A DNA stretch of 64,000 bases from a virus: positions 64,001 to 128,000 of the IMG/VR virus record IMGVR_UViG_3300023184_000030; one strand, 5' to 3'. The notes under the pieces are model-generated. The model saw only the letters and a program-made list of their open reading frames with translations, ran no database searches and was not told the DNA's origin. Shown here in pieces: positions 1 to 64,000 of the stretch. Each line of letters opens with the position of its first letter. The stretch's first letter is position 1. The position numbers were made by a program, and so were the translations under genes.

Positions 1-101
1 TGTTTCTTAATATAGTCTTCATACTTATTGGTCACCCTTTCAGAGAAGAATCCTCTAGGGAAGTTGAAGTAAAAGCTATTTGATTTTGGATTAAGTAGCA
101 T
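1..101 (-). CDS. 5' part of a gene running off the left window edge (MLLNPKSNSFYFNFPRGFF...), probable tail/virion protein
   Basis: ATG at 101-99, 2 nt after the stop of the 761-aa gene; frame open to the window edge (translated by hand). Confidence 0.7.
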   Translation of the reverse strand, partial: MLLNPKSNSFYFNFPRGFFSERVTNKYEDYIKK

Positions 102-103
102 GC

Positions 104-2389
104 TTAAACTTTAATATTTGATAATGTTGGGGTAGAAAGAATTCCATTTGCAGCTATTTTAAACTGAGCTCTGGTTAATCCAGGATATTGGATGTATCCA
201 GGTTTGCCTGGGGTTAAGAAGTAATCAACTATCGTTTGATCTGCCCATCCAGTAGCAACAAATCCTTGCATCTGAGCAGCTAAAGCACTTGTTAAAGCAC
301 TACCTTTTAATTGCTGGTTGGTGTTTCCGATAGATGATGTGCTTGATGCATTACCGAGGTATGCGGAAAGGTTACCGCTAGATGCTGGCAGAATACTCTG
401 AACTATATTTTTAGGAGCTGCCTGTGTAACTGATCCAACCAGTTGATTTCCTGATGTTACTGTTACTGTAGGGGTAACAACAGTAGTCGTATCAGTAGGT
501 AATACTATAACTTCACCTTCTTTTTTCCAATATCCCCAGAATAAAACTGATGTTGATTCATTAGACATCGGTGTTTGTGTTGTTAGCGGAATTGAGGCAG
601 CAGCAGTCCCGCTAGAAGATATAGATCTTTGTTCCGAATTAGAAGAAACTAAATTAGTAGCTTGTGCCTGCACGCTTTGTGTGTTGACAGTTGCATTAGA
701 TTGAGCAGTTACGTTACCGTTTGTTATAAAGAATCTTCTGTCCGTAAAATTAAGTATTTTAGTTGATTGGGTTTCATCTATCTTGAAAGCAAGCTCTCCT
801 AAAGCAGGTTTTGCTATATTATTATCAAGCAATGATGGAACATAATTCTTATTTCCTGAATTGTCAAGGAAAGCAATCTTATAAAGGCCGCTATTGCTTA
901 AATCTATTTCAACAGGTATACCATTAGGACCTTCTTTAATAAATTTGAATTTATAATAGTTATCAAAAGGAGAAAGAGATACGGTAAGTTTACCTACACC
1001 TAAAGCGGTAACATTTGATGTCCCGTTATTTTGGGTTAGATTGCCATTGGTGAAAGTTAAATTTGCTGCAGTAGCAGTTACGTAGTTTTGCTGTATGAAA
1101 ACATTGGTGTACTTAATAATTTCCTTAGGTGCTGCCGTGTTATTAGATCCTACGCTAATTGAAGAAGCAGAATAAACTCTGTTATATATTTTCTGAACCT
1201 GTGGCAGATTCTGAAGCTTTATTGGGGTTATAGTCGTTCCCCATTGTGCAGGATTATTAGAAGCATAAGATGATATTCTAACCACCCTACTTTGATCGAC
1301 ACTGTTTATCAACGACATTGTGTATCTTAAAAAGAATGACGATGAATATGCTGCATTTCTTACGATAGGTCTATAGTAATTAGGTGAATCATAGGCAGTT
1401 GTTTGGGTTGACTCGAATCTAGAGGTCTCGATTATAGCAGCTCCTATTTGTTCAAGAACTTCTATTTGGTGACTTATATAATAACTATTGCCTATCGAGT
1501 TTTGAAAAAGTATAAAATCCTCAGTAAATCCTTCGTTATCTGTTGCATAATACTCGAAGAATTGACCGCTATTAGATTCTTTTATAGTAGCACCGATATT
1601 AGAAAATGGATCTTCTTGCTCTAATGAAAGCAGAGAAATTCTTGAAGAATCATATCTTGAATACCCCTCGAAGTCCGTAGTGCTTTGCACCTGCCATGCA
1701 GAGATTCTAATAGGTGCATCAGAAACAAATCCGTCCCCGCTCTGACTTATTAGAGAAGCTAAAGTTTGAGGTCTAAAATAATCTGAAGCAGAAAGATACT
1801 TATAGTTCATATCCTTAAGATTAGGTATCTTAATCTCAAAATATTTATCATAAATATTTGATCCTATAACTACTGGGTTAGGATTAAGTTCATAATCTTG
1901 CTCAGTTCCTTTCTTAAGTAGTATCTGAGAAGCAGTTACGTAATTTAAGTTCTGATCTTGAAATTCTATTTTAAGAATTAAACCATCTATGTTAGAAAGG
2001 TTATATCCAGCTCTAATGTGGTATCTAATAGTGTCATAGATCACTAATAGATTTGAAGGAAATACTATTGGTAGATCTACTGTATTAGTTAGCTGGTCTG
2101 AATAATCGTTAAATGGAATTATTAGATTTGAATCCAGGGTAACAAAAGAATTAGTACTAATCTGTACAACACTATTGCTTGCAGTATTTCTACTTAGATC
2201 ATAATCAGCATTCGGGTTGAATATCTGTACAGCATTATCCTGATAACCATTGATAAGTTTATCATATCCTATTGTTGATGGTCCGCTGTTAACAAAGTAC
2301 TCCTCTGGCTGCGGTTGATCAGCATACATATACTCCATTAGGAGATATGGGGTAAGCTGAACGAATTTTGATGTTGTGCTGTAAGCCAT
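104..2389 (-). CDS. Hypothetical virion structural protein (761 aa) with Ser/Thr-rich C-terminal linker
   Basis: Long ORF, beta-rich composition, structural operon context. Confidence 0.6.
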   Translation of the reverse strand: MAYSTTSKFVQLTPYLLMEYMYADQPQPEEYFVNSGPSTIGYDKLINGYQDNAVQIFNPNADYDLSRNTASNSVVQISTNSFVTLDSNLIIPFNDYSDQLTNTVDLPIVFPSNLLVIYDTIRYHIRAGYNLSNIDGLILKIEFQDQNLNYVTASQILLKKGTEQDYELNPNPVVIGSNIYDKYFEIKIPNLKDMNYKYLSASDYFRPQTLASLISQSGDGFVSDAPIRISAWQVQSTTDFEGYSRYDSSRISLLSLEQEDPFSNIGATIKESNSGQFFEYYATDNEGFTEDFILFQNSIGNSYYISHQIEVLEQIGAAIIETSRFESTQTTAYDSPNYYRPIVRNAAYSSSFFLRYTMSLINSVDQSRVVRISSYASNNPAQWGTTITPIKLQNLPQVQKIYNRVYSASSISVGSNNTAAPKEIIKYTNVFIQQNYVTATAANLTFTNGNLTQNNGTSNVTALGVGKLTVSLSPFDNYYKFKFIKEGPNGIPVEIDLSNSGLYKIAFLDNSGNKNYVPSLLDNNIAKPALGELAFKIDETQSTKILNFTDRRFFITNGNVTAQSNATVNTQSVQAQATNLVSSNSEQRSISSSGTAAASIPLTTQTPMSNESTSVLFWGYWKKEGEVIVLPTDTTTVVTPTVTVTSGNQLVGSVTQAAPKNIVQSILPASSGNLSAYLGNASSTSSIGNTNQQLKGSALTSALAAQMQGFVATGWADQTIVDYFLTPGKPGYIQYPGLTRAQFKIAANGILSTPTLSNIKV

Positions 2390-2400
2390 TTAATTTTAAA

Positions 2401-3246
2401 TTATTTTCCGAATTGTAAAAATCTTGGTGAATAATGAACTCCAAATCCAATATAAAAACCAGGAGAAAGACCAGTAGCAGATCCAGAAATACCATATCCA
2501 AGTTGAATGCCCAGTCCGAATTCCTTTCTAGCTGCTTTTAAAGCCTTTCTAGTATCTGCATTATCAGTAATATCAAACGAGTTAATATCATTAAAAGTTA
2601 AACCTGGATAAGTTGTGGTCACTCTTGTCATCATTCTTTTAGTTTTTGGATCCCTGTATATTCCAGTTGTAATATCTATATTTTGTTCCAGATTCAAAGA
2701 TGTGAGTCCAGGTAAAATTGTAGCTATGTATTTGGTTGAATCTAAAGGATCTATACGAAGACCCATTGTATATGGGGTTTTTCCCGATATCATTAATCTG
2801 TTTTTCCCTGTCATAATTGGACTATGTAGGAAATTAATAGATTCTTCTCCATTAGGGTCCCTAATAATCGTAGATGCTATCTTAACGCTATCTCTAATCT
2901 CTGTAACAATGTTTATCACTGAGTTTGGCGTGTTACCTCTTCTGCTAGATTTTAAACCTAATTGATGAATTAGTTCTTTCTGACTTTTAGAAAGTTCAGA
3001 AGCTTTTAGCTCGTAAGCTGATTTCTCTTGAATCAGATGTCCATTTTCAGACTTAATGGTTCTTACACTGTCTAAAGATGCAAGATAATTATTGTGCTCT
3101 CTCTTAGCTTCTGCCTCCATATGGGAGGTTTGCCCGCACTGTTTTAAGAACATAAGAATCAAAATAACAATAACAACAAGCATAAAAAATCTGCTGGTTA
3201 TCACCGAATATATGCTTGATATAGATTCTTTACTTAATGACTTCAT
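2401..3246 (-). CDS. Membrane-anchored/lipoprotein, putative spanin-like lysis protein (281 aa)
   Basis: Hydrophobic N-terminal helix ending LMFLKQC, coiled-coil, C-terminal amphipathic beta-hairpin (FGLGIQLGYG...FYIGFGVHY..F). Confidence 0.5.
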   Translation of the reverse strand: MKSLSKESISSIYSVITSRFFMLVVIVILILMFLKQCGQTSHMEAEAKREHNNYLASLDSVRTIKSENGHLIQEKSAYELKASELSKSQKELIHQLGLKSSRRGNTPNSVINIVTEIRDSVKIASTIIRDPNGEESINFLHSPIMTGKNRLMISGKTPYTMGLRIDPLDSTKYIATILPGLTSLNLEQNIDITTGIYRDPKTKRMMTRVTTTYPGLTFNDINSFDITDNADTRKALKAARKEFGLGIQLGYGISGSATGLSPGFYIGFGVHYSPRFLQFGK

Positions 3247-3496
3247 ACACAGCTTCCTCCTTTTTCCATTTCAGACCCATAGAATCAAGTTGTCCTTCCC
3301 CATATTTTTCGGATAAAGAATCGGAAAAATATTTTTCTCTTCTTCTGCATTCTTCAAGTTCTTGAATCAACTCGGAGGATCTAATCTCCATCTTCTTAAT
3401 GGTTTCCTCTACTGTCATTATTTCACCATGGATTCTGATAAACTCCTGGGAAATACTTAAAACCTCTTCTTTTTCTTTTTTATCTAGATCTGTCAT
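3230..3496 (-). CDS. Small acidic coiled-coil protein (88 aa), possible fibre assembly chaperone
   Basis: Heptad-like E/K-rich sequence directly downstream of the fibre genes; overlaps the next gene. Confidence 0.55.
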   Translation of the reverse strand: MTDLDKKEKEEVLSISQEFIRIHGEIMTVEETIKKMEIRSSELIQELEECRRREKYFSDSLSEKYGEGQLDSMGLKWKKEEAVYEVIK

Positions 3497-3511
3497 TTTA
3501 TTTAATTTTTA

Positions 3512-5263
3512 TTATGTACTTGTTTTCGCTGTTGTTGTTGATCCTGCATTTCCCGTTGACTTTCCAGATACAGTAACAATGCTTCCTACGCTATATCTAT
3601 CCGTCAATGGTATGTATCCGCTAATACCATCACACGTTTTCCAGAATAGCCTAGGATTTCCGTTTGTAGTGCTAGCAGAACCAAGAAAAGTTAAATCAAC
3701 ATAGCAACTTTGGGTAGGAAAAGCGTTCATTGAAGGCTGATACCTAAATCTCATAAAATATTGTACCGATTGTATTGTTGTTGTTTTTCCTACTGTGAAA
3801 TCCCAATAATTAAATACCAATCCTGCTATTTTATAATTCTGCCCACTTATAGTTGTAGTATCGTTCAAGAATATTCTATATGTGTTGGTGTATCCTGTAT
3901 TATAAAGTCCTTCCACATTTTGCTCATATGAGGTAGGTATTCTAAGGAAAACCTCTTTACTAGCGGGAAGATTGTATGTGCTTGGTGTAACTAGGATCAT
4001 GTTGCTGTCCCATAAAGAAATAGATGTTAAATCGATTACGTTATAAACGGTTGGTGTAAATGATGTGGCTGCATCCCAAATTCTTGCAGTCAAAGTGATA
4101 GTTGAAGCATTGACCTCTCTGACCTTCTTAACCGTATAAAGATAAGGTCCTCCTGTAGCTCCAGCAGCCTGTCCTCCGGTAGATCCAAAAGTGGTCTGAA
4201 TATGTTTCCCTGAAGAAACAGATCCTCTTGCTTTAGCTGAGAATATTGGTGCGTTTTTAAGATCGAAAAATTCAAAAGCAGAGTCTTGAGTGCTAGAAGC
4301 TAGGATTGATATGCCTGATGCTGATGTAGATCCGCCAGAAGGGAGATTCTTAGTAGCATCGAAAACTAGCTGACCATATTGCGAAACTGTACTTGGCTGT
4401 ACTTTTATAGGAATTCTAGAAGTTAAAGAAGATGAAGATAGCGTTATGTTCGAAGAGGCTAACGAAAGGTTTCCCCCAAGCCCAATAGTTGTGTTTGAGT
4501 ATAGATAAAAATCACCAGTTCCCCCAATAGTAACATCCTGAATGGAGCTTATTTCTGCCCGATCCCCGTATAAAATGGATCTTGCTGTATATGAATCTAT
4601 ACTAAGACCGTTTAAAGCAGAGATCTCGAGATTGCCTGTTGAGTAATATCTTAGAGAAGCTGAATTTCCTACCGTTCTCCAATAGAAACCCGGTACTCCT
4701 GTTGAGGTTGCTCCGGTTTTAGAGAAAGTAAATATGGGTCTGGTTATTTGATCGTCGGTAGAAACTAATAACTTGCTTCTATTTGGATTTATTCCAGCTA
4801 TTGTGTTATAATCATCCCCTATAACTAAAGATGTATTAGATGCAGTTAAACCTGCCTTTATACCTATTGCATACTTATCAGTTACACCGGCAGGTCCTAT
4901 TATGCCACCATATACAGAAAGATATGGTGAAGTGAATAAAGAATATCCACTGTATGCCCAAGAACCCCCAGTACCTAATGTATTTACTTTATAATCACTA
5001 GTGCTAGAATCTATCCACAAGTCAAAAGGATTACCTGAAATTGGTGCAGCATCAGATTTAGTCCAAACAGTACCTCTTAAACCAGTAGTTCCTGTTGCAC
5101 CCTTTCTCCCTGACGGACCATCATATCCGGCTGAACCCTTAGGTCCTTGATGTCCATTAGGTCCAACGCCAAAAGAAAGTATCTGGTCGAAATTATAATT
5201 GATCTTTCCTTTTATCTCAGAAGCTGAATCACCAGCAAAAATATATTTAGTATTAAAGTGCAT
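3512..5263 (-). CDS. Collagen-repeat tail/baseplate fibre protein, paralogue 3 (583 aa)
   Basis: N-terminal GD..KINYNFDQI motif, then Gly-X-Y run GPNGHQGPKGSAGYDGPSGRKGATGTTGLRG and RGTVW. Confidence 0.7.
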   Translation of the reverse strand: MHFNTKYIFAGDSASEIKGKINYNFDQILSFGVGPNGHQGPKGSAGYDGPSGRKGATGTTGLRGTVWTKSDAAPISGNPFDLWIDSSTSDYKVNTLGTGGSWAYSGYSLFTSPYLSVYGGIIGPAGVTDKYAIGIKAGLTASNTSLVIGDDYNTIAGINPNRSKLLVSTDDQITRPIFTFSKTGATSTGVPGFYWRTVGNSASLRYYSTGNLEISALNGLSIDSYTARSILYGDRAEISSIQDVTIGGTGDFYLYSNTTIGLGGNLSLASSNITLSSSSLTSRIPIKVQPSTVSQYGQLVFDATKNLPSGGSTSASGISILASSTQDSAFEFFDLKNAPIFSAKARGSVSSGKHIQTTFGSTGGQAAGATGGPYLYTVKKVREVNASTITLTARIWDAATSFTPTVYNVIDLTSISLWDSNMILVTPSTYNLPASKEVFLRIPTSYEQNVEGLYNTGYTNTYRIFLNDTTTISGQNYKIAGLVFNYWDFTVGKTTTIQSVQYFMRFRYQPSMNAFPTQSCYVDLTFLGSASTTNGNPRLFWKTCDGISGYIPLTDRYSVGSIVTVSGKSTGNAGSTTTAKTST

Positions 5264-5278
5264 CTATTTATTTTTAAT

Positions 5279-7282
5279 TTATACCCCTGAAACTGTTATT
5301 TGATAAGCTGTTTGACTCGATAAAGATAAGCCAGCAAATTCTATTGTTCTTGCCGTTCCAGATCCCGTAACGGTTCCCTCGATAGTAATTCCTGCTGGAT
5401 AATAAATTAAGGTAGAAGTTACAAAGCTTGGGGAAGAAGCGAAGGTTACAGCCAATTCTATTTTAGTAACCCCACTATTAAAGGTTGCAGTTAATGCTGA
5501 GGTTGGTGATATATTAGCAGGTCCTGCAAGGTACGAGAAAAAAGGAAGAGTTGAATATAATGTTGCACTTACTATATAAATTCCACCCGAATTATAAACA
5601 TAAGAATTTGATGCAAATGTATTATATAAAACACCGCACTTAGTTCCTGATATATTACCTCCATATGCACTATAATAAACAGAAAACCATTTTCTGTTAC
5701 CCGCAGTAGAACCAACACCAGCTATATTCATTATAGTAAAATCCACATGGGAAGCTCCTAGAGCATTAGAAGATGTTAAATCCACAATCTGCGGATATAT
5801 CGAAGCGGGTGAATTTGAAAATGTATTTGATGTATTCAGTCCTAAGAATCTAATAAACTTGCTTTCAGTATCTATTCTAACTCTAAAGTTGATTGCCTCA
5901 TAGTTATTTAACATATTTAGCCATCCCCCATTATTATTACTTCCGCTTCCTCCAGTTGCTGGAGTCCACAGGCAAATTCCTATTGGATCGGAAGGTCCAA
6001 ATGTTGAAGGACTGATAACAAAATCAGTTCCGTTATTTGCATTTATCCTAGCTGTTGATGTTCCGTCTGAATAAATTGCACCTGGTATTATAGTGTACCA
6101 TTTAGTTGAAGCTACAGACAGTGCACTAGCGGTAACTGTTGGGGTAACCGGCTGAACCGGCTGTATTGAATTAATTCTCTTATTATAATAAACCTCTCCA
6201 TTAGCCTTCACATCAAATATAACTTCACTTGATGTATAGGCTAAGAATAATCTGGAAACATTACTGGATATTACGTTTGCTTTAAATCTTAGATTACCTA
6301 CGCCTGACTTAGTACTTTCTAACCAAAGAGGGGGAAGATCACTATTTAGGGTATTAGTAAAATCGAAAGCTATAGGCATCGTAAACACATTCCCTGAATA
6401 TGTGTTAGTGATATAACTTATGTTTCTATTGGACAGAAAAGAAGTACCTGCAGAAGAGAAATTTAATATAAATTTTCCTCCTGTCGTTACAGAAAGACCC
6501 TGATTTCCTGATAAGTTTAAATTAAAACCAGTAGATCTATATGTTGAATTCCCTCCTCCATTGGTAGTTGTAGAAAGCTTTAATTGTCCAAATGGTATAT
6601 CAAAAAATAACGAATCCCCATTTTTCCAAGAAAGACCATATTTCAAAGCAGCTGTTGTTAAAGTAGAAGTCCAATAAAATCTAGGGGTCTTTGTATTAAA
6701 TGAGGTAATTGCTGAATAACTACCCTTGGTAAATTCCATCAGATTTTTTCCAGTAGCTCCACCGTTTATTGCAATAACAGTCTTAGAATATTGCGGATTT
6801 GCAATCGGTCCAGCAGATAATGGATTATCGCTAAGTACTAAAGTGTAGCTGGATGGATTTACCGAAGTTAACGTGTACCCATTATATGCAGAATTACCTG
6901 CAGAGGTGGGGATATTAGAATAAACTCTAAATATGTCCTGCGAAAGGATTCCGAATCCGTATCCGTTCCATCCAGAGGAAGAAAATTGATAGATCTGATT
7001 ACCCGATCCTGTTCTTGTATTTAACCAGAAGTCATTATTAATATAGCCAGTTAATCCTGGATCAGTAGCTCCTATGGTCCAGATGCTACCTCTACTTCCC
7101 ATATCTCCATAAGAACCGACTGGGCCAGTTTGTCCGGATTCCCCCTGCGGACCCCGGTCTCCTATCTTTCCATAAGGACCACCACCAAAAGTTAATATAT
7201 CAGAAAAATTAGAGTTGACCTTGTCAGCTAAAACTTTTTGATTGTCCCCTTCTTCTATTCTTAGTAATTTTAAATCTGGCAT
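5279..7282 (-). CDS. Collagen-repeat tail/baseplate fibre protein, paralogue 2 (667 aa)
   Basis: N-terminal GD..KVNSNFSDI motif, Gly-X-Y run GPYGKIGDRGPQGESGQTGPVGSYGDMGSRG, then RGSIW. Confidence 0.7.
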   Translation of the reverse strand: MPDLKLLRIEEGDNQKVLADKVNSNFSDILTFGGGPYGKIGDRGPQGESGQTGPVGSYGDMGSRGSIWTIGATDPGLTGYINNDFWLNTRTGSGNQIYQFSSSGWNGYGFGILSQDIFRVYSNIPTSAGNSAYNGYTLTSVNPSSYTLVLSDNPLSAGPIANPQYSKTVIAINGGATGKNLMEFTKGSYSAITSFNTKTPRFYWTSTLTTAALKYGLSWKNGDSLFFDIPFGQLKLSTTTNGGGNSTYRSTGFNLNLSGNQGLSVTTGGKFILNFSSAGTSFLSNRNISYITNTYSGNVFTMPIAFDFTNTLNSDLPPLWLESTKSGVGNLRFKANVISSNVSRLFLAYTSSEVIFDVKANGEVYYNKRINSIQPVQPVTPTVTASALSVASTKWYTIIPGAIYSDGTSTARINANNGTDFVISPSTFGPSDPIGICLWTPATGGSGSNNNGGWLNMLNNYEAINFRVRIDTESKFIRFLGLNTSNTFSNSPASIYPQIVDLTSSNALGASHVDFTIMNIAGVGSTAGNRKWFSVYYSAYGGNISGTKCGVLYNTFASNSYVYNSGGIYIVSATLYSTLPFFSYLAGPANISPTSALTATFNSGVTKIELAVTFASSPSFVTSTLIYYPAGITIEGTVTGSGTARTIEFAGLSLSSQTAYQITVSGV

Positions 7283-7312
7283 CTTTTTCTATGGAATCTT
7301 AATAAGTTATTG

Positions 7313-7320
7313 TATATATC
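7313..7320 (-). promoter_or_regulatory. Putative late promoter GATATATA
   Basis: Motif about 38 nt upstream of ATG 7282; overlaps the TGA stop of the upstream gene. Confidence 0.65.
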
Positions 7321-8890
7321 AATAAGTGAAAGATCCCCCGGAACCTCCAGTAGATCCTATAGCACCAATCGATGAGTAAGGTGCATAAGCACGATAATAA
7401 ACTGTGGTTAAACCAGATCCTGTCATTCCCCTAGCAACAGTAAGTTCAACGGTTGGAGATAGGAAGGGTAATGTTACCTTAGTTACGCAAGAAGCTGAAG
7501 CCCCTGTTCCTACCCCAATAAACTTAAACCCCGAAGCTGATGTTGTTGGAGAATCTGAGCTATTATGAACCGTTATATCTATTGATTCCCCCATTCGAAG
7601 TCCTCCAGATCCACCCCATCCTAAATCAGAATCGTTATATAGGCCAATTCCGACATGTTGTCCCGAAACTATAGCCGGATTGATTATCATAGTATTTCCG
7701 TTATCTAAAGGGGACCCTACTGTTGCAGAAGTCCTAGAAATAAAATACCAATTTATTGCAGTAGCTCCTGAATAACCAATCGTTCCCGCACTAGTAGACG
7801 GATATGATATACTCTCCAATGTTTTATTCATTTTAAGCTTTCCCCTGGTTGAAAGCCAAACTTGATTTCCTGTAGAATTCTCTAGTGTTAAGTGATAAAC
7901 ACTTTGTGAAAGTGTGCTATATGTGTCACCTGTTCTTGTCGATCTGAATCCAGCTGTTCCTGATGGTGTTATCTGTGTATGTGGGGATGAAGATGCTACT
8001 GTTGCTATTGATTTAATAGGATCAAGGAAACCTCCAGATACCCCAGACACGTTAAGGTACTTACTTGTTACATTAAACTGTCCAGTTGAGCTAATATTAT
8101 ATCCACCAGTAGCATAGATGCCTGATCCTGATGTAGCTCCGTAATTTATATCTGTACCTTTTTGTGATTCCATCTTCAGAGAGGAAAACCCTGATTCAAA
8201 TCCTCCGGAAACACCAACATCTAAAGTACCACCAGGAACTCTTATACCTAATGAATTGTCTGTTGGTATAGGGGAAGGCCAATAGAAAAATGGATGCAAA
8301 GAGTAATCCGCTATGGTTCCATCTGCCAAGTCACTCCTAGAAAATTCTAAAAGAGGTGAATCATTCACGGTTGAATCTGTGGAAATAGAGAATTTAGAAA
8401 GCAATTCATTTATAACACCATTCTCTGGTGTAACATCACTTAATACGAATAAGTAATTCTTGGGCAATACCTGGGACATCTGTATAGCAGTACCAGTTCC
8501 TCCTACGTAGGTGCTACCTCCGTTATATGTAAAATTGTCTATCCTGAATAGATCTGCTCCTGATCTTATATTATATCCAGTGGAATTCCATCCAGTTAAT
8601 TCTAGGATGTATATGTCACTGCTTGTTGAATCTATCCAATAGTCTCCTTCCTGAGCTGATCCAGCAGGAGCTACAGAAGTAACGAACCATCTAGTTCCCC
8701 TTGCTCCATCTAATCCAGTAGGCCCAAAAGTTCCCGAATCTCCTATTGCTCCTCTGTCGCCAGTAGGGCCTAAAGTACCCTGACTTCCTCCGTGTATTTC
8801 CACGGTTTCGTCAAAGTTATTGTTCAGCTTATTTATTAGTTGGCTTTGGTTGTCGCTGTAATCTAAGGCCTGTATATTAGTATTTGGCAT
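7319..8890 (-). CDS. Collagen-repeat tail/baseplate fibre protein, paralogue 1 (523 aa)
   Basis: N-terminal SD..KLNNNFDET motif, Gly-X-Y run GSQGTLGPTGDRGAIGDSGTFGPTGLDGARG, then RGTRW. Confidence 0.7.
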   Translation of the reverse strand: MPNTNIQALDYSDNQSQLINKLNNNFDETVEIHGGSQGTLGPTGDRGAIGDSGTFGPTGLDGARGTRWFVTSVAPAGSAQEGDYWIDSTSSDIYILELTGWNSTGYNIRSGADLFRIDNFTYNGGSTYVGGTGTAIQMSQVLPKNYLFVLSDVTPENGVINELLSKFSISTDSTVNDSPLLEFSRSDLADGTIADYSLHPFFYWPSPIPTDNSLGIRVPGGTLDVGVSGGFESGFSSLKMESQKGTDINYGATSGSGIYATGGYNISSTGQFNVTSKYLNVSGVSGGFLDPIKSIATVASSSPHTQITPSGTAGFRSTRTGDTYSTLSQSVYHLTLENSTGNQVWLSTRGKLKMNKTLESISYPSTSAGTIGYSGATAINWYFISRTSATVGSPLDNGNTMIINPAIVSGQHVGIGLYNDSDLGWGGSGGLRMGESIDITVHNSSDSPTTSASGFKFIGVGTGASASCVTKVTLPFLSPTVELTVARGMTGSGLTTVYYRAYAPYSSIGAIGSTGGSGGSFTY

Positions 8891-8893
8891 TTT

Positions 8894-11800
8894 TTATATC
8901 TTAGCTATTCTTATATTAAACATTAAAGAGTAATAAAAACCAAATTCGGTTGGATATTCAAACTCATATATTAAATTAGTGATCGGCGTTAATTTATAGT
9001 TGTTATCTATAAAATATTCCAATTTATATCTATCACTAGAAAATAGATCGCCTCTAACTATTTCAGAATCGGGAATTGCTGCGTTTGCAATTTTCTTAAC
9101 ATAAAGATCAAATACGTCACCTCTGTATATAGGAGCAACGTTTAAATCGATATAAGTGTTGATATCATCATTTATTGATAGTGGATCGCCTACTCCAAAC
9201 TGTGATATTATATTATCGATAAAAACTTTCTTTATCCCTGAATTTAATAGGAATCTTCTAAGTATTCGATCTAATCTTATTATTCCTTTTATCTTTTTCT
9301 GTTTTGGAAAATTTTGCCAAACAACTTCTGCATTCGAGAATATCTTAAGGTCGAGCTTATTATAATCTACTCCAGAAAGGTATGGACCAACAGAGCCTAT
9401 ACCAGTTCCTGAATCTGCCTTACCTATTTCTTGAACGCTCTTGATAAAGCTGTCAATTCTAGAATTTAATCTACTTACATTTGTGCTACCTGTTGTTCTA
9501 GAAATCTGGAGAGTTATATAATTATTAGCCTGTATAGGATCAGGGGTCTGCATAACTTTAGAGCCAAAGAAAGTTTTATATTCTTTCATGGATCTTGTTC
9601 CTGCAACAGGTGATCCTGAATTACTACTAACATATCTGTCATAATATCCAGGATCCCATGAAGAAGAAAACAAATTAAAATTCTTTCTTGATATTGGGGT
9701 TAATCCTATTAAAGGATAAACTGGGCCTTCCGGATATGAGCTTGCAGCAGCCAATATATTAGATCCTTCTGAAACCTTGGTGTATCCTAGATTTCTTGAA
9801 ATACCAAAGTACTGTTTATCTGGTGCAAAATTACAGTTTCTGAAAGAAAGATCTATTGAATCAGATCCTATTAATGTGTCGGTCTTATCTCTGTCGAAAT
9901 GTATGACCTTTCTGAAGATTGGCTCGTATTCGCCCGAGTATCTGGTTAAAATAGAGGGTATTGTTGGATCTGGTGTTCTTATAGCATAACCAGTTTCTAC
10001 CCTTGCACCCTTTAAAATTCGAGGTCCGTTATACTCTTTAAAAACCAAAGATCCGCTAGGTTTAGTTATCTTAGTAGGTTTTTCGAAATAAAGCTCAAAA
10101 CCATTAGAAGTAAATATGGTTGATCCCGAAGTAGCGTCCTGTTGGTAGCTGGAGTATTTTATATAGGGTGAGCTTTTATTAAATTTATCTGCTATATAAG
10201 AAACAGAGCACCTCGAGAGTAATTCTTTATAATAGTTAGATCCACCTCCTATTTGTGTAACTGGCTTTCCCCTATATACAGAAGATGGTCCAACAGGAAC
10301 TGTCACGGGATTAGATGTAGAAAAGGGAATGGTAAATAAGTACGCTGATCCGGTAGCTACCTTTCCAAATTCTATAAAACTAGGACCAACCCCGGTTGGC
10401 CAAGGGTAAGTTGTTGATAAAGTTGAAACACTAAAACTTCCAGTACCAGTAGAGCTTGGACCTCCGGTAGCACCATCCGCATTGGGAACATATGTTGTGT
10501 GGATTTCCTCTCTTAGATCTGTATCATAATCAGAATTTTTTACTATGTTTATTACCCCAGTAGTTCTAGTTGTATTAACAACACTACCTGATACCAACGA
10601 AAGATCCAATGCAGCACTTAATTTTATATCGTCTACAGAATAAAACTTTTGTGAAGAAACCAGGGGAGACCTTAGTTTCTCTTTATCATTTAAAGTGTAA
10701 AGAAGCGTGTAATCTAAAATCGGATTACCCCCTGTTCCTCCGGTATAACCAAGATCAAAAGTTTTTTGATCCTTTATAACAAAGTCACAAACGAAAAGGA
10801 CAAACTTCTGCTGATCGTTTTCTATTACTTCGTATTTAACTGGAGCTTGTATAATTGTATTATCCTCAGGAATTGCTCTTAATATGGCAGAGAACTTATA
10901 ATCCTCGTAGCCTCTATAATATTTTATGTACCTGTCTGATTCAACAGATCCATCAAAAAAAGTATCAGATCTTTTTTTCAATACTATTTTACAACCTCTG
11001 AATATCGTCTCATAATATCCTGATGCTTCGTTATAAACAAGAGGAGTGAATAGCTCCTTGGTGTAAAATGAGGCATCACTAAATTCTAAAGCATAATCAG
11101 AGGGCTCCACAGTAAAGTATGAAGCTAAATATAAAGCATCATATGGGTCGGAGCTTCTAGCTTTATCTAAATCTATTTTATAAGGTAGATAACTATTCTG
11201 ATCGTTCATAAACTCTTTAGGAAAATCCCTAGGAGGTTGCTCAAGCAAAAACCATTCGTGAGTTAAATATTTAGGATCAGGAGTTATTCTTTCAAAACTT
11301 GGTGAAAAGTTAGTAGGGGAAAAAGCTGGGCTACTATTTAGCCTATATCGATTTCCTCTAGAATCTGTTCCCAGAGAAGATCCCCATTTACTTATATAAG
11401 GAACTATTTTTGATATATTAGCTCTCTGCGTTGTGAAATTCTCTTTCAGATATTCATATTCGGTATTAATCTTGCCGTAATAAAATACCTCTTCCTTTGT
11501 TGGATCTACATTCTTAGGATCTAGAAGAATCGCCTGTATGCCTATAAACCCATTAAAGGCTTCTAAGTCTCTTGTGTATCTGATGCCAGAATATGTAGTA
11601 GTAGAAGAAGAATAAATAACGTCAGAATATTGGGCAGGAAAGACAACGACATTTCCTGATGAAGAAGTTCTAGACTGAATGATATTTAATGCCGCAGATG
11701 ATTCGCTCAGATTTAAACTAGGATCGGAGACAGCAAACGAAGTATATCCAGTTGCGCCATAAAACAAATTACCGGCATTATAGATATTTCCAGTTGCACC

Positions 11801-14434
11801 ATAACTTATTTGTCCCCTTTCTACAAAGTATGGGACATTAGGTTTTATTACGTCATCCGTATTAGGTTTTATTTGGAAGTATTTATAAGTCTCCGGTGTT
11901 GGCGAATAGCTATAGTCAGAACTAAAGAAATCGAAATTAAATTCTTTGGTATCAAAGAAAGTAAATACCCCTAGATTTAAAGAAGCGGAATCGTATACAT
12001 TGAAAGATTGATCTGAACCTAAATTTATCCGAGAATATATGTCCTGTAGATTCAATACAAGCTTATATTGGAAATCATTAAAGCCTATAATCTTTCGGGT
12101 AACCGGATCTATCTCAGGATCATCAACATATTTATTAACTGAATCTATCATGGAAAATCCAGATTCTGTCTTAATATAATACCCTGCTAAAACCTGATTT
12201 GAATATTTGTTATCAAATACTATTCTATTGTTTCTATTTACCGTTCCGCCTACAAAGTTAATATTTTGCTTTATTTCTGAAGCATCCGTACCGTTAATCT
12301 TAATGTATCCAGGGTAGGAAAATGTTGAATACTCATTCCAACTGCTAGAAGTGTCGGGGGAATTTGTAAATTGGATACCCCCAGTTGGACCAGTAGATCC
12401 TACTATCGAATAATATGTATTATTATAAAGAACTATGTCATCAGATATGTAATTTGATTTATTATCCCACGCCCCCTTATATTTTTTAATAAATTCCGGA
12501 TAGTTATCAAATATTGATATAGAGTAAGAGTTATTACCATATAATCCTGAATTTTTAACTCTAATAATAGAGGATTCTTCAGAATTACCATAATCCATTG
12601 TTGAGGTATCAACATCAGAAAGAACAGAAGATAAAGCTAAAGCTATCTCAGCTGTTGTACCTGTAGATGCATTGAAATAATATGAATTTCCTGTTGAGTA
12701 ATAAGACCCTCCTGTCCATATCATCATCGAAGAATAATCAGCAGAACTTATTAAATCATATTTTCTTGATCCCTCCTTTCTTGATCCATTTGGCCAATAT
12801 AATTTAAAGGTTAAAGGTGTATTATTATCATACGCCTTTAGAAATTCTATCTCAGCGTAAGCTTTACCAGCTTCTACTGGTAAATCACCTTTAATAGTAA
12901 CAAGTTTATCGTCGCTTCCTGTGAAATTAAGTAGATCTATTGTTTGATTTTGAATTACTAATGATCCCGATGTTGCTCCTGTTGAGCCTGTTGCAGAGAA
13001 TTGTCCTGTCGTATAATCAAAGGGCCCATATGAATATTTAGGTTCGGAACCCCCATATCCACCATAATCTTCAGTTCTTTTTAAGTTATAGAAACTGTCA
13101 TTTTTATCAGTTAGATAGAACAATTTATTAGGATCCAATAGATTAACATTATCTGAGCCGGGTAAAAATCCAGTTGCGTTTTCATAGAATAATCTAATTC
13201 CAGATGTAGCACCTATCTTATATGGCTCATTGTTATAATAATATCCCACATTATCCCTCGAAGGTATCGGGGTGTTTTCATTTCCTGCTAAATTTCTGTA
13301 CTCGTAGAAAAATTCGCCATTAGTTCTGATTGTTGCAATGTCGTTTCGTGATACATACATTCCAACATACCTGTTTATAGTATATAAATCTGAATCAGCA
13401 TCATCAAAGAAGAATTCCAGGTTTAATAAATTGGGACATATTATACCATTTCTAGAAAATCCTGAAGTTATATAATCTTCTAAATCTATCATAGGGTCAG
13501 ATTTAGCAGATGAAAGATATTGATTTAAAAGTTCACCCTTTCTCGTATAGATCCCATCAGATACGCTGGCTCCCTTATAGTAAGTATATGAATTATATCC
13601 CCAACTTACCTCCAATGGTGAATTGGAAAATTGCTTATTATTAAATATCGATCTTATGTATTTACCAATTTTGGTATTTTCTCTAAGATCAAATGTCTTT
13701 ATAGCAGTTGCGTTATTTAATATCTTATTTTTAAAAGTAGAAGATACATCATTTACAAGTGGAAGATTTTCCAATTCAGCATAAACAGCAACCTTACCTG
13801 TACCACTTATTATACTATAGGTTGTGTTGTTTGTGTTACCTTGAAATATTTGACCGTCATAGTAATAAATATCATTACCTGAAGTATCCTTACCGTATGC
13901 AATCTTAAATTCAGATGCAGTATCATAATCTGCAATCACCTTATAACTCTTAGTAGCATCTATCTGTGTTACGTTTGTTGAATATGAATAGTCCAGAGGA
14001 TTATCCAGCTTAAATATAACGAAAAAATCAGGTATCTCATTTTTAATCCATATCGGAGCAAAGTAGCTAAAATCCTCAGGATAGTTTTTATCTATTAAGG
14101 CAGAAGCACCGCTTGCGTAGAAGAAATCATATTGATCAGAGAAATATTGTGCTGGTTCATTTTCTCCATTTGTGAATTTCCCAACCTGAAATATTATATC
14201 ATTAGAGATTTTACCGTCGGAGAAAAAAGTAGAGACGTCGCTGGCATAGGAATTCTCTCCTGTTACCGTGTATTTTTTAAATGCGTCGTTGCTCAAAGTA
14301 TTATTAACGTCCATTGAGTTAAACCAAACTCCACCTTGAGAATCTATAGAAATTTTAAAATTTCCAGTCAATTTTGGATTTGTTCTGATAACAGAAAAAG
14401 AAGAATTATAATCAAAAAGTCTGGATTGAGACAT
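8894..14434 (-). CDS. Very large virion structural protein, probable baseplate component (1846 aa)
   Basis: Long ORF in the structural operon; contains a short YKGAWDNKSNY..DDIVLYNNTYY module and GxTG motifs. Confidence 0.6.
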   Translation of the reverse strand: MSQSRLFDYNSSFSVIRTNPKLTGNFKISIDSQGGVWFNSMDVNNTLSNDAFKKYTVTGENSYASDVSTFFSDGKISNDIIFQVGKFTNGENEPAQYFSDQYDFFYASGASALIDKNYPEDFSYFAPIWIKNEIPDFFVIFKLDNPLDYSYSTNVTQIDATKSYKVIADYDTASEFKIAYGKDTSGNDIYYYDGQIFQGNTNNTTYSIISGTGKVAVYAELENLPLVNDVSSTFKNKILNNATAIKTFDLRENTKIGKYIRSIFNNKQFSNSPLEVSWGYNSYTYYKGASVSDGIYTRKGELLNQYLSSAKSDPMIDLEDYITSGFSRNGIICPNLLNLEFFFDDADSDLYTINRYVGMYVSRNDIATIRTNGEFFYEYRNLAGNENTPIPSRDNVGYYYNNEPYKIGATSGIRLFYENATGFLPGSDNVNLLDPNKLFYLTDKNDSFYNLKRTEDYGGYGGSEPKYSYGPFDYTTGQFSATGSTGATSGSLVIQNQTIDLLNFTGSDDKLVTIKGDLPVEAGKAYAEIEFLKAYDNNTPLTFKLYWPNGSRKEGSRKYDLISSADYSSMMIWTGGSYYSTGNSYYFNASTGTTAEIALALSSVLSDVDTSTMDYGNSEESSIIRVKNSGLYGNNSYSISIFDNYPEFIKKYKGAWDNKSNYISDDIVLYNNTYYSIVGSTGPTGGIQFTNSPDTSSSWNEYSTFSYPGYIKINGTDASEIKQNINFVGGTVNRNNRIVFDNKYSNQVLAGYYIKTESGFSMIDSVNKYVDDPEIDPVTRKIIGFNDFQYKLVLNLQDIYSRINLGSDQSFNVYDSASLNLGVFTFFDTKEFNFDFFSSDYSYSPTPETYKYFQIKPNTDDVIKPNVPYFVERGQISYGATGNIYNAGNLFYGATGYTSFAVSDPSLNLSESSAALNIIQSRTSSSGNVVVFPAQYSDVIYSSSTTTYSGIRYTRDLEAFNGFIGIQAILLDPKNVDPTKEEVFYYGKINTEYEYLKENFTTQRANISKIVPYISKWGSSLGTDSRGNRYRLNSSPAFSPTNFSPSFERITPDPKYLTHEWFLLEQPPRDFPKEFMNDQNSYLPYKIDLDKARSSDPYDALYLASYFTVEPSDYALEFSDASFYTKELFTPLVYNEASGYYETIFRGCKIVLKKRSDTFFDGSVESDRYIKYYRGYEDYKFSAILRAIPEDNTIIQAPVKYEVIENDQQKFVLFVCDFVIKDQKTFDLGYTGGTGGNPILDYTLLYTLNDKEKLRSPLVSSQKFYSVDDIKLSAALDLSLVSGSVVNTTRTTGVINIVKNSDYDTDLREEIHTTYVPNADGATGGPSSTGTGSFSVSTLSTTYPWPTGVGPSFIEFGKVATGSAYLFTIPFSTSNPVTVPVGPSSVYRGKPVTQIGGGSNYYKELLSRCSVSYIADKFNKSSPYIKYSSYQQDATSGSTIFTSNGFELYFEKPTKITKPSGSLVFKEYNGPRILKGARVETGYAIRTPDPTIPSILTRYSGEYEPIFRKVIHFDRDKTDTLIGSDSIDLSFRNCNFAPDKQYFGISRNLGYTKVSEGSNILAAASSYPEGPVYPLIGLTPISRKNFNLFSSSWDPGYYDRYVSSNSGSPVAGTRSMKEYKTFFGSKVMQTPDPIQANNYITLQISRTTGSTNVSRLNSRIDSFIKSVQEIGKADSGTGIGSVGPYLSGVDYNKLDLKIFSNAEVVWQNFPKQKKIKGIIRLDRILRRFLLNSGIKKVFIDNIISQFGVGDPLSINDDINTYIDLNVAPIYRGDVFDLYVKKIANAAIPDSEIVRGDLFSSDRYKLEYFIDNNYKLTPITNLIYEFEYPTEFGFYYSLMFNIRIAKI

Positions 14435-14458
14435 ATTCTAAGCTCGTATTATGTTTTA

Positions 14459-17400
14459 TTAAAAAGTAAATGTTTTAGCACCACTATCGAAATTAGGAGC
14501 TACTAAAGTATCATTTTGGTAAGATCCGCTAACTTGAATATCAAAAGAAAATGCGTCGTCATTTCTTATCTGTATATCTATACCTAATTTCTTTATGTAT
14601 GTTATATTAGATAAATTCCCTGCCTTTCTCCATCCCCCAATATAGCCTAATTTATCAACTGCTCTGAATTGAAATATCACTGGGATATTTATAGCATTTG
14701 TTTCACCTTCGCCCAGATAGGTAACCGATAAAGCAGTTGTTCCTGGAACTTGCAATGACGTATTTGAAACCGGGCCAAGATAAAGATAAGCACCGCATGA
14801 ATATTTACCTATTAGATATTCGTCATTTGATGAGAAACCTAACTTATCAGCATACATATTGTCTTCTCTAGAAGCAGTTGCACCAGTGGCAAAATCTATA
14901 GGTGTTCTTGATGACTGTTGAACCAAATACTGGGATAAAGTTGAATCCCCCCAAAAAGTTTGTGTATGTCTGAAGGGAGCATAACTTACCGATGTTGAGC
15001 TAAAAGGTTTAACCATATCTGGATAGTTAGTGAAAGAATACGTACTACCTACTGATAGCAAATAAGGGTGACTTGTATGAATACAGAATTCTGATAGTTG
15101 CCCGCTACCAACCGGTGTTCCCCCTGTCGTACCTGTAAATGTCCCATTCCAAACCGCTGCTGCAGTTCCACCCGTTACAGTAGCATAACTTGCAGATAAA
15201 GTGGGATTATAAGGAGTAAAGATCGTTCCGTTTTGAGGATAAATCCCTCCTATACCAAAGTTGGTTTGTGAAGAAGAAGAATTACCATCATATGCATAGG
15301 ATGGACTGTACGAGTTAGAAAAAAATTGTCCTAAATCAGTCAGAGCTGGATTATAATAAAGTACCTGATTGAATCCGATATTTCTATATCTAGGATAAAT
15401 GTACTGTGAATATGCGCTTGAAGAAGCATACGGTGGTGCCTGTCTAAAATCGGTTGAGCTTTCAACATCATTAGTTACTAGGGCTGTTAGAGATATAGGG
15501 CCATCGCCATATCTTAGATTAGTATTATAACCTGCAGGAAATGCCGAAGATATAGAAGAAGGTGCTGCAGTTTCCAATCCCCCTGGTATTATTGAAGCAA
15601 GTTCAACAGGTGAAGCCTGTGCGTTAAATAGCTGAATGTTATAAGATATAGAAGCTATTTTACCTGCGTTTGTAGTCGTTGGACTAGTAAAAATATCATT
15701 ATAAAATCCCGCATTAAGCTTGATCGTAGATCCCTTAGAAACTTTTATCTTATTATTACTTGAATCTATGATATAAACTTGTAATAAGCCCTTAGCGTTA
15801 CTTAATTCAGCTTTCATTAATGTTAACTGATTCTGAAGATCGGTTAGCTTATCAAACAGATTTAAAACAGTTCCTGCATTCGTATAGAATCCGCTGGCAA
15901 TACCTACTGCATTGTGATAATAAGTAGTATCACCCACTGTGAATTGTTCTGATAAATGCGCGGGAAGTCCCTGTGCATCTAATTCCGATTGCATTCTCGT
16001 AACTGCAGAATCCTCGGTATTAGTTCTTAGTGCTACATCTACTCCAGTAACCGATAAGTTATCAGGGAAAGAGATTATAACAGACTGAGAATAATCAGAG
16101 GTTAATGGATTATCAGGCCAACCTGCTTCTGATACAGAAGCTATTTGGATTTCTACCTTTTCACCTTTAGTGATAGCTAGATCTAATTGGTTGATGTTCT
16201 GTACATCAGAATTCCCTGGGTCTTCAGGGGACCAAATATAAATTCCTCTTTTAGGATCATAAACTTTTTTCCTGATATCGGTTTTATATTCTGTCCAATT
16301 TGAGAAGGAAGCATTTTTCATAGTTCCGTCATTGTCAAGGAATTCTATCTGATCGTTAGGCTGTGCAGATCCGCTGTCGCTAAGATACCTATATCTAACT
16401 TTAAATTGAATAACTTCCTGAGCTCCCGTAGATGGACTAATTTGAGGAGAAGGAAATGCCCAAAATCCTCTAATTCTGTACTTAGGTGGTGTTACTATTT
16501 GCGGAACATCCACGCTTAGAGTCTTAACTTCGGATACTAGAGATGCGTAAAGTTCAACCTTTTTAACTCTCTCTTGTATCAATGAGCTTAGATTTGCTTT
16601 AACAGCCTGCACATTAACACCAATAGGTGTTGTTTTTTGTCCTGTTACGCTAACTGGGCTCAAATTAGATCCTAGTATAGTACTAGTATTTACGTTTGTT
16701 AACTGTAAGGATCCTTCGTTTATAGTGGAAAGTCCGGTATTTAATTGAAGCTTAGATTGATTGATAGATTCATCTAACTGATTTATCTCGCTCTTTATCG
16801 AAGACTTCATTTCTAACTTATCATTAACAACTTTTATTGGTGTCGAATCAGTTATCTGTTTGTTTATTTGTACTACTCTAAAGTTAGTCTGATCAATCGT
16901 AGGTGGTGTTGGGGTTAATCCTTCGATAGCAGGAACTTTATTTTCTTTAGCAGCTCCAAGAAAGATCTTGCCTAAATCTGATACTTCGGTTAAATAATAT
17001 GTTTCAAGATTTACTACGGTACCGCTAGAATTTTTGGTCTGAAGCTCATTGCTCCAAAATACTATTCCTGTTGACCAAACTGCTCCGACAATATTAAAGT
17101 TATCATCTATTGCTTTAAAGAAAATACCTTGTCTTTCATTGTATCCTATGTTAACTTGTGCATATCTTGGGCCAAAATCTGTTGATGATATAGAAAGGGT
17201 ATTCGCTCCTATCATAATAGGCTGATATCCAGAAACTCTCTTAGCTTGAATAGATGCTTGATCCCTGTCAACTGAGGTTATTTGATATTGCGTTCCGTCA
17301 TTAGTAGAAATTTTATCATCTATATTAAGTGATCTTCCATCAACAAATGTGCTAAGTGTGTCGGTATAAGTGAGCTTATCTAATTTATAGTTTCTTCTGG

Positions 17401-18109
17401 TTTCTTGAAATTGATTTCCTGCTGCATCGGTAATGGTAACCAAATCATCATAATAATTTGTTACACTAAATCCACCTACGAATCTTATCGTTCTTAGCGG
17501 TAGCTGTTCAATCGATTCATCTACAAAATAACCAATACCATTATCGGTTAAATCCTGAATGAATTGATTATAAGAAAGATCGTTTCTTCCTTTTAAACTA
17601 GAATCAAAATAGTTTTTCTGCTCATCGGTTGTAGTGTTAGCGATTATTCTCTTAACCACTATTCTATCTGCTGCATCAGGAACTTGACCTGTTACATTGA
17701 CATTTATATACAAAAGGGGGGTAAGGAAACTTTCAAAAAACCAATTGTCCTTAACATCGAATGTACTAGGTACTGCTAAATTTGTTAATCTAGCGGGTTC
17801 TTTTAAAGGTTCACTTTTATAAACCTGTGTGTATGTGCCGTCAGGATTTCTAACAGTTGCAGAGGATTCGCTAATACCAGCTAAAGCTTGTATGTTGTTA
17901 TCGATTCTTTGAATTTCTCCTCTTAGAAATCCATAGGAAGGAATATTTTGATTTTGTGGTAAACCTTGTTCGTCAAGATATTCTATCGTAACCGTGTTAT
18001 TAGTAGATACCGCAACCTCATTTAATCCATTTATGATTTCTAATGAATTTCTTTGAAGTCTCAAAAACTGAGCTACTAATGAACTTATTGAATTTTGTGT
18101 GCCTGCCAT
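14459..18109 (-). CDS. Large virion structural protein with coiled-coil and Fn3/Ig-like segments (1216 aa)
   Basis: Two coiled-coil stretches (IKSEINQLDESINQ; LTDLQNQLTLMKAEL) and a beta-sandwich-like segment (VIQFKVRYRY...FSNW). Confidence 0.6.
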   Translation of the reverse strand: MAGTQNSISSLVAQFLRLQRNSLEIINGLNEVAVSTNNTVTIEYLDEQGLPQNQNIPSYGFLRGEIQRIDNNIQALAGISESSATVRNPDGTYTQVYKSEPLKEPARLTNLAVPSTFDVKDNWFFESFLTPLLYINVNVTGQVPDAADRIVVKRIIANTTTDEQKNYFDSSLKGRNDLSYNQFIQDLTDNGIGYFVDESIEQLPLRTIRFVGGFSVTNYYDDLVTITDAAGNQFQETRRNYKLDKLTYTDTLSTFVDGRSLNIDDKISTNDGTQYQITSVDRDQASIQAKRVSGYQPIMIGANTLSISSTDFGPRYAQVNIGYNERQGIFFKAIDDNFNIVGAVWSTGIVFWSNELQTKNSSGTVVNLETYYLTEVSDLGKIFLGAAKENKVPAIEGLTPTPPTIDQTNFRVVQINKQITDSTPIKVVNDKLEMKSSIKSEINQLDESINQSKLQLNTGLSTINEGSLQLTNVNTSTILGSNLSPVSVTGQKTTPIGVNVQAVKANLSSLIQERVKKVELYASLVSEVKTLSVDVPQIVTPPKYRIRGFWAFPSPQISPSTGAQEVIQFKVRYRYLSDSGSAQPNDQIEFLDNDGTMKNASFSNWTEYKTDIRKKVYDPKRGIYIWSPEDPGNSDVQNINQLDLAITKGEKVEIQIASVSEAGWPDNPLTSDYSQSVIISFPDNLSVTGVDVALRTNTEDSAVTRMQSELDAQGLPAHLSEQFTVGDTTYYHNAVGIASGFYTNAGTVLNLFDKLTDLQNQLTLMKAELSNAKGLLQVYIIDSSNNKIKVSKGSTIKLNAGFYNDIFTSPTTTNAGKIASISYNIQLFNAQASPVELASIIPGGLETAAPSSISSAFPAGYNTNLRYGDGPISLTALVTNDVESSTDFRQAPPYASSSAYSQYIYPRYRNIGFNQVLYYNPALTDLGQFFSNSYSPSYAYDGNSSSSQTNFGIGGIYPQNGTIFTPYNPTLSASYATVTGGTAAAVWNGTFTGTTGGTPVGSGQLSEFCIHTSHPYLLSVGSTYSFTNYPDMVKPFSSTSVSYAPFRHTQTFWGDSTLSQYLVQQSSRTPIDFATGATASREDNMYADKLGFSSNDEYLIGKYSCGAYLYLGPVSNTSLQVPGTTALSVTYLGEGETNAINIPVIFQFRAVDKLGYIGGWRKAGNLSNITYIKKLGIDIQIRNDDAFSFDIQVSGSYQNDTLVAPNFDSGAKTFTF

Positions 18110-18122
18110 TTAATTTTTAATA

Positions 18123-20327
18123 TTATTGGTTGTTTGTTAAACTTTTTCCTACTATATCTACTTGGAATTTCAGATTTTTCTCATCGATACAAACTATTTC
18201 AAAAACTGGCATATAATCATATCCAGAGAATGAGCTGTCATCAAGAGAGACTATCAATGTAGAATAACCAACTCCCGAAGGATTGCTTAATGGATATAAT
18301 CCATCAGCATTGGTGATTATGTTTATTATAAAACCATTTGGATATACTTGATCTCCAAAAGATATTCTAAATCTTTGTCCTAATTTCCATCTAGCATTGG
18401 AACTGTCTTTCAGTCTTATTGTTAGATCACCTGTTAGTGTTAAAGGAGTGCTGTTATTAACATGTTTAAAATAATTGGAATAGTTAATTAAAGGAATTTC
18501 GTTTAATCCGCTTTGTGTTAATGTTCCTTTGCTTTGAGTATTAGAGATGTTAAAATCTTGAACCGCATTTATTACAGAAAGTTGATTGGGTACACTTCTA
18601 TCTACGATGATACCAGATCCTTGCTTAACCAGATCAAGATCATATGATATTTCTACGCTAGTCTGATTATTTAATATAGCCCTTACTAAATCATAATTCT
18701 GATCAATAAGTCCCATTATAGACTGTGTATTGTTAAATAAAGCCTGGTTTGCAGCTAATGTTTGTTCGATGTTTCCTATTCTTATGTCCATGTTGATAGA
18801 AGTAGGACTACTGAGCGTTATATTCTCTAAATTAGTTACCCTATTACTTAACTCTATAAAATCGGAAGAAGCATTATTCAATGTTGAACTCGCATCTTGT
18901 AAAACGTTCATAGCATCCATGAACATAGAAAGAGAAAAAGGAGAATAGTCATTAATTGCCTGTTCTACCCCCGTCTGATCAACATCAGTATCAAATTTAA
19001 GATTAAGCTTAAACCCGTATGAGTTTCCATTTAATTTTGTTACTGGATTAGGTCTATGCTTCTTTAATCTTGGAATGTAAATGTCTCCGCCTTCGCTATT
19101 TACGTCATCTAAAAATAAGACACCATATAGGTTCGTAGCGGACGTAGCAGGTTCTGCAGGATCATACACATCATAATAGATCAATACTGCGTTAAACTCA
19201 AAGTCTGCTGCGTCTGCGGTGGCGTTAAACTCTTCTAGCGTAGAGATACTAGAATTTGTTAATATTTGTTGATATGAATTAGGATCGAAATCAATACCGA
19301 CTGAATCCAATTTGCTTCTAGTGTAAACTAGTGTGTTAGCATTATCGGTCTTAGTAAGAATATAGTTAGAAGGATCTGTAAAAATATTTTCTGAAAAATA
19401 AGTGTTTGCAGTGTCCCTCGGTGAATACCAATTGCCAGCTATCGATGATCCATTTACTCCAGTATCATAATAACTAGCAGTAGGTGAACCCAAAACATCA
19501 TCATCAAAAATTGCTAATGTTGTTAATCCGCTAGGATTTGTTTCATCGTAATTTCTACTAAATAGATATTCGTCATTTAAAGGATTATTTGGGTTATTTG
19601 TCCATTGATAATCTGGATAATAGTTTTTATCAGTTACATTCTTAAATAAGACATATGGTGTATTTCCGTCCTTAGTTGGAATATAAACATAAACCTCAGA
19701 ATATGCGTTTGTTGAATTCTTTACCGAGTTAACAATATCTAAATTACCAACATACTGAACCACTCTATTATATGGTGCTCCAGTCATTCCATAAGCTCCA
19801 GTAGTTCCGTAAACTGCGTCGCCTTCCACGTATCTTTTCTGTGTTATAGGAACGTCATTTACAATGGTAACAGTATTCTGATCCAATGCAGGGGAAACCT
19901 CAGTCGAATCAGCTGCTGAATATCTGATCGCTCCTATTTCCTTTAACCATTTAAAAAATATTCTTTCTGAAATATTTTGCTTTAAAGAGGAATCGTATTG
20001 ATCGTTTCCTGTTATGGTAGACTCTATATTTAAGCAATAGCTCTGAAAACTTTGAGAGAAATCTATATTTGCATCACCAGTTATAATTTGCTGAGTGCTA
20101 TTAGCCCAATCGAGAAATGCACTATCAGGACCATTCAATCTCACATAGTTGGTTTGTGTAGATGCACTGTTATCTATATTAGGTATGTTCAATAAGGCAA
20201 ACTTGGAAAATCTAAATTTACTATCTGAATTATTGAACGTAAATGAAAGATCCTCCGCAGATGAAGAGAATGTATAAAATGTTCCGCCTTGTACTTGTAA
20301 AGGTCTTATAAATGGTGTCTTTGCCAT
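18123..20327 (-). CDS. Virion structural protein (734 aa), baseplate-associated
   Basis: Starts MAKTPFIRPLQVQGGTFYTF; FEFNAVLIYY...NLYGVLFLD segment; coiled-coil; operon context. Confidence 0.6.
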   Translation of the reverse strand: MAKTPFIRPLQVQGGTFYTFSSSAEDLSFTFNNSDSKFRFSKFALLNIPNIDNSASTQTNYVRLNGPDSAFLDWANSTQQIITGDANIDFSQSFQSYCLNIESTITGNDQYDSSLKQNISERIFFKWLKEIGAIRYSAADSTEVSPALDQNTVTIVNDVPITQKRYVEGDAVYGTTGAYGMTGAPYNRVVQYVGNLDIVNSVKNSTNAYSEVYVYIPTKDGNTPYVLFKNVTDKNYYPDYQWTNNPNNPLNDEYLFSRNYDETNPSGLTTLAIFDDDVLGSPTASYYDTGVNGSSIAGNWYSPRDTANTYFSENIFTDPSNYILTKTDNANTLVYTRSKLDSVGIDFDPNSYQQILTNSSISTLEEFNATADAADFEFNAVLIYYDVYDPAEPATSATNLYGVLFLDDVNSEGGDIYIPRLKKHRPNPVTKLNGNSYGFKLNLKFDTDVDQTGVEQAINDYSPFSLSMFMDAMNVLQDASSTLNNASSDFIELSNRVTNLENITLSSPTSINMDIRIGNIEQTLAANQALFNNTQSIMGLIDQNYDLVRAILNNQTSVEISYDLDLVKQGSGIIVDRSVPNQLSVINAVQDFNISNTQSKGTLTQSGLNEIPLINYSNYFKHVNNSTPLTLTGDLTIRLKDSSNARWKLGQRFRISFGDQVYPNGFIINIITNADGLYPLSNPSGVGYSTLIVSLDDSSFSGYDYMPVFEIVCIDEKNLKFQVDIVGKSLTNNQ

Positions 20328-20351
20328 TAAATTTCTTTTATTTTTATTCTA

Positions 20352-21266
20352 TTAAACCGTTACGTTGTTAGCAGATAAAACGATCCAAGAACCGTTTTGG
20401 TTTGCTTGTCCCTGTCCAACTCTCGTTTCCCATTGTAGAGTTATTGATGAACGATAGGACTTACTAGCAGTTACCGTTATACCGGATGTAGAATATCCGC
20501 CATAGGCTCCATAGGTATTAAATCCTGTATAGTAACTTGACGATGTACCTGTTATCCCGGTGTAAATAAATCCGGCTGCTGCTGAAGTGTTAACGATAGT
20601 TACCCTAGTTCCTTGAGGAATATTAGGTAGCGTTCCACCTACTGGTGATGTGCCATCAACAACTTTCATAAAGAATCCAGTAGGACCGCAGTTTGCGTAG
20701 ATAACATCTTCTAAACCAGTTATAGCATAAGGTGAGTTTACCGATGTTACATATCCACCGCCACCAATTCCTGATGTGTTTGCTGCAAATGCTGAACCTG
20801 CTGTTAGTCCTGTTTTATAAGTTGTATTTGAACTTATAATATGTCCCTGGGTACCTAAGGTAAATGCTCCATTAGCGCTAAAACTTCCATTGAAGCTAGA
20901 GGTTCCGCCTGCTACAAAAATAGAGGATGTTCCTAAAGTTATCGTTCCGTTAAAAACTACCGCTCCTGAAGCTGTTACGTCCGTTGATTGTAAGCTTACG
21001 AACGAAGCTGCACCTAGATTATTTACTGATGCTGTTGGGGTTCCTGTGGAAGGAATAGATAAAGCATCAAATGATCCGATTTTTGCCTGAACCTTACCGG
21101 TTGAGGCTCCACTAAGATCTAATATACCATTTACCGTGTCTATACCGAAAACTGTAATGTATCCGTTTATCCAGTTTTGTAAGATTAGAAAGTTGGAGTT
21201 AATTGTTACTCTCGAGCCTGATATTGAATCAGTACCTAAAATTTCTGTAATGTTTACTGTTGCCAT
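20352..21266 (-). CDS. Short fibre/spike-like structural protein (304 aa)
   Basis: N-terminal TDSISGSRVTINSNF motif similar to the fibre N-termini; G/S/T-rich beta-helix-like body. Confidence 0.6.
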   Translation of the reverse strand: MATVNITEILGTDSISGSRVTINSNFLILQNWINGYITVFGIDTVNGILDLSGASTGKVQAKIGSFDALSIPSTGTPTASVNNLGAASFVSLQSTDVTASGAVVFNGTITLGTSSIFVAGGTSSFNGSFSANGAFTLGTQGHIISSNTTYKTGLTAGSAFAANTSGIGGGGYVTSVNSPYAITGLEDVIYANCGPTGFFMKVVDGTSPVGGTLPNIPQGTRVTIVNTSAAAGFIYTGITGTSSSYYTGFNTYGAYGGYSTSGITVTASKSYRSSITLQWETRVGQGQANQNGSWIVLSANNVTV

Positions 21267-21294
21267 TTTATTGTTTTATTTCTTTTTGAAGTGA

Positions 21295-21304
21295 AATATA
21301 TATC
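21295..21304. promoter_or_regulatory. Overlapping divergent late-promoter-like element (GATATATA on -, AATATATA on +)
   Basis: AATATATATC lies 38 nt before ATG 21266 (-) and 33 nt before ATG 21328 (+). Confidence 0.55.
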
Positions 21305-21327
21305 TACGTCTCAGACAACACTTAAAT

Positions 21328-21495
21328 ATGGCAATACACAAAAACGAACTTACCATAATGGACGCCAAAGACATATCTTTAAGTCCAAAACCAGTGATTT
21401 ATTTCCCTAAAACACTAAAAAATATCAACAATTTTACTAGCATTAAAAAAACCACTCCGATTGGGAGAAATCTGTGTGGTTACACCAAAAAATAA
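21328..21495 (+). CDS. Small basic hypothetical protein (55 aa, MAIHKNELTIMDAKDISLSPKPVIYFPK...CGYTKK), absent from the ORF track
   Basis: Hand translation from ATG 21328 to TAA 21493-95; fills the gap between the promoter motif and the phoH ATG (7-nt spacer). Confidence 0.6.
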   Translation: MAIHKNELTIMDAKDISLSPKPVIYFPKTLKNINNFTSIKKTTPIGRNLCGYTKK

Positions 21496-21502
21496 ATATA
21501 AT

Positions 21503-22270
21503 ATGGCTAACAGAAAAAAAAGAATTACTGACGAAGAATTTTATGAAGCTTTCCCTCCTGGATATCAATCTACTAGCGGATCTAGATTCGATTTACAAAA
21601 ATTAAAGGTTGACTTTAAATTTAAAAACGAGAATCAAAAGAATCTCGCAAATCTGATAAATGATAATAAGATTACTATTGTAGCTGGTCCAGCAGGAACA
21701 GGTAAAACTTATTTAGCATGTGCTCAAGCTTTAAAGCTCATGAAGAGCGACCCAAGGTTTAAAAAAATAATACTTGTAAAAAGTGTAACAGTTTTAGAAG
21801 GGGAAGAGGTAGGATTTCTTAAAGGGGATCTTAAAGAAAAAATGTTACCATTTACCATATCTTTCCTTGATAACTTTCATAAAATCATTGGTGAGGGGTT
21901 AACCCAAATTATGTTGGATCAGGGTTACATCGAGGTATTGCCTTTAGCTTTTATTAGAGGAAGATCGATAGACAACGCAATAATAATAGTAGATGAAGCC
22001 CAGAATATAACTCAGAAAAATATGAGATCTACTATGACTAGGATAGGCACAGATACTAAGATGATTATTACAGGTGACACCAAACAGATAGACATGAAAA
22101 ATCCAAAGTTATCATCTCTTGATCTAGTTGTTAAAATATTCGAAAATAAAGATAATATCGGAACAATGCACTTTGGTGTTAATGATATAGTTAGGGATCC
22201 GATAGTAAAACTTATAGAGGAAACATTCGATGATTGGGACGAAAAAAATTCAAAGCCAGGTAAAGGATAA
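21503..22270 (+). CDS. phoH: PhoH-family ATPase
   Basis: Walker A GPAGTGKT, GFLKGDLKEK, RGRSIDN, DEAQN, TRIG, GD..QID, VRDPIV; ATG 21503 preferred to TTG 21461. Confidence 0.95.
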   Translation: MANRKKRITDEEFYEAFPPGYQSTSGSRFDLQKLKVDFKFKNENQKNLANLINDNKITIVAGPAGTGKTYLACAQALKLMKSDPRFKKIILVKSVTVLEGEEVGFLKGDLKEKMLPFTISFLDNFHKIIGEGLTQIMLDQGYIEVLPLAFIRGRSIDNAIIIVDEAQNITQKNMRSTMTRIGTDTKMIITGDTKQIDMKNPKLSSLDLVVKIFENKDNIGTMHFGVNDIVRDPIVKLIEETFDDWDEKNSKPGKG

Positions 22271-22280
22271 ATCCTCGAAT

Positions 22281-25200
22281 TTATCCTTTATTAAATGTTG
22301 AATCTGGATTATTAGGGATAACTATAGCAGATCCGAATTGGCCTCTGTTAGATTGCAATATTTCCATTTCCTGATACATTAGATCTTTTCCTAATCTCAT
22401 TGCTTGATAATCTCTTGCAAGGAAAGGAGGATTAGGATATCCATAATCACTAGAATCAACGAAATCAGGTCGCAGATCATCAGGTCTTTTGTCCTTATGA
22501 TTTATTACTTTTATAAATCCTGGTTTAGAAACCTCATAGATATTTCCTGCAGAATCTTCTACCTGATTGTATATCGTATAATATCCAGGATCGACAAAGG
22601 TGTAAATAAAATATGGGCTTCCTTTTATGTTAAGAAGCTCGTCTTTTGTTTCGGAGTTGCTTAATATCCATTTGTTATTTTTCTTACCGTAAATGTTAGA
22701 AGCATAGTTATTAAAAACAACAGTAGATAACAGCGGTATCTCCATATAGTTATCCGTTGAATGAACATCACACCAGGTCCAAGCTCCTGATCCGGGTCTA
22801 GATATTATATTACCTAAATTTATACCAAGTTCTGGCTTATATTGTTCTATTAATGTGGCAAATCCTCCGGTAGCACCGAAGTAAACAAGGCTCCCCGTTC
22901 CGCCTGTAGTTCCGCTGGTATTTATACCAGATGAAAATATATTAGATCCGCTGTCTTTGGTAAATGTTATATCTCCTTCAAATAATCCAAGATTTTCCAA
23001 ATCGAGATTTTTTCCTGAATCGTTTGTTTTTAATAATGCAACGTTATATCCGGTTAAACCTGGCGTGTTTACTTTATAAGATGATATGAATTGATTGTCA
23101 TCAAGCTTATCGAAATAAATAATCCCCATTTCCCTATCAAGTACGCCTGTACCGTTTGAGAATATATTTTTAACTGTACCCTGATCTGTTATTTCTGCAG
23201 TGTAAAGATAGTTTTCTCCGGTTGATCCCAAAACTATTTGATTAAAAGCATAGTCTCCCGTTAGGCCTTGTCCATAATCTCCGATTATTGTATTTATATA
23301 ATATCCTGATCTATCTTTGGCTGCGTATATCTTATTAATATTTGAATTAGATGATGTTCCGCCTATGCCTATTATTTCACCTCTTATAAAATTTCCTGTT
23401 GCCCCTGCTATAATATAAAAGGGGTAGCTTGAATAATCCGATGGCGATGGATGAATTAAGCCAGCACCAAACATGTCAAAGGAACCTTTAGATTGACCAG
23501 TAATAAGAATACCTGATTCATTATCGGATGATTTTATACCGCTGATATAAAATCCACCGGTAGTTCCTGTTGTATTCACAACGTTACTTAAAGAAAGATT
23601 ATCGCAATCTAATTTGACATAAGAGCCAAAGATATTTTCAGACGAATTCCCTATAATACTAGGTGATGTACTTAAATCATCGTTTCTATCCCAAGCATTC
23701 TTTAGTGTGTTAAATGTTACTGGCGTACTTGCTTCGTGTGTAATAGCAAGATTCACATGATATTTGCTAGAATCAACCGACGTGTAAGCAGTTCCACCTG
23801 GATAGGTTGATGTTGGTACAAAATGCCTAAATGAATTTATCCTGTATGATTTTTGGATCGAGCTATTATAATCTCCAGTAATACCGGCAAACGATGAAAT
23901 GTCACCTAGATCTCTTCCTATTTTAGCAACAAATATAGCTTTAGAATCTGGTTTAGCCCCGTCATTAGCTATAGTGTATGGATAAACGCTAGGGGTATGT
24001 AGTGAAATTTGAATAGTAATAGAGGTTCCGTTTGTATATGGAAATGCTGCTGTCGCACCGCTCTGATAGGTTGTACGTATTCCGTATGAATTTGAATCTC
24101 TATAAATCTGATCTATTCTATAGTAAGCAGTGTTACCCCCCTCTATGATTGACAAAGTTTGACCTGTCAGTCTGTAGTTAATATTCAAAGATTGATCGAC
24201 TCCTGACGAGTCTTCAAAATTAAGATAGACCAAATTTACATTATTGTAGCTACCCCCCGTTCCTGCGGGGAATCCAATAAACCCAAAGTCACAGTAAGTG
24301 CTTCCCACTGAATCACCGCTACCTACTGAAACTTTCCATGGTCTATTTAAAACCAGGGTACCAAATGCAGGTACACCTATTCCGGGGTATGCCCCCGAGG
24401 TAGCACCAGGTACATTGGGATTAGTAACTCCTACAGGAGCTCCAGTTGCACCTCCTGTTGTAATCGGGCTTCCATATGCTCCCCAAACAAATTCTCCGAT
24501 CTCTATAAATCTATTAAATATTCCAGAAGCATATATGTAAAGTCCATCCTCACTTGAGCATATACTCTGAATCTCTGTGCTAAATCCTTTGAATGGCAGT
24601 ATTGATTCAACCTTTCCCCTTTCTGAATAAGCCACTATAAATCCAGTTTTACCATTATTCTCGGAATTGTGTGTTGATAAAACACCAGAATTTAAGCTAG
24701 GACCAATATCTGATAATATAGCCGGAGTGTTGTCTGAATAATATCCAAATTGAACCGAATAGCTCCCTGTATAAATATCAGGTTCTACACTGCCAGAAAT
24801 ATAATATCTTTTCTCCCCCAGAAATGTTTGTGAAGTTGATGATGTTATGCTAACCATTCCAATATTTCCTGATGCTCCTGCAATATATGATATCGATTCA
24901 TCCCATAAAGGAGATTGTATACTTTCTGTTATCAGATCCTGTTCAAATGTCGGGATCGAAAAATTATTCCAATATGGCTGTTTACCTGCTCTTCCATCAG
25001 CGATATCACTTAATTTTGTAGTCAGGAATAGATTACGGGGATCGAGTCCAGGATGCTTATATTCAAGAAAAGAATTATCATAAACCATCCATTCAGGATA
25101 ATCCCATGTGTATTTATTTATTTTAGGTAGAGGTGCTCCACCTCCCGTCGCTGTATAATATGTGAAATTCCATCCAGTAGCACCAGCATATTTCGATGAT

Positions 25201-26294
25201 GCATAAACGTGGGGTAAGTCATAGTCGAAAAGCGAAAGTGAATTATACTCAAGAACCCAAAAATCATTTTCATGTATGAGTAATCCATCTTGGGATGTAT
25301 TGTGACCTATTAGCTCTATACCAAGCACAGAATTAGAACCCAGCGAAGAATTCAAGGTATTATATTGAGTGTGTGTAGTGCCATTAAAATGCCAAATACC
25401 CGTGCCTTGACCTAATTCACCATCTCCCTTTGAATAAAAAACATGTCCATTGTTTCTTGACTTTACTGAAGTTATAGATCCTCCGCTAACTCCATAATTC
25501 CAGAATTCAACTCCATCAAAATAAGAAAGACCTACATCCGTTCCAATCCAAAGATTGCCATTCTCGTCAAAATCTAAGCAGTAGACATTGTCTGATATTA
25601 TTCCACTTGTGCTAGTGTTATAAACCTTTGCCTGCTGAATATATTTAGATCCATTGGTTAGAGTTAGGGTCTGCAGTTTTCCCTGCGGAACAACAAAAAG
25701 ACCCTCAGAGGTTCCCATATAGTAAAAATAGTCCTTACCTTTATATCCTTTTGTTTCGATATCATATATGTGAGGCCAAGTGTAGTCATCAATAGTTTCG
25801 TTCCATTGATCAGTTTCTTTAAGGTAGTAGAATAATCTTCCCCCTGTTGCTCCTTCTATTCTTGTGTAAGCAGATGCACCAGTTCCCCCTACTCCATTAA
25901 GAGGGTTTATGAATGCAAGTATGTCATCTCCAAAAGGACAAGCATAAATTAAAGAAACCTCCTGCTGCTGGTCAAATGTTCCAAGTGCTTGGAATGTCCA
26001 ACTGTCACCTTCATCAACCTTATTGGTATTGATCCAAAAAACAGCAACCTGATTTATACTTGGGTTACCAGCAGTTGGTCCCTGTGCTACCCCCACCCAG
26101 GCTTTATCCTCAGGATCTATTGATATACATCTAGTATCTAGATAATAGGGGGAAACCTGAGGTACAGCAGAGTTTGTGCTGTTATAGTATTCCCAGCTTG
26201 ATCCATTAAATCTCCTAACATCCTGGCCGGAAGCCCAAACATAAAATTCTTGATCTAAATCTATTTGATTAATATAAAGTGAGCTATTAGGCAT
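22281..26294 (-). CDS. Large beta-propeller (Reg_prop-like) + C-terminal PKD-like virion protein, candidate receptor-binding protein (1337 aa)
   Basis: NVYCLDFDENGNLWIGTDVGLSYFDG propeller blades; YTFVDPGYYTIYNQVEDSAGN PKD/Ig-like end; many GxTG motifs. Confidence 0.65.
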   Translation of the reverse strand: MPNSSLYINQIDLDQEFYVWASGQDVRRFNGSSWEYYNSTNSAVPQVSPYYLDTRCISIDPEDKAWVGVAQGPTAGNPSINQVAVFWINTNKVDEGDSWTFQALGTFDQQQEVSLIYACPFGDDILAFINPLNGVGGTGASAYTRIEGATGGRLFYYLKETDQWNETIDDYTWPHIYDIETKGYKGKDYFYYMGTSEGLFVVPQGKLQTLTLTNGSKYIQQAKVYNTSTSGIISDNVYCLDFDENGNLWIGTDVGLSYFDGVEFWNYGVSGGSITSVKSRNNGHVFYSKGDGELGQGTGIWHFNGTTHTQYNTLNSSLGSNSVLGIELIGHNTSQDGLLIHENDFWVLEYNSLSLFDYDLPHVYASSKYAGATGWNFTYYTATGGGAPLPKINKYTWDYPEWMVYDNSFLEYKHPGLDPRNLFLTTKLSDIADGRAGKQPYWNNFSIPTFEQDLITESIQSPLWDESISYIAGASGNIGMVSITSSTSQTFLGEKRYYISGSVEPDIYTGSYSVQFGYYSDNTPAILSDIGPSLNSGVLSTHNSENNGKTGFIVAYSERGKVESILPFKGFSTEIQSICSSEDGLYIYASGIFNRFIEIGEFVWGAYGSPITTGGATGAPVGVTNPNVPGATSGAYPGIGVPAFGTLVLNRPWKVSVGSGDSVGSTYCDFGFIGFPAGTGGSYNNVNLVYLNFEDSSGVDQSLNINYRLTGQTLSIIEGGNTAYYRIDQIYRDSNSYGIRTTYQSGATAAFPYTNGTSITIQISLHTPSVYPYTIANDGAKPDSKAIFVAKIGRDLGDISSFAGITGDYNSSIQKSYRINSFRHFVPTSTYPGGTAYTSVDSSKYHVNLAITHEASTPVTFNTLKNAWDRNDDLSTSPSIIGNSSENIFGSYVKLDCDNLSLSNVVNTTGTTGGFYISGIKSSDNESGILITGQSKGSFDMFGAGLIHPSPSDYSSYPFYIIAGATGNFIRGEIIGIGGTSSNSNINKIYAAKDRSGYYINTIIGDYGQGLTGDYAFNQIVLGSTGENYLYTAEITDQGTVKNIFSNGTGVLDREMGIIYFDKLDDNQFISSYKVNTPGLTGYNVALLKTNDSGKNLDLENLGLFEGDITFTKDSGSNIFSSGINTSGTTGGTGSLVYFGATGGFATLIEQYKPELGINLGNIISRPGSGAWTWCDVHSTDNYMEIPLLSTVVFNNYASNIYGKKNNKWILSNSETKDELLNIKGSPYFIYTFVDPGYYTIYNQVEDSAGNIYEVSKPGFIKVINHKDKRPDDLRPDFVDSSDYGYPNPPFLARDYQAMRLGKDLMYQEMEILQSNRGQFGSAIVIPNNPDSTFNKG

Positions 26295-26317
26295 TTATCT
26301 TTTTTTAAATTATATTC

Positions 26318-26325
26318 TATATATT
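26318..26325 (-). promoter_or_regulatory. Putative late promoter variant AATATATA
   Basis: 31 nt upstream of ATG 26294. Confidence 0.5.
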
Positions 26326-26345
26326 TGAATTCCAATAATCCCGAA

Positions 26346-28058
26346 TTAGTAGCCAAACTCCCATCCTCTTTTAGGTTGTGGATCTGAGGTAACATTTAAT
26401 TGATGTGGGTTTGCTATTCTATTTGTATTGAAAGAAATCCAATTTGATCTACCAGGGGTATTGGGAACACCAGGGTAACTCTCATAGGGAGGCCAGGGTC
26501 CATTATCGCTTAAATCCACAGCAGTTATATAAGGGGAACTGCCTCTATCTATTATAGCTATCTTAAGCCCGTTAAATGTATTGGCGTCATATGATAAAGC
26601 TCCGGTAAGTCCTGATGCCCAAGCATAATCAGGTGATGCAGAAGCAACGATATTAGAGTCATAGCCAGCTAATACCAAAGCATTATTTATAGCTGTTGCT
26701 ACACCCGTTCCATCTGGGTTATCCTGCATAAATACTAGATTTTTATCGGGGGAATTCCCTAGTCCCGCATTAATCGTGGGATCCGATACCACTACATTTA
26801 CTACGACATCTAAACCAGGATCTATACCATCTATACTACCATCATAGCTAAATTTTATTGTTAAATTTAGCTCAATGCTAGGTAATCCGGTAAAATTTGA
26901 CGAAGGAAGACAAGCTCCTCCGAGACCTCCGCTTGCTCCCCCAGCACCATCAAGTCCTATTCTATAAGCTGTGGGTTGTTGGACACTCGAAATATATAAC
27001 TCTAGTGCTCTAGAAGATTGATAACCAAAAGATGCTTCATTAAATATAAGTGCATCTACTAAATCTCCAGTCCAATACCTGTTAACTAGCAGCGAATTTC
27101 CATATGCAAACACATCACCAAAGTAAAATATATTACTAAAATAAGTTCCAAGATCCCCGGGGATCATATAGTTTCCAACCATATATCGGCTTAAAGATTC
27201 CCATCCTGTTGGGGTAACCCCTAGAAATTGGAATGCTGTCTTGGAAGCAACATATTGACCAGGATAATATCCATATCTTCCTGGCAAAAATTCAATATCC
27301 TGGGATGACGAAAAATAGCCAACAATCTCACCTTGAGCTCTAAATTGGGTATTATCAATAGGTAATGCCGAATAGTAATTTGTATTAACCAAGAATATGT
27401 CACCAACCCCTGCCATTCCCACTGCACCCGTTTTAATCCCTGTATTAGTAATATAATAGTAATTTGCTCCTATTGTATAAACATCAGTTAGATAGTTATA
27501 TGGCTCAAATCCACCATTTTTACTGTATGCTACGTTGGTATTAGATACCGATGTGTTACCAAGAAAGCTATTAAACACCACCGAAGATGTTGATGTATAT
27601 GTAGAATATGCCGCTCCTGAATCAGATCCGGTCAGGTTAAGCCAACTTAAAATGCTCGTAGATTCATTTGAATTGGTCCCCGTGAATCCTGCTACACCAG
27701 CAAGGGTCCAGCTATAATAAGAAAGACTAGCGGTAGATCCTACAGCTGTATATGTTACCGCTGTTCCCATTGGAATAGTAGTGACCGTGGGAATGTTACT
27801 AGTTAATGTTACTGAAATATTCTCTGGTGTTACTATGATTATATTTGTATCCTCCTTAAATGTATTAATCGGTCCCTTTGTTATAGTTAATTTAGCACCA
27901 AATCCAGCAGTGGAGGGGGAAAGATATCTAACAATAGGATTAGTTGCCGTGGCACCTGTCGGGGTTCCCCCTGGAAAATTCCAGACTCTACCTGTAGGAC
28001 TACCTAATGAGGTATCCTGATACAAAACGTAATCTCCTTGGGCTATTGATATCGACAT
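26346..28058 (-). CDS. PKD-domain virion protein (570 aa)
   Basis: N-terminal GDYVLYQDTSLGSPTGRVWNFPGGTP...NPIVRY PKD signature; second Ig-like repeat (YYSWTL). Confidence 0.7.
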   Translation of the reverse strand: MSISIAQGDYVLYQDTSLGSPTGRVWNFPGGTPTGATATNPIVRYLSPSTAGFGAKLTITKGPINTFKEDTNIIIVTPENISVTLTSNIPTVTTIPMGTAVTYTAVGSTASLSYYSWTLAGVAGFTGTNSNESTSILSWLNLTGSDSGAAYSTYTSTSSVVFNSFLGNTSVSNTNVAYSKNGGFEPYNYLTDVYTIGANYYYITNTGIKTGAVGMAGVGDIFLVNTNYYSALPIDNTQFRAQGEIVGYFSSSQDIEFLPGRYGYYPGQYVASKTAFQFLGVTPTGWESLSRYMVGNYMIPGDLGTYFSNIFYFGDVFAYGNSLLVNRYWTGDLVDALIFNEASFGYQSSRALELYISSVQQPTAYRIGLDGAGGASGGLGGACLPSSNFTGLPSIELNLTIKFSYDGSIDGIDPGLDVVVNVVVSDPTINAGLGNSPDKNLVFMQDNPDGTGVATAINNALVLAGYDSNIVASASPDYAWASGLTGALSYDANTFNGLKIAIIDRGSSPYITAVDLSDNGPWPPYESYPGVPNTPGRSNWISFNTNRIANPHQLNVTSDPQPKRGWEFGY

Positions 28059-28080
28059 TAAAGAATAAGATAGTTTAATT

Positions 28081-28088
28081 TATATATC
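28081..28088 (-). promoter_or_regulatory. Putative late promoter GATATATA
   Basis: 30 nt upstream of ATG 28058. Confidence 0.65.
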
Positions 28089-28101
28089 CTGATTAAAACT
28101 A

Positions 28102-31100
28102 TCATGGATAAAGTTGGTATGTGAATCCAGCAATTAATAATCCACTACCACCTATCTGTGAAGGAGGTGAAGAACTTGCTGAATTGAATACTTCTGAATT
28201 ATTTATAGAAACATTTATCGGTGGGCTATTTAAAGGCAGATTCCCGCTTTCGTTAGGAATAGGTCGGTAATAAAAATTCTGAATATTGGTATCCGCTGAA
28301 TTGTTTAGTTGATCAGATAATTCTCCTATAGTCAAAGAAGCCGATCCTGGCTGTATAGTCATTCCTGTTGGATATGGATAAAATTCGTTGCCTGTGCTGA
28401 TCTTTAAGAAATCCCCGGGAGTTATGTTGTGTAGTTCATATCCGCCAAGCCAATCGTTATTAAATTCGTAATCAAGCCACGTATGTGCATACCCTTCGTC
28501 CCATCCATTATCAGTGAATACGTCCCAATTTAGCTTTTTAGTTCCCCAATACTTTAGATTAGCGTTGGGTAAGGATTCACTAGATTCTGACCAATAAACA
28601 TAGGTTTCAGCAGGACTAGATCCTCCTGATAATTCACCAGAATCCGAAATTATCGAAATTGATCCAGTAGTTTCGTATGTTAGTAATACCCCGTTTTGAT
28701 CCGCACCCATTTCATCGGGTGCAGCAATAACTAAAGTGACAGGATCATTTCCTGGATCTGTACAAGAAGCAAAATAATCAGGATAAGTCCTAAGTGAATT
28801 AACAGAAGATGTTATACCATTTACCGTCCTGTATAGGGAATCCCCAGAATTGCTGGAGCCTATCAATCTTCCGCTCACATAAACTGAAATACTTCCCGCT
28901 CCGGTAACATATTGATTAGTAAATATAGAGGAATCTACAGATAATCTGGAAGGTCCAGTTAAGCCTATTGTATTGTTCCACGAAGAACTCATTATTGTAG
29001 GTATGGTAAAACTATTATTAGAACCAGAAGGAACCGTTATTATCCATCTTCCTACTAATTGTGGTATAGTATTCAATAAAGTTACTTCTTCACCTGTGCT
29101 AAGGTTATGAGGCGTAGCACATATCACTGTGGCAAAACTATATTGGCCAGCTATAATTAAATAAGATGTTATCTCCGTTATAGCTATATTCTCTTGTGTA
29201 AATGAAATATACCCCGTTGCTCCGATAGGATCTGTGTTTACCTTAACATAAGCATCTTGGCCCTCTTCAGATTTGTTTCCGTATGTAGCAAAATCTAGAA
29301 TCTCGCTAGGTATGGTCTTTTCTAAAATCTCTATTGTCTCTCCCTCAGCAGGATATTCCCATATTGAATTATAATCTTCCCATCCCTTAAATACATTTCT
29401 CCAAGTGTAATCCTCAACCTCTCTATATCTAGTCCATGCATCAATATCAATGATCTTCGGACTAACTGTTATAGCTCCATTCTTTATCGCTACCGTTTTA
29501 GCGTTAAAGGCATCATAGACGTTGCATGTTACCTGATAAACTCCAGTGTATGGTACAAAGTGGGCTAAGGTATAAAAGTCCAGTATAGACCCTCTAAATT
29601 GGAAATTATAGGGACTTCCTTGTTGTGTTGCTGACTTATTTATTATCCACTCAATATCAACCATATTAGAAAAATCTACGTTTCTCCAATTGAGTAAAGA
29701 ATAATTCTGTATAGTTGAAAATAATGATGCTTCATCAGTGTTTACAGTAGTTGAGTTATCAAGGAAAATCGTATAAACCCCAGTTGAATAGCTAACTGCT
29801 GTTACAGTCCCAAATATGTTTGTTGGTTTGTATAAAACTCTACTCCCAACTTTAAATACCGGGGTCAAAAGGGAAGACCAATTTATATTTAATTCGTCCC
29901 AACTCCATCTGTCTAAAATAAGCTCCAATACTATTGGCATGCCCAGTGGGGTATCGTATGTTAATCCTGTTGTTGGATCAACATAAGCCGGAGGATCATA
30001 TTTCCCATCACCCAATTCAAGCAATTCCCCATTCTGTTTGAGATCATAGAAATTAGTTATTGCATTCAATAAAGAATTGTTCTGAGGAGCTGTGTATATC
30101 TGTTGATTTGATAAAGGATCCACTATATTGCCCAGATCAGAAAGCTCTGCGGGAGCAACCTCTATTACTCCATTGAGAAGGGTTTTATTGGTTGATGAAT
30201 AATAATATACCGGTGAAGTCTGCTGTGGAGTTACGTTCCAGATTAAGTTAGGTCCGCCAGAGGTAACCCCATTATTAATTATACCTAATGGATCTATCTG
30301 GGAAAGACCTGGATCTGTTGTTATGTAAAAATCAGATCCTGCTGTAGAAATACTAAATTCATAGGTGTTACCAGCATTAATATTTAATACAGGATTGGGC
30401 CCGGTTAATCCAGTTGCTCCGGTAAGTCCAGTTATATAAAGAGCACTTCCGGTTCCACCCAATACATTTACATAAGCATCAAATGTATTATAATAAGAAG
30501 AAGGAGTCTGTATAGAAGTGCTTAAAGGTCTGATGGAAAAATTTCTAAGATCCCCGATAAATCCAAAATCTGGGGTAACCTTAATGTCAGTATAAAATCC
30601 AGATTCAATATCGGGTCTTTGCATGACATCTGTCCATGCTTTAGTATTATAAACATTGAAATAAATACCTTCACCTGTTATATCTATAATTCTTGCATTC
30701 AGAGGTAGATAATCTCTCTTAAGCCTTTCCTTAAGAGCGAACATTTTTATAAGAACTTCTTCTTGTGTAAATTGAAAATTATCAACAACCCCAGGATATC
30801 CATAATCTGAATCATATCCAGTTAATTTATTTATATCATAATACAGTCCAAATAGCGAGGTCTTTTTATAAGTTCTGCTAGGTAGAATTGTGGTATCTGA
30901 AGAAACATCAAGAACATATTGTCCATCAGCATTCGGACCATATGTCTGAACCAATTTATATTTACCTGAATTTGGATTATCTAAAACATCACCTACCTGA
31001 TAACTCTGACTATATCCAGTAGACTGTTGTTCTTTTATCTGATTTAGGAATCTTTGATTCTGCTGAAGTGGCGATTCTAATCTTGCGCTTTGATACTGTA

Positions 31101-32292
31101 GATTTAGCCAATACTCTTTTATCCTTAAATCCTGATAACCAAAGAATCTAATCGCATTGATCAGACCTTTATAACTTCCTATATAGGGAAATATTTCTTC
31201 ACCTGCTATTAATAGTTCTTTTCTCTTGTCATTTATTTCTATGTAATTAGGAAGGGGTTCAACCGGATCGTGATCTCTAAGTATAATTGAATCGTCCTGA
31301 TAGAAAGCTCTACCCATGTTTTGTAACATGACGCTAAATCTTTCATCCTCGCCAACTATCTCTCCATAAAAATCCATCTCGATTATTTTTACCGGAGTTC
31401 CGGTACTAATATCTTCTATGATTAATTTTCTCTCGTAGATATTGGATGCTAAGTCAGTTGCATTAATAGCAACATTTATAGATAAAGCCTCAGAATTTAC
31501 TGAAGATGTAGAAACGTAACCATTACCAGAAAGGGTATCGGTAGGATCGAGATCCACATTATAGACTAGATTGGGATAACTAACTATCAAAGGGTATCCG
31601 TCTCCACCCTCAAGCTGGTCTTCTATTTTATATGTGAATAGGATTTCTGAAACATCTGTTTCGCCATAGCTATCATTATACCATCTGGATCTCCATTTAC
31701 CAGCGGTAGCCCCAGTGGCTCCTGTATGAGGAAGCCCATATTCTAGGTTACCCCCATTATTAAGCGTCTGTACTATAAATATTTGTTGGTTCTCATAAAG
31801 TCCGGAAGAAACCGGATCAAAATATATGTTACCTTTAAAATACCCACCCGGTCTATTAGAATATGTTGTACTAAAATAAATTTGATTATTTAGACTTATT
31901 AATCTTTGGCCATTAATGGTATCAAGTTCAAAGCTAACAGTTAAGTATGTTGAATTATTTACAACAGCGGATATTTTAGCTTCAAATTCCCCTTGGTTTG
32001 CTATTCTACCCTTAATGTATACATCTGCGCCATTAAGTATAGCGCTGTTTATCGAATCGCCCCAAGCTACAATATTAAATCCATTTACATCGGATATATT
32101 CAAATCAATATAACCCGGATCAACGTCCAGCTGACTAACTGATACTTGACCGTCAGAAGAAACCGATGATGAAGTTACGTACGTAAACTTTTGATCAAGT
32201 TCACTAGGACCTGTTGCCCCAATGTAATTAAAGTTTAGTGGGCTTCCAGTCTTATCATAAAAATTAAGCCTTCTATAGAAAAATTCTGACAT
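28102..32292 (-). CDS. Large baseplate wedge protein (gp7-like position) with inserted accessory domains (1396 aa)
   Basis: IFPYIGSYKGLINAIRFFGY.DLRIKEYW resembles tail protein I/gp7-type wedge segments; lies just downstream of the gp6-like gene. Confidence 0.55.
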   Translation of the reverse strand: MSEFFYRRLNFYDKTGSPLNFNYIGATGPSELDQKFTYVTSSSVSSDGQVSVSQLDVDPGYIDLNISDVNGFNIVAWGDSINSAILNGADVYIKGRIANQGEFEAKISAVVNNSTYLTVSFELDTINGQRLISLNNQIYFSTTYSNRPGGYFKGNIYFDPVSSGLYENQQIFIVQTLNNGGNLEYGLPHTGATGATAGKWRSRWYNDSYGETDVSEILFTYKIEDQLEGGDGYPLIVSYPNLVYNVDLDPTDTLSGNGYVSTSSVNSEALSINVAINATDLASNIYERKLIIEDISTGTPVKIIEMDFYGEIVGEDERFSVMLQNMGRAFYQDDSIILRDHDPVEPLPNYIEINDKRKELLIAGEEIFPYIGSYKGLINAIRFFGYQDLRIKEYWLNLQYQSARLESPLQQNQRFLNQIKEQQSTGYSQSYQVGDVLDNPNSGKYKLVQTYGPNADGQYVLDVSSDTTILPSRTYKKTSLFGLYYDINKLTGYDSDYGYPGVVDNFQFTQEEVLIKMFALKERLKRDYLPLNARIIDITGEGIYFNVYNTKAWTDVMQRPDIESGFYTDIKVTPDFGFIGDLRNFSIRPLSTSIQTPSSYYNTFDAYVNVLGGTGSALYITGLTGATGLTGPNPVLNINAGNTYEFSISTAGSDFYITTDPGLSQIDPLGIINNGVTSGGPNLIWNVTPQQTSPVYYYSSTNKTLLNGVIEVAPAELSDLGNIVDPLSNQQIYTAPQNNSLLNAITNFYDLKQNGELLELGDGKYDPPAYVDPTTGLTYDTPLGMPIVLELILDRWSWDELNINWSSLLTPVFKVGSRVLYKPTNIFGTVTAVSYSTGVYTIFLDNSTTVNTDEASLFSTIQNYSLLNWRNVDFSNMVDIEWIINKSATQQGSPYNFQFRGSILDFYTLAHFVPYTGVYQVTCNVYDAFNAKTVAIKNGAITVSPKIIDIDAWTRYREVEDYTWRNVFKGWEDYNSIWEYPAEGETIEILEKTIPSEILDFATYGNKSEEGQDAYVKVNTDPIGATGYISFTQENIAITEITSYLIIAGQYSFATVICATPHNLSTGEEVTLLNTIPQLVGRWIITVPSGSNNSFTIPTIMSSSWNNTIGLTGPSRLSVDSSIFTNQYVTGAGSISVYVSGRLIGSSNSGDSLYRTVNGITSSVNSLRTYPDYFASCTDPGNDPVTLVIAAPDEMGADQNGVLLTYETTGSISIISDSGELSGGSSPAETYVYWSESSESLPNANLKYWGTKKLNWDVFTDNGWDEGYAHTWLDYEFNNDWLGGYELHNITPGDFLKISTGNEFYPYPTGMTIQPGSASLTIGELSDQLNNSADTNIQNFYYRPIPNESGNLPLNSPPINVSINNSEVFNSASSSPPSQIGGSGLLIAGFTYQLYP

Positions 32293-32295
32293 ATT

Positions 32296-32826
32296 TTAAA
32301 AAACCCTTTTATTATTTTTCTTAACTGTGTAATTAACAAAATTCTTAATCTGTTTGGTCGTTTCAACCAGACCAAAAACTACTCTATTAAAATATCCAAG
32401 TATTCCTTCTTTAATAGGATCTCTATAAAGAACATTGGATAAAGATCTTTTTAATAACTGATCCCTATAATCAAATCCATTATAAAGATTGTCATTAAAG
32501 CTATCCCTTATGTCATAGATATTCTGGGTAGGATCGAATTCATAATACCTTCTTTCTACTGGAATTTTTGGCATTAATTTCATAATAGTTTTATATTCCA
32601 ACATATCAGAGCAAGGTGCATATTTATATTCACCCAAACCACTAGAAAGAATCCTTCTATATCCAGAGCATCCTATATTATAAGATCTATCCGAAGCAAG
32701 TTCTGCTGTTGGGTATAAATCCTTAGGATCATAGAAAGTAGTGTTATCAGTTCTTGGTTTTATCCCAGCAACTGTATAGTTTACTCCTTTCTTAAGGTCA
32801 GGGAAAAATGGTGAATAGTTATCCAT
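32296..32826 (-). CDS. Hypothetical baseplate-associated protein (176 aa)
   Basis: ORF coupled to the gp6-like gene (1-nt overlap TAATG). Confidence 0.6.
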   Translation of the reverse strand: MDNYSPFFPDLKKGVNYTVAGIKPRTDNTTFYDPKDLYPTAELASDRSYNIGCSGYRRILSSGLGEYKYAPCSDMLEYKTIMKLMPKIPVERRYYEFDPTQNIYDIRDSFNDNLYNGFDYRDQLLKRSLSNVLYRDPIKEGILGYFNRVVFGLVETTKQIKNFVNYTVKKNNKRVF

Positions 32827-34550
32827 TAGTTATTGTTTATAAGTTGAGATTTCATTTCAGCATTTAGAGACATGTTGAAATTCACAGGTATTACTTTAGC
32901 AATACTTACATTAAGAGCTCCCGGTTTACCCTGAACTATTCCCTGCTGGTAATTTGTACCGTTTCTATCGCTCCATCCTCCTCTTAAAACAACCAGATCA
33001 TTTCTACCTATTATAATATCACCAAACTCATTAAGGCCAACCTGTTGTTGTAATTGTGCATCCGAAACGTTGGTTAAACTTCTAAGTAAAGTTTGATTTT
33101 TTTCATTAGCTTCTCCGACAAAATAGAAAGAAACCGAATCTACTCCTTCAACGGATTCCACTAAAGCTATTATATCTGATTTAGGAATGAAATCTCTCCT
33201 TTTTAGATTTAACATATACTCGGAAACTTTCTTTCTTATAGCTTGTCTTATCGTCTCAGGATCATATCCTTCAAACATAGTAATCACCACGTTTGCCACG
33301 TATCTTTTAATTTGGGGTTCTACTATTCTAACAACAGTTGTTGCAATCATAGACCCAGAATCCTCAATAAGATTTATTACCTTAGTTTTCTGATTAGTAG
33401 TAAGTAAAAAGTCTGATACTGGGATATCGAAATAATCCTCATTAGAAGAAATATTTAAAGTTATATCAGGGACTAGGAAAATATAAACTACGTTATCATC
33501 GTCCAGATAATCATCATCAAATGTAGAAAATGCTTGGATCTGCGAAAATATCCCAAGTTTATTTAGAAAAATCTCATAATTTTGCGCATTAGCAAAAACG
33601 AAAGATCTACTGGTCTTTGGTGCAACCAATCTTATCAGATTTGTAGTTTCTGGATTTGTTCCGAAAGAAGGATCTATAGAATTAAGTGCATCTATGTAGT
33701 TATTTAGATCTACCTCAGCTCCAAATAAATCTGTCCCGCTGCTAACAAATTTATAGGTTAGTGGTTTTTCCTTAGTTGAAACAGCGTTTCCTGATCCTCC
33801 TGAGGTCTGAAGATATTCTATTCTTATTCTCGATCCTCTTTGTGGAACCATACCAAAATTAGAATTACCAAAATAAACATCAAGGCCTTCCTGTATTCCT
33901 GTTCTGACTATAAAGCCCTTTCCGTTTAAAGGAATATCATATAGAGAATCGTATCTTCTCCATTTTTCCTCATTAACATAAACATCAACATAGAACTGAT
34001 CAAGGTAAGCTCCAGAAGAAGACGGAAGATTAAAACTTTGTAAAACGCTTCCTGTTCCAGTTACCACAGAACTGATAAAATCCCCCTGTGCTACTTTAAC
34101 TCTAAGAGGGCTTGGACTACCTCCAAGTTGAATTGTTACCCTTGAAGATCCAAAAACTAATGAATATAATTTACCGTTTTCCTGACACCTTATTTGAGCA
34201 TGGTTGTTTATTATAACCGCACTTCCACCTATATCTGATTGTCTTCTATTCCAAGATAGAGTTACCTCTCCTTGTGCAGTACTTGCTCTCCCTGGATCAT
34301 AACCAGCTATTCTAGCTAAACTCCTAACAGAATAATCTCTGGTTGCTTGCTCTATATTTAATTCAGTTATCGAATCCTCTATGAAATATAGAATCATCTG
34401 CGAAAGGTTCTGTAAAACGAAAAGTATCTGTCCCCAAGCAGATGCTACGGTAAAAAGATTTGTCGTTTGGTTATACGTGTCTTGCAGGAAAGAAAACGTG
34501 TCGTTTAATAGACCGTTAATTAGGATATTATTCTTCTTAAAAATATTCAT
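32826..34550 (-). CDS. gp6: Baseplate wedge subunit, T4 gp6/baseplate J-like (574 aa)
   Basis: ELNIEQATRDYSVRSLARIAGY, VYFGNSNFG..P..GSRIRIEYLQTSG..GN, E...IR..AP motifs. Confidence 0.8.
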   Translation of the reverse strand: MNIFKKNNILINGLLNDTFSFLQDTYNQTTNLFTVASAWGQILFVLQNLSQMILYFIEDSITELNIEQATRDYSVRSLARIAGYDPGRASTAQGEVTLSWNRRQSDIGGSAVIINNHAQIRCQENGKLYSLVFGSSRVTIQLGGSPSPLRVKVAQGDFISSVVTGTGSVLQSFNLPSSSGAYLDQFYVDVYVNEEKWRRYDSLYDIPLNGKGFIVRTGIQEGLDVYFGNSNFGMVPQRGSRIRIEYLQTSGGSGNAVSTKEKPLTYKFVSSGTDLFGAEVDLNNYIDALNSIDPSFGTNPETTNLIRLVAPKTSRSFVFANAQNYEIFLNKLGIFSQIQAFSTFDDDYLDDDNVVYIFLVPDITLNISSNEDYFDIPVSDFLLTTNQKTKVINLIEDSGSMIATTVVRIVEPQIKRYVANVVITMFEGYDPETIRQAIRKKVSEYMLNLKRRDFIPKSDIIALVESVEGVDSVSFYFVGEANEKNQTLLRSLTNVSDAQLQQQVGLNEFGDIIIGRNDLVVLRGGWSDRNGTNYQQGIVQGKPGALNVSIAKVIPVNFNMSLNAEMKSQLINNN

Positions 34551-34559
34551 TTCTGTATA

Positions 34560-34931
34560 TTAGGTTATTCTTAGTGTAACTAGAGGACTTAATCCTCCAT
34601 TTACTGGTATTTTAAAATCTATTGTTGCTATATCTCTTTCTGTTCCTACATAAAATTTAAGATCATAAGAGCCTCCAAGTTTTCTAAAAAGAGGGATATA
34701 TGTTTTTAAAAATAGATCCAATTCTTTCCTTATGCTAGATTCGGAAAGATTTAAGCTAAATATAAGCTCCTCCAGATTAAGCCCAAATTTAGTGTCACCA
34801 AGTACCTCTCCCTTATTGGTAAGAAGCATCATTTTTAATTGGCCTACACAAATCTCCACCGGATCGGTTGTTTCGATCTGGAATGGGTTATAGCTTGGGT
34901 CTAGTGGATCCCTGTTATAAATCTCTCTCAT
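34560..34931 (-). CDS. gp25: Baseplate wedge subunit, gp25-like (123 aa)
   Basis: LKMMLLTNKGEVLGDTKFGLNLEELIF matches the gp25/GPW pattern; precedes the gp6-like gene. Confidence 0.8.
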   Translation of the reverse strand: MREIYNRDPLDPSYNPFQIETTDPVEICVGQLKMMLLTNKGEVLGDTKFGLNLEELIFSLNLSESSIRKELDLFLKTYIPLFRKLGGSYDLKFYVGTERDIATIDFKIPVNGGLSPLVTLRIT

Positions 34932-34947
34932 AGAAAATCTTTCATAT

Positions 34948-34955
34948 TATATATC
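34948..34955 (-). promoter_or_regulatory. Putative late promoter GATATATA
   Basis: 24 nt upstream of ATG 34931, just downstream of a terminator. Confidence 0.65.
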
Positions 34956-34983
34956 ATAGATTTTAAACACGCTGAACGTAAAC

Positions 34984-35018
34984 AAAAAACCTCTCGCTTT
35001 TTTAAAAACGAGAGGTTT
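34984..35018 (-). terminator. Rho-independent terminator after the neck gene
   Basis: Stem AAACCTCTCG/CGAGAGGTTT followed by a T6 run on the minus strand. Confidence 0.8.
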
Positions 35019-35037
35019 ATCTATAATAAGCTCTATA

Positions 35038-35814
35038 TTAATTCCATTGAAGGAAGTAGCTAGGTGTGTTTTCTCCGTTAATCATATCCATAACTTCCTG
35101 CAATTCTGTTTCCCCAGTGGTTCTGATATCAGAAGCGTTTATCTGAACTCCTCCAGGTAGATTGTAGGTAAATACAGAAAGCATGTTTGCTAGTGCTATT
35201 TTAGATTTAGCTATACAATATCTAACAAAAAGCTCATCTGCAAAAAGATCATCATCATTTAGTGCAACAAAGCATCTAACAGATACATCAGTACCACCAA
35301 CACCAAATCCCTGGGCAAGTTGACCTTTACCAGATCTATTAGGATCTCTACCAGAAATGGTTAATTTTTTGCTATTTTTGTTCCACTTAAAAGCAAAAGT
35401 CTCTAATAAATATGCTTTAGCTAAATCGAAATATGAATACATGACAGTACGATAAACTAAATTATCTCCGACAAAAGGTGAAAGTAATAATTCAGACCCA
35501 AGTAATTTAGAATCTCCAAAATCTTTATCCGGATTACCCGATATTCCTGATCCACCAACTTCTCTAACATCATATACACTAATGATAGATTCTGGTAATT
35601 TTATTTGTCTGGTTGCTCTAAATTCAGGATGTCTAAATATTTCATTCTTCAGGATGAAAACTCTATCCTCGACAGCATATTGATAATTGTCAAAAAACCA
35701 TGCTTTGGCTCTTTTGATTATTCTTTTTGTTTCTTGCTGATTTAGATTATATGGAAGGGCACAGCTAAAAGAAAGTGCGTCTTCTATTTCTTGTATTAAT
35801 TCTTCTTCTGTCAT
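35038..35814 (-). CDS. gp13: Neck protein, T4 gp13-like (258 aa)
   Basis: C-terminal RYCIAKSK....LS.FTYNLPGGVQINASDI...G..EL motif typical of gp13-like neck proteins. Confidence 0.75.
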   Translation of the reverse strand: MTEEELIQEIEDALSFSCALPYNLNQQETKRIIKRAKAWFFDNYQYAVEDRVFILKNEIFRHPEFRATRQIKLPESIISVYDVREVGGSGISGNPDKDFGDSKLLGSELLLSPFVGDNLVYRTVMYSYFDLAKAYLLETFAFKWNKNSKKLTISGRDPNRSGKGQLAQGFGVGGTDVSVRCFVALNDDDLFADELFVRYCIAKSKIALANMLSVFTYNLPGGVQINASDIRTTGETELQEVMDMINGENTPSYFLQWN

Positions 35815-35830
35815 CTTTTAGCGGTTATTT

Positions 35831-37237
35831 TTAAAAGTTCATGTTACCGAATCTTGGATTATTGTATCTATCATTTAGATCCTTTAATCTCTTGTCGGTA
35901 ACGAATCTTTCTTTTCTGAAATCTTCCCAGCCTTTAACTTTCAATGTCTCCTTACTTACGTCGGCGTTTTCACCAATCTCACCGGCTCTTAAAACTCCAT
36001 CCTTTATCTTACAATTGATACTTTTACCTTCGCAATCAATAAAGCAATCTTCAAGTTCGTTTCCGAAATCAACAACACAATCTTTAATCTTCGAAGATGT
36101 AACTGTTGTGTCATTAACTATATAGCATTCCTCTATCGATGATTTTTTTATCTTAGAGCTGTAGATATTACAGTTTTTGATGACACCATTCTTTATATCA
36201 CAAAGTATAAGATCAATGTCTTTAAGTTCCAAAGCCTCTCTACTTCTAGCGTCTTTTAATTGACATCTTCCTGTGGTAGTGTCATAATTAAAATATCCTG
36301 ACGTAACGTTACCCTCGACGATTATATCGAATATTTTATCTCTGATAACTGACCAGTATGTTTTTATATTCTCGTCCCATCCTTTAAGATCTACAAAGAT
36401 ATGAAAATCTGGGTAATTTCTAAAGAAGAAATCAGGATCACTAAAAGATCTAACGACCTTAGTATACTGATTCATCATACTTTGAAGCTTAGCAAGATCC
36501 TCTTTTGAGTATCCTATTATTCTATGACTAAGCAAATCATAAAGGTAAAGAATTACATAATCTATGACCTCTCTTATGTCTTTGCTTTTCTTCTGGTAAT
36601 CTCTATTACCGAGATATCTAAATTCTAAATACCCCTTTGGTATTTTTGTGAAGTTTACTCCATAGTATTTGTCCTCAGGAACTTTAAACATTCGGGGATC
36701 AATGGTAGTTAGATTTTCAACCATAGAAAATCTATTTCTAGGAACTACTCTTTTTATAGATTTGGCGTAAACGTTTTTAGACCTATTACCAAATTTTGAA
36801 TAGATAAAATTCTCATCAAGACCTAGTATAAATTTTAGTTTATCTAGATTTTCTATCTTATCCTTAACGTCTTTTCTGAATTTATCATAGCTAACTGAGA
36901 ACTGGAATGCGCATCTATCTGTCGTCCAACCATTATCATCTATCCAATTAAGAACTTTAATTAATATGGTAATAGCTTCATTATAAGGTAATGGTCCAGT
37001 AATGAACTCCATCATCTTGCTTCCCCCTGAATAATCAGGCTCTAGCTTACATGTGCTGGCATCAACAACAATATTAGAGTGGTACCTTTCTGATACCACT
37101 ACCTTTTTCTTAATCAGCTTAGAAAGAGATTCAGCTGCCCTGCCCTTTAGCATATTAGTATAAAATTCAAATTCGAATCCTATTACAGATGAGCTAAGAG
37201 CATGGAGCTTATCAAAATGTGTTCTGTTATCGGTCAT
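35831..37237 (-). CDS. Putative amidoligase (Amidoligase_2/COOH-NH2 ligase-like) with C-terminal pentapeptide-like beta-solenoid (468 aa)
   Basis: IGFEFEF, EPDYS..MEFITGP, KYYGVNF, YLEFRY motifs; usual G-x-H-x-H position reads AFQFS; C-terminal IKNCN/IYSSK/IKKSS/IEECY repeats. Confidence 0.6.
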   Translation of the reverse strand: MTDNRTHFDKLHALSSSVIGFEFEFYTNMLKGRAAESLSKLIKKKVVVSERYHSNIVVDASTCKLEPDYSGGSKMMEFITGPLPYNEAITILIKVLNWIDDNGWTTDRCAFQFSVSYDKFRKDVKDKIENLDKLKFILGLDENFIYSKFGNRSKNVYAKSIKRVVPRNRFSMVENLTTIDPRMFKVPEDKYYGVNFTKIPKGYLEFRYLGNRDYQKKSKDIREVIDYVILYLYDLLSHRIIGYSKEDLAKLQSMMNQYTKVVRSFSDPDFFFRNYPDFHIFVDLKGWDENIKTYWSVIRDKIFDIIVEGNVTSGYFNYDTTTGRCQLKDARSREALELKDIDLILCDIKNGVIKNCNIYSSKIKKSSIEECYIVNDTTVTSSKIKDCVVDFGNELEDCFIDCEGKSINCKIKDGVLRAGEIGENADVSKETLKVKGWEDFRKERFVTDKRLKDLNDRYNNPRFGNMNF

Positions 37238-38417
37238 TTACCGGCTCTGCGAAAATTTTTCCGCTAGCAGGTTCAACTTCGTAAACCGTAACTAGTAGAT
37301 CATCCCCAGGTTTAAGATTTTTGGTATTTTTACCAATTCTCTCCTGAGGGATAAGAGCCATAAGACCAAATTCTACAAGATCAATAAGAATACCATTCTT
37401 TCTCTTGTGTTTAATTTTTGCTTCAATTGGCTCGCATGTTCCGTCCTTAATTTGTTTATCAAGATCGTGTATAATAACGTTTCTTTCTAGAGGTTTCTCT
37501 AGAGTTAATGTTAATCTGTTATTATCTTTAATTTCCTTAACGTAGAATTCAATCTCATCACCAGGATTTACTCCAGTGATCGAGTTATCCTCGCTGAATT
37601 CAGTTTTATGGATAAGTCCTGTGTAAACCTCTTCCCATTCAACAAATACGCCAAAGTCGCTTGTTCCAGTAACATATCCTTTATATTTCTTAGTAAGATC
37701 CAATTCCTGAATCTTGCTTTCCATAATTTTATTAAGATATTTCTTGTAAGAAACGATAAAGATGTCTTTAGGCTCAACGTAGCCCTCAATCATTACATGT
37801 AATTCTTTTCCGATATAAGATTCAAAATCTGTGATTCTATTGGCAGCAGCCAAAGATCCAGGTAAGAAACATTTAATTCCTGATAGATCAACAATGTATC
37901 CACCTTTATTAATGCTCTCAATTTTAACTCTGTATGCGCTAGACTCCTTCTTAATCTGTTCGAATAATTCAACTCTAAGACTGTGGATATAATATTCGAC
38001 AACCGAACCTGTGTATATCCCGCCGCTTTTTCTAATCTTAGCCTGTAATACATCGCCAGGATTGAAAGATATGCCAGTTATTTTTAATTTGTCAGCGTCC
38101 TTTCTCTCCTTCTTAAGATCTATGTAAATTGTTTGCCCTGTGCTTGTCTGTGCTAGTGCCTCAGTCTCGGTAACACTTACAACCTTACATGGGTAAACGT
38201 TACCTTCGTCAAGATCTTTAGATAAACTCGTATTTTCAGGAACGTCTCTGAAATAATTATTATAAGCATCTAAAAGTTCCTGAGCATAAGGCTCATGACA
38301 ATAAATTTTTGACCCACTAGGAATCCTTTTTAGTTTAGTGTTTGGTTTTCTGCCATTCTCTACTTCCCAGTTAAAATCGTCTGGATTGTGTGTTTTAGTT
38401 GATGATAAATCAATCAT
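37227..38417 (-). CDS. rpsA: Ribosomal protein S1-like multi-S1-domain RNA-binding protein (396 aa)
   Basis: S1 repeats: INKGGYIVDLSGIKCFLPGS, GYVTGTSDFGVFVE...TGLIHKTE..NPGDEI.FYV, NGILIDL...ALIP...LKPGD. Confidence 0.85.
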   Translation of the reverse strand: MIDLSSTKTHNPDDFNWEVENGRKPNTKLKRIPSGSKIYCHEPYAQELLDAYNNYFRDVPENTSLSKDLDEGNVYPCKVVSVTETEALAQTSTGQTIYIDLKKERKDADKLKITGISFNPGDVLQAKIRKSGGIYTGSVVEYYIHSLRVELFEQIKKESSAYRVKIESINKGGYIVDLSGIKCFLPGSLAAANRITDFESYIGKELHVMIEGYVEPKDIFIVSYKKYLNKIMESKIQELDLTKKYKGYVTGTSDFGVFVEWEEVYTGLIHKTEFSEDNSITGVNPGDEIEFYVKEIKDNNRLTLTLEKPLERNVIIHDLDKQIKDGTCEPIEAKIKHKRKNGILIDLVEFGLMALIPQERIGKNTKNLKPGDDLLVTVYEVEPASGKIFAEPVNDR

Positions 38418-38449
38418 GTTTTTTTTGTTTAAGAAGTTATTAATCTTAG

Positions 38450-38457
38450 TATATATC
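38450..38457 (-). promoter_or_regulatory. Putative late promoter GATATATA
   Basis: 40 nt upstream of the S1-like ATG 38417. Confidence 0.65.
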
Positions 38458-38490
38458 TAAGCTTAAGTTCCTTTAAAAGTCCGTAATATT

Positions 38491-39951
38491 TTAAAAAACT
38501 ATGGGAACAAAACCTACCATAGGAACAGGTCCAGCGGTGGTTGGTATACCGCCACTATAAATGAGCTTAAATTCAAGCATATTGGCTGCAAACGAGAAAG
38601 CTAGAGCAGTAGCAACTGCAGTAGCACTAATTGGTTTCTCAGGTAAAGTTTTGAAAAGTTTTCCTGTATTTAATGCTCTTCTAAGATAACCAGCAAGTCT
38701 TTTTCTGCTCCCGTAATAAAGGGGAACATAGAAACCACCTAAAGGTGCGGTAATTATACAGGGCGGTATTGGGGGTGCTGCTGAAAATGGTTGTTGTAGT
38801 GTGGAAGCCCAATAAGCTAAAATTCCGGTAGCCATGATAATATAAGGGTCATTAACGTCGTCTTTCTCTGAAGCTTTCTTTTCCGCATCTGCTAATTCCT
38901 GGATGTACCTTTGTTTTAGTTCAACAAATCTCTTTGCCTCTTCACCATATGCTGCAGCTTTTGTTGCATTTATACCAGCCAAAGAATTCTCTAGACCTTG
39001 CTTATATGTGCTATAAGTAGATGAGCTCTTTGACAGATAATTTAACTGCTGTATATTGAACGATCCGATATTTCCCCCGAAGAGCTTATCTAGATTATCA
39101 TTAGTTAATATATTACTTACTTTAAATGTTTCGTCTATAGCCAGGTTTACTATATAATTATCCTGAGTTAGCCTTTTAAAGTATCTGCTGTTATAATTTT
39201 TATCATAGGTGAACTTAGTTATAAAATCTCTTACCATATAATCAGGTATTCTCTGTGGATCATTAATGTGCTCCTCTTGAAACAATTCCTTAGAAATATT
39301 GACATCCGGAAGATTCTTAAAATCTTCTATTTTTTTACTTCCGCTAGTTCCTATGCTCTTTATGATTTCTAGAGCTTTGTTTGAAATCTCTGTTGTCCAA
39401 TCGGGATAACTAGGATCAAATCTCAGTACATATAGCCATTGGATATAATCTGATGTTCCGTCATATTTCTGGACTATTCTTCTTGCTATCTCTAAAACCT
39501 GCTGGCTTCTAGTAGTCGGAAAATTTGGAAATTGCGAGAAGAATAACGAATAGGTAAAGTCCGGTATAGTTTCTCCCCTTGACTCTGCCCAAGCTAAAAA
39601 CTCAAGATCAAACTTATCAAGATATGCGTCAGTATTAACAGAGGGAATTGGATCTTTTAAATCCGCATATTTAGGATCCTTTATTTTATCTGCTAATGTT
39701 GGTGATCTTTCTTCCTCCAGTAATTTAAAAGCTTTTTTAAATGCGGTTTTTATAATTTCCGAATCACCCTGCTGATGTAAGTTACCAAAAGGTGTTTGTG
39801 CCTTTCCCGATATAGCCAAAACGTATTGATTTGCTAAATATGTTGCAAAATCATCTACATCTTGTCCTGGCTTATCATAAGCCCCCTGAATTGATTGCAA
39901 AGAAAGCTTAATAGAAACATTACTTATAAAAGAACCCCAATTTGCTGGCAT
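38491..39951 (-). CDS. Hypothetical baseplate/spike-associated protein (486 aa)
   Basis: Directly downstream of the spike gene; Pro-rich hydrophobic C-terminus. Confidence 0.55.
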   Translation of the reverse strand: MPANWGSFISNVSIKLSLQSIQGAYDKPGQDVDDFATYLANQYVLAISGKAQTPFGNLHQQGDSEIIKTAFKKAFKLLEEERSPTLADKIKDPKYADLKDPIPSVNTDAYLDKFDLEFLAWAESRGETIPDFTYSLFFSQFPNFPTTRSQQVLEIARRIVQKYDGTSDYIQWLYVLRFDPSYPDWTTEISNKALEIIKSIGTSGSKKIEDFKNLPDVNISKELFQEEHINDPQRIPDYMVRDFITKFTYDKNYNSRYFKRLTQDNYIVNLAIDETFKVSNILTNDNLDKLFGGNIGSFNIQQLNYLSKSSSTYSTYKQGLENSLAGINATKAAAYGEEAKRFVELKQRYIQELADAEKKASEKDDVNDPYIIMATGILAYWASTLQQPFSAAPPIPPCIITAPLGGFYVPLYYGSRKRLAGYLRRALNTGKLFKTLPEKPISATAVATALAFSFAANMLEFKLIYSGGIPTTAGPVPMVGFVPIVF

Positions 39952-39953
39952 TG

Positions 39954-40655
39954 TTATTTGGTTTTAGATACTTGACTTAAGTGCTGAGGATCGGTCATAG
40001 GTACAACAGGTACACCAGAAGGACCTACCCCAGTAGGATGTGTATGGGTATTAAAGAAAGTTAGAAAGGTGCTTCCTAAAACTAGCTTTTCGATAGCGGC
40101 TTCTCCCAGCTCTATATTTTGGGATTTTACGATTACCTTTTGCTTTGCGCCTTGTTTTTCCATTCTGACCTCATCGTCATTTAACTTTAAAACTATTCTG
40201 AGCTTTTCCTTATTAGTACCAGCATTCTGCGTGTCTAGCTGAATTGTAGCATCGCCTAGCTGAAAAACAAGCCCTTTTTTTCTTGTATAAAGCATCTTCA
40301 GAGTTCCTGGTTGAGCCTCCGAGTCATAAATTAAAGCTTGTGTACCCTCATATGAATTATCCTCCTTGAGTTCTGTCATAAGATCCTTAGAAATCTCCTT
40401 GATATAGTGATAGCTTAACTTATAATAATTATTATCCTCAAAATGAACTGCTACTACAGACCCTACTCTAGGTATGGTTATGTTACCCCCGCCAAAACCT
40501 CCACCAAAAGATAAACCTGCAATCTGCTCAGCCCACGGTAAATCATCCGAAGGAAGACCATCAAATACACCAAAAACTTCTATTCTTGCTCTTCCTTGAT
40601 AAAGTGGATCTTTTATATCAACCACCTTACCGAGGTACGTTTTTTCACTTGGCAT
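39954..40655 (-). CDS. gp5: Baseplate central spike, gp5/gpV-like OB-fold with HxH apex, no lysozyme domain (233 aa)
   Basis: YLGKVVDIKDPLYQGRARIEVFG...LPWA...IPRVGSVVAVHF; C-terminal FNTHTHPTGVGPSG. Confidence 0.85.
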   Translation of the reverse strand: MPSEKTYLGKVVDIKDPLYQGRARIEVFGVFDGLPSDDLPWAEQIAGLSFGGGFGGGNITIPRVGSVVAVHFEDNNYYKLSYHYIKEISKDLMTELKEDNSYEGTQALIYDSEAQPGTLKMLYTRKKGLVFQLGDATIQLDTQNAGTNKEKLRIVLKLNDDEVRMEKQGAKQKVIVKSQNIELGEAAIEKLVLGSTFLTFFNTHTHPTGVGPSGVPVVPMTDPQHLSQVSKTK

Positions 40656-40657
40656 AA

Positions 40658-43333
40658 TTATTCAAATTTTTCAGGGCTGGGATTCATTCCGCCTGTACTA
40701 ATGTTATACTTATCTTTTGGTTTTAAATTTCCCATATCTAAAGGTTTTTCAACCATAAAATCTCCATTTGTGTTAGGATAAGCTTTTCCTATATCTCCTC
40801 TTGATTTTTGACTCTTCATTTCAGATTTTTGGTAAACAGCATTAGGTTTTGTAGCAAATGAGTTTACAGCATCTCTAAGTTCACCGTTGGAAGATATTTT
40901 CTGAGTTTGTGCATAAACTGGGTTTGCTTCTATAGCTGTTTGATTAGCACTTTTTACAGCATCAGGATAAACCTTTTGTTCGGCAAGGGGTATTGAATTT
41001 TGATTAGGAGGGTAGACCTCCTCTGATATTTGTGGATATACTCTGTCAGGTACACCTAGATCAGATCCAGGAACGTTGGTGTAAGCATCACCTATCGGAT
41101 CAACGTAAACCCTATCTGGTACGCCTAAAGCAGTTCCTGGTACATCAGCATAAACGTCTCCGCCCGGAGCTGGATATACCCTATCAGGTACACCTAGAGC
41201 AGTTCCAGGTGAAGCGTCATAAACATCCCCGCCTGGAGCAGGATATACTCTATCAGGTACACCTAAAGCAGTTCCTGGTACATCAACATAAACGTCTCCT
41301 CCCGGAGCTGGATATACCCTATCAGGTACACCTAAAGCAGTTCCTGGTACATCAGCATAAACGTCTCCTCCCGGAGCTGGATATACCCTATCGGGAACAC
41401 CTAAATCTGTCCCGGGTACGCTCGTGTAAGCGTCTCCGCCCGGAGCGGGATAAACTCTATCAGGAGCACCTAAATCGGGTCCAGGTACAGTGGCATAAAC
41501 ATCTCCCCCTGGAGCTGGATATACCCTATCAGGTACACCTAGAGCAGCTCCAGGAACATCAGCATAAACGTCTCCCCCTGGAGCGGGATAAATCCTATCT
41601 GGCACACCTAAATCGGGTCCAGGTACAGTGGCGTAAACATCTCCACCTGGAGCTGGATATACCCTATCAGGTACACCCAGTGCAGTTCCTGGCACATCAT
41701 TATAAACGTCTCCACCAGGAGCTGTATAAACCCTATCAGGAACACCTAAATCAGGTCCAGGTACGTTTGCGTACGAGTCTCCACCAGGAGCGGGATAAAC
41801 TCTACCCTGAATACCGGATACATTACTAACACCTAAATCTTGTCCAGGCACTTTACCGTATACGTCACCTGATACTTTTCCGTAAACCCTTTGCGGTGGA
41901 CCACCTAAACCTGTTGTCTGTGGATTTGGTAGAATTGTCTCTCTAAATCCAGCATTAACATTACCTAGCTGATCCAAGTATTGCTGGGCAGTATTAAATG
42001 ATAGGTTACCTAAAACTTGAGAAGGATTTAAGCTATAAATATTACCGAGAATCAATTTATCTAATCCTGCGACATTAGGTTTTATGTAGGTTGCAACACC
42101 TTCGTTAATAAGGTCATTTAATGAATTACTTAAAAAGTTAGTTAATAACTCACCACCTATAGAAAGAATATCATCTCCTAAATTACTAGGATTTTTTTGA
42201 ACTGATGATCTAGCACCATCCCAGCTATCTCCAAGAATTAATGGTTTACCGTCTTGTCTTATATTAGGATATTGACTTCTCGTTCTAACCTTACCTACTA
42301 TGATTCTGAATTTTTGTCCTACCGGGGTTGCTGTATCTGAACCTGCACTGATCTCGCTAGGTATAGGGGTGCTTTCGCTAAAATCAAATTCACAATTTCT
42401 GCACTCAAAAACTATAACCGGTTTTACACCTGATTGATCTTGTTGATTTCTTAACATAGACAAATCATTATCAACACCAGCTCCATTTAAAACGTTTCCA
42501 ACAAATGAATTAAATCCGCTTGCAGGATTCGTGTTTGATGATCCCCCATTATATTCACTATTCTGCTCCCCCACATCTCCCAGGTTTGTCCCTGGATTAT
42601 TTCCAGATCCTAGCATAGTTGCTAAATTGTCTATAGTAGTCAAAGCAGCGGATGCACCAATAAGTCTAGACGTCTTAAAGAAATTACGTATCTCAGAAAC
42701 GAAAATATACATAGTAAATTTCCTAAGGTTTCTCGGGACTAATTCCCTCATGTTATCATAATCAAAAGTTGCCTGATTATAGAGATCTGCAAGAGCGGTC
42801 ATTCTTAAATTTAATGACTCTAATGTGGTAAACTCTAAAGCTTTACCAGCAGTTCTCTGTGGATTAAAATCAGAATCTGATTCAACAGCAAACCCCTTTC
42901 TTGATACTAAAGGTAATTGATCTAATCCTGATATTGTTTGTAAAAACCAAGGTGAATTATTAAGTAAGTCAGTTAAGCTGTTCTTAAACTGTATAAGCAT
43001 ATCTGAACGTTTTCCTCCCCTAGGAAATTCTGCCTCTCTTTCTCTCAGATATGATGTTGCAGAATAGAAATTAATCGCTCCGTTTGGTGTAGTTCTATAC
43101 GAATACTGGGGTTGCCCAAAAGGATTAGATGAGCTAAATCCACTAGGAATATATGACTCCTCTCTAAAAAGAGGACTAGGAGGAAGACCATCATCATCTC
43201 TTATGGGGAGGGTACCGAAATCTATCACTATTTTAAATCCAAGATATGTTGGATCCTCGTAATTTCCTTGTTTGGATAGCTTAAAGCCTTTTAAAAATAG
43301 ACTCCTTAATTGATCTGTTGCTCCTAATGACAT
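40658..43333 (-). CDS. Tail-tube/baseplate-related protein with a 23-aa tandem repeat region (891 aa)
   Basis: N-terminal EDPTYLGFKIVIDF domain, lies between hub and spike genes; PGGDVY..VPG..LGVPDRVYPA repeats. Confidence 0.55.
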   Translation of the reverse strand: MSLGATDQLRSLFLKGFKLSKQGNYEDPTYLGFKIVIDFGTLPIRDDDGLPPSPLFREESYIPSGFSSSNPFGQPQYSYRTTPNGAINFYSATSYLREREAEFPRGGKRSDMLIQFKNSLTDLLNNSPWFLQTISGLDQLPLVSRKGFAVESDSDFNPQRTAGKALEFTTLESLNLRMTALADLYNQATFDYDNMRELVPRNLRKFTMYIFVSEIRNFFKTSRLIGASAALTTIDNLATMLGSGNNPGTNLGDVGEQNSEYNGGSSNTNPASGFNSFVGNVLNGAGVDNDLSMLRNQQDQSGVKPVIVFECRNCEFDFSESTPIPSEISAGSDTATPVGQKFRIIVGKVRTRSQYPNIRQDGKPLILGDSWDGARSSVQKNPSNLGDDILSIGGELLTNFLSNSLNDLINEGVATYIKPNVAGLDKLILGNIYSLNPSQVLGNLSFNTAQQYLDQLGNVNAGFRETILPNPQTTGLGGPPQRVYGKVSGDVYGKVPGQDLGVSNVSGIQGRVYPAPGGDSYANVPGPDLGVPDRVYTAPGGDVYNDVPGTALGVPDRVYPAPGGDVYATVPGPDLGVPDRIYPAPGGDVYADVPGAALGVPDRVYPAPGGDVYATVPGPDLGAPDRVYPAPGGDAYTSVPGTDLGVPDRVYPAPGGDVYADVPGTALGVPDRVYPAPGGDVYVDVPGTALGVPDRVYPAPGGDVYDASPGTALGVPDRVYPAPGGDVYADVPGTALGVPDRVYVDPIGDAYTNVPGSDLGVPDRVYPQISEEVYPPNQNSIPLAEQKVYPDAVKSANQTAIEANPVYAQTQKISSNGELRDAVNSFATKPNAVYQKSEMKSQKSRGDIGKAYPNTNGDFMVEKPLDMGNLKPKDKYNISTGGMNPSPEKFE
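41035..41810 (-). repeat. 69-bp (23-aa) coding tandem repeat, 11 full copies plus a degenerate upstream copy
   Basis: For example AACGTCTCC recurs at 41291 and 41360; unit PGGDVYADVPGTALGVPDRVYPA. Confidence 0.95.
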
Positions 43334-43351
43334 TAATAGATTTAATTTTTA

Positions 43352-43359
43352 TATTTATC
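43352..43359 (-). promoter_or_regulatory. Putative late promoter variant GATAAATA
   Basis: 26 nt upstream of ATG 43333; one base from T4 late TATAAATA. Confidence 0.55.
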
Positions 43360-43367
43360 CTTCTTTT

Positions 43368-44927
43368 TTAAACCATGTTTTTAAGAATGGAAATAGGAAA
43401 TGCCTTAGGGGCAGCTCCCGAGGAGTTAGCTTTCCATGTTCTTTTAGCTAGTATTAAATGCTGCTTCATTCCTGCACTTCCCCTGCTCCAATATATAGAC
43501 ATCGAGACAACCACATAATTACCTGACAAAAACTCATCCTTAGTTGGACTCATAGATGTATTATTTTCCCTATTAGGAAGTTCTCCGGCATTTTGTTGTC
43601 TTATACCTCCGCTCATAACATAAATAGCGACAGGGATAACCTGTCCTCTATAAATACCAGGAAAGAAATCAGTAAGCTCAACTTCTAATGTTAGTTTTGT
43701 GCAATCATTTATATTTATAAGATTTTGGTATTTAGCATGGAGATAATTCTTATGTACCCCACCATCACCAGAAATCTGTGTATTTAAAACCCCCAGCCAT
43801 TCCCTTCTTTTTTCGTCCTTGTATTCGTTTCCTCTGGCTCTACCTTTTTGCAGAATTGAACCCGTTCCGACATGCTCAGCTGTTATCGATTCTATTGGAT
43901 AGCTCACATATTTTTGTGAGGGATCTTCATTTTCAGTATTCTCGTCATAGAATCCGATATCAGTAATGTACCCACTCTTATTTACGTTATTACCTGCTCT
44001 AGAAGTTAATGTATATCCATTTATAAAAAAAGGCACTAAACCGAATCCTACCCTATTAGTTATGACCAGGGGTACTGTTTGAGCTGTCGGTGCAGTTCCC
44101 TCCGGAATAGCAGAATCTATTTTATTACCCGCCGAGGTATATCCAGGTAAAATCCTAGCCTCTGCTTTAGGATCTTTATCAAATGCAAACTGGGATCCAA
44201 GGTTAACAAAATTGAGATTATAATAAGGATCTATCCAGCAATCATAAAAGCTCGTATCATCGTCTTTATATGATCTAAGGGAAACCTCCTGGATGAAATC
44301 ATAATAAGAATAATTTGGACATATCCAAGTCATTGTATCTGCTAGCGATTTATCATTAGAGGAAAATCCAAGATTCAAATCCTGGGAAACCTCAAGAAGA
44401 GTATCATGTGAATTTAAACCATTAAATGATTTTATTCTGTTTGTGTAAAGTCCGGGTATTCTGCATTCTGCAACTATATTAAATCTTAAATTGATACCCT
44501 TTCCCTCCGGATCACTTCCAGTTTCTGAATATTTACTTGATACCTCACTAGCAACATTTAGTATATTAAAATCCATTCTTATTGGCTTATAATATTCACC
44601 GGGTGCTCTCATATAGAGAGAAACTATATCTCCATCTTTAGGATAATTCACGGATATGAATATATTTTCAGATGCAATAAAAGAAAATCTGATGACTGGC
44701 ATAAACCCGCTAAGATCCATGTCAAATTTAGTAAGATATAGAGAAATATTATAACCATTAATCGAAATAAACGGCACATTTAATCCCGTAGATTTTTCTG
44801 CAGTTTCCCCTGAGCTTCTTAATGAGCTAATATCACTAGCACCATTAGCAAAGTCGGTTTGGACCAACTCGTCCAGCTTCATGTTGTTTAGTGCTGAACT
44901 GGATATAATTATAGAATCTCTTTCCAT
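43368..44927 (-). CDS. Baseplate hub protein, gp27-like (519 aa)
   Basis: DTMTWICPN, FYDCWIDPYYNLNFVNL, IYRGQVI, FLSGNYVV..M pattern of hub/gpD proteins; position upstream of the spike. Confidence 0.6.
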   Translation of the reverse strand: MERDSIIISSSALNNMKLDELVQTDFANGASDISSLRSSGETAEKSTGLNVPFISINGYNISLYLTKFDMDLSGFMPVIRFSFIASENIFISVNYPKDGDIVSLYMRAPGEYYKPIRMDFNILNVASEVSSKYSETGSDPEGKGINLRFNIVAECRIPGLYTNRIKSFNGLNSHDTLLEVSQDLNLGFSSNDKSLADTMTWICPNYSYYDFIQEVSLRSYKDDDTSFYDCWIDPYYNLNFVNLGSQFAFDKDPKAEARILPGYTSAGNKIDSAIPEGTAPTAQTVPLVITNRVGFGLVPFFINGYTLTSRAGNNVNKSGYITDIGFYDENTENEDPSQKYVSYPIESITAEHVGTGSILQKGRARGNEYKDEKRREWLGVLNTQISGDGGVHKNYLHAKYQNLININDCTKLTLEVELTDFFPGIYRGQVIPVAIYVMSGGIRQQNAGELPNRENNTSMSPTKDEFLSGNYVVVSMSIYWSRGSAGMKQHLILAKRTWKANSSGAAPKAFPISILKNMV

Positions 44928-44933
44928 TTATCT

Positions 44934-45524
44934 TTAGTTTGTCTGCGGTGTATTGAATCCACCTCCGCCAGCATTCGGAGCGAATACAAAGAATCCTTTT
45001 TCTTTGAGTATAGTTTTTTCCCCTGGTTGTAACACATTAGGTGGAAGGTTAAGTTCTGGCTTATTTTTTATCTTATCCTGTAAAAATTTCTTCCTACCGT
45101 CGCTTACTTTAAATTTTTTCTGCTCTTGATTTTTCTTGAATACATTATTAGGATTTGTATTTGTGTTGGATGGAACCTCCTGATTCAGAGCTTTCTTAAC
45201 TCTAAAACTTTCTTTTACAGTACTAGCATCGGGAATTGCTAAAACCATGCCTTCTTTTAAAGAAAATGGATTACCTATTGCATTAAACTTTAATAGCGAC
45301 CCAACCATACCCGGATCTCCTAGCTTAATAGCTGCTATTAAATCAGGTCTCATTTGGTAATACTCAGTAACGATAAAAAAAGAAGTTATCGATACTGGTA
45401 AGTTGTTATATGTTATTGATGCTTTAGTCAAATCCCATATACCATAGGTCCCCGTAGCATTCAAATCGGTTTGAGGATTAAATACCGATTTATTCTGGGT
45501 AATAGTGTCTATTATTAATGCCAT
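44934..45524 (-). CDS. gp53: Baseplate wedge protein, gp53/LysM-like (196 aa)
   Basis: MRPDLIA...G......LLKFNAIGNPFSLKEGMVLAIP. Confidence 0.75.
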   Translation of the reverse strand: MALIIDTITQNKSVFNPQTDLNATGTYGIWDLTKASITYNNLPVSITSFFIVTEYYQMRPDLIAAIKLGDPGMVGSLLKFNAIGNPFSLKEGMVLAIPDASTVKESFRVKKALNQEVPSNTNTNPNNVFKKNQEQKKFKVSDGRKKFLQDKIKNKPELNLPPNVLQPGEKTILKEKGFFVFAPNAGGGGFNTPQTN

Positions 45525-45534
45525 TTTATATTAA

Positions 45535-47409
45535 TTAATTTCCGCCTGGACCCAAAGTGTCAGGTAAAGTGTCAAGCTGACTATTCCATAATCCAGTCGA
45601 TAATCCTTGATTCGGAGTGTCTTGGCTAAGTACGTTTCCTGCCACATCAGCAACGGCTCCAAAGCTTTGTAAATTAGCAGATGTTTTTTGAGAACTATGA
45701 TAAAGTCTTCCGTCTCCCCTATTAAATATACTTTCAATTTCTCCTCTTTCTCTGCTTCTTGCGTGTTTTAATGTGAATGTTGCTTTCATAGTGGTTGGGA
45801 AATCATCAGGACCTAGGGTGTCACCGAATTCAATGCTAACCCCATCACATAGCAGATTTCCAATCATTGCAATAGGATTACATGGATTACCTATAACTAC
45901 GTGCCATTCTCCTATCGGTGCTCCTGTTAAAAAGCTTAAAGGTGCTTGGTACTTCTCTATAAATTCACCGGTCATAGCTGTTTTCAAGAATCTAGAAGCA
46001 TCATCACCTAAAGCGCTCGTTATTTCTTTTAGTGTATCTGATATATTATTTCCAGCATTTTTACCTAACCTTGTATAGATCTCTTTTATCTTAGCAATAG
46101 AGGATTCGTCATTTTCTCCTACCCCTCCGCTTCCTACTGTTTCAGGTGTCTCCGCTGAATCACCACCACTCGTGAGGTTAGATAATTTGGATCCGTACGT
46201 AATTAGCCATCCCATTGGATCCTTATAATATTCCTGAAGTCCTTCGTCTCCCCCAGGAAATCCCATTGCAGGAAAGTTGCTGTTATATCTAATATCAGGG
46301 GTTAAAAAATTCCCGTAATTTGTGCCAATAGATAAAAGATTACCCATTAAATCCAAAAAAGCAGCCTTACTGTTAACTTCACCTACTGAGCTCAATTCAT
46401 ATTCAAATATTAGAGTTAATCCGTCCCAGGTAAAACTAAGACCTGTACCTCTGGTAAACCCATCAGTAACGACATCAACGGGGGTCCAAATATATTCACC
46501 CATTATACCTGCTCTTTCCTTAGAAAGATCCCTTAGGCCCTTAGCTCTTATACCCTTACTTATTGTTTCATCCTTGTCAGTTGCAATGATAGCTCCCTCA
46601 GCAAGAGCTGCACCTGCATCAAAAGCATTACCCATTCCCTCCGACATTTTCTGTAAAACACCACCAAAAAACTTAACCGGGCCATCCTGGAAAAATCCCT
46701 TAGAAAAGGCTTCCTGTACTAAAGTAGCTCCTTGAGAACTTGGGTTCCATGTCATTCCAGTACTGAATGCTATAAGATCACTTAGAACATTTCCAGTGTT
46801 ACCACCAAACCAGGTAACCGCCTGTGCAACAGGTCTACCTGCTCCGCCAGCGTGATAAGATTCGGTGCTTTTAATACTGTTCTTTTGCCCAGGAACAGAA
46901 AGATTATCCAAAACAGGGGTAGGAAATCTTCTCAATGTTATCATATAGTTATTAGGGATAGTACCGTAGTGTTTACAGTACAAAAAGTCTTTCCAATAAT
47001 AAGGTGCAGAAAGTCCGCCTATGATAGATCCTTCTATGCCACCGAGGAGTCCGCCTAATATACCTACGTTTACGTCGGCTACTGCTTCAAATGTTGATGT
47101 TTCTCTAACAAGAAAACCAGCTGTTGGATTTTTAGACTGTATTGAGGATACCCTAGTGTTATAATCGGAAGATTCAGATCTATAATAGGCATCGATGAAA
47201 TCGTTTCCCCCGCTTCCTAGAGAATAAAAAAGGTATTGCCCATATTTTCCTGGTGTCCTCTTAGCAGCCTCATAGAATAAACTCCTGGCAGTCGGACCCT
47301 TATATGGATTATTAGAACCTAGATTACTTGCTTCGGATATTATATCACCAGCAGTACCCTGAAGTGCTGCTTCATAGAGTAAACCAAACCTTTCCTTATC
47401 TCCTGGCAT
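45535..47409 (-). CDS. Baseplate tail-tube initiator/cap (gp48/gp54-like) (624 aa)
   Basis: C-terminal IGNLLCDGVSIEF....GPDDFPTTMKATFTLK tube-fold-like segment; upstream of the gp53-like gene. Confidence 0.5.
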   Translation of the reverse strand: MPGDKERFGLLYEAALQGTAGDIISEASNLGSNNPYKGPTARSLFYEAAKRTPGKYGQYLFYSLGSGGNDFIDAYYRSESSDYNTRVSSIQSKNPTAGFLVRETSTFEAVADVNVGILGGLLGGIEGSIIGGLSAPYYWKDFLYCKHYGTIPNNYMITLRRFPTPVLDNLSVPGQKNSIKSTESYHAGGAGRPVAQAVTWFGGNTGNVLSDLIAFSTGMTWNPSSQGATLVQEAFSKGFFQDGPVKFFGGVLQKMSEGMGNAFDAGAALAEGAIIATDKDETISKGIRAKGLRDLSKERAGIMGEYIWTPVDVVTDGFTRGTGLSFTWDGLTLIFEYELSSVGEVNSKAAFLDLMGNLLSIGTNYGNFLTPDIRYNSNFPAMGFPGGDEGLQEYYKDPMGWLITYGSKLSNLTSGGDSAETPETVGSGGVGENDESSIAKIKEIYTRLGKNAGNNISDTLKEITSALGDDASRFLKTAMTGEFIEKYQAPLSFLTGAPIGEWHVVIGNPCNPIAMIGNLLCDGVSIEFGDTLGPDDFPTTMKATFTLKHARSRERGEIESIFNRGDGRLYHSSQKTSANLQSFGAVADVAGNVLSQDTPNQGLSTGLWNSQLDTLPDTLGPGGN

Positions 47410-47429
47410 TTTTAACTATCACTATTTTT

Positions 47430-47759
47430 TTACAAATTGTGGATAGCATAATCTATTGTTTCTGAGAATTCCTCAAGAAACTCCTCCAAATTTGATTTAA
47501 AGTCAGGAGGCATGTTTCTATAGCAAACAAGTATACTATCACACTTATTACTATATATTCCTTGAGTTATTTTATTACGAATTGAATGATTTAGTATAAA
47601 TTCGGATTCGGGATTTAGATTAATTGTCTCATATCCAAGATCTCTTATTATTTTAGTTATGTCTATAACATAGAAATCACAAGAAAAATTTGATCTTTTT
47701 CTTGCCTCTTTTGGTGAGTGTTTGGAAATATAAAAATTCACATTGGTCCCTTTAGTCAT
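47430..47759 (-). CDS. Hypothetical protein (109 aa)
   Basis: ORF in tight operon spacing. Confidence 0.6.
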   Translation of the reverse strand: MTKGTNVNFYISKHSPKEARKRSNFSCDFYVIDITKIIRDLGYETINLNPESEFILNHSIRNKITQGIYSNKCDSILVCYRNMPPDFKSNLEEFLEEFSETIDYAIHNL

Positions 47760-47761
47760 TA

Positions 47762-48049
47762 TTAGCTATTTTCTATTTTTTCCCAATCTTTGCTCAATAG
47801 CATCGACTGAAAACTACCGTACTCGTTAGATTCGTTTCGGTATGTAAATATTTCATTATCTTGAATGCTATCAGGTTTTTCAAATTTTCTTTTAGCTATC
47901 TCGTTATTCTTCATATCCTGAAGATTTTGTCTATGTAACTCCCTTCCGTTTTCTGCACTGGTCATCGACGAATTTTCAGAAAATGGTTTATATGACTTAA
48001 GTAAGCCAAATTGTCTAAGTAGTTTTCTTCTTTCTCTTCTATTTTGCAT
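47762..48049 (-). CDS. Hypothetical protein (95 aa), basic N-terminus NRRERRK
   Basis: ORF in tight operon spacing with A-rich leader. Confidence 0.6.
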   Translation of the reverse strand: MQNRRERRKLLRQFGLLKSYKPFSENSSMTSAENGRELHRQNLQDMKNNEIAKRKFEKPDSIQDNEIFTYRNESNEYGSFQSMLLSKDWEKIENS

Positions 48050-48060
48050 TTTTAATTTCT

Positions 48061-48648
48061 TTAGATGTCTACACTAAATCCTTTTGATTTACCAAAGGTT
48101 GAATCGTCTCTGTTATAAAGATCCATACCAACTACAAACTTAAAAAGTTTTAAAAATATTGCAGGAACGAATACGTCTTTTGCTTTAACAACATCGTTAG
48201 CTGGGATAAAGATGAACTCCGATAATCTCTCAGATTCTGATCCATCTGTCGTAGGTGTACCCCTTTCTATTCCAGTGACATCCACACCAAAGCAAGGATG
48301 CTCCGCATCCACCATTTTAGAGGCCGTTACAGTGCCTAAAAAGTGCCACTTAGTGTTATCATCAATATCAAATCCTGACTCTTCTTTTAGCTCCCTTTTA
48401 GCTGTTTCCAGGAAGTCTGGATCTTCTTCCTCTGATGTTCCCGATATCAGACTAATAGAATATCCACCTTCCCTAAATGGGTTCTTTTCCTTAAGGACTC
48501 CTAGCATTAATGGTAATCCCTGATCGTCAGTAACAAAGGGTAATATCACAACAGATTCTACAGTTGATCTTATACCTACTTTACCTTCTCTTTCGACTAC
48601 ATCAAATTTTGGTGTAGATGAAAGTATTTTTTCTGAATTATTCGTCAT
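48061..48648 (-). CDS. Nudix hydrolase (195 aa)
   Basis: Nudix box GTSEEEDPDFLETAKRELKEESGF. Confidence 0.9.
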   Translation of the reverse strand: MTNNSEKILSSTPKFDVVEREGKVGIRSTVESVVILPFVTDDQGLPLMLGVLKEKNPFREGGYSISLISGTSEEEDPDFLETAKRELKEESGFDIDDNTKWHFLGTVTASKMVDAEHPCFGVDVTGIERGTPTTDGSESERLSEFIFIPANDVVKAKDVFVPAIFLKLFKFVVGMDLYNRDDSTFGKSKGFSVDI

Positions 48649-49300
48649 CGCTTTCTTGTTTTACTGTTGTTGTTCTTTTTTCCCCTACTGATGAAGGTGC
48701 TTTAGCTTTTTCTACCTTTTCATAATAAGACTTTTTGATTGAATCTGCAAGGGATGCTTTAATATCCTCTATGTCTACTCCATCCAAAACAAAGTCTATT
48801 ATTTCTCTTTCTGCATCTTCAAAAGAGCCCGATAAAACAGTGTAAAGATCCTTTGGTGGAAGATTCAATTTTATCTTAATCGAAACATCAACCATGTTTT
48901 TTTTCTGCTTTTTCAGTAGCTTATATATCGGGGAATCGTTTTGAGGTATTTTAGAATCATCATATATTATTGATGTAACTGATGTATGCTCATTAGATCT
49001 TGTCTGAACTGGTGGATTGTTAACTGGAATACTCTGTACAGGTTGTGCAGGCAGCATTATCACATACTCATTAAGAAGCTCTGAATTTATTCTTTTCCCG
49101 CTCTGGAACTCTATGAATGAAAGATCCCCATTTAATACAATGTCCTTGTATTTTTCATCCATTCCAATATCATCACCTTTGATCCATTGGTAATCAAATG
49201 CACCATAATATGAGCGAGCATCATTTATTGTTTGTTCACTTATTTCCATTTTTTTCTTTTTTTTATCCTTCTTATTAAATAATGAAGACAATATCCCCAT
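48638..49300 (-). CDS. Hypothetical protein (220 aa; alternative start at MEISEQ)
   Basis: ORF overlapping the Nudix start. Confidence 0.6.
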   Translation of the reverse strand: MGILSSLFNKKDKKKKKMEISEQTINDARSYYGAFDYQWIKGDDIGMDEKYKDIVLNGDLSFIEFQSGKRINSELLNEYVIMLPAQPVQSIPVNNPPVQTRSNEHTSVTSIIYDDSKIPQNDSPIYKLLKKQKKNMVDVSIKIKLNLPPKDLYTVLSGSFEDAEREIIDFVLDGVDIEDIKASLADSIKKSYYEKVEKAKAPSSVGEKRTTTVKQESDDE

Positions 49301-49304
49301 AGCT

Positions 49305-49574
49305 TTACTTTTTATCAGATTTTTTAGGAATTGTTTCTAAAGTTCTTTGACTATACGATTCATCAAATGATCTTATATTGCTATAAAGATCCCCTGTAGT
49401 TATCCAGGAAGACTCACCTCTTTTACTTTTTCTCTTATCGTATTTCCAGACCTCTATTATATTATCTAGATCCTTATCTGGGTGTCTGGAATACTCTACC
49501 ACAGAATACCCAGAGACCTTACTTAAAGTAAGTCTTTCTCCGTAGGGTAAAACAAAATCCTCATCTATCTCCAT
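49305..49574 (-). CDS. Hypothetical protein (89 aa)
   Basis: ORF in operon spacing. Confidence 0.55.
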   Translation of the reverse strand: MEIDEDFVLPYGERLTLSKVSGYSVVEYSRHPDKDLDNIIEVWKYDKRKSKRGESSWITTGDLYSNIRSFDESYSQRTLETIPKKSDKK

Positions 49575-49619
49575 ATCTAATTGTAGAAATTGGAGGAGTC
49601 TTTGTTTCGACTTTAAAAT

Positions 49620-50549
49620 TTATTCTTCTGGTAGTTTTGCAGAGATCTCTTCTACTTCTCTCTTGTTCATGAATTCAGAAAGGAGTGAAGCTATATTCTT
49701 TAGCATTTCTCTGTCTTGTGATCCTGAATCTACTGAACTCCTATAGTGCTTTAGCAAAGACTCCTCGTCAGAGTTGTCTTGTATATCCATTGCTCTCTTA
49801 GTTAAATATTTAACATAAGGATCTGGATTTTTTACATCAGTAAATCCCCCCGGAACTGTAATTATGTCCATATCTGGGATTTTAAAAGATGTTTTTTTAT
49901 TTAGAGAATCATTGTTTATATAAACACAAGGATGGTGATCGCTAGAATTTAGATATATTTTAAATTTAGATAAAAGATCATCCTTAGCTCTCTTTGATAT
50001 CTCAATAAGCATTCCATTATCTAATTTAGCATCCCAAATGTAATCTCCGCATGATTCGAAGGATTCTATGGATCCAGGTATACCTAACAAATCCATAAAC
50101 AATTCTACATCGTCTTGTGCATTCTGTGTTGTCCTGTCTTGTCCTGTGGTTTTTGAATATTCTAAATGATTTGCAAAATCTTCAATGAAATCATCTATCC
50201 TTGATCTGTTACTTTCTTTTGATATCCACTTCTTATAGGGATCTAAGTCTAATTCTATTATAGAACCATTATTATCTTTTTTAAATGAAATCGCATCATT
50301 GGGTATCCAAACATACTCCGACTCGTTGCCAGAGGAATCTACATAACATATAGCTATGGACGTTTCATTTTTCTTAGGAATTATTATTTTATCGGAAGGT
50401 ATTTCTTTTTCCCCAGCTGTTAAATCTACGGGAGATATAATATAACCGCCATCCCATGAATCTTTAACCCCTGGTATGTGATAAGATTGTCCCTCGTTAA
50501 TCTTATTTTTCTGAAAATCATTAAATCCTAATATCATCCTATTATACAT
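49620..50549 (-). CDS. Hypothetical protein, candidate internal head protein (309 aa)
   Basis: N-terminal ILGFNDFQKNKINE signature. Confidence 0.6.
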   Translation of the reverse strand: MYNRMILGFNDFQKNKINEGQSYHIPGVKDSWDGGYIISPVDLTAGEKEIPSDKIIIPKKNETSIAICYVDSSGNESEYVWIPNDAISFKKDNNGSIIELDLDPYKKWISKESNRSRIDDFIEDFANHLEYSKTTGQDRTTQNAQDDVELFMDLLGIPGSIESFESCGDYIWDAKLDNGMLIEISKRAKDDLLSKFKIYLNSSDHHPCVYINNDSLNKKTSFKIPDMDIITVPGGFTDVKNPDPYVKYLTKRAMDIQDNSDEESLLKHYRSSVDSGSQDREMLKNIASLLSEFMNKREVEEISAKLPEE

Positions 50550-50982
50550 TATCGTTTCCGAAAGAAACCGTAATTTTAAAATTCTTTGGATCTGTAGATT
50601 TATTCATATCGATTAATAGATTCTTTGGATAAGTAGGTATTACGCTAGCAAGCTTTTCCACATTAAGTTGGCTATAATCTATGGTTTTACCAGGTATCAA
50701 ATCTATATCAAATTGTTTATGTTCGTTCGGATAATCATCCACGCTAAACTCAAGCTCTATCAGATCAATATTAAATATGAAATCATCGATACCTGCTTTT
50801 TTAATTATCAGATCAATGCTATACTCAATAAAAGCTTTAGAATCATCAATGTCGCTGTATTCATCAGGCCTATTAAAAAGATCAATCTCAATATATTTTA
50901 ATTCCATCCCAAATGAGTAATCCCCTCTAGAAGCACCCTTCTTAGAAGAGCTAAATGCAGAATAGTCGTAAATTCTTCCCAC
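50542..50982 (-). CDS. Hypothetical protein (146 aa, GTG start)
   Basis: ORF preceded by GATATATA; N-terminus RIYDYSAF. Confidence 0.6.
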   Translation of the reverse strand: MGRIYDYSAFSSSKKGASRGDYSFGMELKYIEIDLFNRPDEYSDIDDSKAFIEYSIDLIIKKAGIDDFIFNIDLIELEFSVDDYPNEHKQFDIDLIPGKTIDYSQLNVEKLASVIPTYPKNLLIDMNKSTDPKNFKITVSFGNDNV

Positions 50983-51001
50983 TTTTGTTAGATTTTTCTT
51001 C

Positions 51002-51041
51002 TATATATCCGATTTACTATTTTTAATAACGGGAATATATA
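51002..51041. promoter_or_regulatory. Divergent pair of late-promoter motifs (GATATATA on - at 51009-51002; AATATATA on + at 51034-51041)
   Basis: 27 nt before GTG 50982 and 37 nt before ATG 51071. Confidence 0.6.
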
Positions 51042-51070
51042 ATTAAGTATACTAACTAAATAATAAGGGT

Positions 51071-51799
51071 ATGACAAAGAGCATAAGTCCTGTATGGTTC
51101 CTTAGAGAGCCTATAGATCCAGAGCACAAAGAGTATGTGCTATTAGATTACTTAAAAGAAACGAGTAAGAGGTTAAACAAGGAAAATTGTTACCCTATAA
51201 TGAAGGAAATCTCCAAGATAGTAAAAATACTAAACGAATTTAGGAAGGATAAAACAATTAGTGAATCCGTCAAGAAGTCGCTGGGAAAGGTGGACAGAGA
51301 CTATATCAATTCTTTCGTCTTTAAGGATCTTTTACCCGGTCAAAAGGAAACCCTAGATCTTATAATAGAAGACTCTCTGGAGACATTGTATGACTATTCC
51401 GAGATATGTTTAGATATCTTAAAGGAGGAAGAATCTAAAATAAAAATATTCCGGATTCAATCCAAATTTGATAATGAGGATAATCTTGTAAATTCAGGAA
51501 TAGTTATCATCAGAAATATGGTAACTGATAAACTACTTAATTATTTCTTTAAATCAAATGTCAGAATGGAAACACCAGATGGAGACAAGGAGGTTTCAAT
51601 TTTAAAGAAGATACATTTAAAAAATTCATTCTTCTCATTGAACTATGAGTATATCTACCATGAGATCCTAAATGAGATCAACACAGATAACAAATATTCG
51701 CCCAAATTCTATGTTGTTGAGATATATGAGAACTTCGAGGAAACATCTGAGATCTACAAGTTAGCCAAAGAAAAATTCATAGAACATATAGGAGTATAA
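51071..51799 (+). CDS. Hypothetical protein (242 aa)
   Basis: Long ORF on the + strand with its own promoter motif and terminator; N-terminal WFL.EPID.EHKEYVLLDYLK. Confidence 0.75.
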   Translation: MTKSISPVWFLREPIDPEHKEYVLLDYLKETSKRLNKENCYPIMKEISKIVKILNEFRKDKTISESVKKSLGKVDRDYINSFVFKDLLPGQKETLDLIIEDSLETLYDYSEICLDILKEEESKIKIFRIQSKFDNEDNLVNSGIVIIRNMVTDKLLNYFFKSNVRMETPDGDKEVSILKKIHLKNSFFSLNYEYIYHEILNEINTDNKYSPKFYVVEIYENFEETSEIYKLAKEKFIEHIGV

Positions 51800-51806
51800 G
51801 GATCAC

Positions 51807-51833
51807 AAAAAAAGAGCCAATAGGCTCTTTTTT
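51807..51833. terminator. Bidirectional rho-independent terminator between convergent genes
   Basis: A7-GAGCC-AATA-GGCTC-T6. Confidence 0.85.
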
Positions 51834-51851
51834 ATTATAGGGTTATTCCTT

Positions 51852-52199
51852 TTAGAAATCCTTTAGCCTAGTTATAGATGAATCAATATTTAATGATTCG
51901 CTGGCATCCATATTAAAAATGCCACCTACACCTGGCGCATCAACAATACCTGTTTTATCACTTCCCATATTTATTCTATAACCCGGTGCATCTATTTTAG
52001 ATTGCTTACCGAAAACAGAATCTGCGTATCCCGCATAATCGTATGCTGGTTCTCTTTTTATTTCTGATTGGCCTGATTTTGGTGACATCTCGCCTGACTG
52101 GTTTTCACCCGAGAGAGGCTTATATGTGTTATCATGCACTTTTGAAAGGAATTTCTTAAAATCTAAGATTTCTCTTTGCGATACGTTTTGTATATTCAT
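51852..52199 (-). CDS. Hypothetical protein, candidate internal head protein (115 aa)
   Basis: EILDFKKFL near the N-terminus and ITRLKDF at the C-terminus. Confidence 0.6.
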   Translation of the reverse strand: MNIQNVSQREILDFKKFLSKVHDNTYKPLSGENQSGEMSPKSGQSEIKREPAYDYAGYADSVFGKQSKIDAPGYRINMGSDKTGIVDAPGVGGIFNMDASESLNIDSSITRLKDF

Positions 52200-52215
52200 G
52201 GTTTATTTTTTAATA

Positions 52216-52878
52216 TTAAGATTCTTTTTTTCCAGACAAAGAATTCCAGAAAGTTGAAAGGTAATCCATTGCTCCCGCGCTATTTCCTGATTTAGTTGAG
52301 TTACTAGGTTTACCATAGAATTGTGCGGCCTTATCTTTTGCAATACTTGAAAGCTGTGCTTTATCGCTAGGATTCAGGGATGCTAAAGCGTCTCTTCCAA
52401 CAGATCCTTTTGCTCCAGGACCTCCGAATGCTTCTATTAGTGCATTTTCTATTATCATTCTTCCTTTATCCGATTGTAACCCCTCTCTTAATGTAGAGTA
52501 AAGCCATCCTGTAGGTTTTATACCCATTTGTGTAGCTAGAGTATCTAAACCTTTTCTTTGTATAAATTCCTGTAAAGCTTTTGCCATCATTGGTGCAAGG
52601 TATTCAACGTTAGCTTTTTCCCCTGTTAATAATTTAGGGTAATCTTCAATAGGAATCTGGTCTATAACTTCCTGTACGATAACAGACATATTAGAGTTTT
52701 CTTCAACCCCTATCTGCTCCATTAATTTAGCAGCAACCTTTTGTTTTATAGTTTTTCTGAGGCCCTCACCAGCAAATCCGAGTAAGCCATTAAAAAATCC
52801 ACCCAGATCGCTGAACTGGAATGATTCGTTTGTTTCTTCGTCAGAAAATGCATCAAAATCTTTAATAATTCTAGACAT
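52216..52878 (-). CDS. Hypothetical protein, candidate internal head protein (220 aa)
   Basis: N-terminal IIKDFDAF....TNES followed by an amphipathic helix. Confidence 0.6.
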   Translation of the reverse strand: MSRIIKDFDAFSDEETNESFQFSDLGGFFNGLLGFAGEGLRKTIKQKVAAKLMEQIGVEENSNMSVIVQEVIDQIPIEDYPKLLTGEKANVEYLAPMMAKALQEFIQRKGLDTLATQMGIKPTGWLYSTLREGLQSDKGRMIIENALIEAFGGPGAKGSVGRDALASLNPSDKAQLSSIAKDKAAQFYGKPSNSTKSGNSAGAMDYLSTFWNSLSGKKES

Positions 52879-52898
52879 CTATGTTCTTTTATTTTAAC

Positions 52899-52906
52899 TA
52901 TATATC
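52899..52906 (-). promoter_or_regulatory. Putative late promoter GATATATA
   Basis: 28 nt upstream of ATG 52878. Confidence 0.65.
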
Positions 52907-52936
52907 CACAGAAGAATTATTAATCCAAGGAGTATA

Positions 52937-54343
52937 TTATACGTTGTCCAGAAAAAGATCCACAGCTTTTTGTCTATATTTAAGCTTATCCTCCTTAATC
53001 TCTGGATTTTTTAATGCCTCTTTCTTTCTATTAACAACTGAGTCCGGAAGCATTGGACCAAATGTGTCCTTTAGTATCTTTTTATCAGTTCTCCATTCGA
53101 GGGGAAGATGTAGAGCAAATCTAACTATATCAAGATTTAAGAAAGGACTTCTTAGCTCCAGTGTATGAGCCATTGACATCTTATCTAATCGGGGTAAGTG
53201 ATAATATGGTAACTCCTCAAATACATCAGACTGCTGTGAGTCATATTCATGTATTCTTGAATATCCTCCAAATAGCTCATCCGATCCGTCGCCACTTAAA
53301 ACTATCCTATAACCAGATTCTTTCTTAACTGCCTCGAATAAATGATACTGTGGGATCACTGAGCCTAAATCCACCGGTGTTTCATTCCATAGCGTGTATA
53401 TAAGAGCATTCTTACTTGAATCCATACTATAGTCTAGAAAATTGACAGGAGTGCTTAAATGGGCGCTTAAATCATTTACAAACGGGGTTTCTCCATTCTC
53501 TATAGTAAACCAGGTAACCCTGGCATTCATTTCTTTTAATACCCCTGCTATAATCGAAGAATCGAGACCTCCTGATACCAAAAGTGATATTGGATAGTTC
53601 TTAGAAACAAGTCTATTTTTTACACTCTCAAACATCTTATCCCATAGCCAACTCATATGGGTTTCATAATCCGCACCTTCTAGTTCGGATATCGGGGATT
53701 CCCAAGTTCTATAGTAAGGGCCATACGTTTGTTCAAATAGGGGTGATGCTATATTATAAAAATAAAAGGTGTTAGGAAGGATTCTTTTAATCGATTTAAT
53801 CGGTGTTCTGTTGTCCTTATTGTAACCCCATTTTCTGATAGCACTTATATAGGTTTCGTCTAACTCATCCAGTACCGTGGTAAGACCTTTAATCTCTGAA
53901 CAGATCTCCCCCAGGTCGTTTTTATAAAGGCATTTTTTTCCCAAAGGATCTGTGAATGCAATCACACTCCCTTTATTTGAGTCGTATATTACAACTGCCC
54001 AAAATCCATCCCAAGTTTGTATGTGTGGTGAATATGCAGCAGCAAAGAATTCCAGATTACCCCCTTTATAGCCACTGAATAAACTACATAGATATTCGGT
54101 ATCAGAGGAGAATGTAGTTCTGTCATAATTAAATATTTCCCCATTAAACATCAAATATACACCAGGTGAAACTTCCCTTGGCTGATTCCATTCATCTCCA
54201 TCGGAGGTCTGAATTGGCAATCTATGATGGCATAAGGTAACCTTATCAAGTTCCTCCACAGATCTTTCTATCCCTCTGTGTTTTATTGTATCCAAAATTT
54301 CCGGATGCTTATCCGCTCTAGTTGTTAATAGTATTCCGCACAT
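52937..54343 (-). CDS. asnB: Asparagine synthetase B-like glutamine amidotransferase (468 aa)
   Basis: N-terminal MCGI (Ntn Cys), HRG, HHRL.I, FNGEIFNY, SDTE, SGGLDSS, LSGDGSDELFGGY, RLDKMSMAHTLELRSPFL. Confidence 0.92.
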   Translation of the reverse strand: MCGILLTTRADKHPEILDTIKHRGIERSVEELDKVTLCHHRLPIQTSDGDEWNQPREVSPGVYLMFNGEIFNYDRTTFSSDTEYLCSLFSGYKGGNLEFFAAAYSPHIQTWDGFWAVVIYDSNKGSVIAFTDPLGKKCLYKNDLGEICSEIKGLTTVLDELDETYISAIRKWGYNKDNRTPIKSIKRILPNTFYFYNIASPLFEQTYGPYYRTWESPISELEGADYETHMSWLWDKMFESVKNRLVSKNYPISLLVSGGLDSSIIAGVLKEMNARVTWFTIENGETPFVNDLSAHLSTPVNFLDYSMDSSKNALIYTLWNETPVDLGSVIPQYHLFEAVKKESGYRIVLSGDGSDELFGGYSRIHEYDSQQSDVFEELPYYHLPRLDKMSMAHTLELRSPFLNLDIVRFALHLPLEWRTDKKILKDTFGPMLPDSVVNRKKEALKNPEIKEDKLKYRQKAVDLFLDNV

Positions 54344-54349
54344 GTTTTT

Positions 54350-54910
54350 TTAATTAAAAAGTATATCTTCAAACATTGAGTCTATATTGCTCACTGATTG
54401 GTCGTCGAATTTATTTGTAAATGCCCATATCTTATGTAGTCCAGCTTCTTGAAACATTGATATTACTTTCTCATAAGTAGCTCTTTCCCTCGTGTCGCCA
54501 TCTATATGATCCCACTGATCTTTACTTCTATCTGACTTGTCTGGATTTTCCCCATTTATATAAATGATAGTGATCTCGTGAAGAAGCGAGTATTTCTTCA
54601 ATATCTCTATTTGATTCTTAGCTTCTTCCTCAGTTATTCTACCCTCGAGCAATCCCCACACTAAGACAGTTAATATTCCTCTGTCGTGTATGAACGATCC
54701 CTGAGGTATGTCTTTTGCTAACTGCATAAGCATAAATTCTTTGCCCAATGAAAATGCATGGGCTTCTTTGCTATCCTCGCTTTTTAGATTTAGATCGCTA
54801 AAGAAATTAGCAAACTTAAACTGAAATCTTGGAATATGAAAATATTCTGAGATATGCTCAGATAAAAATGTCTTGCCTGAATTTCTTGGACCTTCAAATA
54901 CGTATACCAT
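54350..54910 (-). CDS. P-loop nucleoside monophosphate kinase-like (thymidylate kinase fold)
   Basis: VYVFEGPRNSGKT Walker A and IHDRG motif; ATG 54910 preferred to TTG 54955. Confidence 0.75.
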   Translation of the reverse strand: MVYVFEGPRNSGKTFLSEHISEYFHIPRFQFKFANFFSDLNLKSEDSKEAHAFSLGKEFMLMQLAKDIPQGSFIHDRGILTVLVWGLLEGRITEEEAKNQIEILKKYSLLHEITIIYINGENPDKSDRSKDQWDHIDGDTRERATYEKVISMFQEAGLHKIWAFTNKFDDQSVSNIDSMFEDILFN

Positions 54911-54952
54911 ATATTTCTTTCTATAGCGGAACACCACACATGTTCCACATAG

Positions 54953-54960
54953 CAAATATA
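54953..54960 (-). promoter_or_regulatory. Bacteroidota-type sigma -7 element TATATTTG (TAnnTTTG)
   Basis: Exact TAnnTTTG about 43 nt upstream of the kinase ATG, just after a terminator; no exact -33 TTTG. Confidence 0.55.
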
Positions 54961-54984
54961 ATAAATTAGTACGGAAAAAGCACG

Positions 54985-55017
54985 AAAAACCCCGATCTTT
55001 ATTAGAATCGGGGTTTT
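54985..55017 (-). terminator. Rho-independent terminator after the 825-aa gene
   Basis: Stem AAAACCCCGAT/ATCGGGGTTTT. Confidence 0.8.
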
Positions 55018-55019
55018 AT

Positions 55020-57497
55020 TTATTTTGCTTCAATATTAACGCATTTGAAAGGTGATTGCTGCGGTATCTCATCGAATGAAGTTGAATTCATTCTTTTGAC
55101 ATGCGTTGCTATGCTAGGATAAATGTCAGCAGCTATATAATAGCAGTTATTACCTAGAATATTTTTTATTCCGCTATCAGATCCTTTCATGTTACCTAAT
55201 ATGCCAATTCCATCAAGCGAAGATGACATCTGCCTTTTGGATGTAGTTTTCTTTTTCTTAATATCATCATATTCTCCTACGATGATTTTAGATCCCTCAT
55301 AAGTTAATAGGGGTCCGCTGTCTGAGTCATCTTCAGTTAGACCGAATATACTATCTTTAGATATTCTTTTAGCTGTAGAAGCGCCTAAAACATTATCATT
55401 GATCCATTTTATACAGCTTACGAATTTGCTTCCGTCAAAGGTAACACAGTTAGCTATCATTACAAGGAAGTTGTTAATAGCAACAAATTCCTCTTTACCT
55501 AAATCTGGACTTCTATCACTTTTTTGTAAAGCGATGTTAAAAGCTCTAGATATGTCGCCCTTAAGATTATCGTAATCTATAAAAGGAATTTCTTTATTCT
55601 TGATAGACGATTCCATCATTTCAAAAGGTCCAGAAAGATCTAGATCATCGTTATCTGAATTTTTACTAATTAATTGTTTTATACCATCATATCTAAACTG
55701 GGGTCTAATCATACCGAACGTTGTCCAACCTTTAAGATAATTTCTAAGAAATTCAGTTGCGTCTTCGTTGCCTAATGTTTTAATTTGTCTAGCCTCTGTC
55801 CATTTGTTCCAGTTGCATGGGGTTTTTAATGATGATGATCCTAGGTTGATATTATAAACTGCACCTTTAGAAAAGAAATATGAGAATTCTTCCGCTGGTT
55901 TAGCTTTATCTAAAGCTAGATTCCAATCTTTTATAAATTCTGTGCTGTAGGATGATTTAAGAGATCCATCCTGCTTAATAAAATCATCAGACTCTACTTT
56001 TATATTATATTCAGATCTAAGTTTTTTAGCTAATCCACGTACTCCTGAAGCTGATTTTGCATCAGATGATCCTGATGATTTTTCTGGAGATGCTACTGCT
56101 CCTTGAGCTTTATATTGAACAGCTAACTCCTTTTCAAAATCAGAATTGTTGATAGTGATTTTACCCTCATTAACACTAGAGAATAATTCAGAAATACTTT
56201 TAACATAACCCGAATTAGATGTGCTTTCATGCATTTTTGTTCCTATCGTATGCAAAGCTGTATTGATAGCTTTTCTATTCTTATCTGAAACCCAATCTGA
56301 AGCAATTATATCAGTTAATAATGCTTGGTCTATCTGACCGCTTGCATTTTTATTACCTGATAATTTTTGGATAGTTGAGATAACAGAAGTTGTAGCTGGA
56401 CCATATTTTCCATTAGGACCTCCTTTAGATTTTATCAGCTTACCTGCAGAAGTTATACCGTCACAAAGTGCAGTTTGAATAGCAAAGATTAATCCGCTTC
56501 CTTTTATCTTCTTATCAGAATCTGCATCCCCTCTTTTTAAAGGAAAAATTGCTTTAGCAGTTTCCACTTCTTTAACCTCATTTTCATCCTTGATAACCTT
56601 AACAGCTATCCCGTACTGTGTCTTTGCTCTAGTCATAAGATCTAGTGCTTGATTAACTAAATTAGTAACGTCGGAATACGTTGTATAAACTTCTTCGTCA
56701 TCCTCTAACTTTTGTAGAGATCTATTTGCTGTTTGAATCATAGTGTTGTTAAATTCTTCCTGAAATTTATCAACTTGCTTTTCTAATTCTTCAAGCATTT
56801 TTCTATTCTTGTCTCCACCATCTGTATTATCTAAAGCCTTTCTTTTCTCGTCAAGATCTAGAAATGTTCTTTTCCAATCTCTTCCATATCCTGATTTTTG
56901 ATCTTTACCCTCGGAAGAACTTATTAGATTGGTAAGTAATTTTTTTAGATTATCAACTCTTCTTTTATAACCAGTGAAAATAGATTCATTTAACATATCA
57001 TCAGAATCAAATCCTTCGCTGTCATTTAGCTTCTTAGCTTCTTCTTCTGCTTGTTTAGCTATGTTGTCTATCGAATTCTGAAGTTTAGTTGTAGCCATCT
57101 TAAACTGCTTAAATATAACCTCATCTTTAGATTTAGAAATTTCTGAAGTTCTATCAAGTGCTTCAGCAAATTTATGTAAGCTCTCAAGATACAGTCTTTT
57201 AGCTTCTGCATATTTAGAATTTGCTAAATCATTATCGTCTGCATAGTCGATCAATTTAGCGGTTAAAGATTTTACCGTTTTAGAACTTGCAACATCGGAA
57301 AGCTTAAGCCTGATAACATCTGGATTTCTATCCCTTTTTGGAGCCAAATCAAAGGTTAATATCTTGAAAGCATTTAAAGCATTATCACAAACCTTAACAA
57401 GCAAAGAATCTACTTGTTCATTTTCTAATAGCCTAGTATAATATCCTTCCAATAGCTGTTTAGCTACCTGATTGTGGATGTATGGATTATTGTTCAT
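55020..57497 (-). CDS. Coiled-coil protein with peptidoglycan-binding-like domain, candidate internal/ejection protein (825 aa)
   Basis: LKRGD...IFAIQTAL...NGKYGPATTSVISTIQ...SGQID matches PG_binding_1 spacing; internal LLE/LNE/VNE motifs. Confidence 0.6.
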   Translation of the reverse strand: MNNNPYIHNQVAKQLLEGYYTRLLENEQVDSLLVKVCDNALNAFKILTFDLAPKRDRNPDVIRLKLSDVASSKTVKSLTAKLIDYADDNDLANSKYAEAKRLYLESLHKFAEALDRTSEISKSKDEVIFKQFKMATTKLQNSIDNIAKQAEEEAKKLNDSEGFDSDDMLNESIFTGYKRRVDNLKKLLTNLISSSEGKDQKSGYGRDWKRTFLDLDEKRKALDNTDGGDKNRKMLEELEKQVDKFQEEFNNTMIQTANRSLQKLEDDEEVYTTYSDVTNLVNQALDLMTRAKTQYGIAVKVIKDENEVKEVETAKAIFPLKRGDADSDKKIKGSGLIFAIQTALCDGITSAGKLIKSKGGPNGKYGPATTSVISTIQKLSGNKNASGQIDQALLTDIIASDWVSDKNRKAINTALHTIGTKMHESTSNSGYVKSISELFSSVNEGKITINNSDFEKELAVQYKAQGAVASPEKSSGSSDAKSASGVRGLAKKLRSEYNIKVESDDFIKQDGSLKSSYSTEFIKDWNLALDKAKPAEEFSYFFSKGAVYNINLGSSSLKTPCNWNKWTEARQIKTLGNEDATEFLRNYLKGWTTFGMIRPQFRYDGIKQLISKNSDNDDLDLSGPFEMMESSIKNKEIPFIDYDNLKGDISRAFNIALQKSDRSPDLGKEEFVAINNFLVMIANCVTFDGSKFVSCIKWINDNVLGASTAKRISKDSIFGLTEDDSDSGPLLTYEGSKIIVGEYDDIKKKKTTSKRQMSSSLDGIGILGNMKGSDSGIKNILGNNCYYIAADIYPSIATHVKRMNSTSFDEIPQQSPFKCVNIEAK

Positions 57498-57511
57498 AAT
57501 TTATTAATCTT

Positions 57512-57784
57512 TTAGTATATATTTTCTTTAGGTCCAGCAGCATTCTTACCAGTATTACTCTTTTGTATTTCAGCTGAAAGGCTTTTCATCAAAACGGATA
57601 TTTCCTGATATATCCCTGCTTGTTGATTTATACTTGCTATCTCTGAAGCAGTATCTCCAGGTTTTTTAGAATCCTTAGCACTTTTAATTGCATCAAATTT
57701 TTGGGAAAGAGTTGTTTTTATTCCCTGTACTTTGGTTTCCCCACTGTCTTCCTCATTAACAAGGAATTCTCTAAATTTAAGCAT
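57512..57784 (-). CDS. Small candidate internal head protein (about 90 aa)
   Basis: ATG 57784 gives MLKFREFLVNEE (ORF track starts at TTG 57796). Confidence 0.65.
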   Translation of the reverse strand: MLKFREFLVNEEDSGETKVQGIKTTLSQKFDAIKSAKDSKKPGDTASEIASINQQAGIYQEISVLMKSLSAEIQKSNTGKNAAGPKENIY

Positions 57785-58715
57785 ATTTTCTAGCAATTGT
57801 TATTTTGGATCTTAGATCTCTTATTTCATCCATATATTTCTCTCTGATCTCCTTTATTCTTTTCGAAGCTAATTCTCTTGCTTCCTCCGGAGTAGTTGAG
57901 TTTTCAACTTCTTTATTTAGAATATCCCTTTCCATATCCATAGCAACATATCTGTCATTTCTCTCTTTTAAAAGGAAGGAAACAAGTTTCTTTGCTTGGG
58001 CAGGAATGTATCCCTTTATAGCATTTGTAAATTCGGTCAAAGGAAGTTTAGCAATAAATTCAAACGAAGCATCGCTTTCATTTCCTGATTTAGTGGAATT
58101 ATCTGTTCCGGTGGTAGATCTAGTTGATCTTGATCTATCCTTAAATCTCTCGCCTGACTCAATGTCCTTAGTCATTAAGTTACCATACCTATTTCTGAAG
58201 TCAGTATCCTTTTGCTTAGCTTTTAGAACTGCTGCTTTGTACTTAGCATATAGTGATCCGGAAAGTGATGAATCGGCTAGATTTTTAGCTCTTTTGTACA
58301 TCTCCTCAGCTATATCAGCATCAACGTTTGTTTTAAGTTTCTCCCAATATATTCTAACTCTTTTATTCTCGCTTACCACATCTCTAACCTTAGTGAATAT
58401 GCTTTCAGTCCTCTTCTCATGGGATCTAGACTGAGCATCCATTAACTCGTTATTTCTTTGAATCAAACGATCAATTCTTTTTATCTCTGCAGGATCGCTT
58501 TTAGTTTGAGATCTTTCCAGATCTAATTTATCGATCTCAACATTAATATCTTCCCATTTTTCAACATATTCAATCTCTGCTGATCTATACTCATTAGCTA
58601 ATTTATCTAATGAATCTATACTGCCACCAAAAGTGCCACTCAACCAGTTTTTTATCTTGTCAAATACACCAGCTTCGTTTAAGCTGTCCCATTCTTTAAA
58701 TTTTAAAGTCATCAT
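57777..58715 (-). CDS. Coiled-coil candidate internal head protein (312 aa)
   Basis: MMTLKFKEWDSLNE|AGVFDKIKNWLSG; resembles the upstream gene. Confidence 0.65.
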   Translation of the reverse strand: MMTLKFKEWDSLNEAGVFDKIKNWLSGTFGGSIDSLDKLANEYRSAEIEYVEKWEDINVEIDKLDLERSQTKSDPAEIKRIDRLIQRNNELMDAQSRSHEKRTESIFTKVRDVVSENKRVRIYWEKLKTNVDADIAEEMYKRAKNLADSSLSGSLYAKYKAAVLKAKQKDTDFRNRYGNLMTKDIESGERFKDRSRSTRSTTGTDNSTKSGNESDASFEFIAKLPLTEFTNAIKGYIPAQAKKLVSFLLKERNDRYVAMDMERDILNKEVENSTTPEEARELASKRIKEIREKYMDEIRDLRSKITIARKYA

Positions 58716-59863
58716 TAGTTATTTAGTTTATCTTTTGCTGATCTTAATTTACCAGCGTCAATTTTACCGGTGGGTGTAACAAATACATCAGAAATTATTT
58801 TCTTGGTTCCAGAGTTTGCATCTTCACCATCAACTATTCCTTGATTTATCATATTGGTTAACTTGGTAAACTCCTGCTCCTTGCTTAATTTTTTATCTAT
58901 ATCTGATTCAGTTTTACCTAGGTCTCTGAATAATTTCAATAGATTTTTTTTAGAATCTAAGGCTGAGCTAAGTTCAAGCAATTCAATCTTAGACCTTTCT
59001 ACGTAAGATTTACTAACTTTATCAGGGTTAGCTTTTATTCTTTTTTCTAAAGTTGTCAATTTCCTTTCGATGTCTGCTCTTAAATCAGCAATATCTTTTT
59101 CTAGTTCTTTTTTTCTATCAATGATATCCTTGCCTCTTCTTCCAGCAACCTTTCTCTTTTCCTTCTCAGGATCTAACGAAAGATCATCAGAATTATCCGA
59201 TTCTGGTCCTTCTTCCGATTTGGATTTTTTATCCATTTGGTCTTTTAGATCTTGAGCTTTTTCTTCTGCCTCTTTCTTCTTCTCCTTAATCTTCTCTTCG
59301 AATTTTTTGATATCCGAATCATCAGCTCTATCCTTAGCTAATTTGTATTCAAGTTCAGCTAATGCAATTTCGTCATCTGCTCTTGCTGCTTCGAAATATT
59401 CTCTTCTTCTAGGATTATTTTCAATGACCTTGTTTATGTAATCCTTTGCTTTCTTTATCTTAAGAGCATGAGACTTTAGGAAGGATTCAAACTCTCTTAT
59501 TTTACTGTCTCTATCTTTCTCAACAGCGTTTATTTTTTCTTTATCGTTTATCGAACTTAAACCATCTATCTCAGAATCCAATTTCTCTACGCTTTCATCA
59601 AAAGCATCCCTCTTTTCTATAATATCAATTTCTAAGTCTACCAGAAGTTTTCTAGCCTTATCAATCATACCAACTCTAGATAAAGAGCCTAAGAAAAATT
59701 TAGAAAGAGAATTCTTAAGGTAGTCTCCGAAGATTCCTTCGTTTATTGTGTGGTTAGGTTCTGCTGCTTCTAAAGAAGCAAACTCCTCACTAAGTTCACG
59801 GTCTACAGTTTCTATTAGAGACTCGTATTTTTTAAAATCATTAAAAGATGGTAAATTCTTCAT
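58715..59863 (-). CDS. Coiled-coil candidate internal head protein (382 aa)
   Basis: MKNLPSFNDF...LIE...INE|GIFGDYLKNSLSKFF; highly charged helical body; directly after the MCP gene. Confidence 0.65.
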   Translation of the reverse strand: MKNLPSFNDFKKYESLIETVDRELSEEFASLEAAEPNHTINEGIFGDYLKNSLSKFFLGSLSRVGMIDKARKLLVDLEIDIIEKRDAFDESVEKLDSEIDGLSSINDKEKINAVEKDRDSKIREFESFLKSHALKIKKAKDYINKVIENNPRRREYFEAARADDEIALAELEYKLAKDRADDSDIKKFEEKIKEKKKEAEEKAQDLKDQMDKKSKSEEGPESDNSDDLSLDPEKEKRKVAGRRGKDIIDRKKELEKDIADLRADIERKLTTLEKRIKANPDKVSKSYVERSKIELLELSSALDSKKNLLKLFRDLGKTESDIDKKLSKEQEFTKLTNMINQGIVDGEDANSGTKKIISDVFVTPTGKIDAGKLRSAKDKLNN

Positions 59864-59889
59864 TACAATACAATACTTTTTTTACATTG

Positions 59890-59897
59890 TATATATC
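59890..59897 (-). promoter_or_regulatory. Putative late promoter GATATATA
   Basis: 34 nt upstream of ATG 59863, downstream of the MCP terminator. Confidence 0.65.
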
Positions 59898-59930
59898 CAA
59901 TTTATATTTTCATTCTTAACCAGCAAGCAC

Positions 59931-59961
59931 AAAAAAACCCTAGGATAAATCCTAGGGTTTT
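59931..59961 (-). terminator. Rho-independent terminator after the major capsid gene
   Basis: Stem CCCTAGGAT/ATCCTAGGG with a T7 tail on the minus strand. Confidence 0.85.
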
Positions 59962-59979
59962 AATTATGCGTGAGTTAGA

Positions 59980-61701
59980 TTATGCTAAACCGCCAGCAGG
60001 TACGTTAACATAGAATGTTAAGTACATAGTTTCTGGTAAGAAACCAGCTTCTACTAGAGCGTATCTAGATTTAACTGCGATTTTAGGTGACATTGTACCT
60101 TCAGAGATAGTCTGAATAGATTCTGCCATCATGTAAGGCATAAATTTGATACCTGGCTCATCGTCTCCACCTTTTCTACCGATACAAACTCTTGTATCAC
60201 TGTAGCTCATGTTTTGATCAACATATACAGTCATACCAGCAAGCGAACCTACAGGGTATAAAGTACCGTTGTTTTGAGTTAAAGTGTTAGAGAATGGAGC
60301 GAAAGTGAATTGAGAGATGTCTTGAAGTGCACTTGCAACTGCAGCGTTTGTAACGATGAAGTTAGCAGGACCTCTTCTACCTCTGTTAGCTACCACGTTA
60401 GCAGCTGCAAGGATTCTAGAGAATAATCTTCTTTGTAAAGTTGATAAGTTCTCATATCCTCCTGATGCAGGACCTGCAGGGATTACCATAGTTCCAGTAG
60501 TATCGTCTTTTCTAACATAAGCAGCTGTAGTTCCAGCACCACCACCAATAACTAAGTTTAAGTTAAGGTTTTGGTTTTCTACACTGTTGAATTGAGTGTG
60601 GTTAGACCATCCTAAAGCAAATGCTCTTGAAAGGATGTGCTTGTTAATTGCTTGAGAAACCTCGTTAACTAATGCGTTCTCGATCATTGAAATAACATCG
60701 ATACCGAATTGTTTGTTAAGGTCTTGGATTTGCTCAGTTGTAACTGATGCAGCAACTTGGAAAGTTTCAGCTTCTACGAATTTAGTGAAAGTTGAAAGAC
60801 CCATTGAGTTGTAGTAAGTAGACTCAGCAACACCTCTTAACATTGGGTTGTAAGTTTTAGTACCATCAACGTAAGGACCTTGCCAAGCTTGGTCGTTGTT
60901 GAAACCAGCTCCAGAGTAACCTTGGATGTGATCTTCTAAAGCTTTAACTAATTGTGCAGTACCTGAGGTATTTGCAGTGTAGAATCCTGATCCACCAGCT
61001 CCAGTAACTACTTGTGCAGGAGTACCGTTGAAGTAAGAAGCAACGTTAGAACCTGATGCGATACCAGTGATTTGGAAAATAGCAAATCCATCAATTCTTG
61101 ATAGACCTACGAAAGTTAGGTTTAAAGTGTTGCTTACAGAAGCAGTAGCACCTGCGGTGAAAGTACCAGCAGTAGCACCAGTAGTACCAGCAGCTCCAGA
61201 AGCAGTTTGGTAAACTGGGAATTTAATCATTGAAGGAGCAGTAGCTAACTGATCAGTTGCATTACCTGCAGCTGCAGCAGCAACTTTACCACCTGCGTAT
61301 ACGTAGTCTAAGTAAGACAAGATACCAGTTGGACCTGACATAGGGATAACAGGAACGATATCAAAACCTACAGTCTTCGCAGCTACTTGAATAGCTAATG
61401 GAAGTAATGAAGGGAATTTATCGCCTGAACCTTGCCAAGTGTTGTTATAAAAACCAGCGTTAGCGCCAGTTGATAATGCAGATCCACCACCGAATGATGC
61501 ACCTGGGAATGCTGGAGGAGCAACAGTACCCATACCGTTTACTACGCCTAGTGAGTTGTATGCACCAGCAGATTCGTTTAATGAATGGTAATGACAATAT
61601 TTAGTCAACCATCCTTTTTTGTTCTCATCTGTGATACCAGCCTTGCTCTCAATAAGAGGTGACCATGTTTCATAGATTTCTTGTTCGTTAATCAATTTCA
61701 T
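59980..61701 (-). CDS. gp23: Major capsid protein, T4 gp23-like (573 aa)
   Basis: WSPLIE, DIVPVIPMSGPTG, EQIQDL, RRGPANFIV, VGSLAGMTVYVD, FMPY, SPKIAVKSRYAL motifs; follows the protease/scaffold gene. Confidence 0.93.
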   Translation of the reverse strand: MKLINEQEIYETWSPLIESKAGITDENKKGWLTKYCHYHSLNESAGAYNSLGVVNGMGTVAPPAFPGASFGGGSALSTGANAGFYNNTWQGSGDKFPSLLPLAIQVAAKTVGFDIVPVIPMSGPTGILSYLDYVYAGGKVAAAAAGNATDQLATAPSMIKFPVYQTASGAAGTTGATAGTFTAGATASVSNTLNLTFVGLSRIDGFAIFQITGIASGSNVASYFNGTPAQVVTGAGGSGFYTANTSGTAQLVKALEDHIQGYSGAGFNNDQAWQGPYVDGTKTYNPMLRGVAESTYYNSMGLSTFTKFVEAETFQVAASVTTEQIQDLNKQFGIDVISMIENALVNEVSQAINKHILSRAFALGWSNHTQFNSVENQNLNLNLVIGGGAGTTAAYVRKDDTTGTMVIPAGPASGGYENLSTLQRRLFSRILAAANVVANRGRRGPANFIVTNAAVASALQDISQFTFAPFSNTLTQNNGTLYPVGSLAGMTVYVDQNMSYSDTRVCIGRKGGDDEPGIKFMPYMMAESIQTISEGTMSPKIAVKSRYALVEAGFLPETMYLTFYVNVPAGGLA

Positions 61702-61727
61702 GATTTTAGTTGTTTTTTTTAGTTTAT

Positions 61728-63692
61728 TTATCTTTTTGGAAATTTTTGCTCAAGTGCAGAAGCAATATAATTCATATAATCTGAAGAATACGCTTGTGGT
61801 TTTGCAGTCTCGGCTACATTTTCACTCTCGTCAAGTTTTTGTACTCCAACCAATTTAGCTCCAAGCTGACGTGTTGACCAGAAATTTTTGATCTGGTAAG
61901 GTGTATCTAAATTATAGAAGTTTGACTGAGCAACAATTGATTGCTGATGTCCTTCTGATAAAGATTCCCATACCGGAGCATATTCTGCTGGCATTTCGTC
62001 AATAAACTTAAGACCTGTTTTAGTGGTGTCGTCTGACTCGTTAAGAGCTGTTTCGTTAGCCTTTTGTGTTTCGGCTGGTGTTGTTACTGCTTTAGCAGCT
62101 TCGTTGATATTTGAAGCGGTTTTTTGTGTTTTAACCGATTCTATTAATGAATCAATCTGTGAAGTTAAGTTCTCGTAGTTTCCAGCAAAGCCAGATTCAT
62201 TAAGACCTGCTTCTGCAGATAGATTTACATTTTCTACTAATGATGTGGTATTATCAGAAGGCAATTTATTAGCAATTGATTCTGCGATATACTCACTGTA
62301 AGCAATACCTTTGTTTAATTTCTCTGCAAGGTATTCTGAATAGTCTAATCCTTTATTAACATTCTCTGCTAAGTAATCAGAATATTCGATATTTTTGTTT
62401 AGGTTTTCTGCAATGTACTCAGTGTATTCGATTCCGTTGTTTAATTTTTCTGCAACGTACTCCGTATAAGCAATACCTTTATCTAAGTTTTCACCTAAGT
62501 ATTCTGAATAAGCAATACCTTTATCTACGTTTTCTGCTAAGTACTCAGAGTATTGAATATTTTGATCCAATTTTTCTGCTAGGTATTTAGAATATTCGAT
62601 ATTCTTATCTACGCTCTCAGCTACATACTCAGAATAAGAAATAGATTTATCAACATTCTCAGCTAGATATTTAGCATAAGAAATATTTTTATCTAGATTT
62701 TCAGCCAAATATTTACTGTAGTTGATAGTGCTGTCTAAGTTTTCTGCAAGGTATTCACCATACTTAATAGAATTCTCTAAGTTTTCTGCTAAATACTCTG
62801 CATATTTTTCAAGCTTAGCAACTCTTTCCTCAAGAGCTTCATTGGCCTTACTTAAATCTTCAGATTCAGTTAGCGATGTTTTTTGGGTTTTAGCCTCTGC
62901 GATAGCGGCTCTCATCGAATCCATTTCCTTTTTCAAGAAGACTGAATACTGATTAAGCTCCTCCGCAGTAACAAATTCATTGTTCTCCATAAGGACTGAT
63001 TTATTTTTATTGTCTGATTTATTCACGATTTTATTGAATTCTTCGTTATTTTCAACTTTATATATCTTCAATGAAGATTCTTTTTCGATACCTAAAGATT
63101 CATTTAAGCATTCTAATGTATTTAATATGCTATTATTCTTTATATCCTGAAATTGCTGTGATGAAAAGCCTTCACTTTCGTAAACTCTTTCAAGCTGAGC
63201 ATCTTTAAATCCAGGATCTGCTACTAGATCATAGGTAAAGATTTTTTTAATTGCCACTTTTTTATCGTTACCAACAGATCCAGCTGCTCTTGAAGAAATA
63301 GAAAGGGGAACACCAGCATCTACCAGGTTCTTAGCTATTCTACCCGCTGGGGTATCAAGAAGCTTCACTTTTATTTTAAGATCTCTCTTACCTTTATCAT
63401 AATTAAGATCCGTGATCATATGAGAGATGTTCTTAAGCGATACGTCAAATTTCTCGGGGTGATCTAATTCACCAACTAATCTATTCTGAGCTATCTTATC
63501 TTTTAGATAATCTAGATGAGGTAAATATTCACTCTCTTCATAAATTCTATTGTTGTTGTTTTCTTTACCGAAAACAGCAGCAATACCTTCTAGGATATAA
63601 TCATCTGTATCAGACTTTTTAGCTTCTAGAACGGAATTCTGTCTTTCAAGGATGAATACCATGTTTTCATTTATTGATTGTAGTTGTGGCAT
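61728..63692 (-). CDS. gp21: Prohead core protease (T4 gp21-like) fused to scaffold (654 aa)
   Basis: LEGIAAVFGKENNNNRIY, GELDHP, SHMI, LLDTPAG, ISSRAAG, TYDLVADPGF..A motifs; C-terminal coiled-coil repeats. Confidence 0.9.
   Translation of the reverse strand: MPQLQSINENMVFILERQNSVLEAKKSDTDDYILEGIAAVFGKENNNNRIYEESEYLPHLDYLKDKIAQNRLVGELDHPEKFDVSLKNISHMITDLNYDKGKRDLKIKVKLLDTPAGRIAKNLVDAGVPLSISSRAAGSVGNDKKVAIKKIFTYDLVADPGFKDAQLERVYESEGFSSQQFQDIKNNSILNTLECLNESLGIEKESSLKIYKVENNEEFNKIVNKSDNKNKSVLMENNEFVTAEELNQYSVFLKKEMDSMRAAIAEAKTQKTSLTESEDLSKANEALEERVAKLEKYAEYLAENLENSIKYGEYLAENLDSTINYSKYLAENLDKNISYAKYLAENVDKSISYSEYVAESVDKNIEYSKYLAEKLDQNIQYSEYLAENVDKGIAYSEYLGENLDKGIAYTEYVAEKLNNGIEYTEYIAENLNKNIEYSDYLAENVNKGLDYSEYLAEKLNKGIAYSEYIAESIANKLPSDNTTSLVENVNLSAEAGLNESGFAGNYENLTSQIDSLIESVKTQKTASNINEAAKAVTTPAETQKANETALNESDDTTKTGLKFIDEMPAEYAPVWESLSEGHQQSIVAQSNFYNLDTPYQIKNFWSTRQLGAKLVGVQKLDESENVAETAKPQAYSSDYMNYIASALEQKFPKR
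62275..62804 (-). repeat. 42-bp (14-aa) coding tandem repeat Y(S/A/T)(E/K)Y(L/V/I)AE(N/K)(L/V)(D/N)K.I., 12 full copies plus 1 partial
   Basis: YAEYLAENLENSIK YGEYLAENLDSTIN ... YSEYIAES counted from the translation. Confidence 0.95.
63059..63066 (-). promoter_or_regulatory. Intragenic GATATATA motif upstream of a possible nested scaffold start (ATG 62990)
   Basis: Exact motif 76 nt upstream of in-frame Met235, which has an A-rich leader. Confidence 0.45.
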
Positions 63693-63720
63693 GTTTTTTA
63701 TACTACTTTTTTATGTTTAT

Positions 63721-63728
63721 TATATATC
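63721..63728 (-). promoter_or_regulatory. Putative late promoter GATATATA
   Basis: 36 nt upstream of the protease ATG 63692. Confidence 0.65.
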
Positions 63729-63752
63729 GACGGAAAAAATTATTTTTTTCGC

Positions 63753-64000
63753 TTATTCGTATTTTATCCTGTCCTTTGTCTGTTCAACGAATCTTTTGGC
63801 AAGTTCAAAGGCTTCACCATCGGTCGCACTATATTTTCTTGATTTATCACCGAAAGGAGCATATTTGTTTTTAAACTTAACCTGTGTAGCATCTCCTCTA
63901 CTATCAAAAACCTCTTTTGCAAAAGTTATAGTTTTCCAGTTTTCTATCTTAAGTGCCTCTTTATCCCTTGGGGTTAATATGGTATCAAATAGATTTACAC
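63753..64000 (-). CDS. 3' end of a gene entering from the right window edge (...FELAKRFVEQTKDRIKYE*)
   Basis: Open frame from 63998 to TAA at 63755-63753 (hand translation). Confidence 0.7.
   Translation of the reverse strand, partial: VNLFDTILTPRDKEALKIENWKTITFAKEVFDSRGDATQVKFKNKYAPFGDKSRKYSATDGEAFELAKRFVEQTKDRIKYE

Follow-up and report, generated by a model that had tools for sequence, protein, structure and literature searches.

Virions of mycobacteriophages are reportedly O-glycosylated by phage-encoded glycosyltransferases, and the acceptors, in the work ascribed to Freeman et al. in 2023, are said to be Ser/Thr-rich C-terminal tails of capsid and tail-tube proteins. The Asp-box, S-x-D-x-G-x-T-W, is a beta-hairpin motif found repeatedly, for structural reasons, in unrelated folds such as beta-propellers. 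SgtA of Clostridioides difficile consists of a GT-A domain (residues 1-260) followed by four TPRs (262-358) and in vitro attaches O-GlcNAc to Thr of G-P-T triplets in short peptides, with Ser also being accepted (PMC7157674); isolated triplets might therefore be recognisable in principle. The Aah/TibC family of bacterial autotransporter O-heptosyltransferases, which acts on AIDA-I and TibA, recognises a strand-loop-strand shape and not a sequence (PMC3835316), and TibC modifies Ser, not Thr (PMC4358343).

The window analysed here is a whole stretch of 64,000 nucleotides of an uncultivated giant phage (positions 64,001 to 128,000 of record IMGVR_UViG_3300023184_000030), for which a preliminary description had proposed that a dispersed G-x-T-[G/A/S] motif serves as a selected recognition site in unrelated outer virion proteins. 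In the outer tail proteins of this phage and its relatives, G-x-T-G is in excess by five to ten times, and this excess reflects selection at the protein level. The ten minus-strand ORFs of the enriched block (3512-32292), together with two proteins used for comparison, are listed below, with expectations for G-x-T-G derived from 1000 shuffles per protein.

3512..5263, minus strand: 583-aa fibre with a collagen head; 5 G-x-T-G against 0.85 expected, 2 of the 5 in the collagen run
5279..7282, minus strand: 667-aa fibre with a collagen head; 3 against 0.89 (p=0.06)
7319..8890, minus strand: 523-aa fibre with an 11-triplet collagen head (residues 35-67); 5 G-x-T-G, 2 of the 5 in the collagen run
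8894..14434, minus strand: 1846-aa protein; 8 against 0.70 (p<0.001), with chains GSTGPTG and GYTGGTG
14459..18109, minus strand: 1216-aa protein (phrog_29329) inside the block; 1 against 0.58, not enriched
18123..20327, minus strand: 734-aa protein; 2 against 0.18, the pair GTTGAYGMTG at residues 174-183
20352..21266, minus strand: 304-aa protein; 2 G-x-T-G, individually not significant
22281..26294, minus strand: 1337-aa multi-beta-propeller protein, the richest carrier; 14 against 1.35 (p<0.001)
26346..28058, minus strand: 570-aa protein; 2 against 0.70, individually not significant
28102..32292, minus strand: 1396-aa baseplate-periphery protein; 8 against 0.82 (p<0.001)
32826..34550, minus strand: gp6-like baseplate wedge protein (phrog_219, E=2e-32); 0 motifs, upstream boundary of the enriched block
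59980..61701, minus strand: major capsid protein (phrog_138 and phrog_28442); 2 against 0.68, not enriched

The counts of 14, 8 and 8 that had been made by hand for the 1337-, 1846- and 1396-aa proteins proved exact, and the shuffles returned the expectation of about one motif each that had been estimated from composition. The chained motifs quoted at the time are likewise all present, among them GLTGATGLTG at residues 622-631 of the 1396-aa protein, whose gene comes after the gp6-like wedge gene with a 176-aa ORF in between. When the ten ORFs were pooled (9176 aa) and the three 11-triplet collagen runs were masked, 45 G-x-T-G were counted against 6.9 expected from a global shuffle (z=16) and 8.2 from a local 30-residue shuffle (z=13), the latter ruling out an artefact of local composition. 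In this pool, G-x-T-G tops the ranking of all residue triples over nine spacing shapes, and 45 of 134 TG dipeptides have Gly two residues earlier, where Gly makes up 0.089 of residues overall (binomial p=2e-15). Overall, the enrichment amounts to 5.6-fold, reaching approximately 10-fold in three proteins, and for the wider G-x-T-[GAS] set the 1337-aa protein holds 20 motifs against 3.0.

This wider definition stands with respect to Ala at position 4 (15 against 4.1 expected) and hardly so for Ser (12 against 8.2). Position 3 is Thr-specific, because G-x-S-G was found only 11 times against 8.7. Residue x is small or hydrophobic (A, L, V, I, G, S, T, P, M) and almost never charged, with D, E, N, Q and R never seen in the 45 non-collagen motifs. 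Furthermore, only in this phage is there a shortage of G-x-[ND]-G (3 against 13.1), as though Thr took its place; avoidance of N-G and D-G deamidation is unsupported, since N-G occurs 59 times against 62 and D-G, at 0.68, is just as low elsewhere in the window. The motif resembles the Asp-box in being short and containing G-x-T. A context table revealed no enrichment of the Asp-box flanks S, D and W around the motif, with T, A or Y and no D at position -2, and position +3 is by definition Gly where the Asp-box has W; only one or two Asp-box-like sites exist, e.g., S-E-N-N-G-K-T-G at residue 544.

Varied codons had been taken to argue against a DNA repeat, and they are indeed mixed, also within chains. 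Matches to the DNA pattern GGNNNNACNGG number 50/0/3 in coding-strand frames 0/1/2 and 0/5/0 by frame on the opposite strand. The signal therefore lies at the protein level, and a DNA repeat, methylation or recombination site is ruled out by the frame-restricted counts and the mixed codons. In a G-X-Y test, the three 11-triplet runs, which form the N-termini of the three small fibres (523, 667 and 583 aa, paralogous over their N-terminal 200-300 residues in blastp), held 5 of the 50 motifs. The other 45 lie outside triplet runs, as had been noted for most motifs, and a collagen explanation is thus ruled out for them. A run of 6 triplets is present in the sheath as well, a protein that does not form a trimeric fibre; motif enrichment in the sheath is located in its clade-specific outer insertion.

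The remaining 30 ORFs of the window hold 3 G-x-T-G against 4.0 expected, and shuffle counts gave no enrichment in the capsid and inner baseplate. Even Gly-rich inner proteins are spared (0 against 0.6 in a protein of 891 aa and 1 against 0.8 in one of 624 aa). With 2 against 0.68 in the major capsid protein, the motif is therefore not virion-wide, contrary to what had been supposed, and the notion of a coat over the whole particle is not supported by the same count. Its carriers are proteins of the baseplate periphery, fibres, the sheath in its outer insertion, and a putative LamG protein.

The enrichment extends over the whole clade, is lacking in T4 and is only weak in giant phages that are more distant. 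Among 159 homologues of the 1337-aa protein, the 93 full-length ones contain on average 11.5 G-x-T-G against 1.2, compared to 6 against 6.0 (1.0-fold) in T4 baseplate and fibre proteins. LR756502 is enriched 2.1-fold (p=2e-4) and LR756500, LR756504 and LR756501 1.3-1.6-fold (LR756501 1.5-fold), with 16 G-x-T-G against 19.4 recorded for LR756504; in Flavobacterium phage MaF61, G/T-rich proteins hold 9 against 2.9 (3.1-fold). The 1337-aa protein itself had no tblastn match in isolated phages and no homologue in MaF61, Lak-A1 or three of the four huge-phage genomes tested, with a weak partial match in LR756504 (E=2e-9, about 105 residues).

No homology was detected among the 1337, 1396, 734 and 304 families (hhalign probabilities <1%). 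A shared repeat module was ruled out, as blastp relates only the three small fibres to each other and self-alignment yields only weak blade repeats. Judged by these sequence comparisons, the enrichment is independent in families without detectable homology, in agreement with the original claim. Within the 1337 family, a motif is carried by 72 alignment columns in all, with conserved core sites at residues 136, 148, 371 (GATGWNF), 615 and 969; sites outside this core are estimated at approximately 5.2 per sequence against 1.2, about 4-fold over chance. The 1396 family (40 members) has the motif in 39 distinct columns and keeps sites 25, 612 and 1024 in 39, 37 and 29 sequences, respectively. Both sites of the 304-aa family are conserved (34 and 40 of 42 sequences), as are the GTTGAYGMTG sites of the 734-aa family (42 and 38 of 43 members), and many single sites stay unchanged at 35-45% identity. 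Compensatory turnover, in which a lost site would be replaced nearby, was not seen in the 1337 family, where extra motifs adjoin conserved ones instead of replacing lost ones (pooled odds ratio 0.34, i.e., in the opposite direction); in the 1396 family, the only compensatory-like change is a one-triplet register shift.

AlphaFold2 models placed 12 of the 14 motifs of the 1337-aa protein (pLDDT 82, pTM 0.84; Foldseek hits to beta-propellers, e.g., BT4673 and DDB1) and 6 of the 8 motifs of the 1396-aa protein (pLDDT 61) in coil, compared to about 50% of all 4-mers in the same models. Moreover, 57% of the motifs are followed by a strand within 3 residues, compared to 38% of coil 4-mers. The motifs had been thought to be loop insertions, and this holds for the loops, but conserved motifs occupy ungapped alignment columns, with insertions making up 11 of 50 rare motif columns in the 1337 family and 8 of 26 in the 1396 family.

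Tentatively, and with somewhat less than even confidence, we read G-x-T-G as a protein-level structural loop motif of fast-evolving, beta-rich outer tail proteins that requires no modification. Its two glycines would provide backbone freedom, and, if the side chains are oriented as we infer, the small or hydrophobic x probably packs against the domain, with the beta-branched Thr leading into, or capping, the adjoining strand. Short in-register duplications of 9 nt may have set extra copies beside existing ones and produced chains like GLTGATGLTG, so that the motif would be a way to build and extend loops, adopted by the phage clade in many unrelated proteins and presumably free of chemical modification. 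Support for a loop motif comes from the coil location, the Thr specificity, the clustering, and the replacement of motif Thr in homologues, mostly by S, N and D, which commonly precede Gly in turns, where other Thr residues change to S, V and I. It also comes from ordinary conservation, the G and T of the motif being conserved no more than other G and T residues. The proposal of a selected recognition site is thus weakened by the conservation and replacement patterns of its Thr, and upheld insofar as the motif is protein-level, kept in the clade and not general to phage fibres. The milder enrichment in MaF61, in which neither a GT2 nor a TibC-like gene is present, also counts for a structural role, as does the persistence of the motif at about 4-fold in the complete relatives G004 and G006 (19/4.9 and 20/5.2 in the syntenic block), which lack the TibC-like enzyme considered below. 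However, a structural role leaves the size and placement of the excess unexplained (5.6-fold here, 1.0-fold in T4, inner Gly-rich proteins spared), and non-core sites are about 4-fold above chance. In the models, tight strand-turn-strand motifs (3 of 14 in the 1337-aa and 2 of 8 in the 1396-aa protein) are no commoner than among coil 4-mers. Several of the best conserved sites (in the 1337-aa protein, residues 136-151 and 371) are predicted in long, low-confidence, invariant loops, which suggests an interface or recognition site. In addition, the phage carries two predicted protein-type glycosyltransferases.

It is possible, if rather doubtful, that the Thr of G-x-T-G is the acceptor for a phage-encoded protein O-glycosyltransferase, resulting in a glycan coat on the tail periphery that faces the host or environment. 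In that case, as in the mycobacteriophages, a phage-encoded transferase would act in the cytoplasm on structural proteins of the same phage, but the mycobacteriophage acceptors are C-terminal tails, including those of the capsid, whereas a dispersed four-residue loop motif of the tail periphery is found here and the capsid protein is not enriched. Such an acceptor site is favoured by the strength of a protein-level enrichment that is convergent among families without homology, by its limitation to outward-facing proteins and the clade-specific outer sheath insertion, and by the lack of enrichment in T4. The uncharged x residue and motif loops that are mostly longer than a tight turn and in which new sites keep arising point the same way. 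The modifying enzyme that had been postulated has candidates outside the window. One operon combines a TibC/Aah equivalog with a GT4 and two GT2 genes. The TibC-like enzyme is a full-length TIGR04414 equivalog (257 bits against a cut-off of 200; PDB 4RAP, E=9e-50) that keeps the catalytic D110, T226, K230, W305 and the four iron-finger Cys, with R286 not kept. Some G-x-T-G sites share the strand-loop-strand context of Aah/TibC substrates, but the TibC acceptor is Ser and the phage motif is Thr-specific. Furthermore, covariation of motif and enzyme failed: G004 and G006 keep the motif without the enzyme, and LR756504 has the enzyme without motif enrichment. Its predicted substrates are more likely the Ser-rich (G-T-S)n collagen fibres than the motif; these are encoded two genes from the TibC-like gene here and about 5 kb from it in LR756501. 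The 420-aa GT2 of the operon was ruled out as a clade-wide enzyme, being found only in the closest relative. The best candidate is instead encoded by a clade-core gene:

genome 36337-37602: GT2+TPR protein of 421 aa, with GT2 at residues 35-128 and TPR at residues 207-310

This protein was identified in 10 of 10 clade genomes tested (61-93% identity) and is absent from MaF61, LR756500, LR756504 and Lak-A1. Its closest solved or curated relatives are protein/peptide glycosyltransferases (GmaR, 6e-5; SunS/ThuS, about 1e-4; TIGR04195, 1.5e-8). It has the same domain order as SgtA, which is a match in architecture only, and the acceptor context of SgtA/BclA3, and of BclA of Bacillus, is G-x-T-G as here; the activity of SgtA on Thr of GPT in vitro speaks for a glycosylation site. 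A distant homologue is present in the 2.1-fold enriched LR756502, in line with the same idea, but also in LR756501 with only 1.5-fold enrichment, and MaF61 reaches 3.1-fold without a GT2 gene. Moreover, co-occurrence with a clade-core gene represents a single evolutionary event and would be true of any core gene. SgtA takes Ser too, yet G-x-S-G is not enriched in the phage; BclA3 has long GPT repeat regions, whereas 45 of the 50 phage motifs are isolated loops and the collagen runs are not Thr-rich. The SgtA gene adjoins its substrate gene, whereas the GT2+TPR gene is not adjacent to the enriched block (genome 67512-96292), lies some 30 kb away from the fibre genes with early-type or metabolic genes around it, and is missing the GATATATA late-promoter-like box. 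A motif Thr that is no better conserved than other Thr, and is exchanged for N and D, also argues against an acceptor. We consider it unlikely, though worth entertaining, that this giant Bacteroidota-type phage clade sugar-coats its tail periphery by means of the core GT2+TPR protein, with Gly-x-Thr-Gly as a minimal sequon planted convergently in loops of at least 5 unrelated structural protein families and in the outer domain of the sheath.

That the motif is unselected, a neutral by-product of G-x-T 'micro-collagen' slippage duplications that were tolerated in surface loops and inherited, seems improbable. The chains, the Gly periodicity of three around motifs, the clustering of extra copies beside existing ones and the several collagen-like genes of the phage would agree with such an origin. 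Only 13 of the 45 non-collagen motifs have a further Gly in register, however, the other 32 being single, and the invariance of many single sites and the differing codons within chains are at odds with slippage. Nor are the collagen runs of this phage G-x-T-rich: position Y is mixed in the heads of all three small fibres, and the large collagen-like fibre consists of (G-T-S)n. The counts are explicable without a tandem DNA repeat. More improbable still is another docking or recognition element (docking of a decoration or assembly protein, binding of a glycan by the loop, or another modification, e.g., phosphorylation), which would suit the restriction to outer proteins and the invariant motifs in long loops left unplaced by AlphaFold, as if these folded against some hypothetical partner, but not a motif this short with sites in many different structural contexts.

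If the Thr of G-x-T-G were an acceptor site, phages of Gram-negative hosts would have their first defined sequon for virion glycosylation, sequence alone would predict the glycan-coated faces of uncultivated phage particles, and the finding would bear on host recognition, on protease and immune resistance, and on phage engineering. If G-x-T-G is purely a structural loop motif, it would represent a clear case of a clade-specific short motif convergently adopted by unrelated proteins, and a warning that enrichment next to glycosyltransferase genes does not by itself show a sequon.

The counts of the loop motif G-x-T-G made by hand in the preliminary description (14 in the 1337-aa protein, 8 in the 1846-aa protein and 8 in the 1396-aa protein; proteins are named by length) were exactly reproduced, with expected values of 1.35, 0.70 and 0.82, respectively. 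The three proteins belong to a block of ten successive minus-strand genes (window 3512-32292) downstream of a gp6-like baseplate wedge gene, and three genes of this block encode small fibres whose collagen heads consist of 11 triplets. After masking of long collagen runs, the pooled block contains 45 copies, compared to 6.9 after global shuffling and 8.2 after local shuffling over 30 residues, and G.TG ranked first of all residue triples in the nine spacing shapes tested. Specificity was found for Gly at position 1 (45 vs 7.1 expected) and for Thr at position 3, where Ser was not enriched in the block proteins (11 vs 8.7 expected). At position 4, Gly is preferred and Ala comes second (15 vs 4.1 expected); the residues seen at x are A, L, G, S, T, P, M and I, whereas D, E, N, Q and R never occur there. 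The motif codons are mixed, as had been claimed, and the corresponding DNA pattern is distributed 50/0/3 by frame, which together place the selection at the protein level. No enrichment was found in the 30 other ORFs of the window (3 vs 4.0 expected). Separately, G-x-[N/D]-G is depleted four-fold in the G/T-rich proteins of the whole genome of this phage (3 vs 13.1), a depletion not seen in five comparison genomes.

Features referred to in the text (window coordinates, or whole-contig numbering where marked "genome")
32826-34550, gp6-like baseplate wedge gene
59980-61701, capsid protein
61728-63692, prohead protease
genome 36337-37602, minus strand, GT2+TPR protein, 421 aa, a gene distinct from the TibC-like gene
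genome 156064-159414, minus strand, tail sheath, 1116 aa
genome 164656-170125, near the contig end, glycosyltransferase gene group (GT9-like, GT4, two GT2, DUF6445)
genome 164656-165837, minus strand, the GT9-like gene of this group, here called TibC-like

The contig (172,849 bp, of which the window covers bases 64001-128000) is approximately 63% complete and derives from a T4-like myovirus with a GC content of about 35%; a 348-kb relative, which is 100% complete, is 79-93% identical to it across the compared genes. By sheath similarity, the closest isolate is Flavobacterium phage MaF61 (40%), followed by Lak megaphages and other huge-phage genomes. A PhoH-like gene (window 21461-22270, plus strand) lies midway along the tail-fibre operon and is read in the opposite direction; in most relatives, the equivalent place is taken by an ORF of about 220-270 aa that likewise lies on the opposite strand. 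Furthermore, the octamer GATATATA, with 31 copies genome-wide on both strands, precedes 25 of the 172 ORFs at a distance of up to 80 nt, in most cases about 20-40 nt. Many of these ORFs are structural, among them those for the sheath, the neck and several fibres, with examples in the window upstream of ORFs 5279-7282, 20352-21266 and 26346-28058. The octamer is probably the late promoter of the clade; it was not found before the GT2+TPR gene.

Genome-wide, the significant carriers in the block are the 1337-, 1846- and 1396-aa proteins, the fibres and the 734-aa protein with its conserved motif pair. Outside the window, they include the tail sheath (5 vs 0.6), in which every copy lies inside a clade-specific middle insertion that tblastn matches to isolates leave uncovered, as well as a 397-aa putative LamG protein (3 vs 0.6), for which a Pfam search returned no family. 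The sheath insertion also contains a run of six G-X-Y triplets, although this protein is no trimeric fibre. Enrichment is lacking in the capsid protein (2 vs 0.68), in the 1216-aa protein of the block (1 vs 0.58) and in the Gly-rich inner proteins. The motif, previously described as virion-wide, is a mark of the tail periphery and not of the entire virion.

The enrichment is retained among relatives. Among 159 homologues of the 1337-aa protein, the 93 full-length sequences contain a mean of 11.5 motifs (range 3-19) compared to 1.2 expected. Across this family, 72 alignment columns have the motif in some sequence and eight have it in 50% or more of the sequences; at five of these eight (residues 136, 148, 371, 615 and 969), it is present in 76-93 of 94 sequences, and there x varies while the other positions (G, T, G) are fixed. 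In 53 IMG/VR loci with shared gene order, the 1396, 1337, 734 and 304 families are equally enriched, down to 32-37% identity. Since no homology is detectable between these four families, their enrichment is convergent, which bears out the independent enrichment of non-homologous proteins proposed earlier. Control genomes revealed that the tendency towards G-x-T-G is mild in general and strong in the clade.

Observed vs expected G-x-T-G in baseplate, fibre, sheath and capsid proteins (T4) or in G/T-rich proteins of at least 300 aa (other genomes)
This phage, 54 vs 9.6 (5.6-fold)
MaF61, 9 vs 2.9
LR756502, 31 vs 14.9
LR756501, 16 vs 10.3
LR756500, 13 vs 8.2
LR756504, 7 vs 5.3
T4, 6 vs 6.0

That G-x-T-G is a structural loop motif without any modification is a plausible reading, which we place somewhat short of an even chance. 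In an AlphaFold model of residues 1-1200 of the 1337-aa protein (pLDDT 82, pTM 0.84), which has beta-propeller-like domains, 12 of the 14 motifs are in coil, and 57% end at most 3 residues before the next strand, compared to 38% of coil 4-mers. Just 3 of 14 form tight strand-turn-strand links, a share equal to that of any coil 4-mer, and long, invariant loops of low confidence harbor three of the best-conserved sites. The 1396-aa protein gave a weaker model (pLDDT 61) that agrees with this picture. In homologues, the motif Thr is substituted by S, N or D, and motif residues show no higher conservation than other G or T residues. Conserved sites are ungapped alignment columns next to which extra motifs cluster, and only 11/50 and 8/26 of the rare motif columns in two families are insertions. 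The structural reading is favored by these substitutions, the clustering of copies and the lack of extra conservation, as well as by the specificity for Thr without use of Ser, the depletion of G-x-[N/D]-G and the fact that a phage with neither GT2 nor TibC-like genes is mildly enriched.

An acceptor site for glycosylation, as suggested in the preliminary description, is possible but somewhat less likely. It would accommodate how large the effect is and where it is found, the convergence across unrelated families, the fact that sites are still being gained, the lack of charge at x and the conserved motifs within long unplaced loops. Furthermore, the GT2+TPR protein is a core transferase with a fitting architecture. 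Its GT2 domain is nearest to protein/peptide glycosyltransferases (GmaR, SunS/ThuS, TIGR04195), and its domain order equals that of GmaR (PMC9638930) and of SgtA, which O-GlcNAcylates Thr of G-P-T triplets in BclA3 peptides (PMC7157674). The protein is present in 10/10 clade genomes tested with 61-93% identity, far above the structural proteins (35-80%), is absent from MaF61, LR756500, LR756504 and Lak-A1, and has merely 27-30% homologues in LR756502 and LR756501. However, this co-occurrence with the motif represents a single evolutionary event and therefore carries little weight.

The TibC-like protein is an Aah/TibC equivalog (TIGR04414, 257 bits with a cut-off of 200; PDB 4RAP, E=9e-50) that retains the catalytic Asp, 3/4 sugar-binding residues and the four iron-finger cysteines; relatives have fused forms of 743-966 aa. 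Members of this family recognize a strand-loop-strand shape (PMC3835316) and modify Ser but not Thr (PMC4358343), whereas the motif is Thr-specific without enrichment of Ser. The expected covariation of motif and enzyme breaks down here: two complete 430-kb relatives lack the gene and are still enriched about 4-fold, whereas LR756504 has the gene and is not enriched. About 5 kb separate the gene from a G-x-S collagen protein in LR756501, a genome that also encodes giant (GTS/GSS)n proteins with lengths of 3487 and 2830 aa. The preference for Ser, the lack of tracking and the collagen neighbor suggest that Ser-rich collagen fibres are the likelier substrates. The 420-aa GT2 of the same gene group was also considered as a clade-wide enzyme and rejected, as it was found only in the closest relative. 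The group adjoins the gene for the putative LamG protein as well as a (G-T-S)n collagen fibre running off the contig. This contig end (genome 171.8-172.85 kb, minus strand) lies within a collagen-like fibre gene of (G-T-S)n and (G-S-A)n triplets with a C-terminal chaperone-like domain, and the assembly break is located in its repeat.

A neutral by-product of duplication is improbable, and some other recognition role even more so. G-x-T-G is a real motif that is under selection and specific to this clade.
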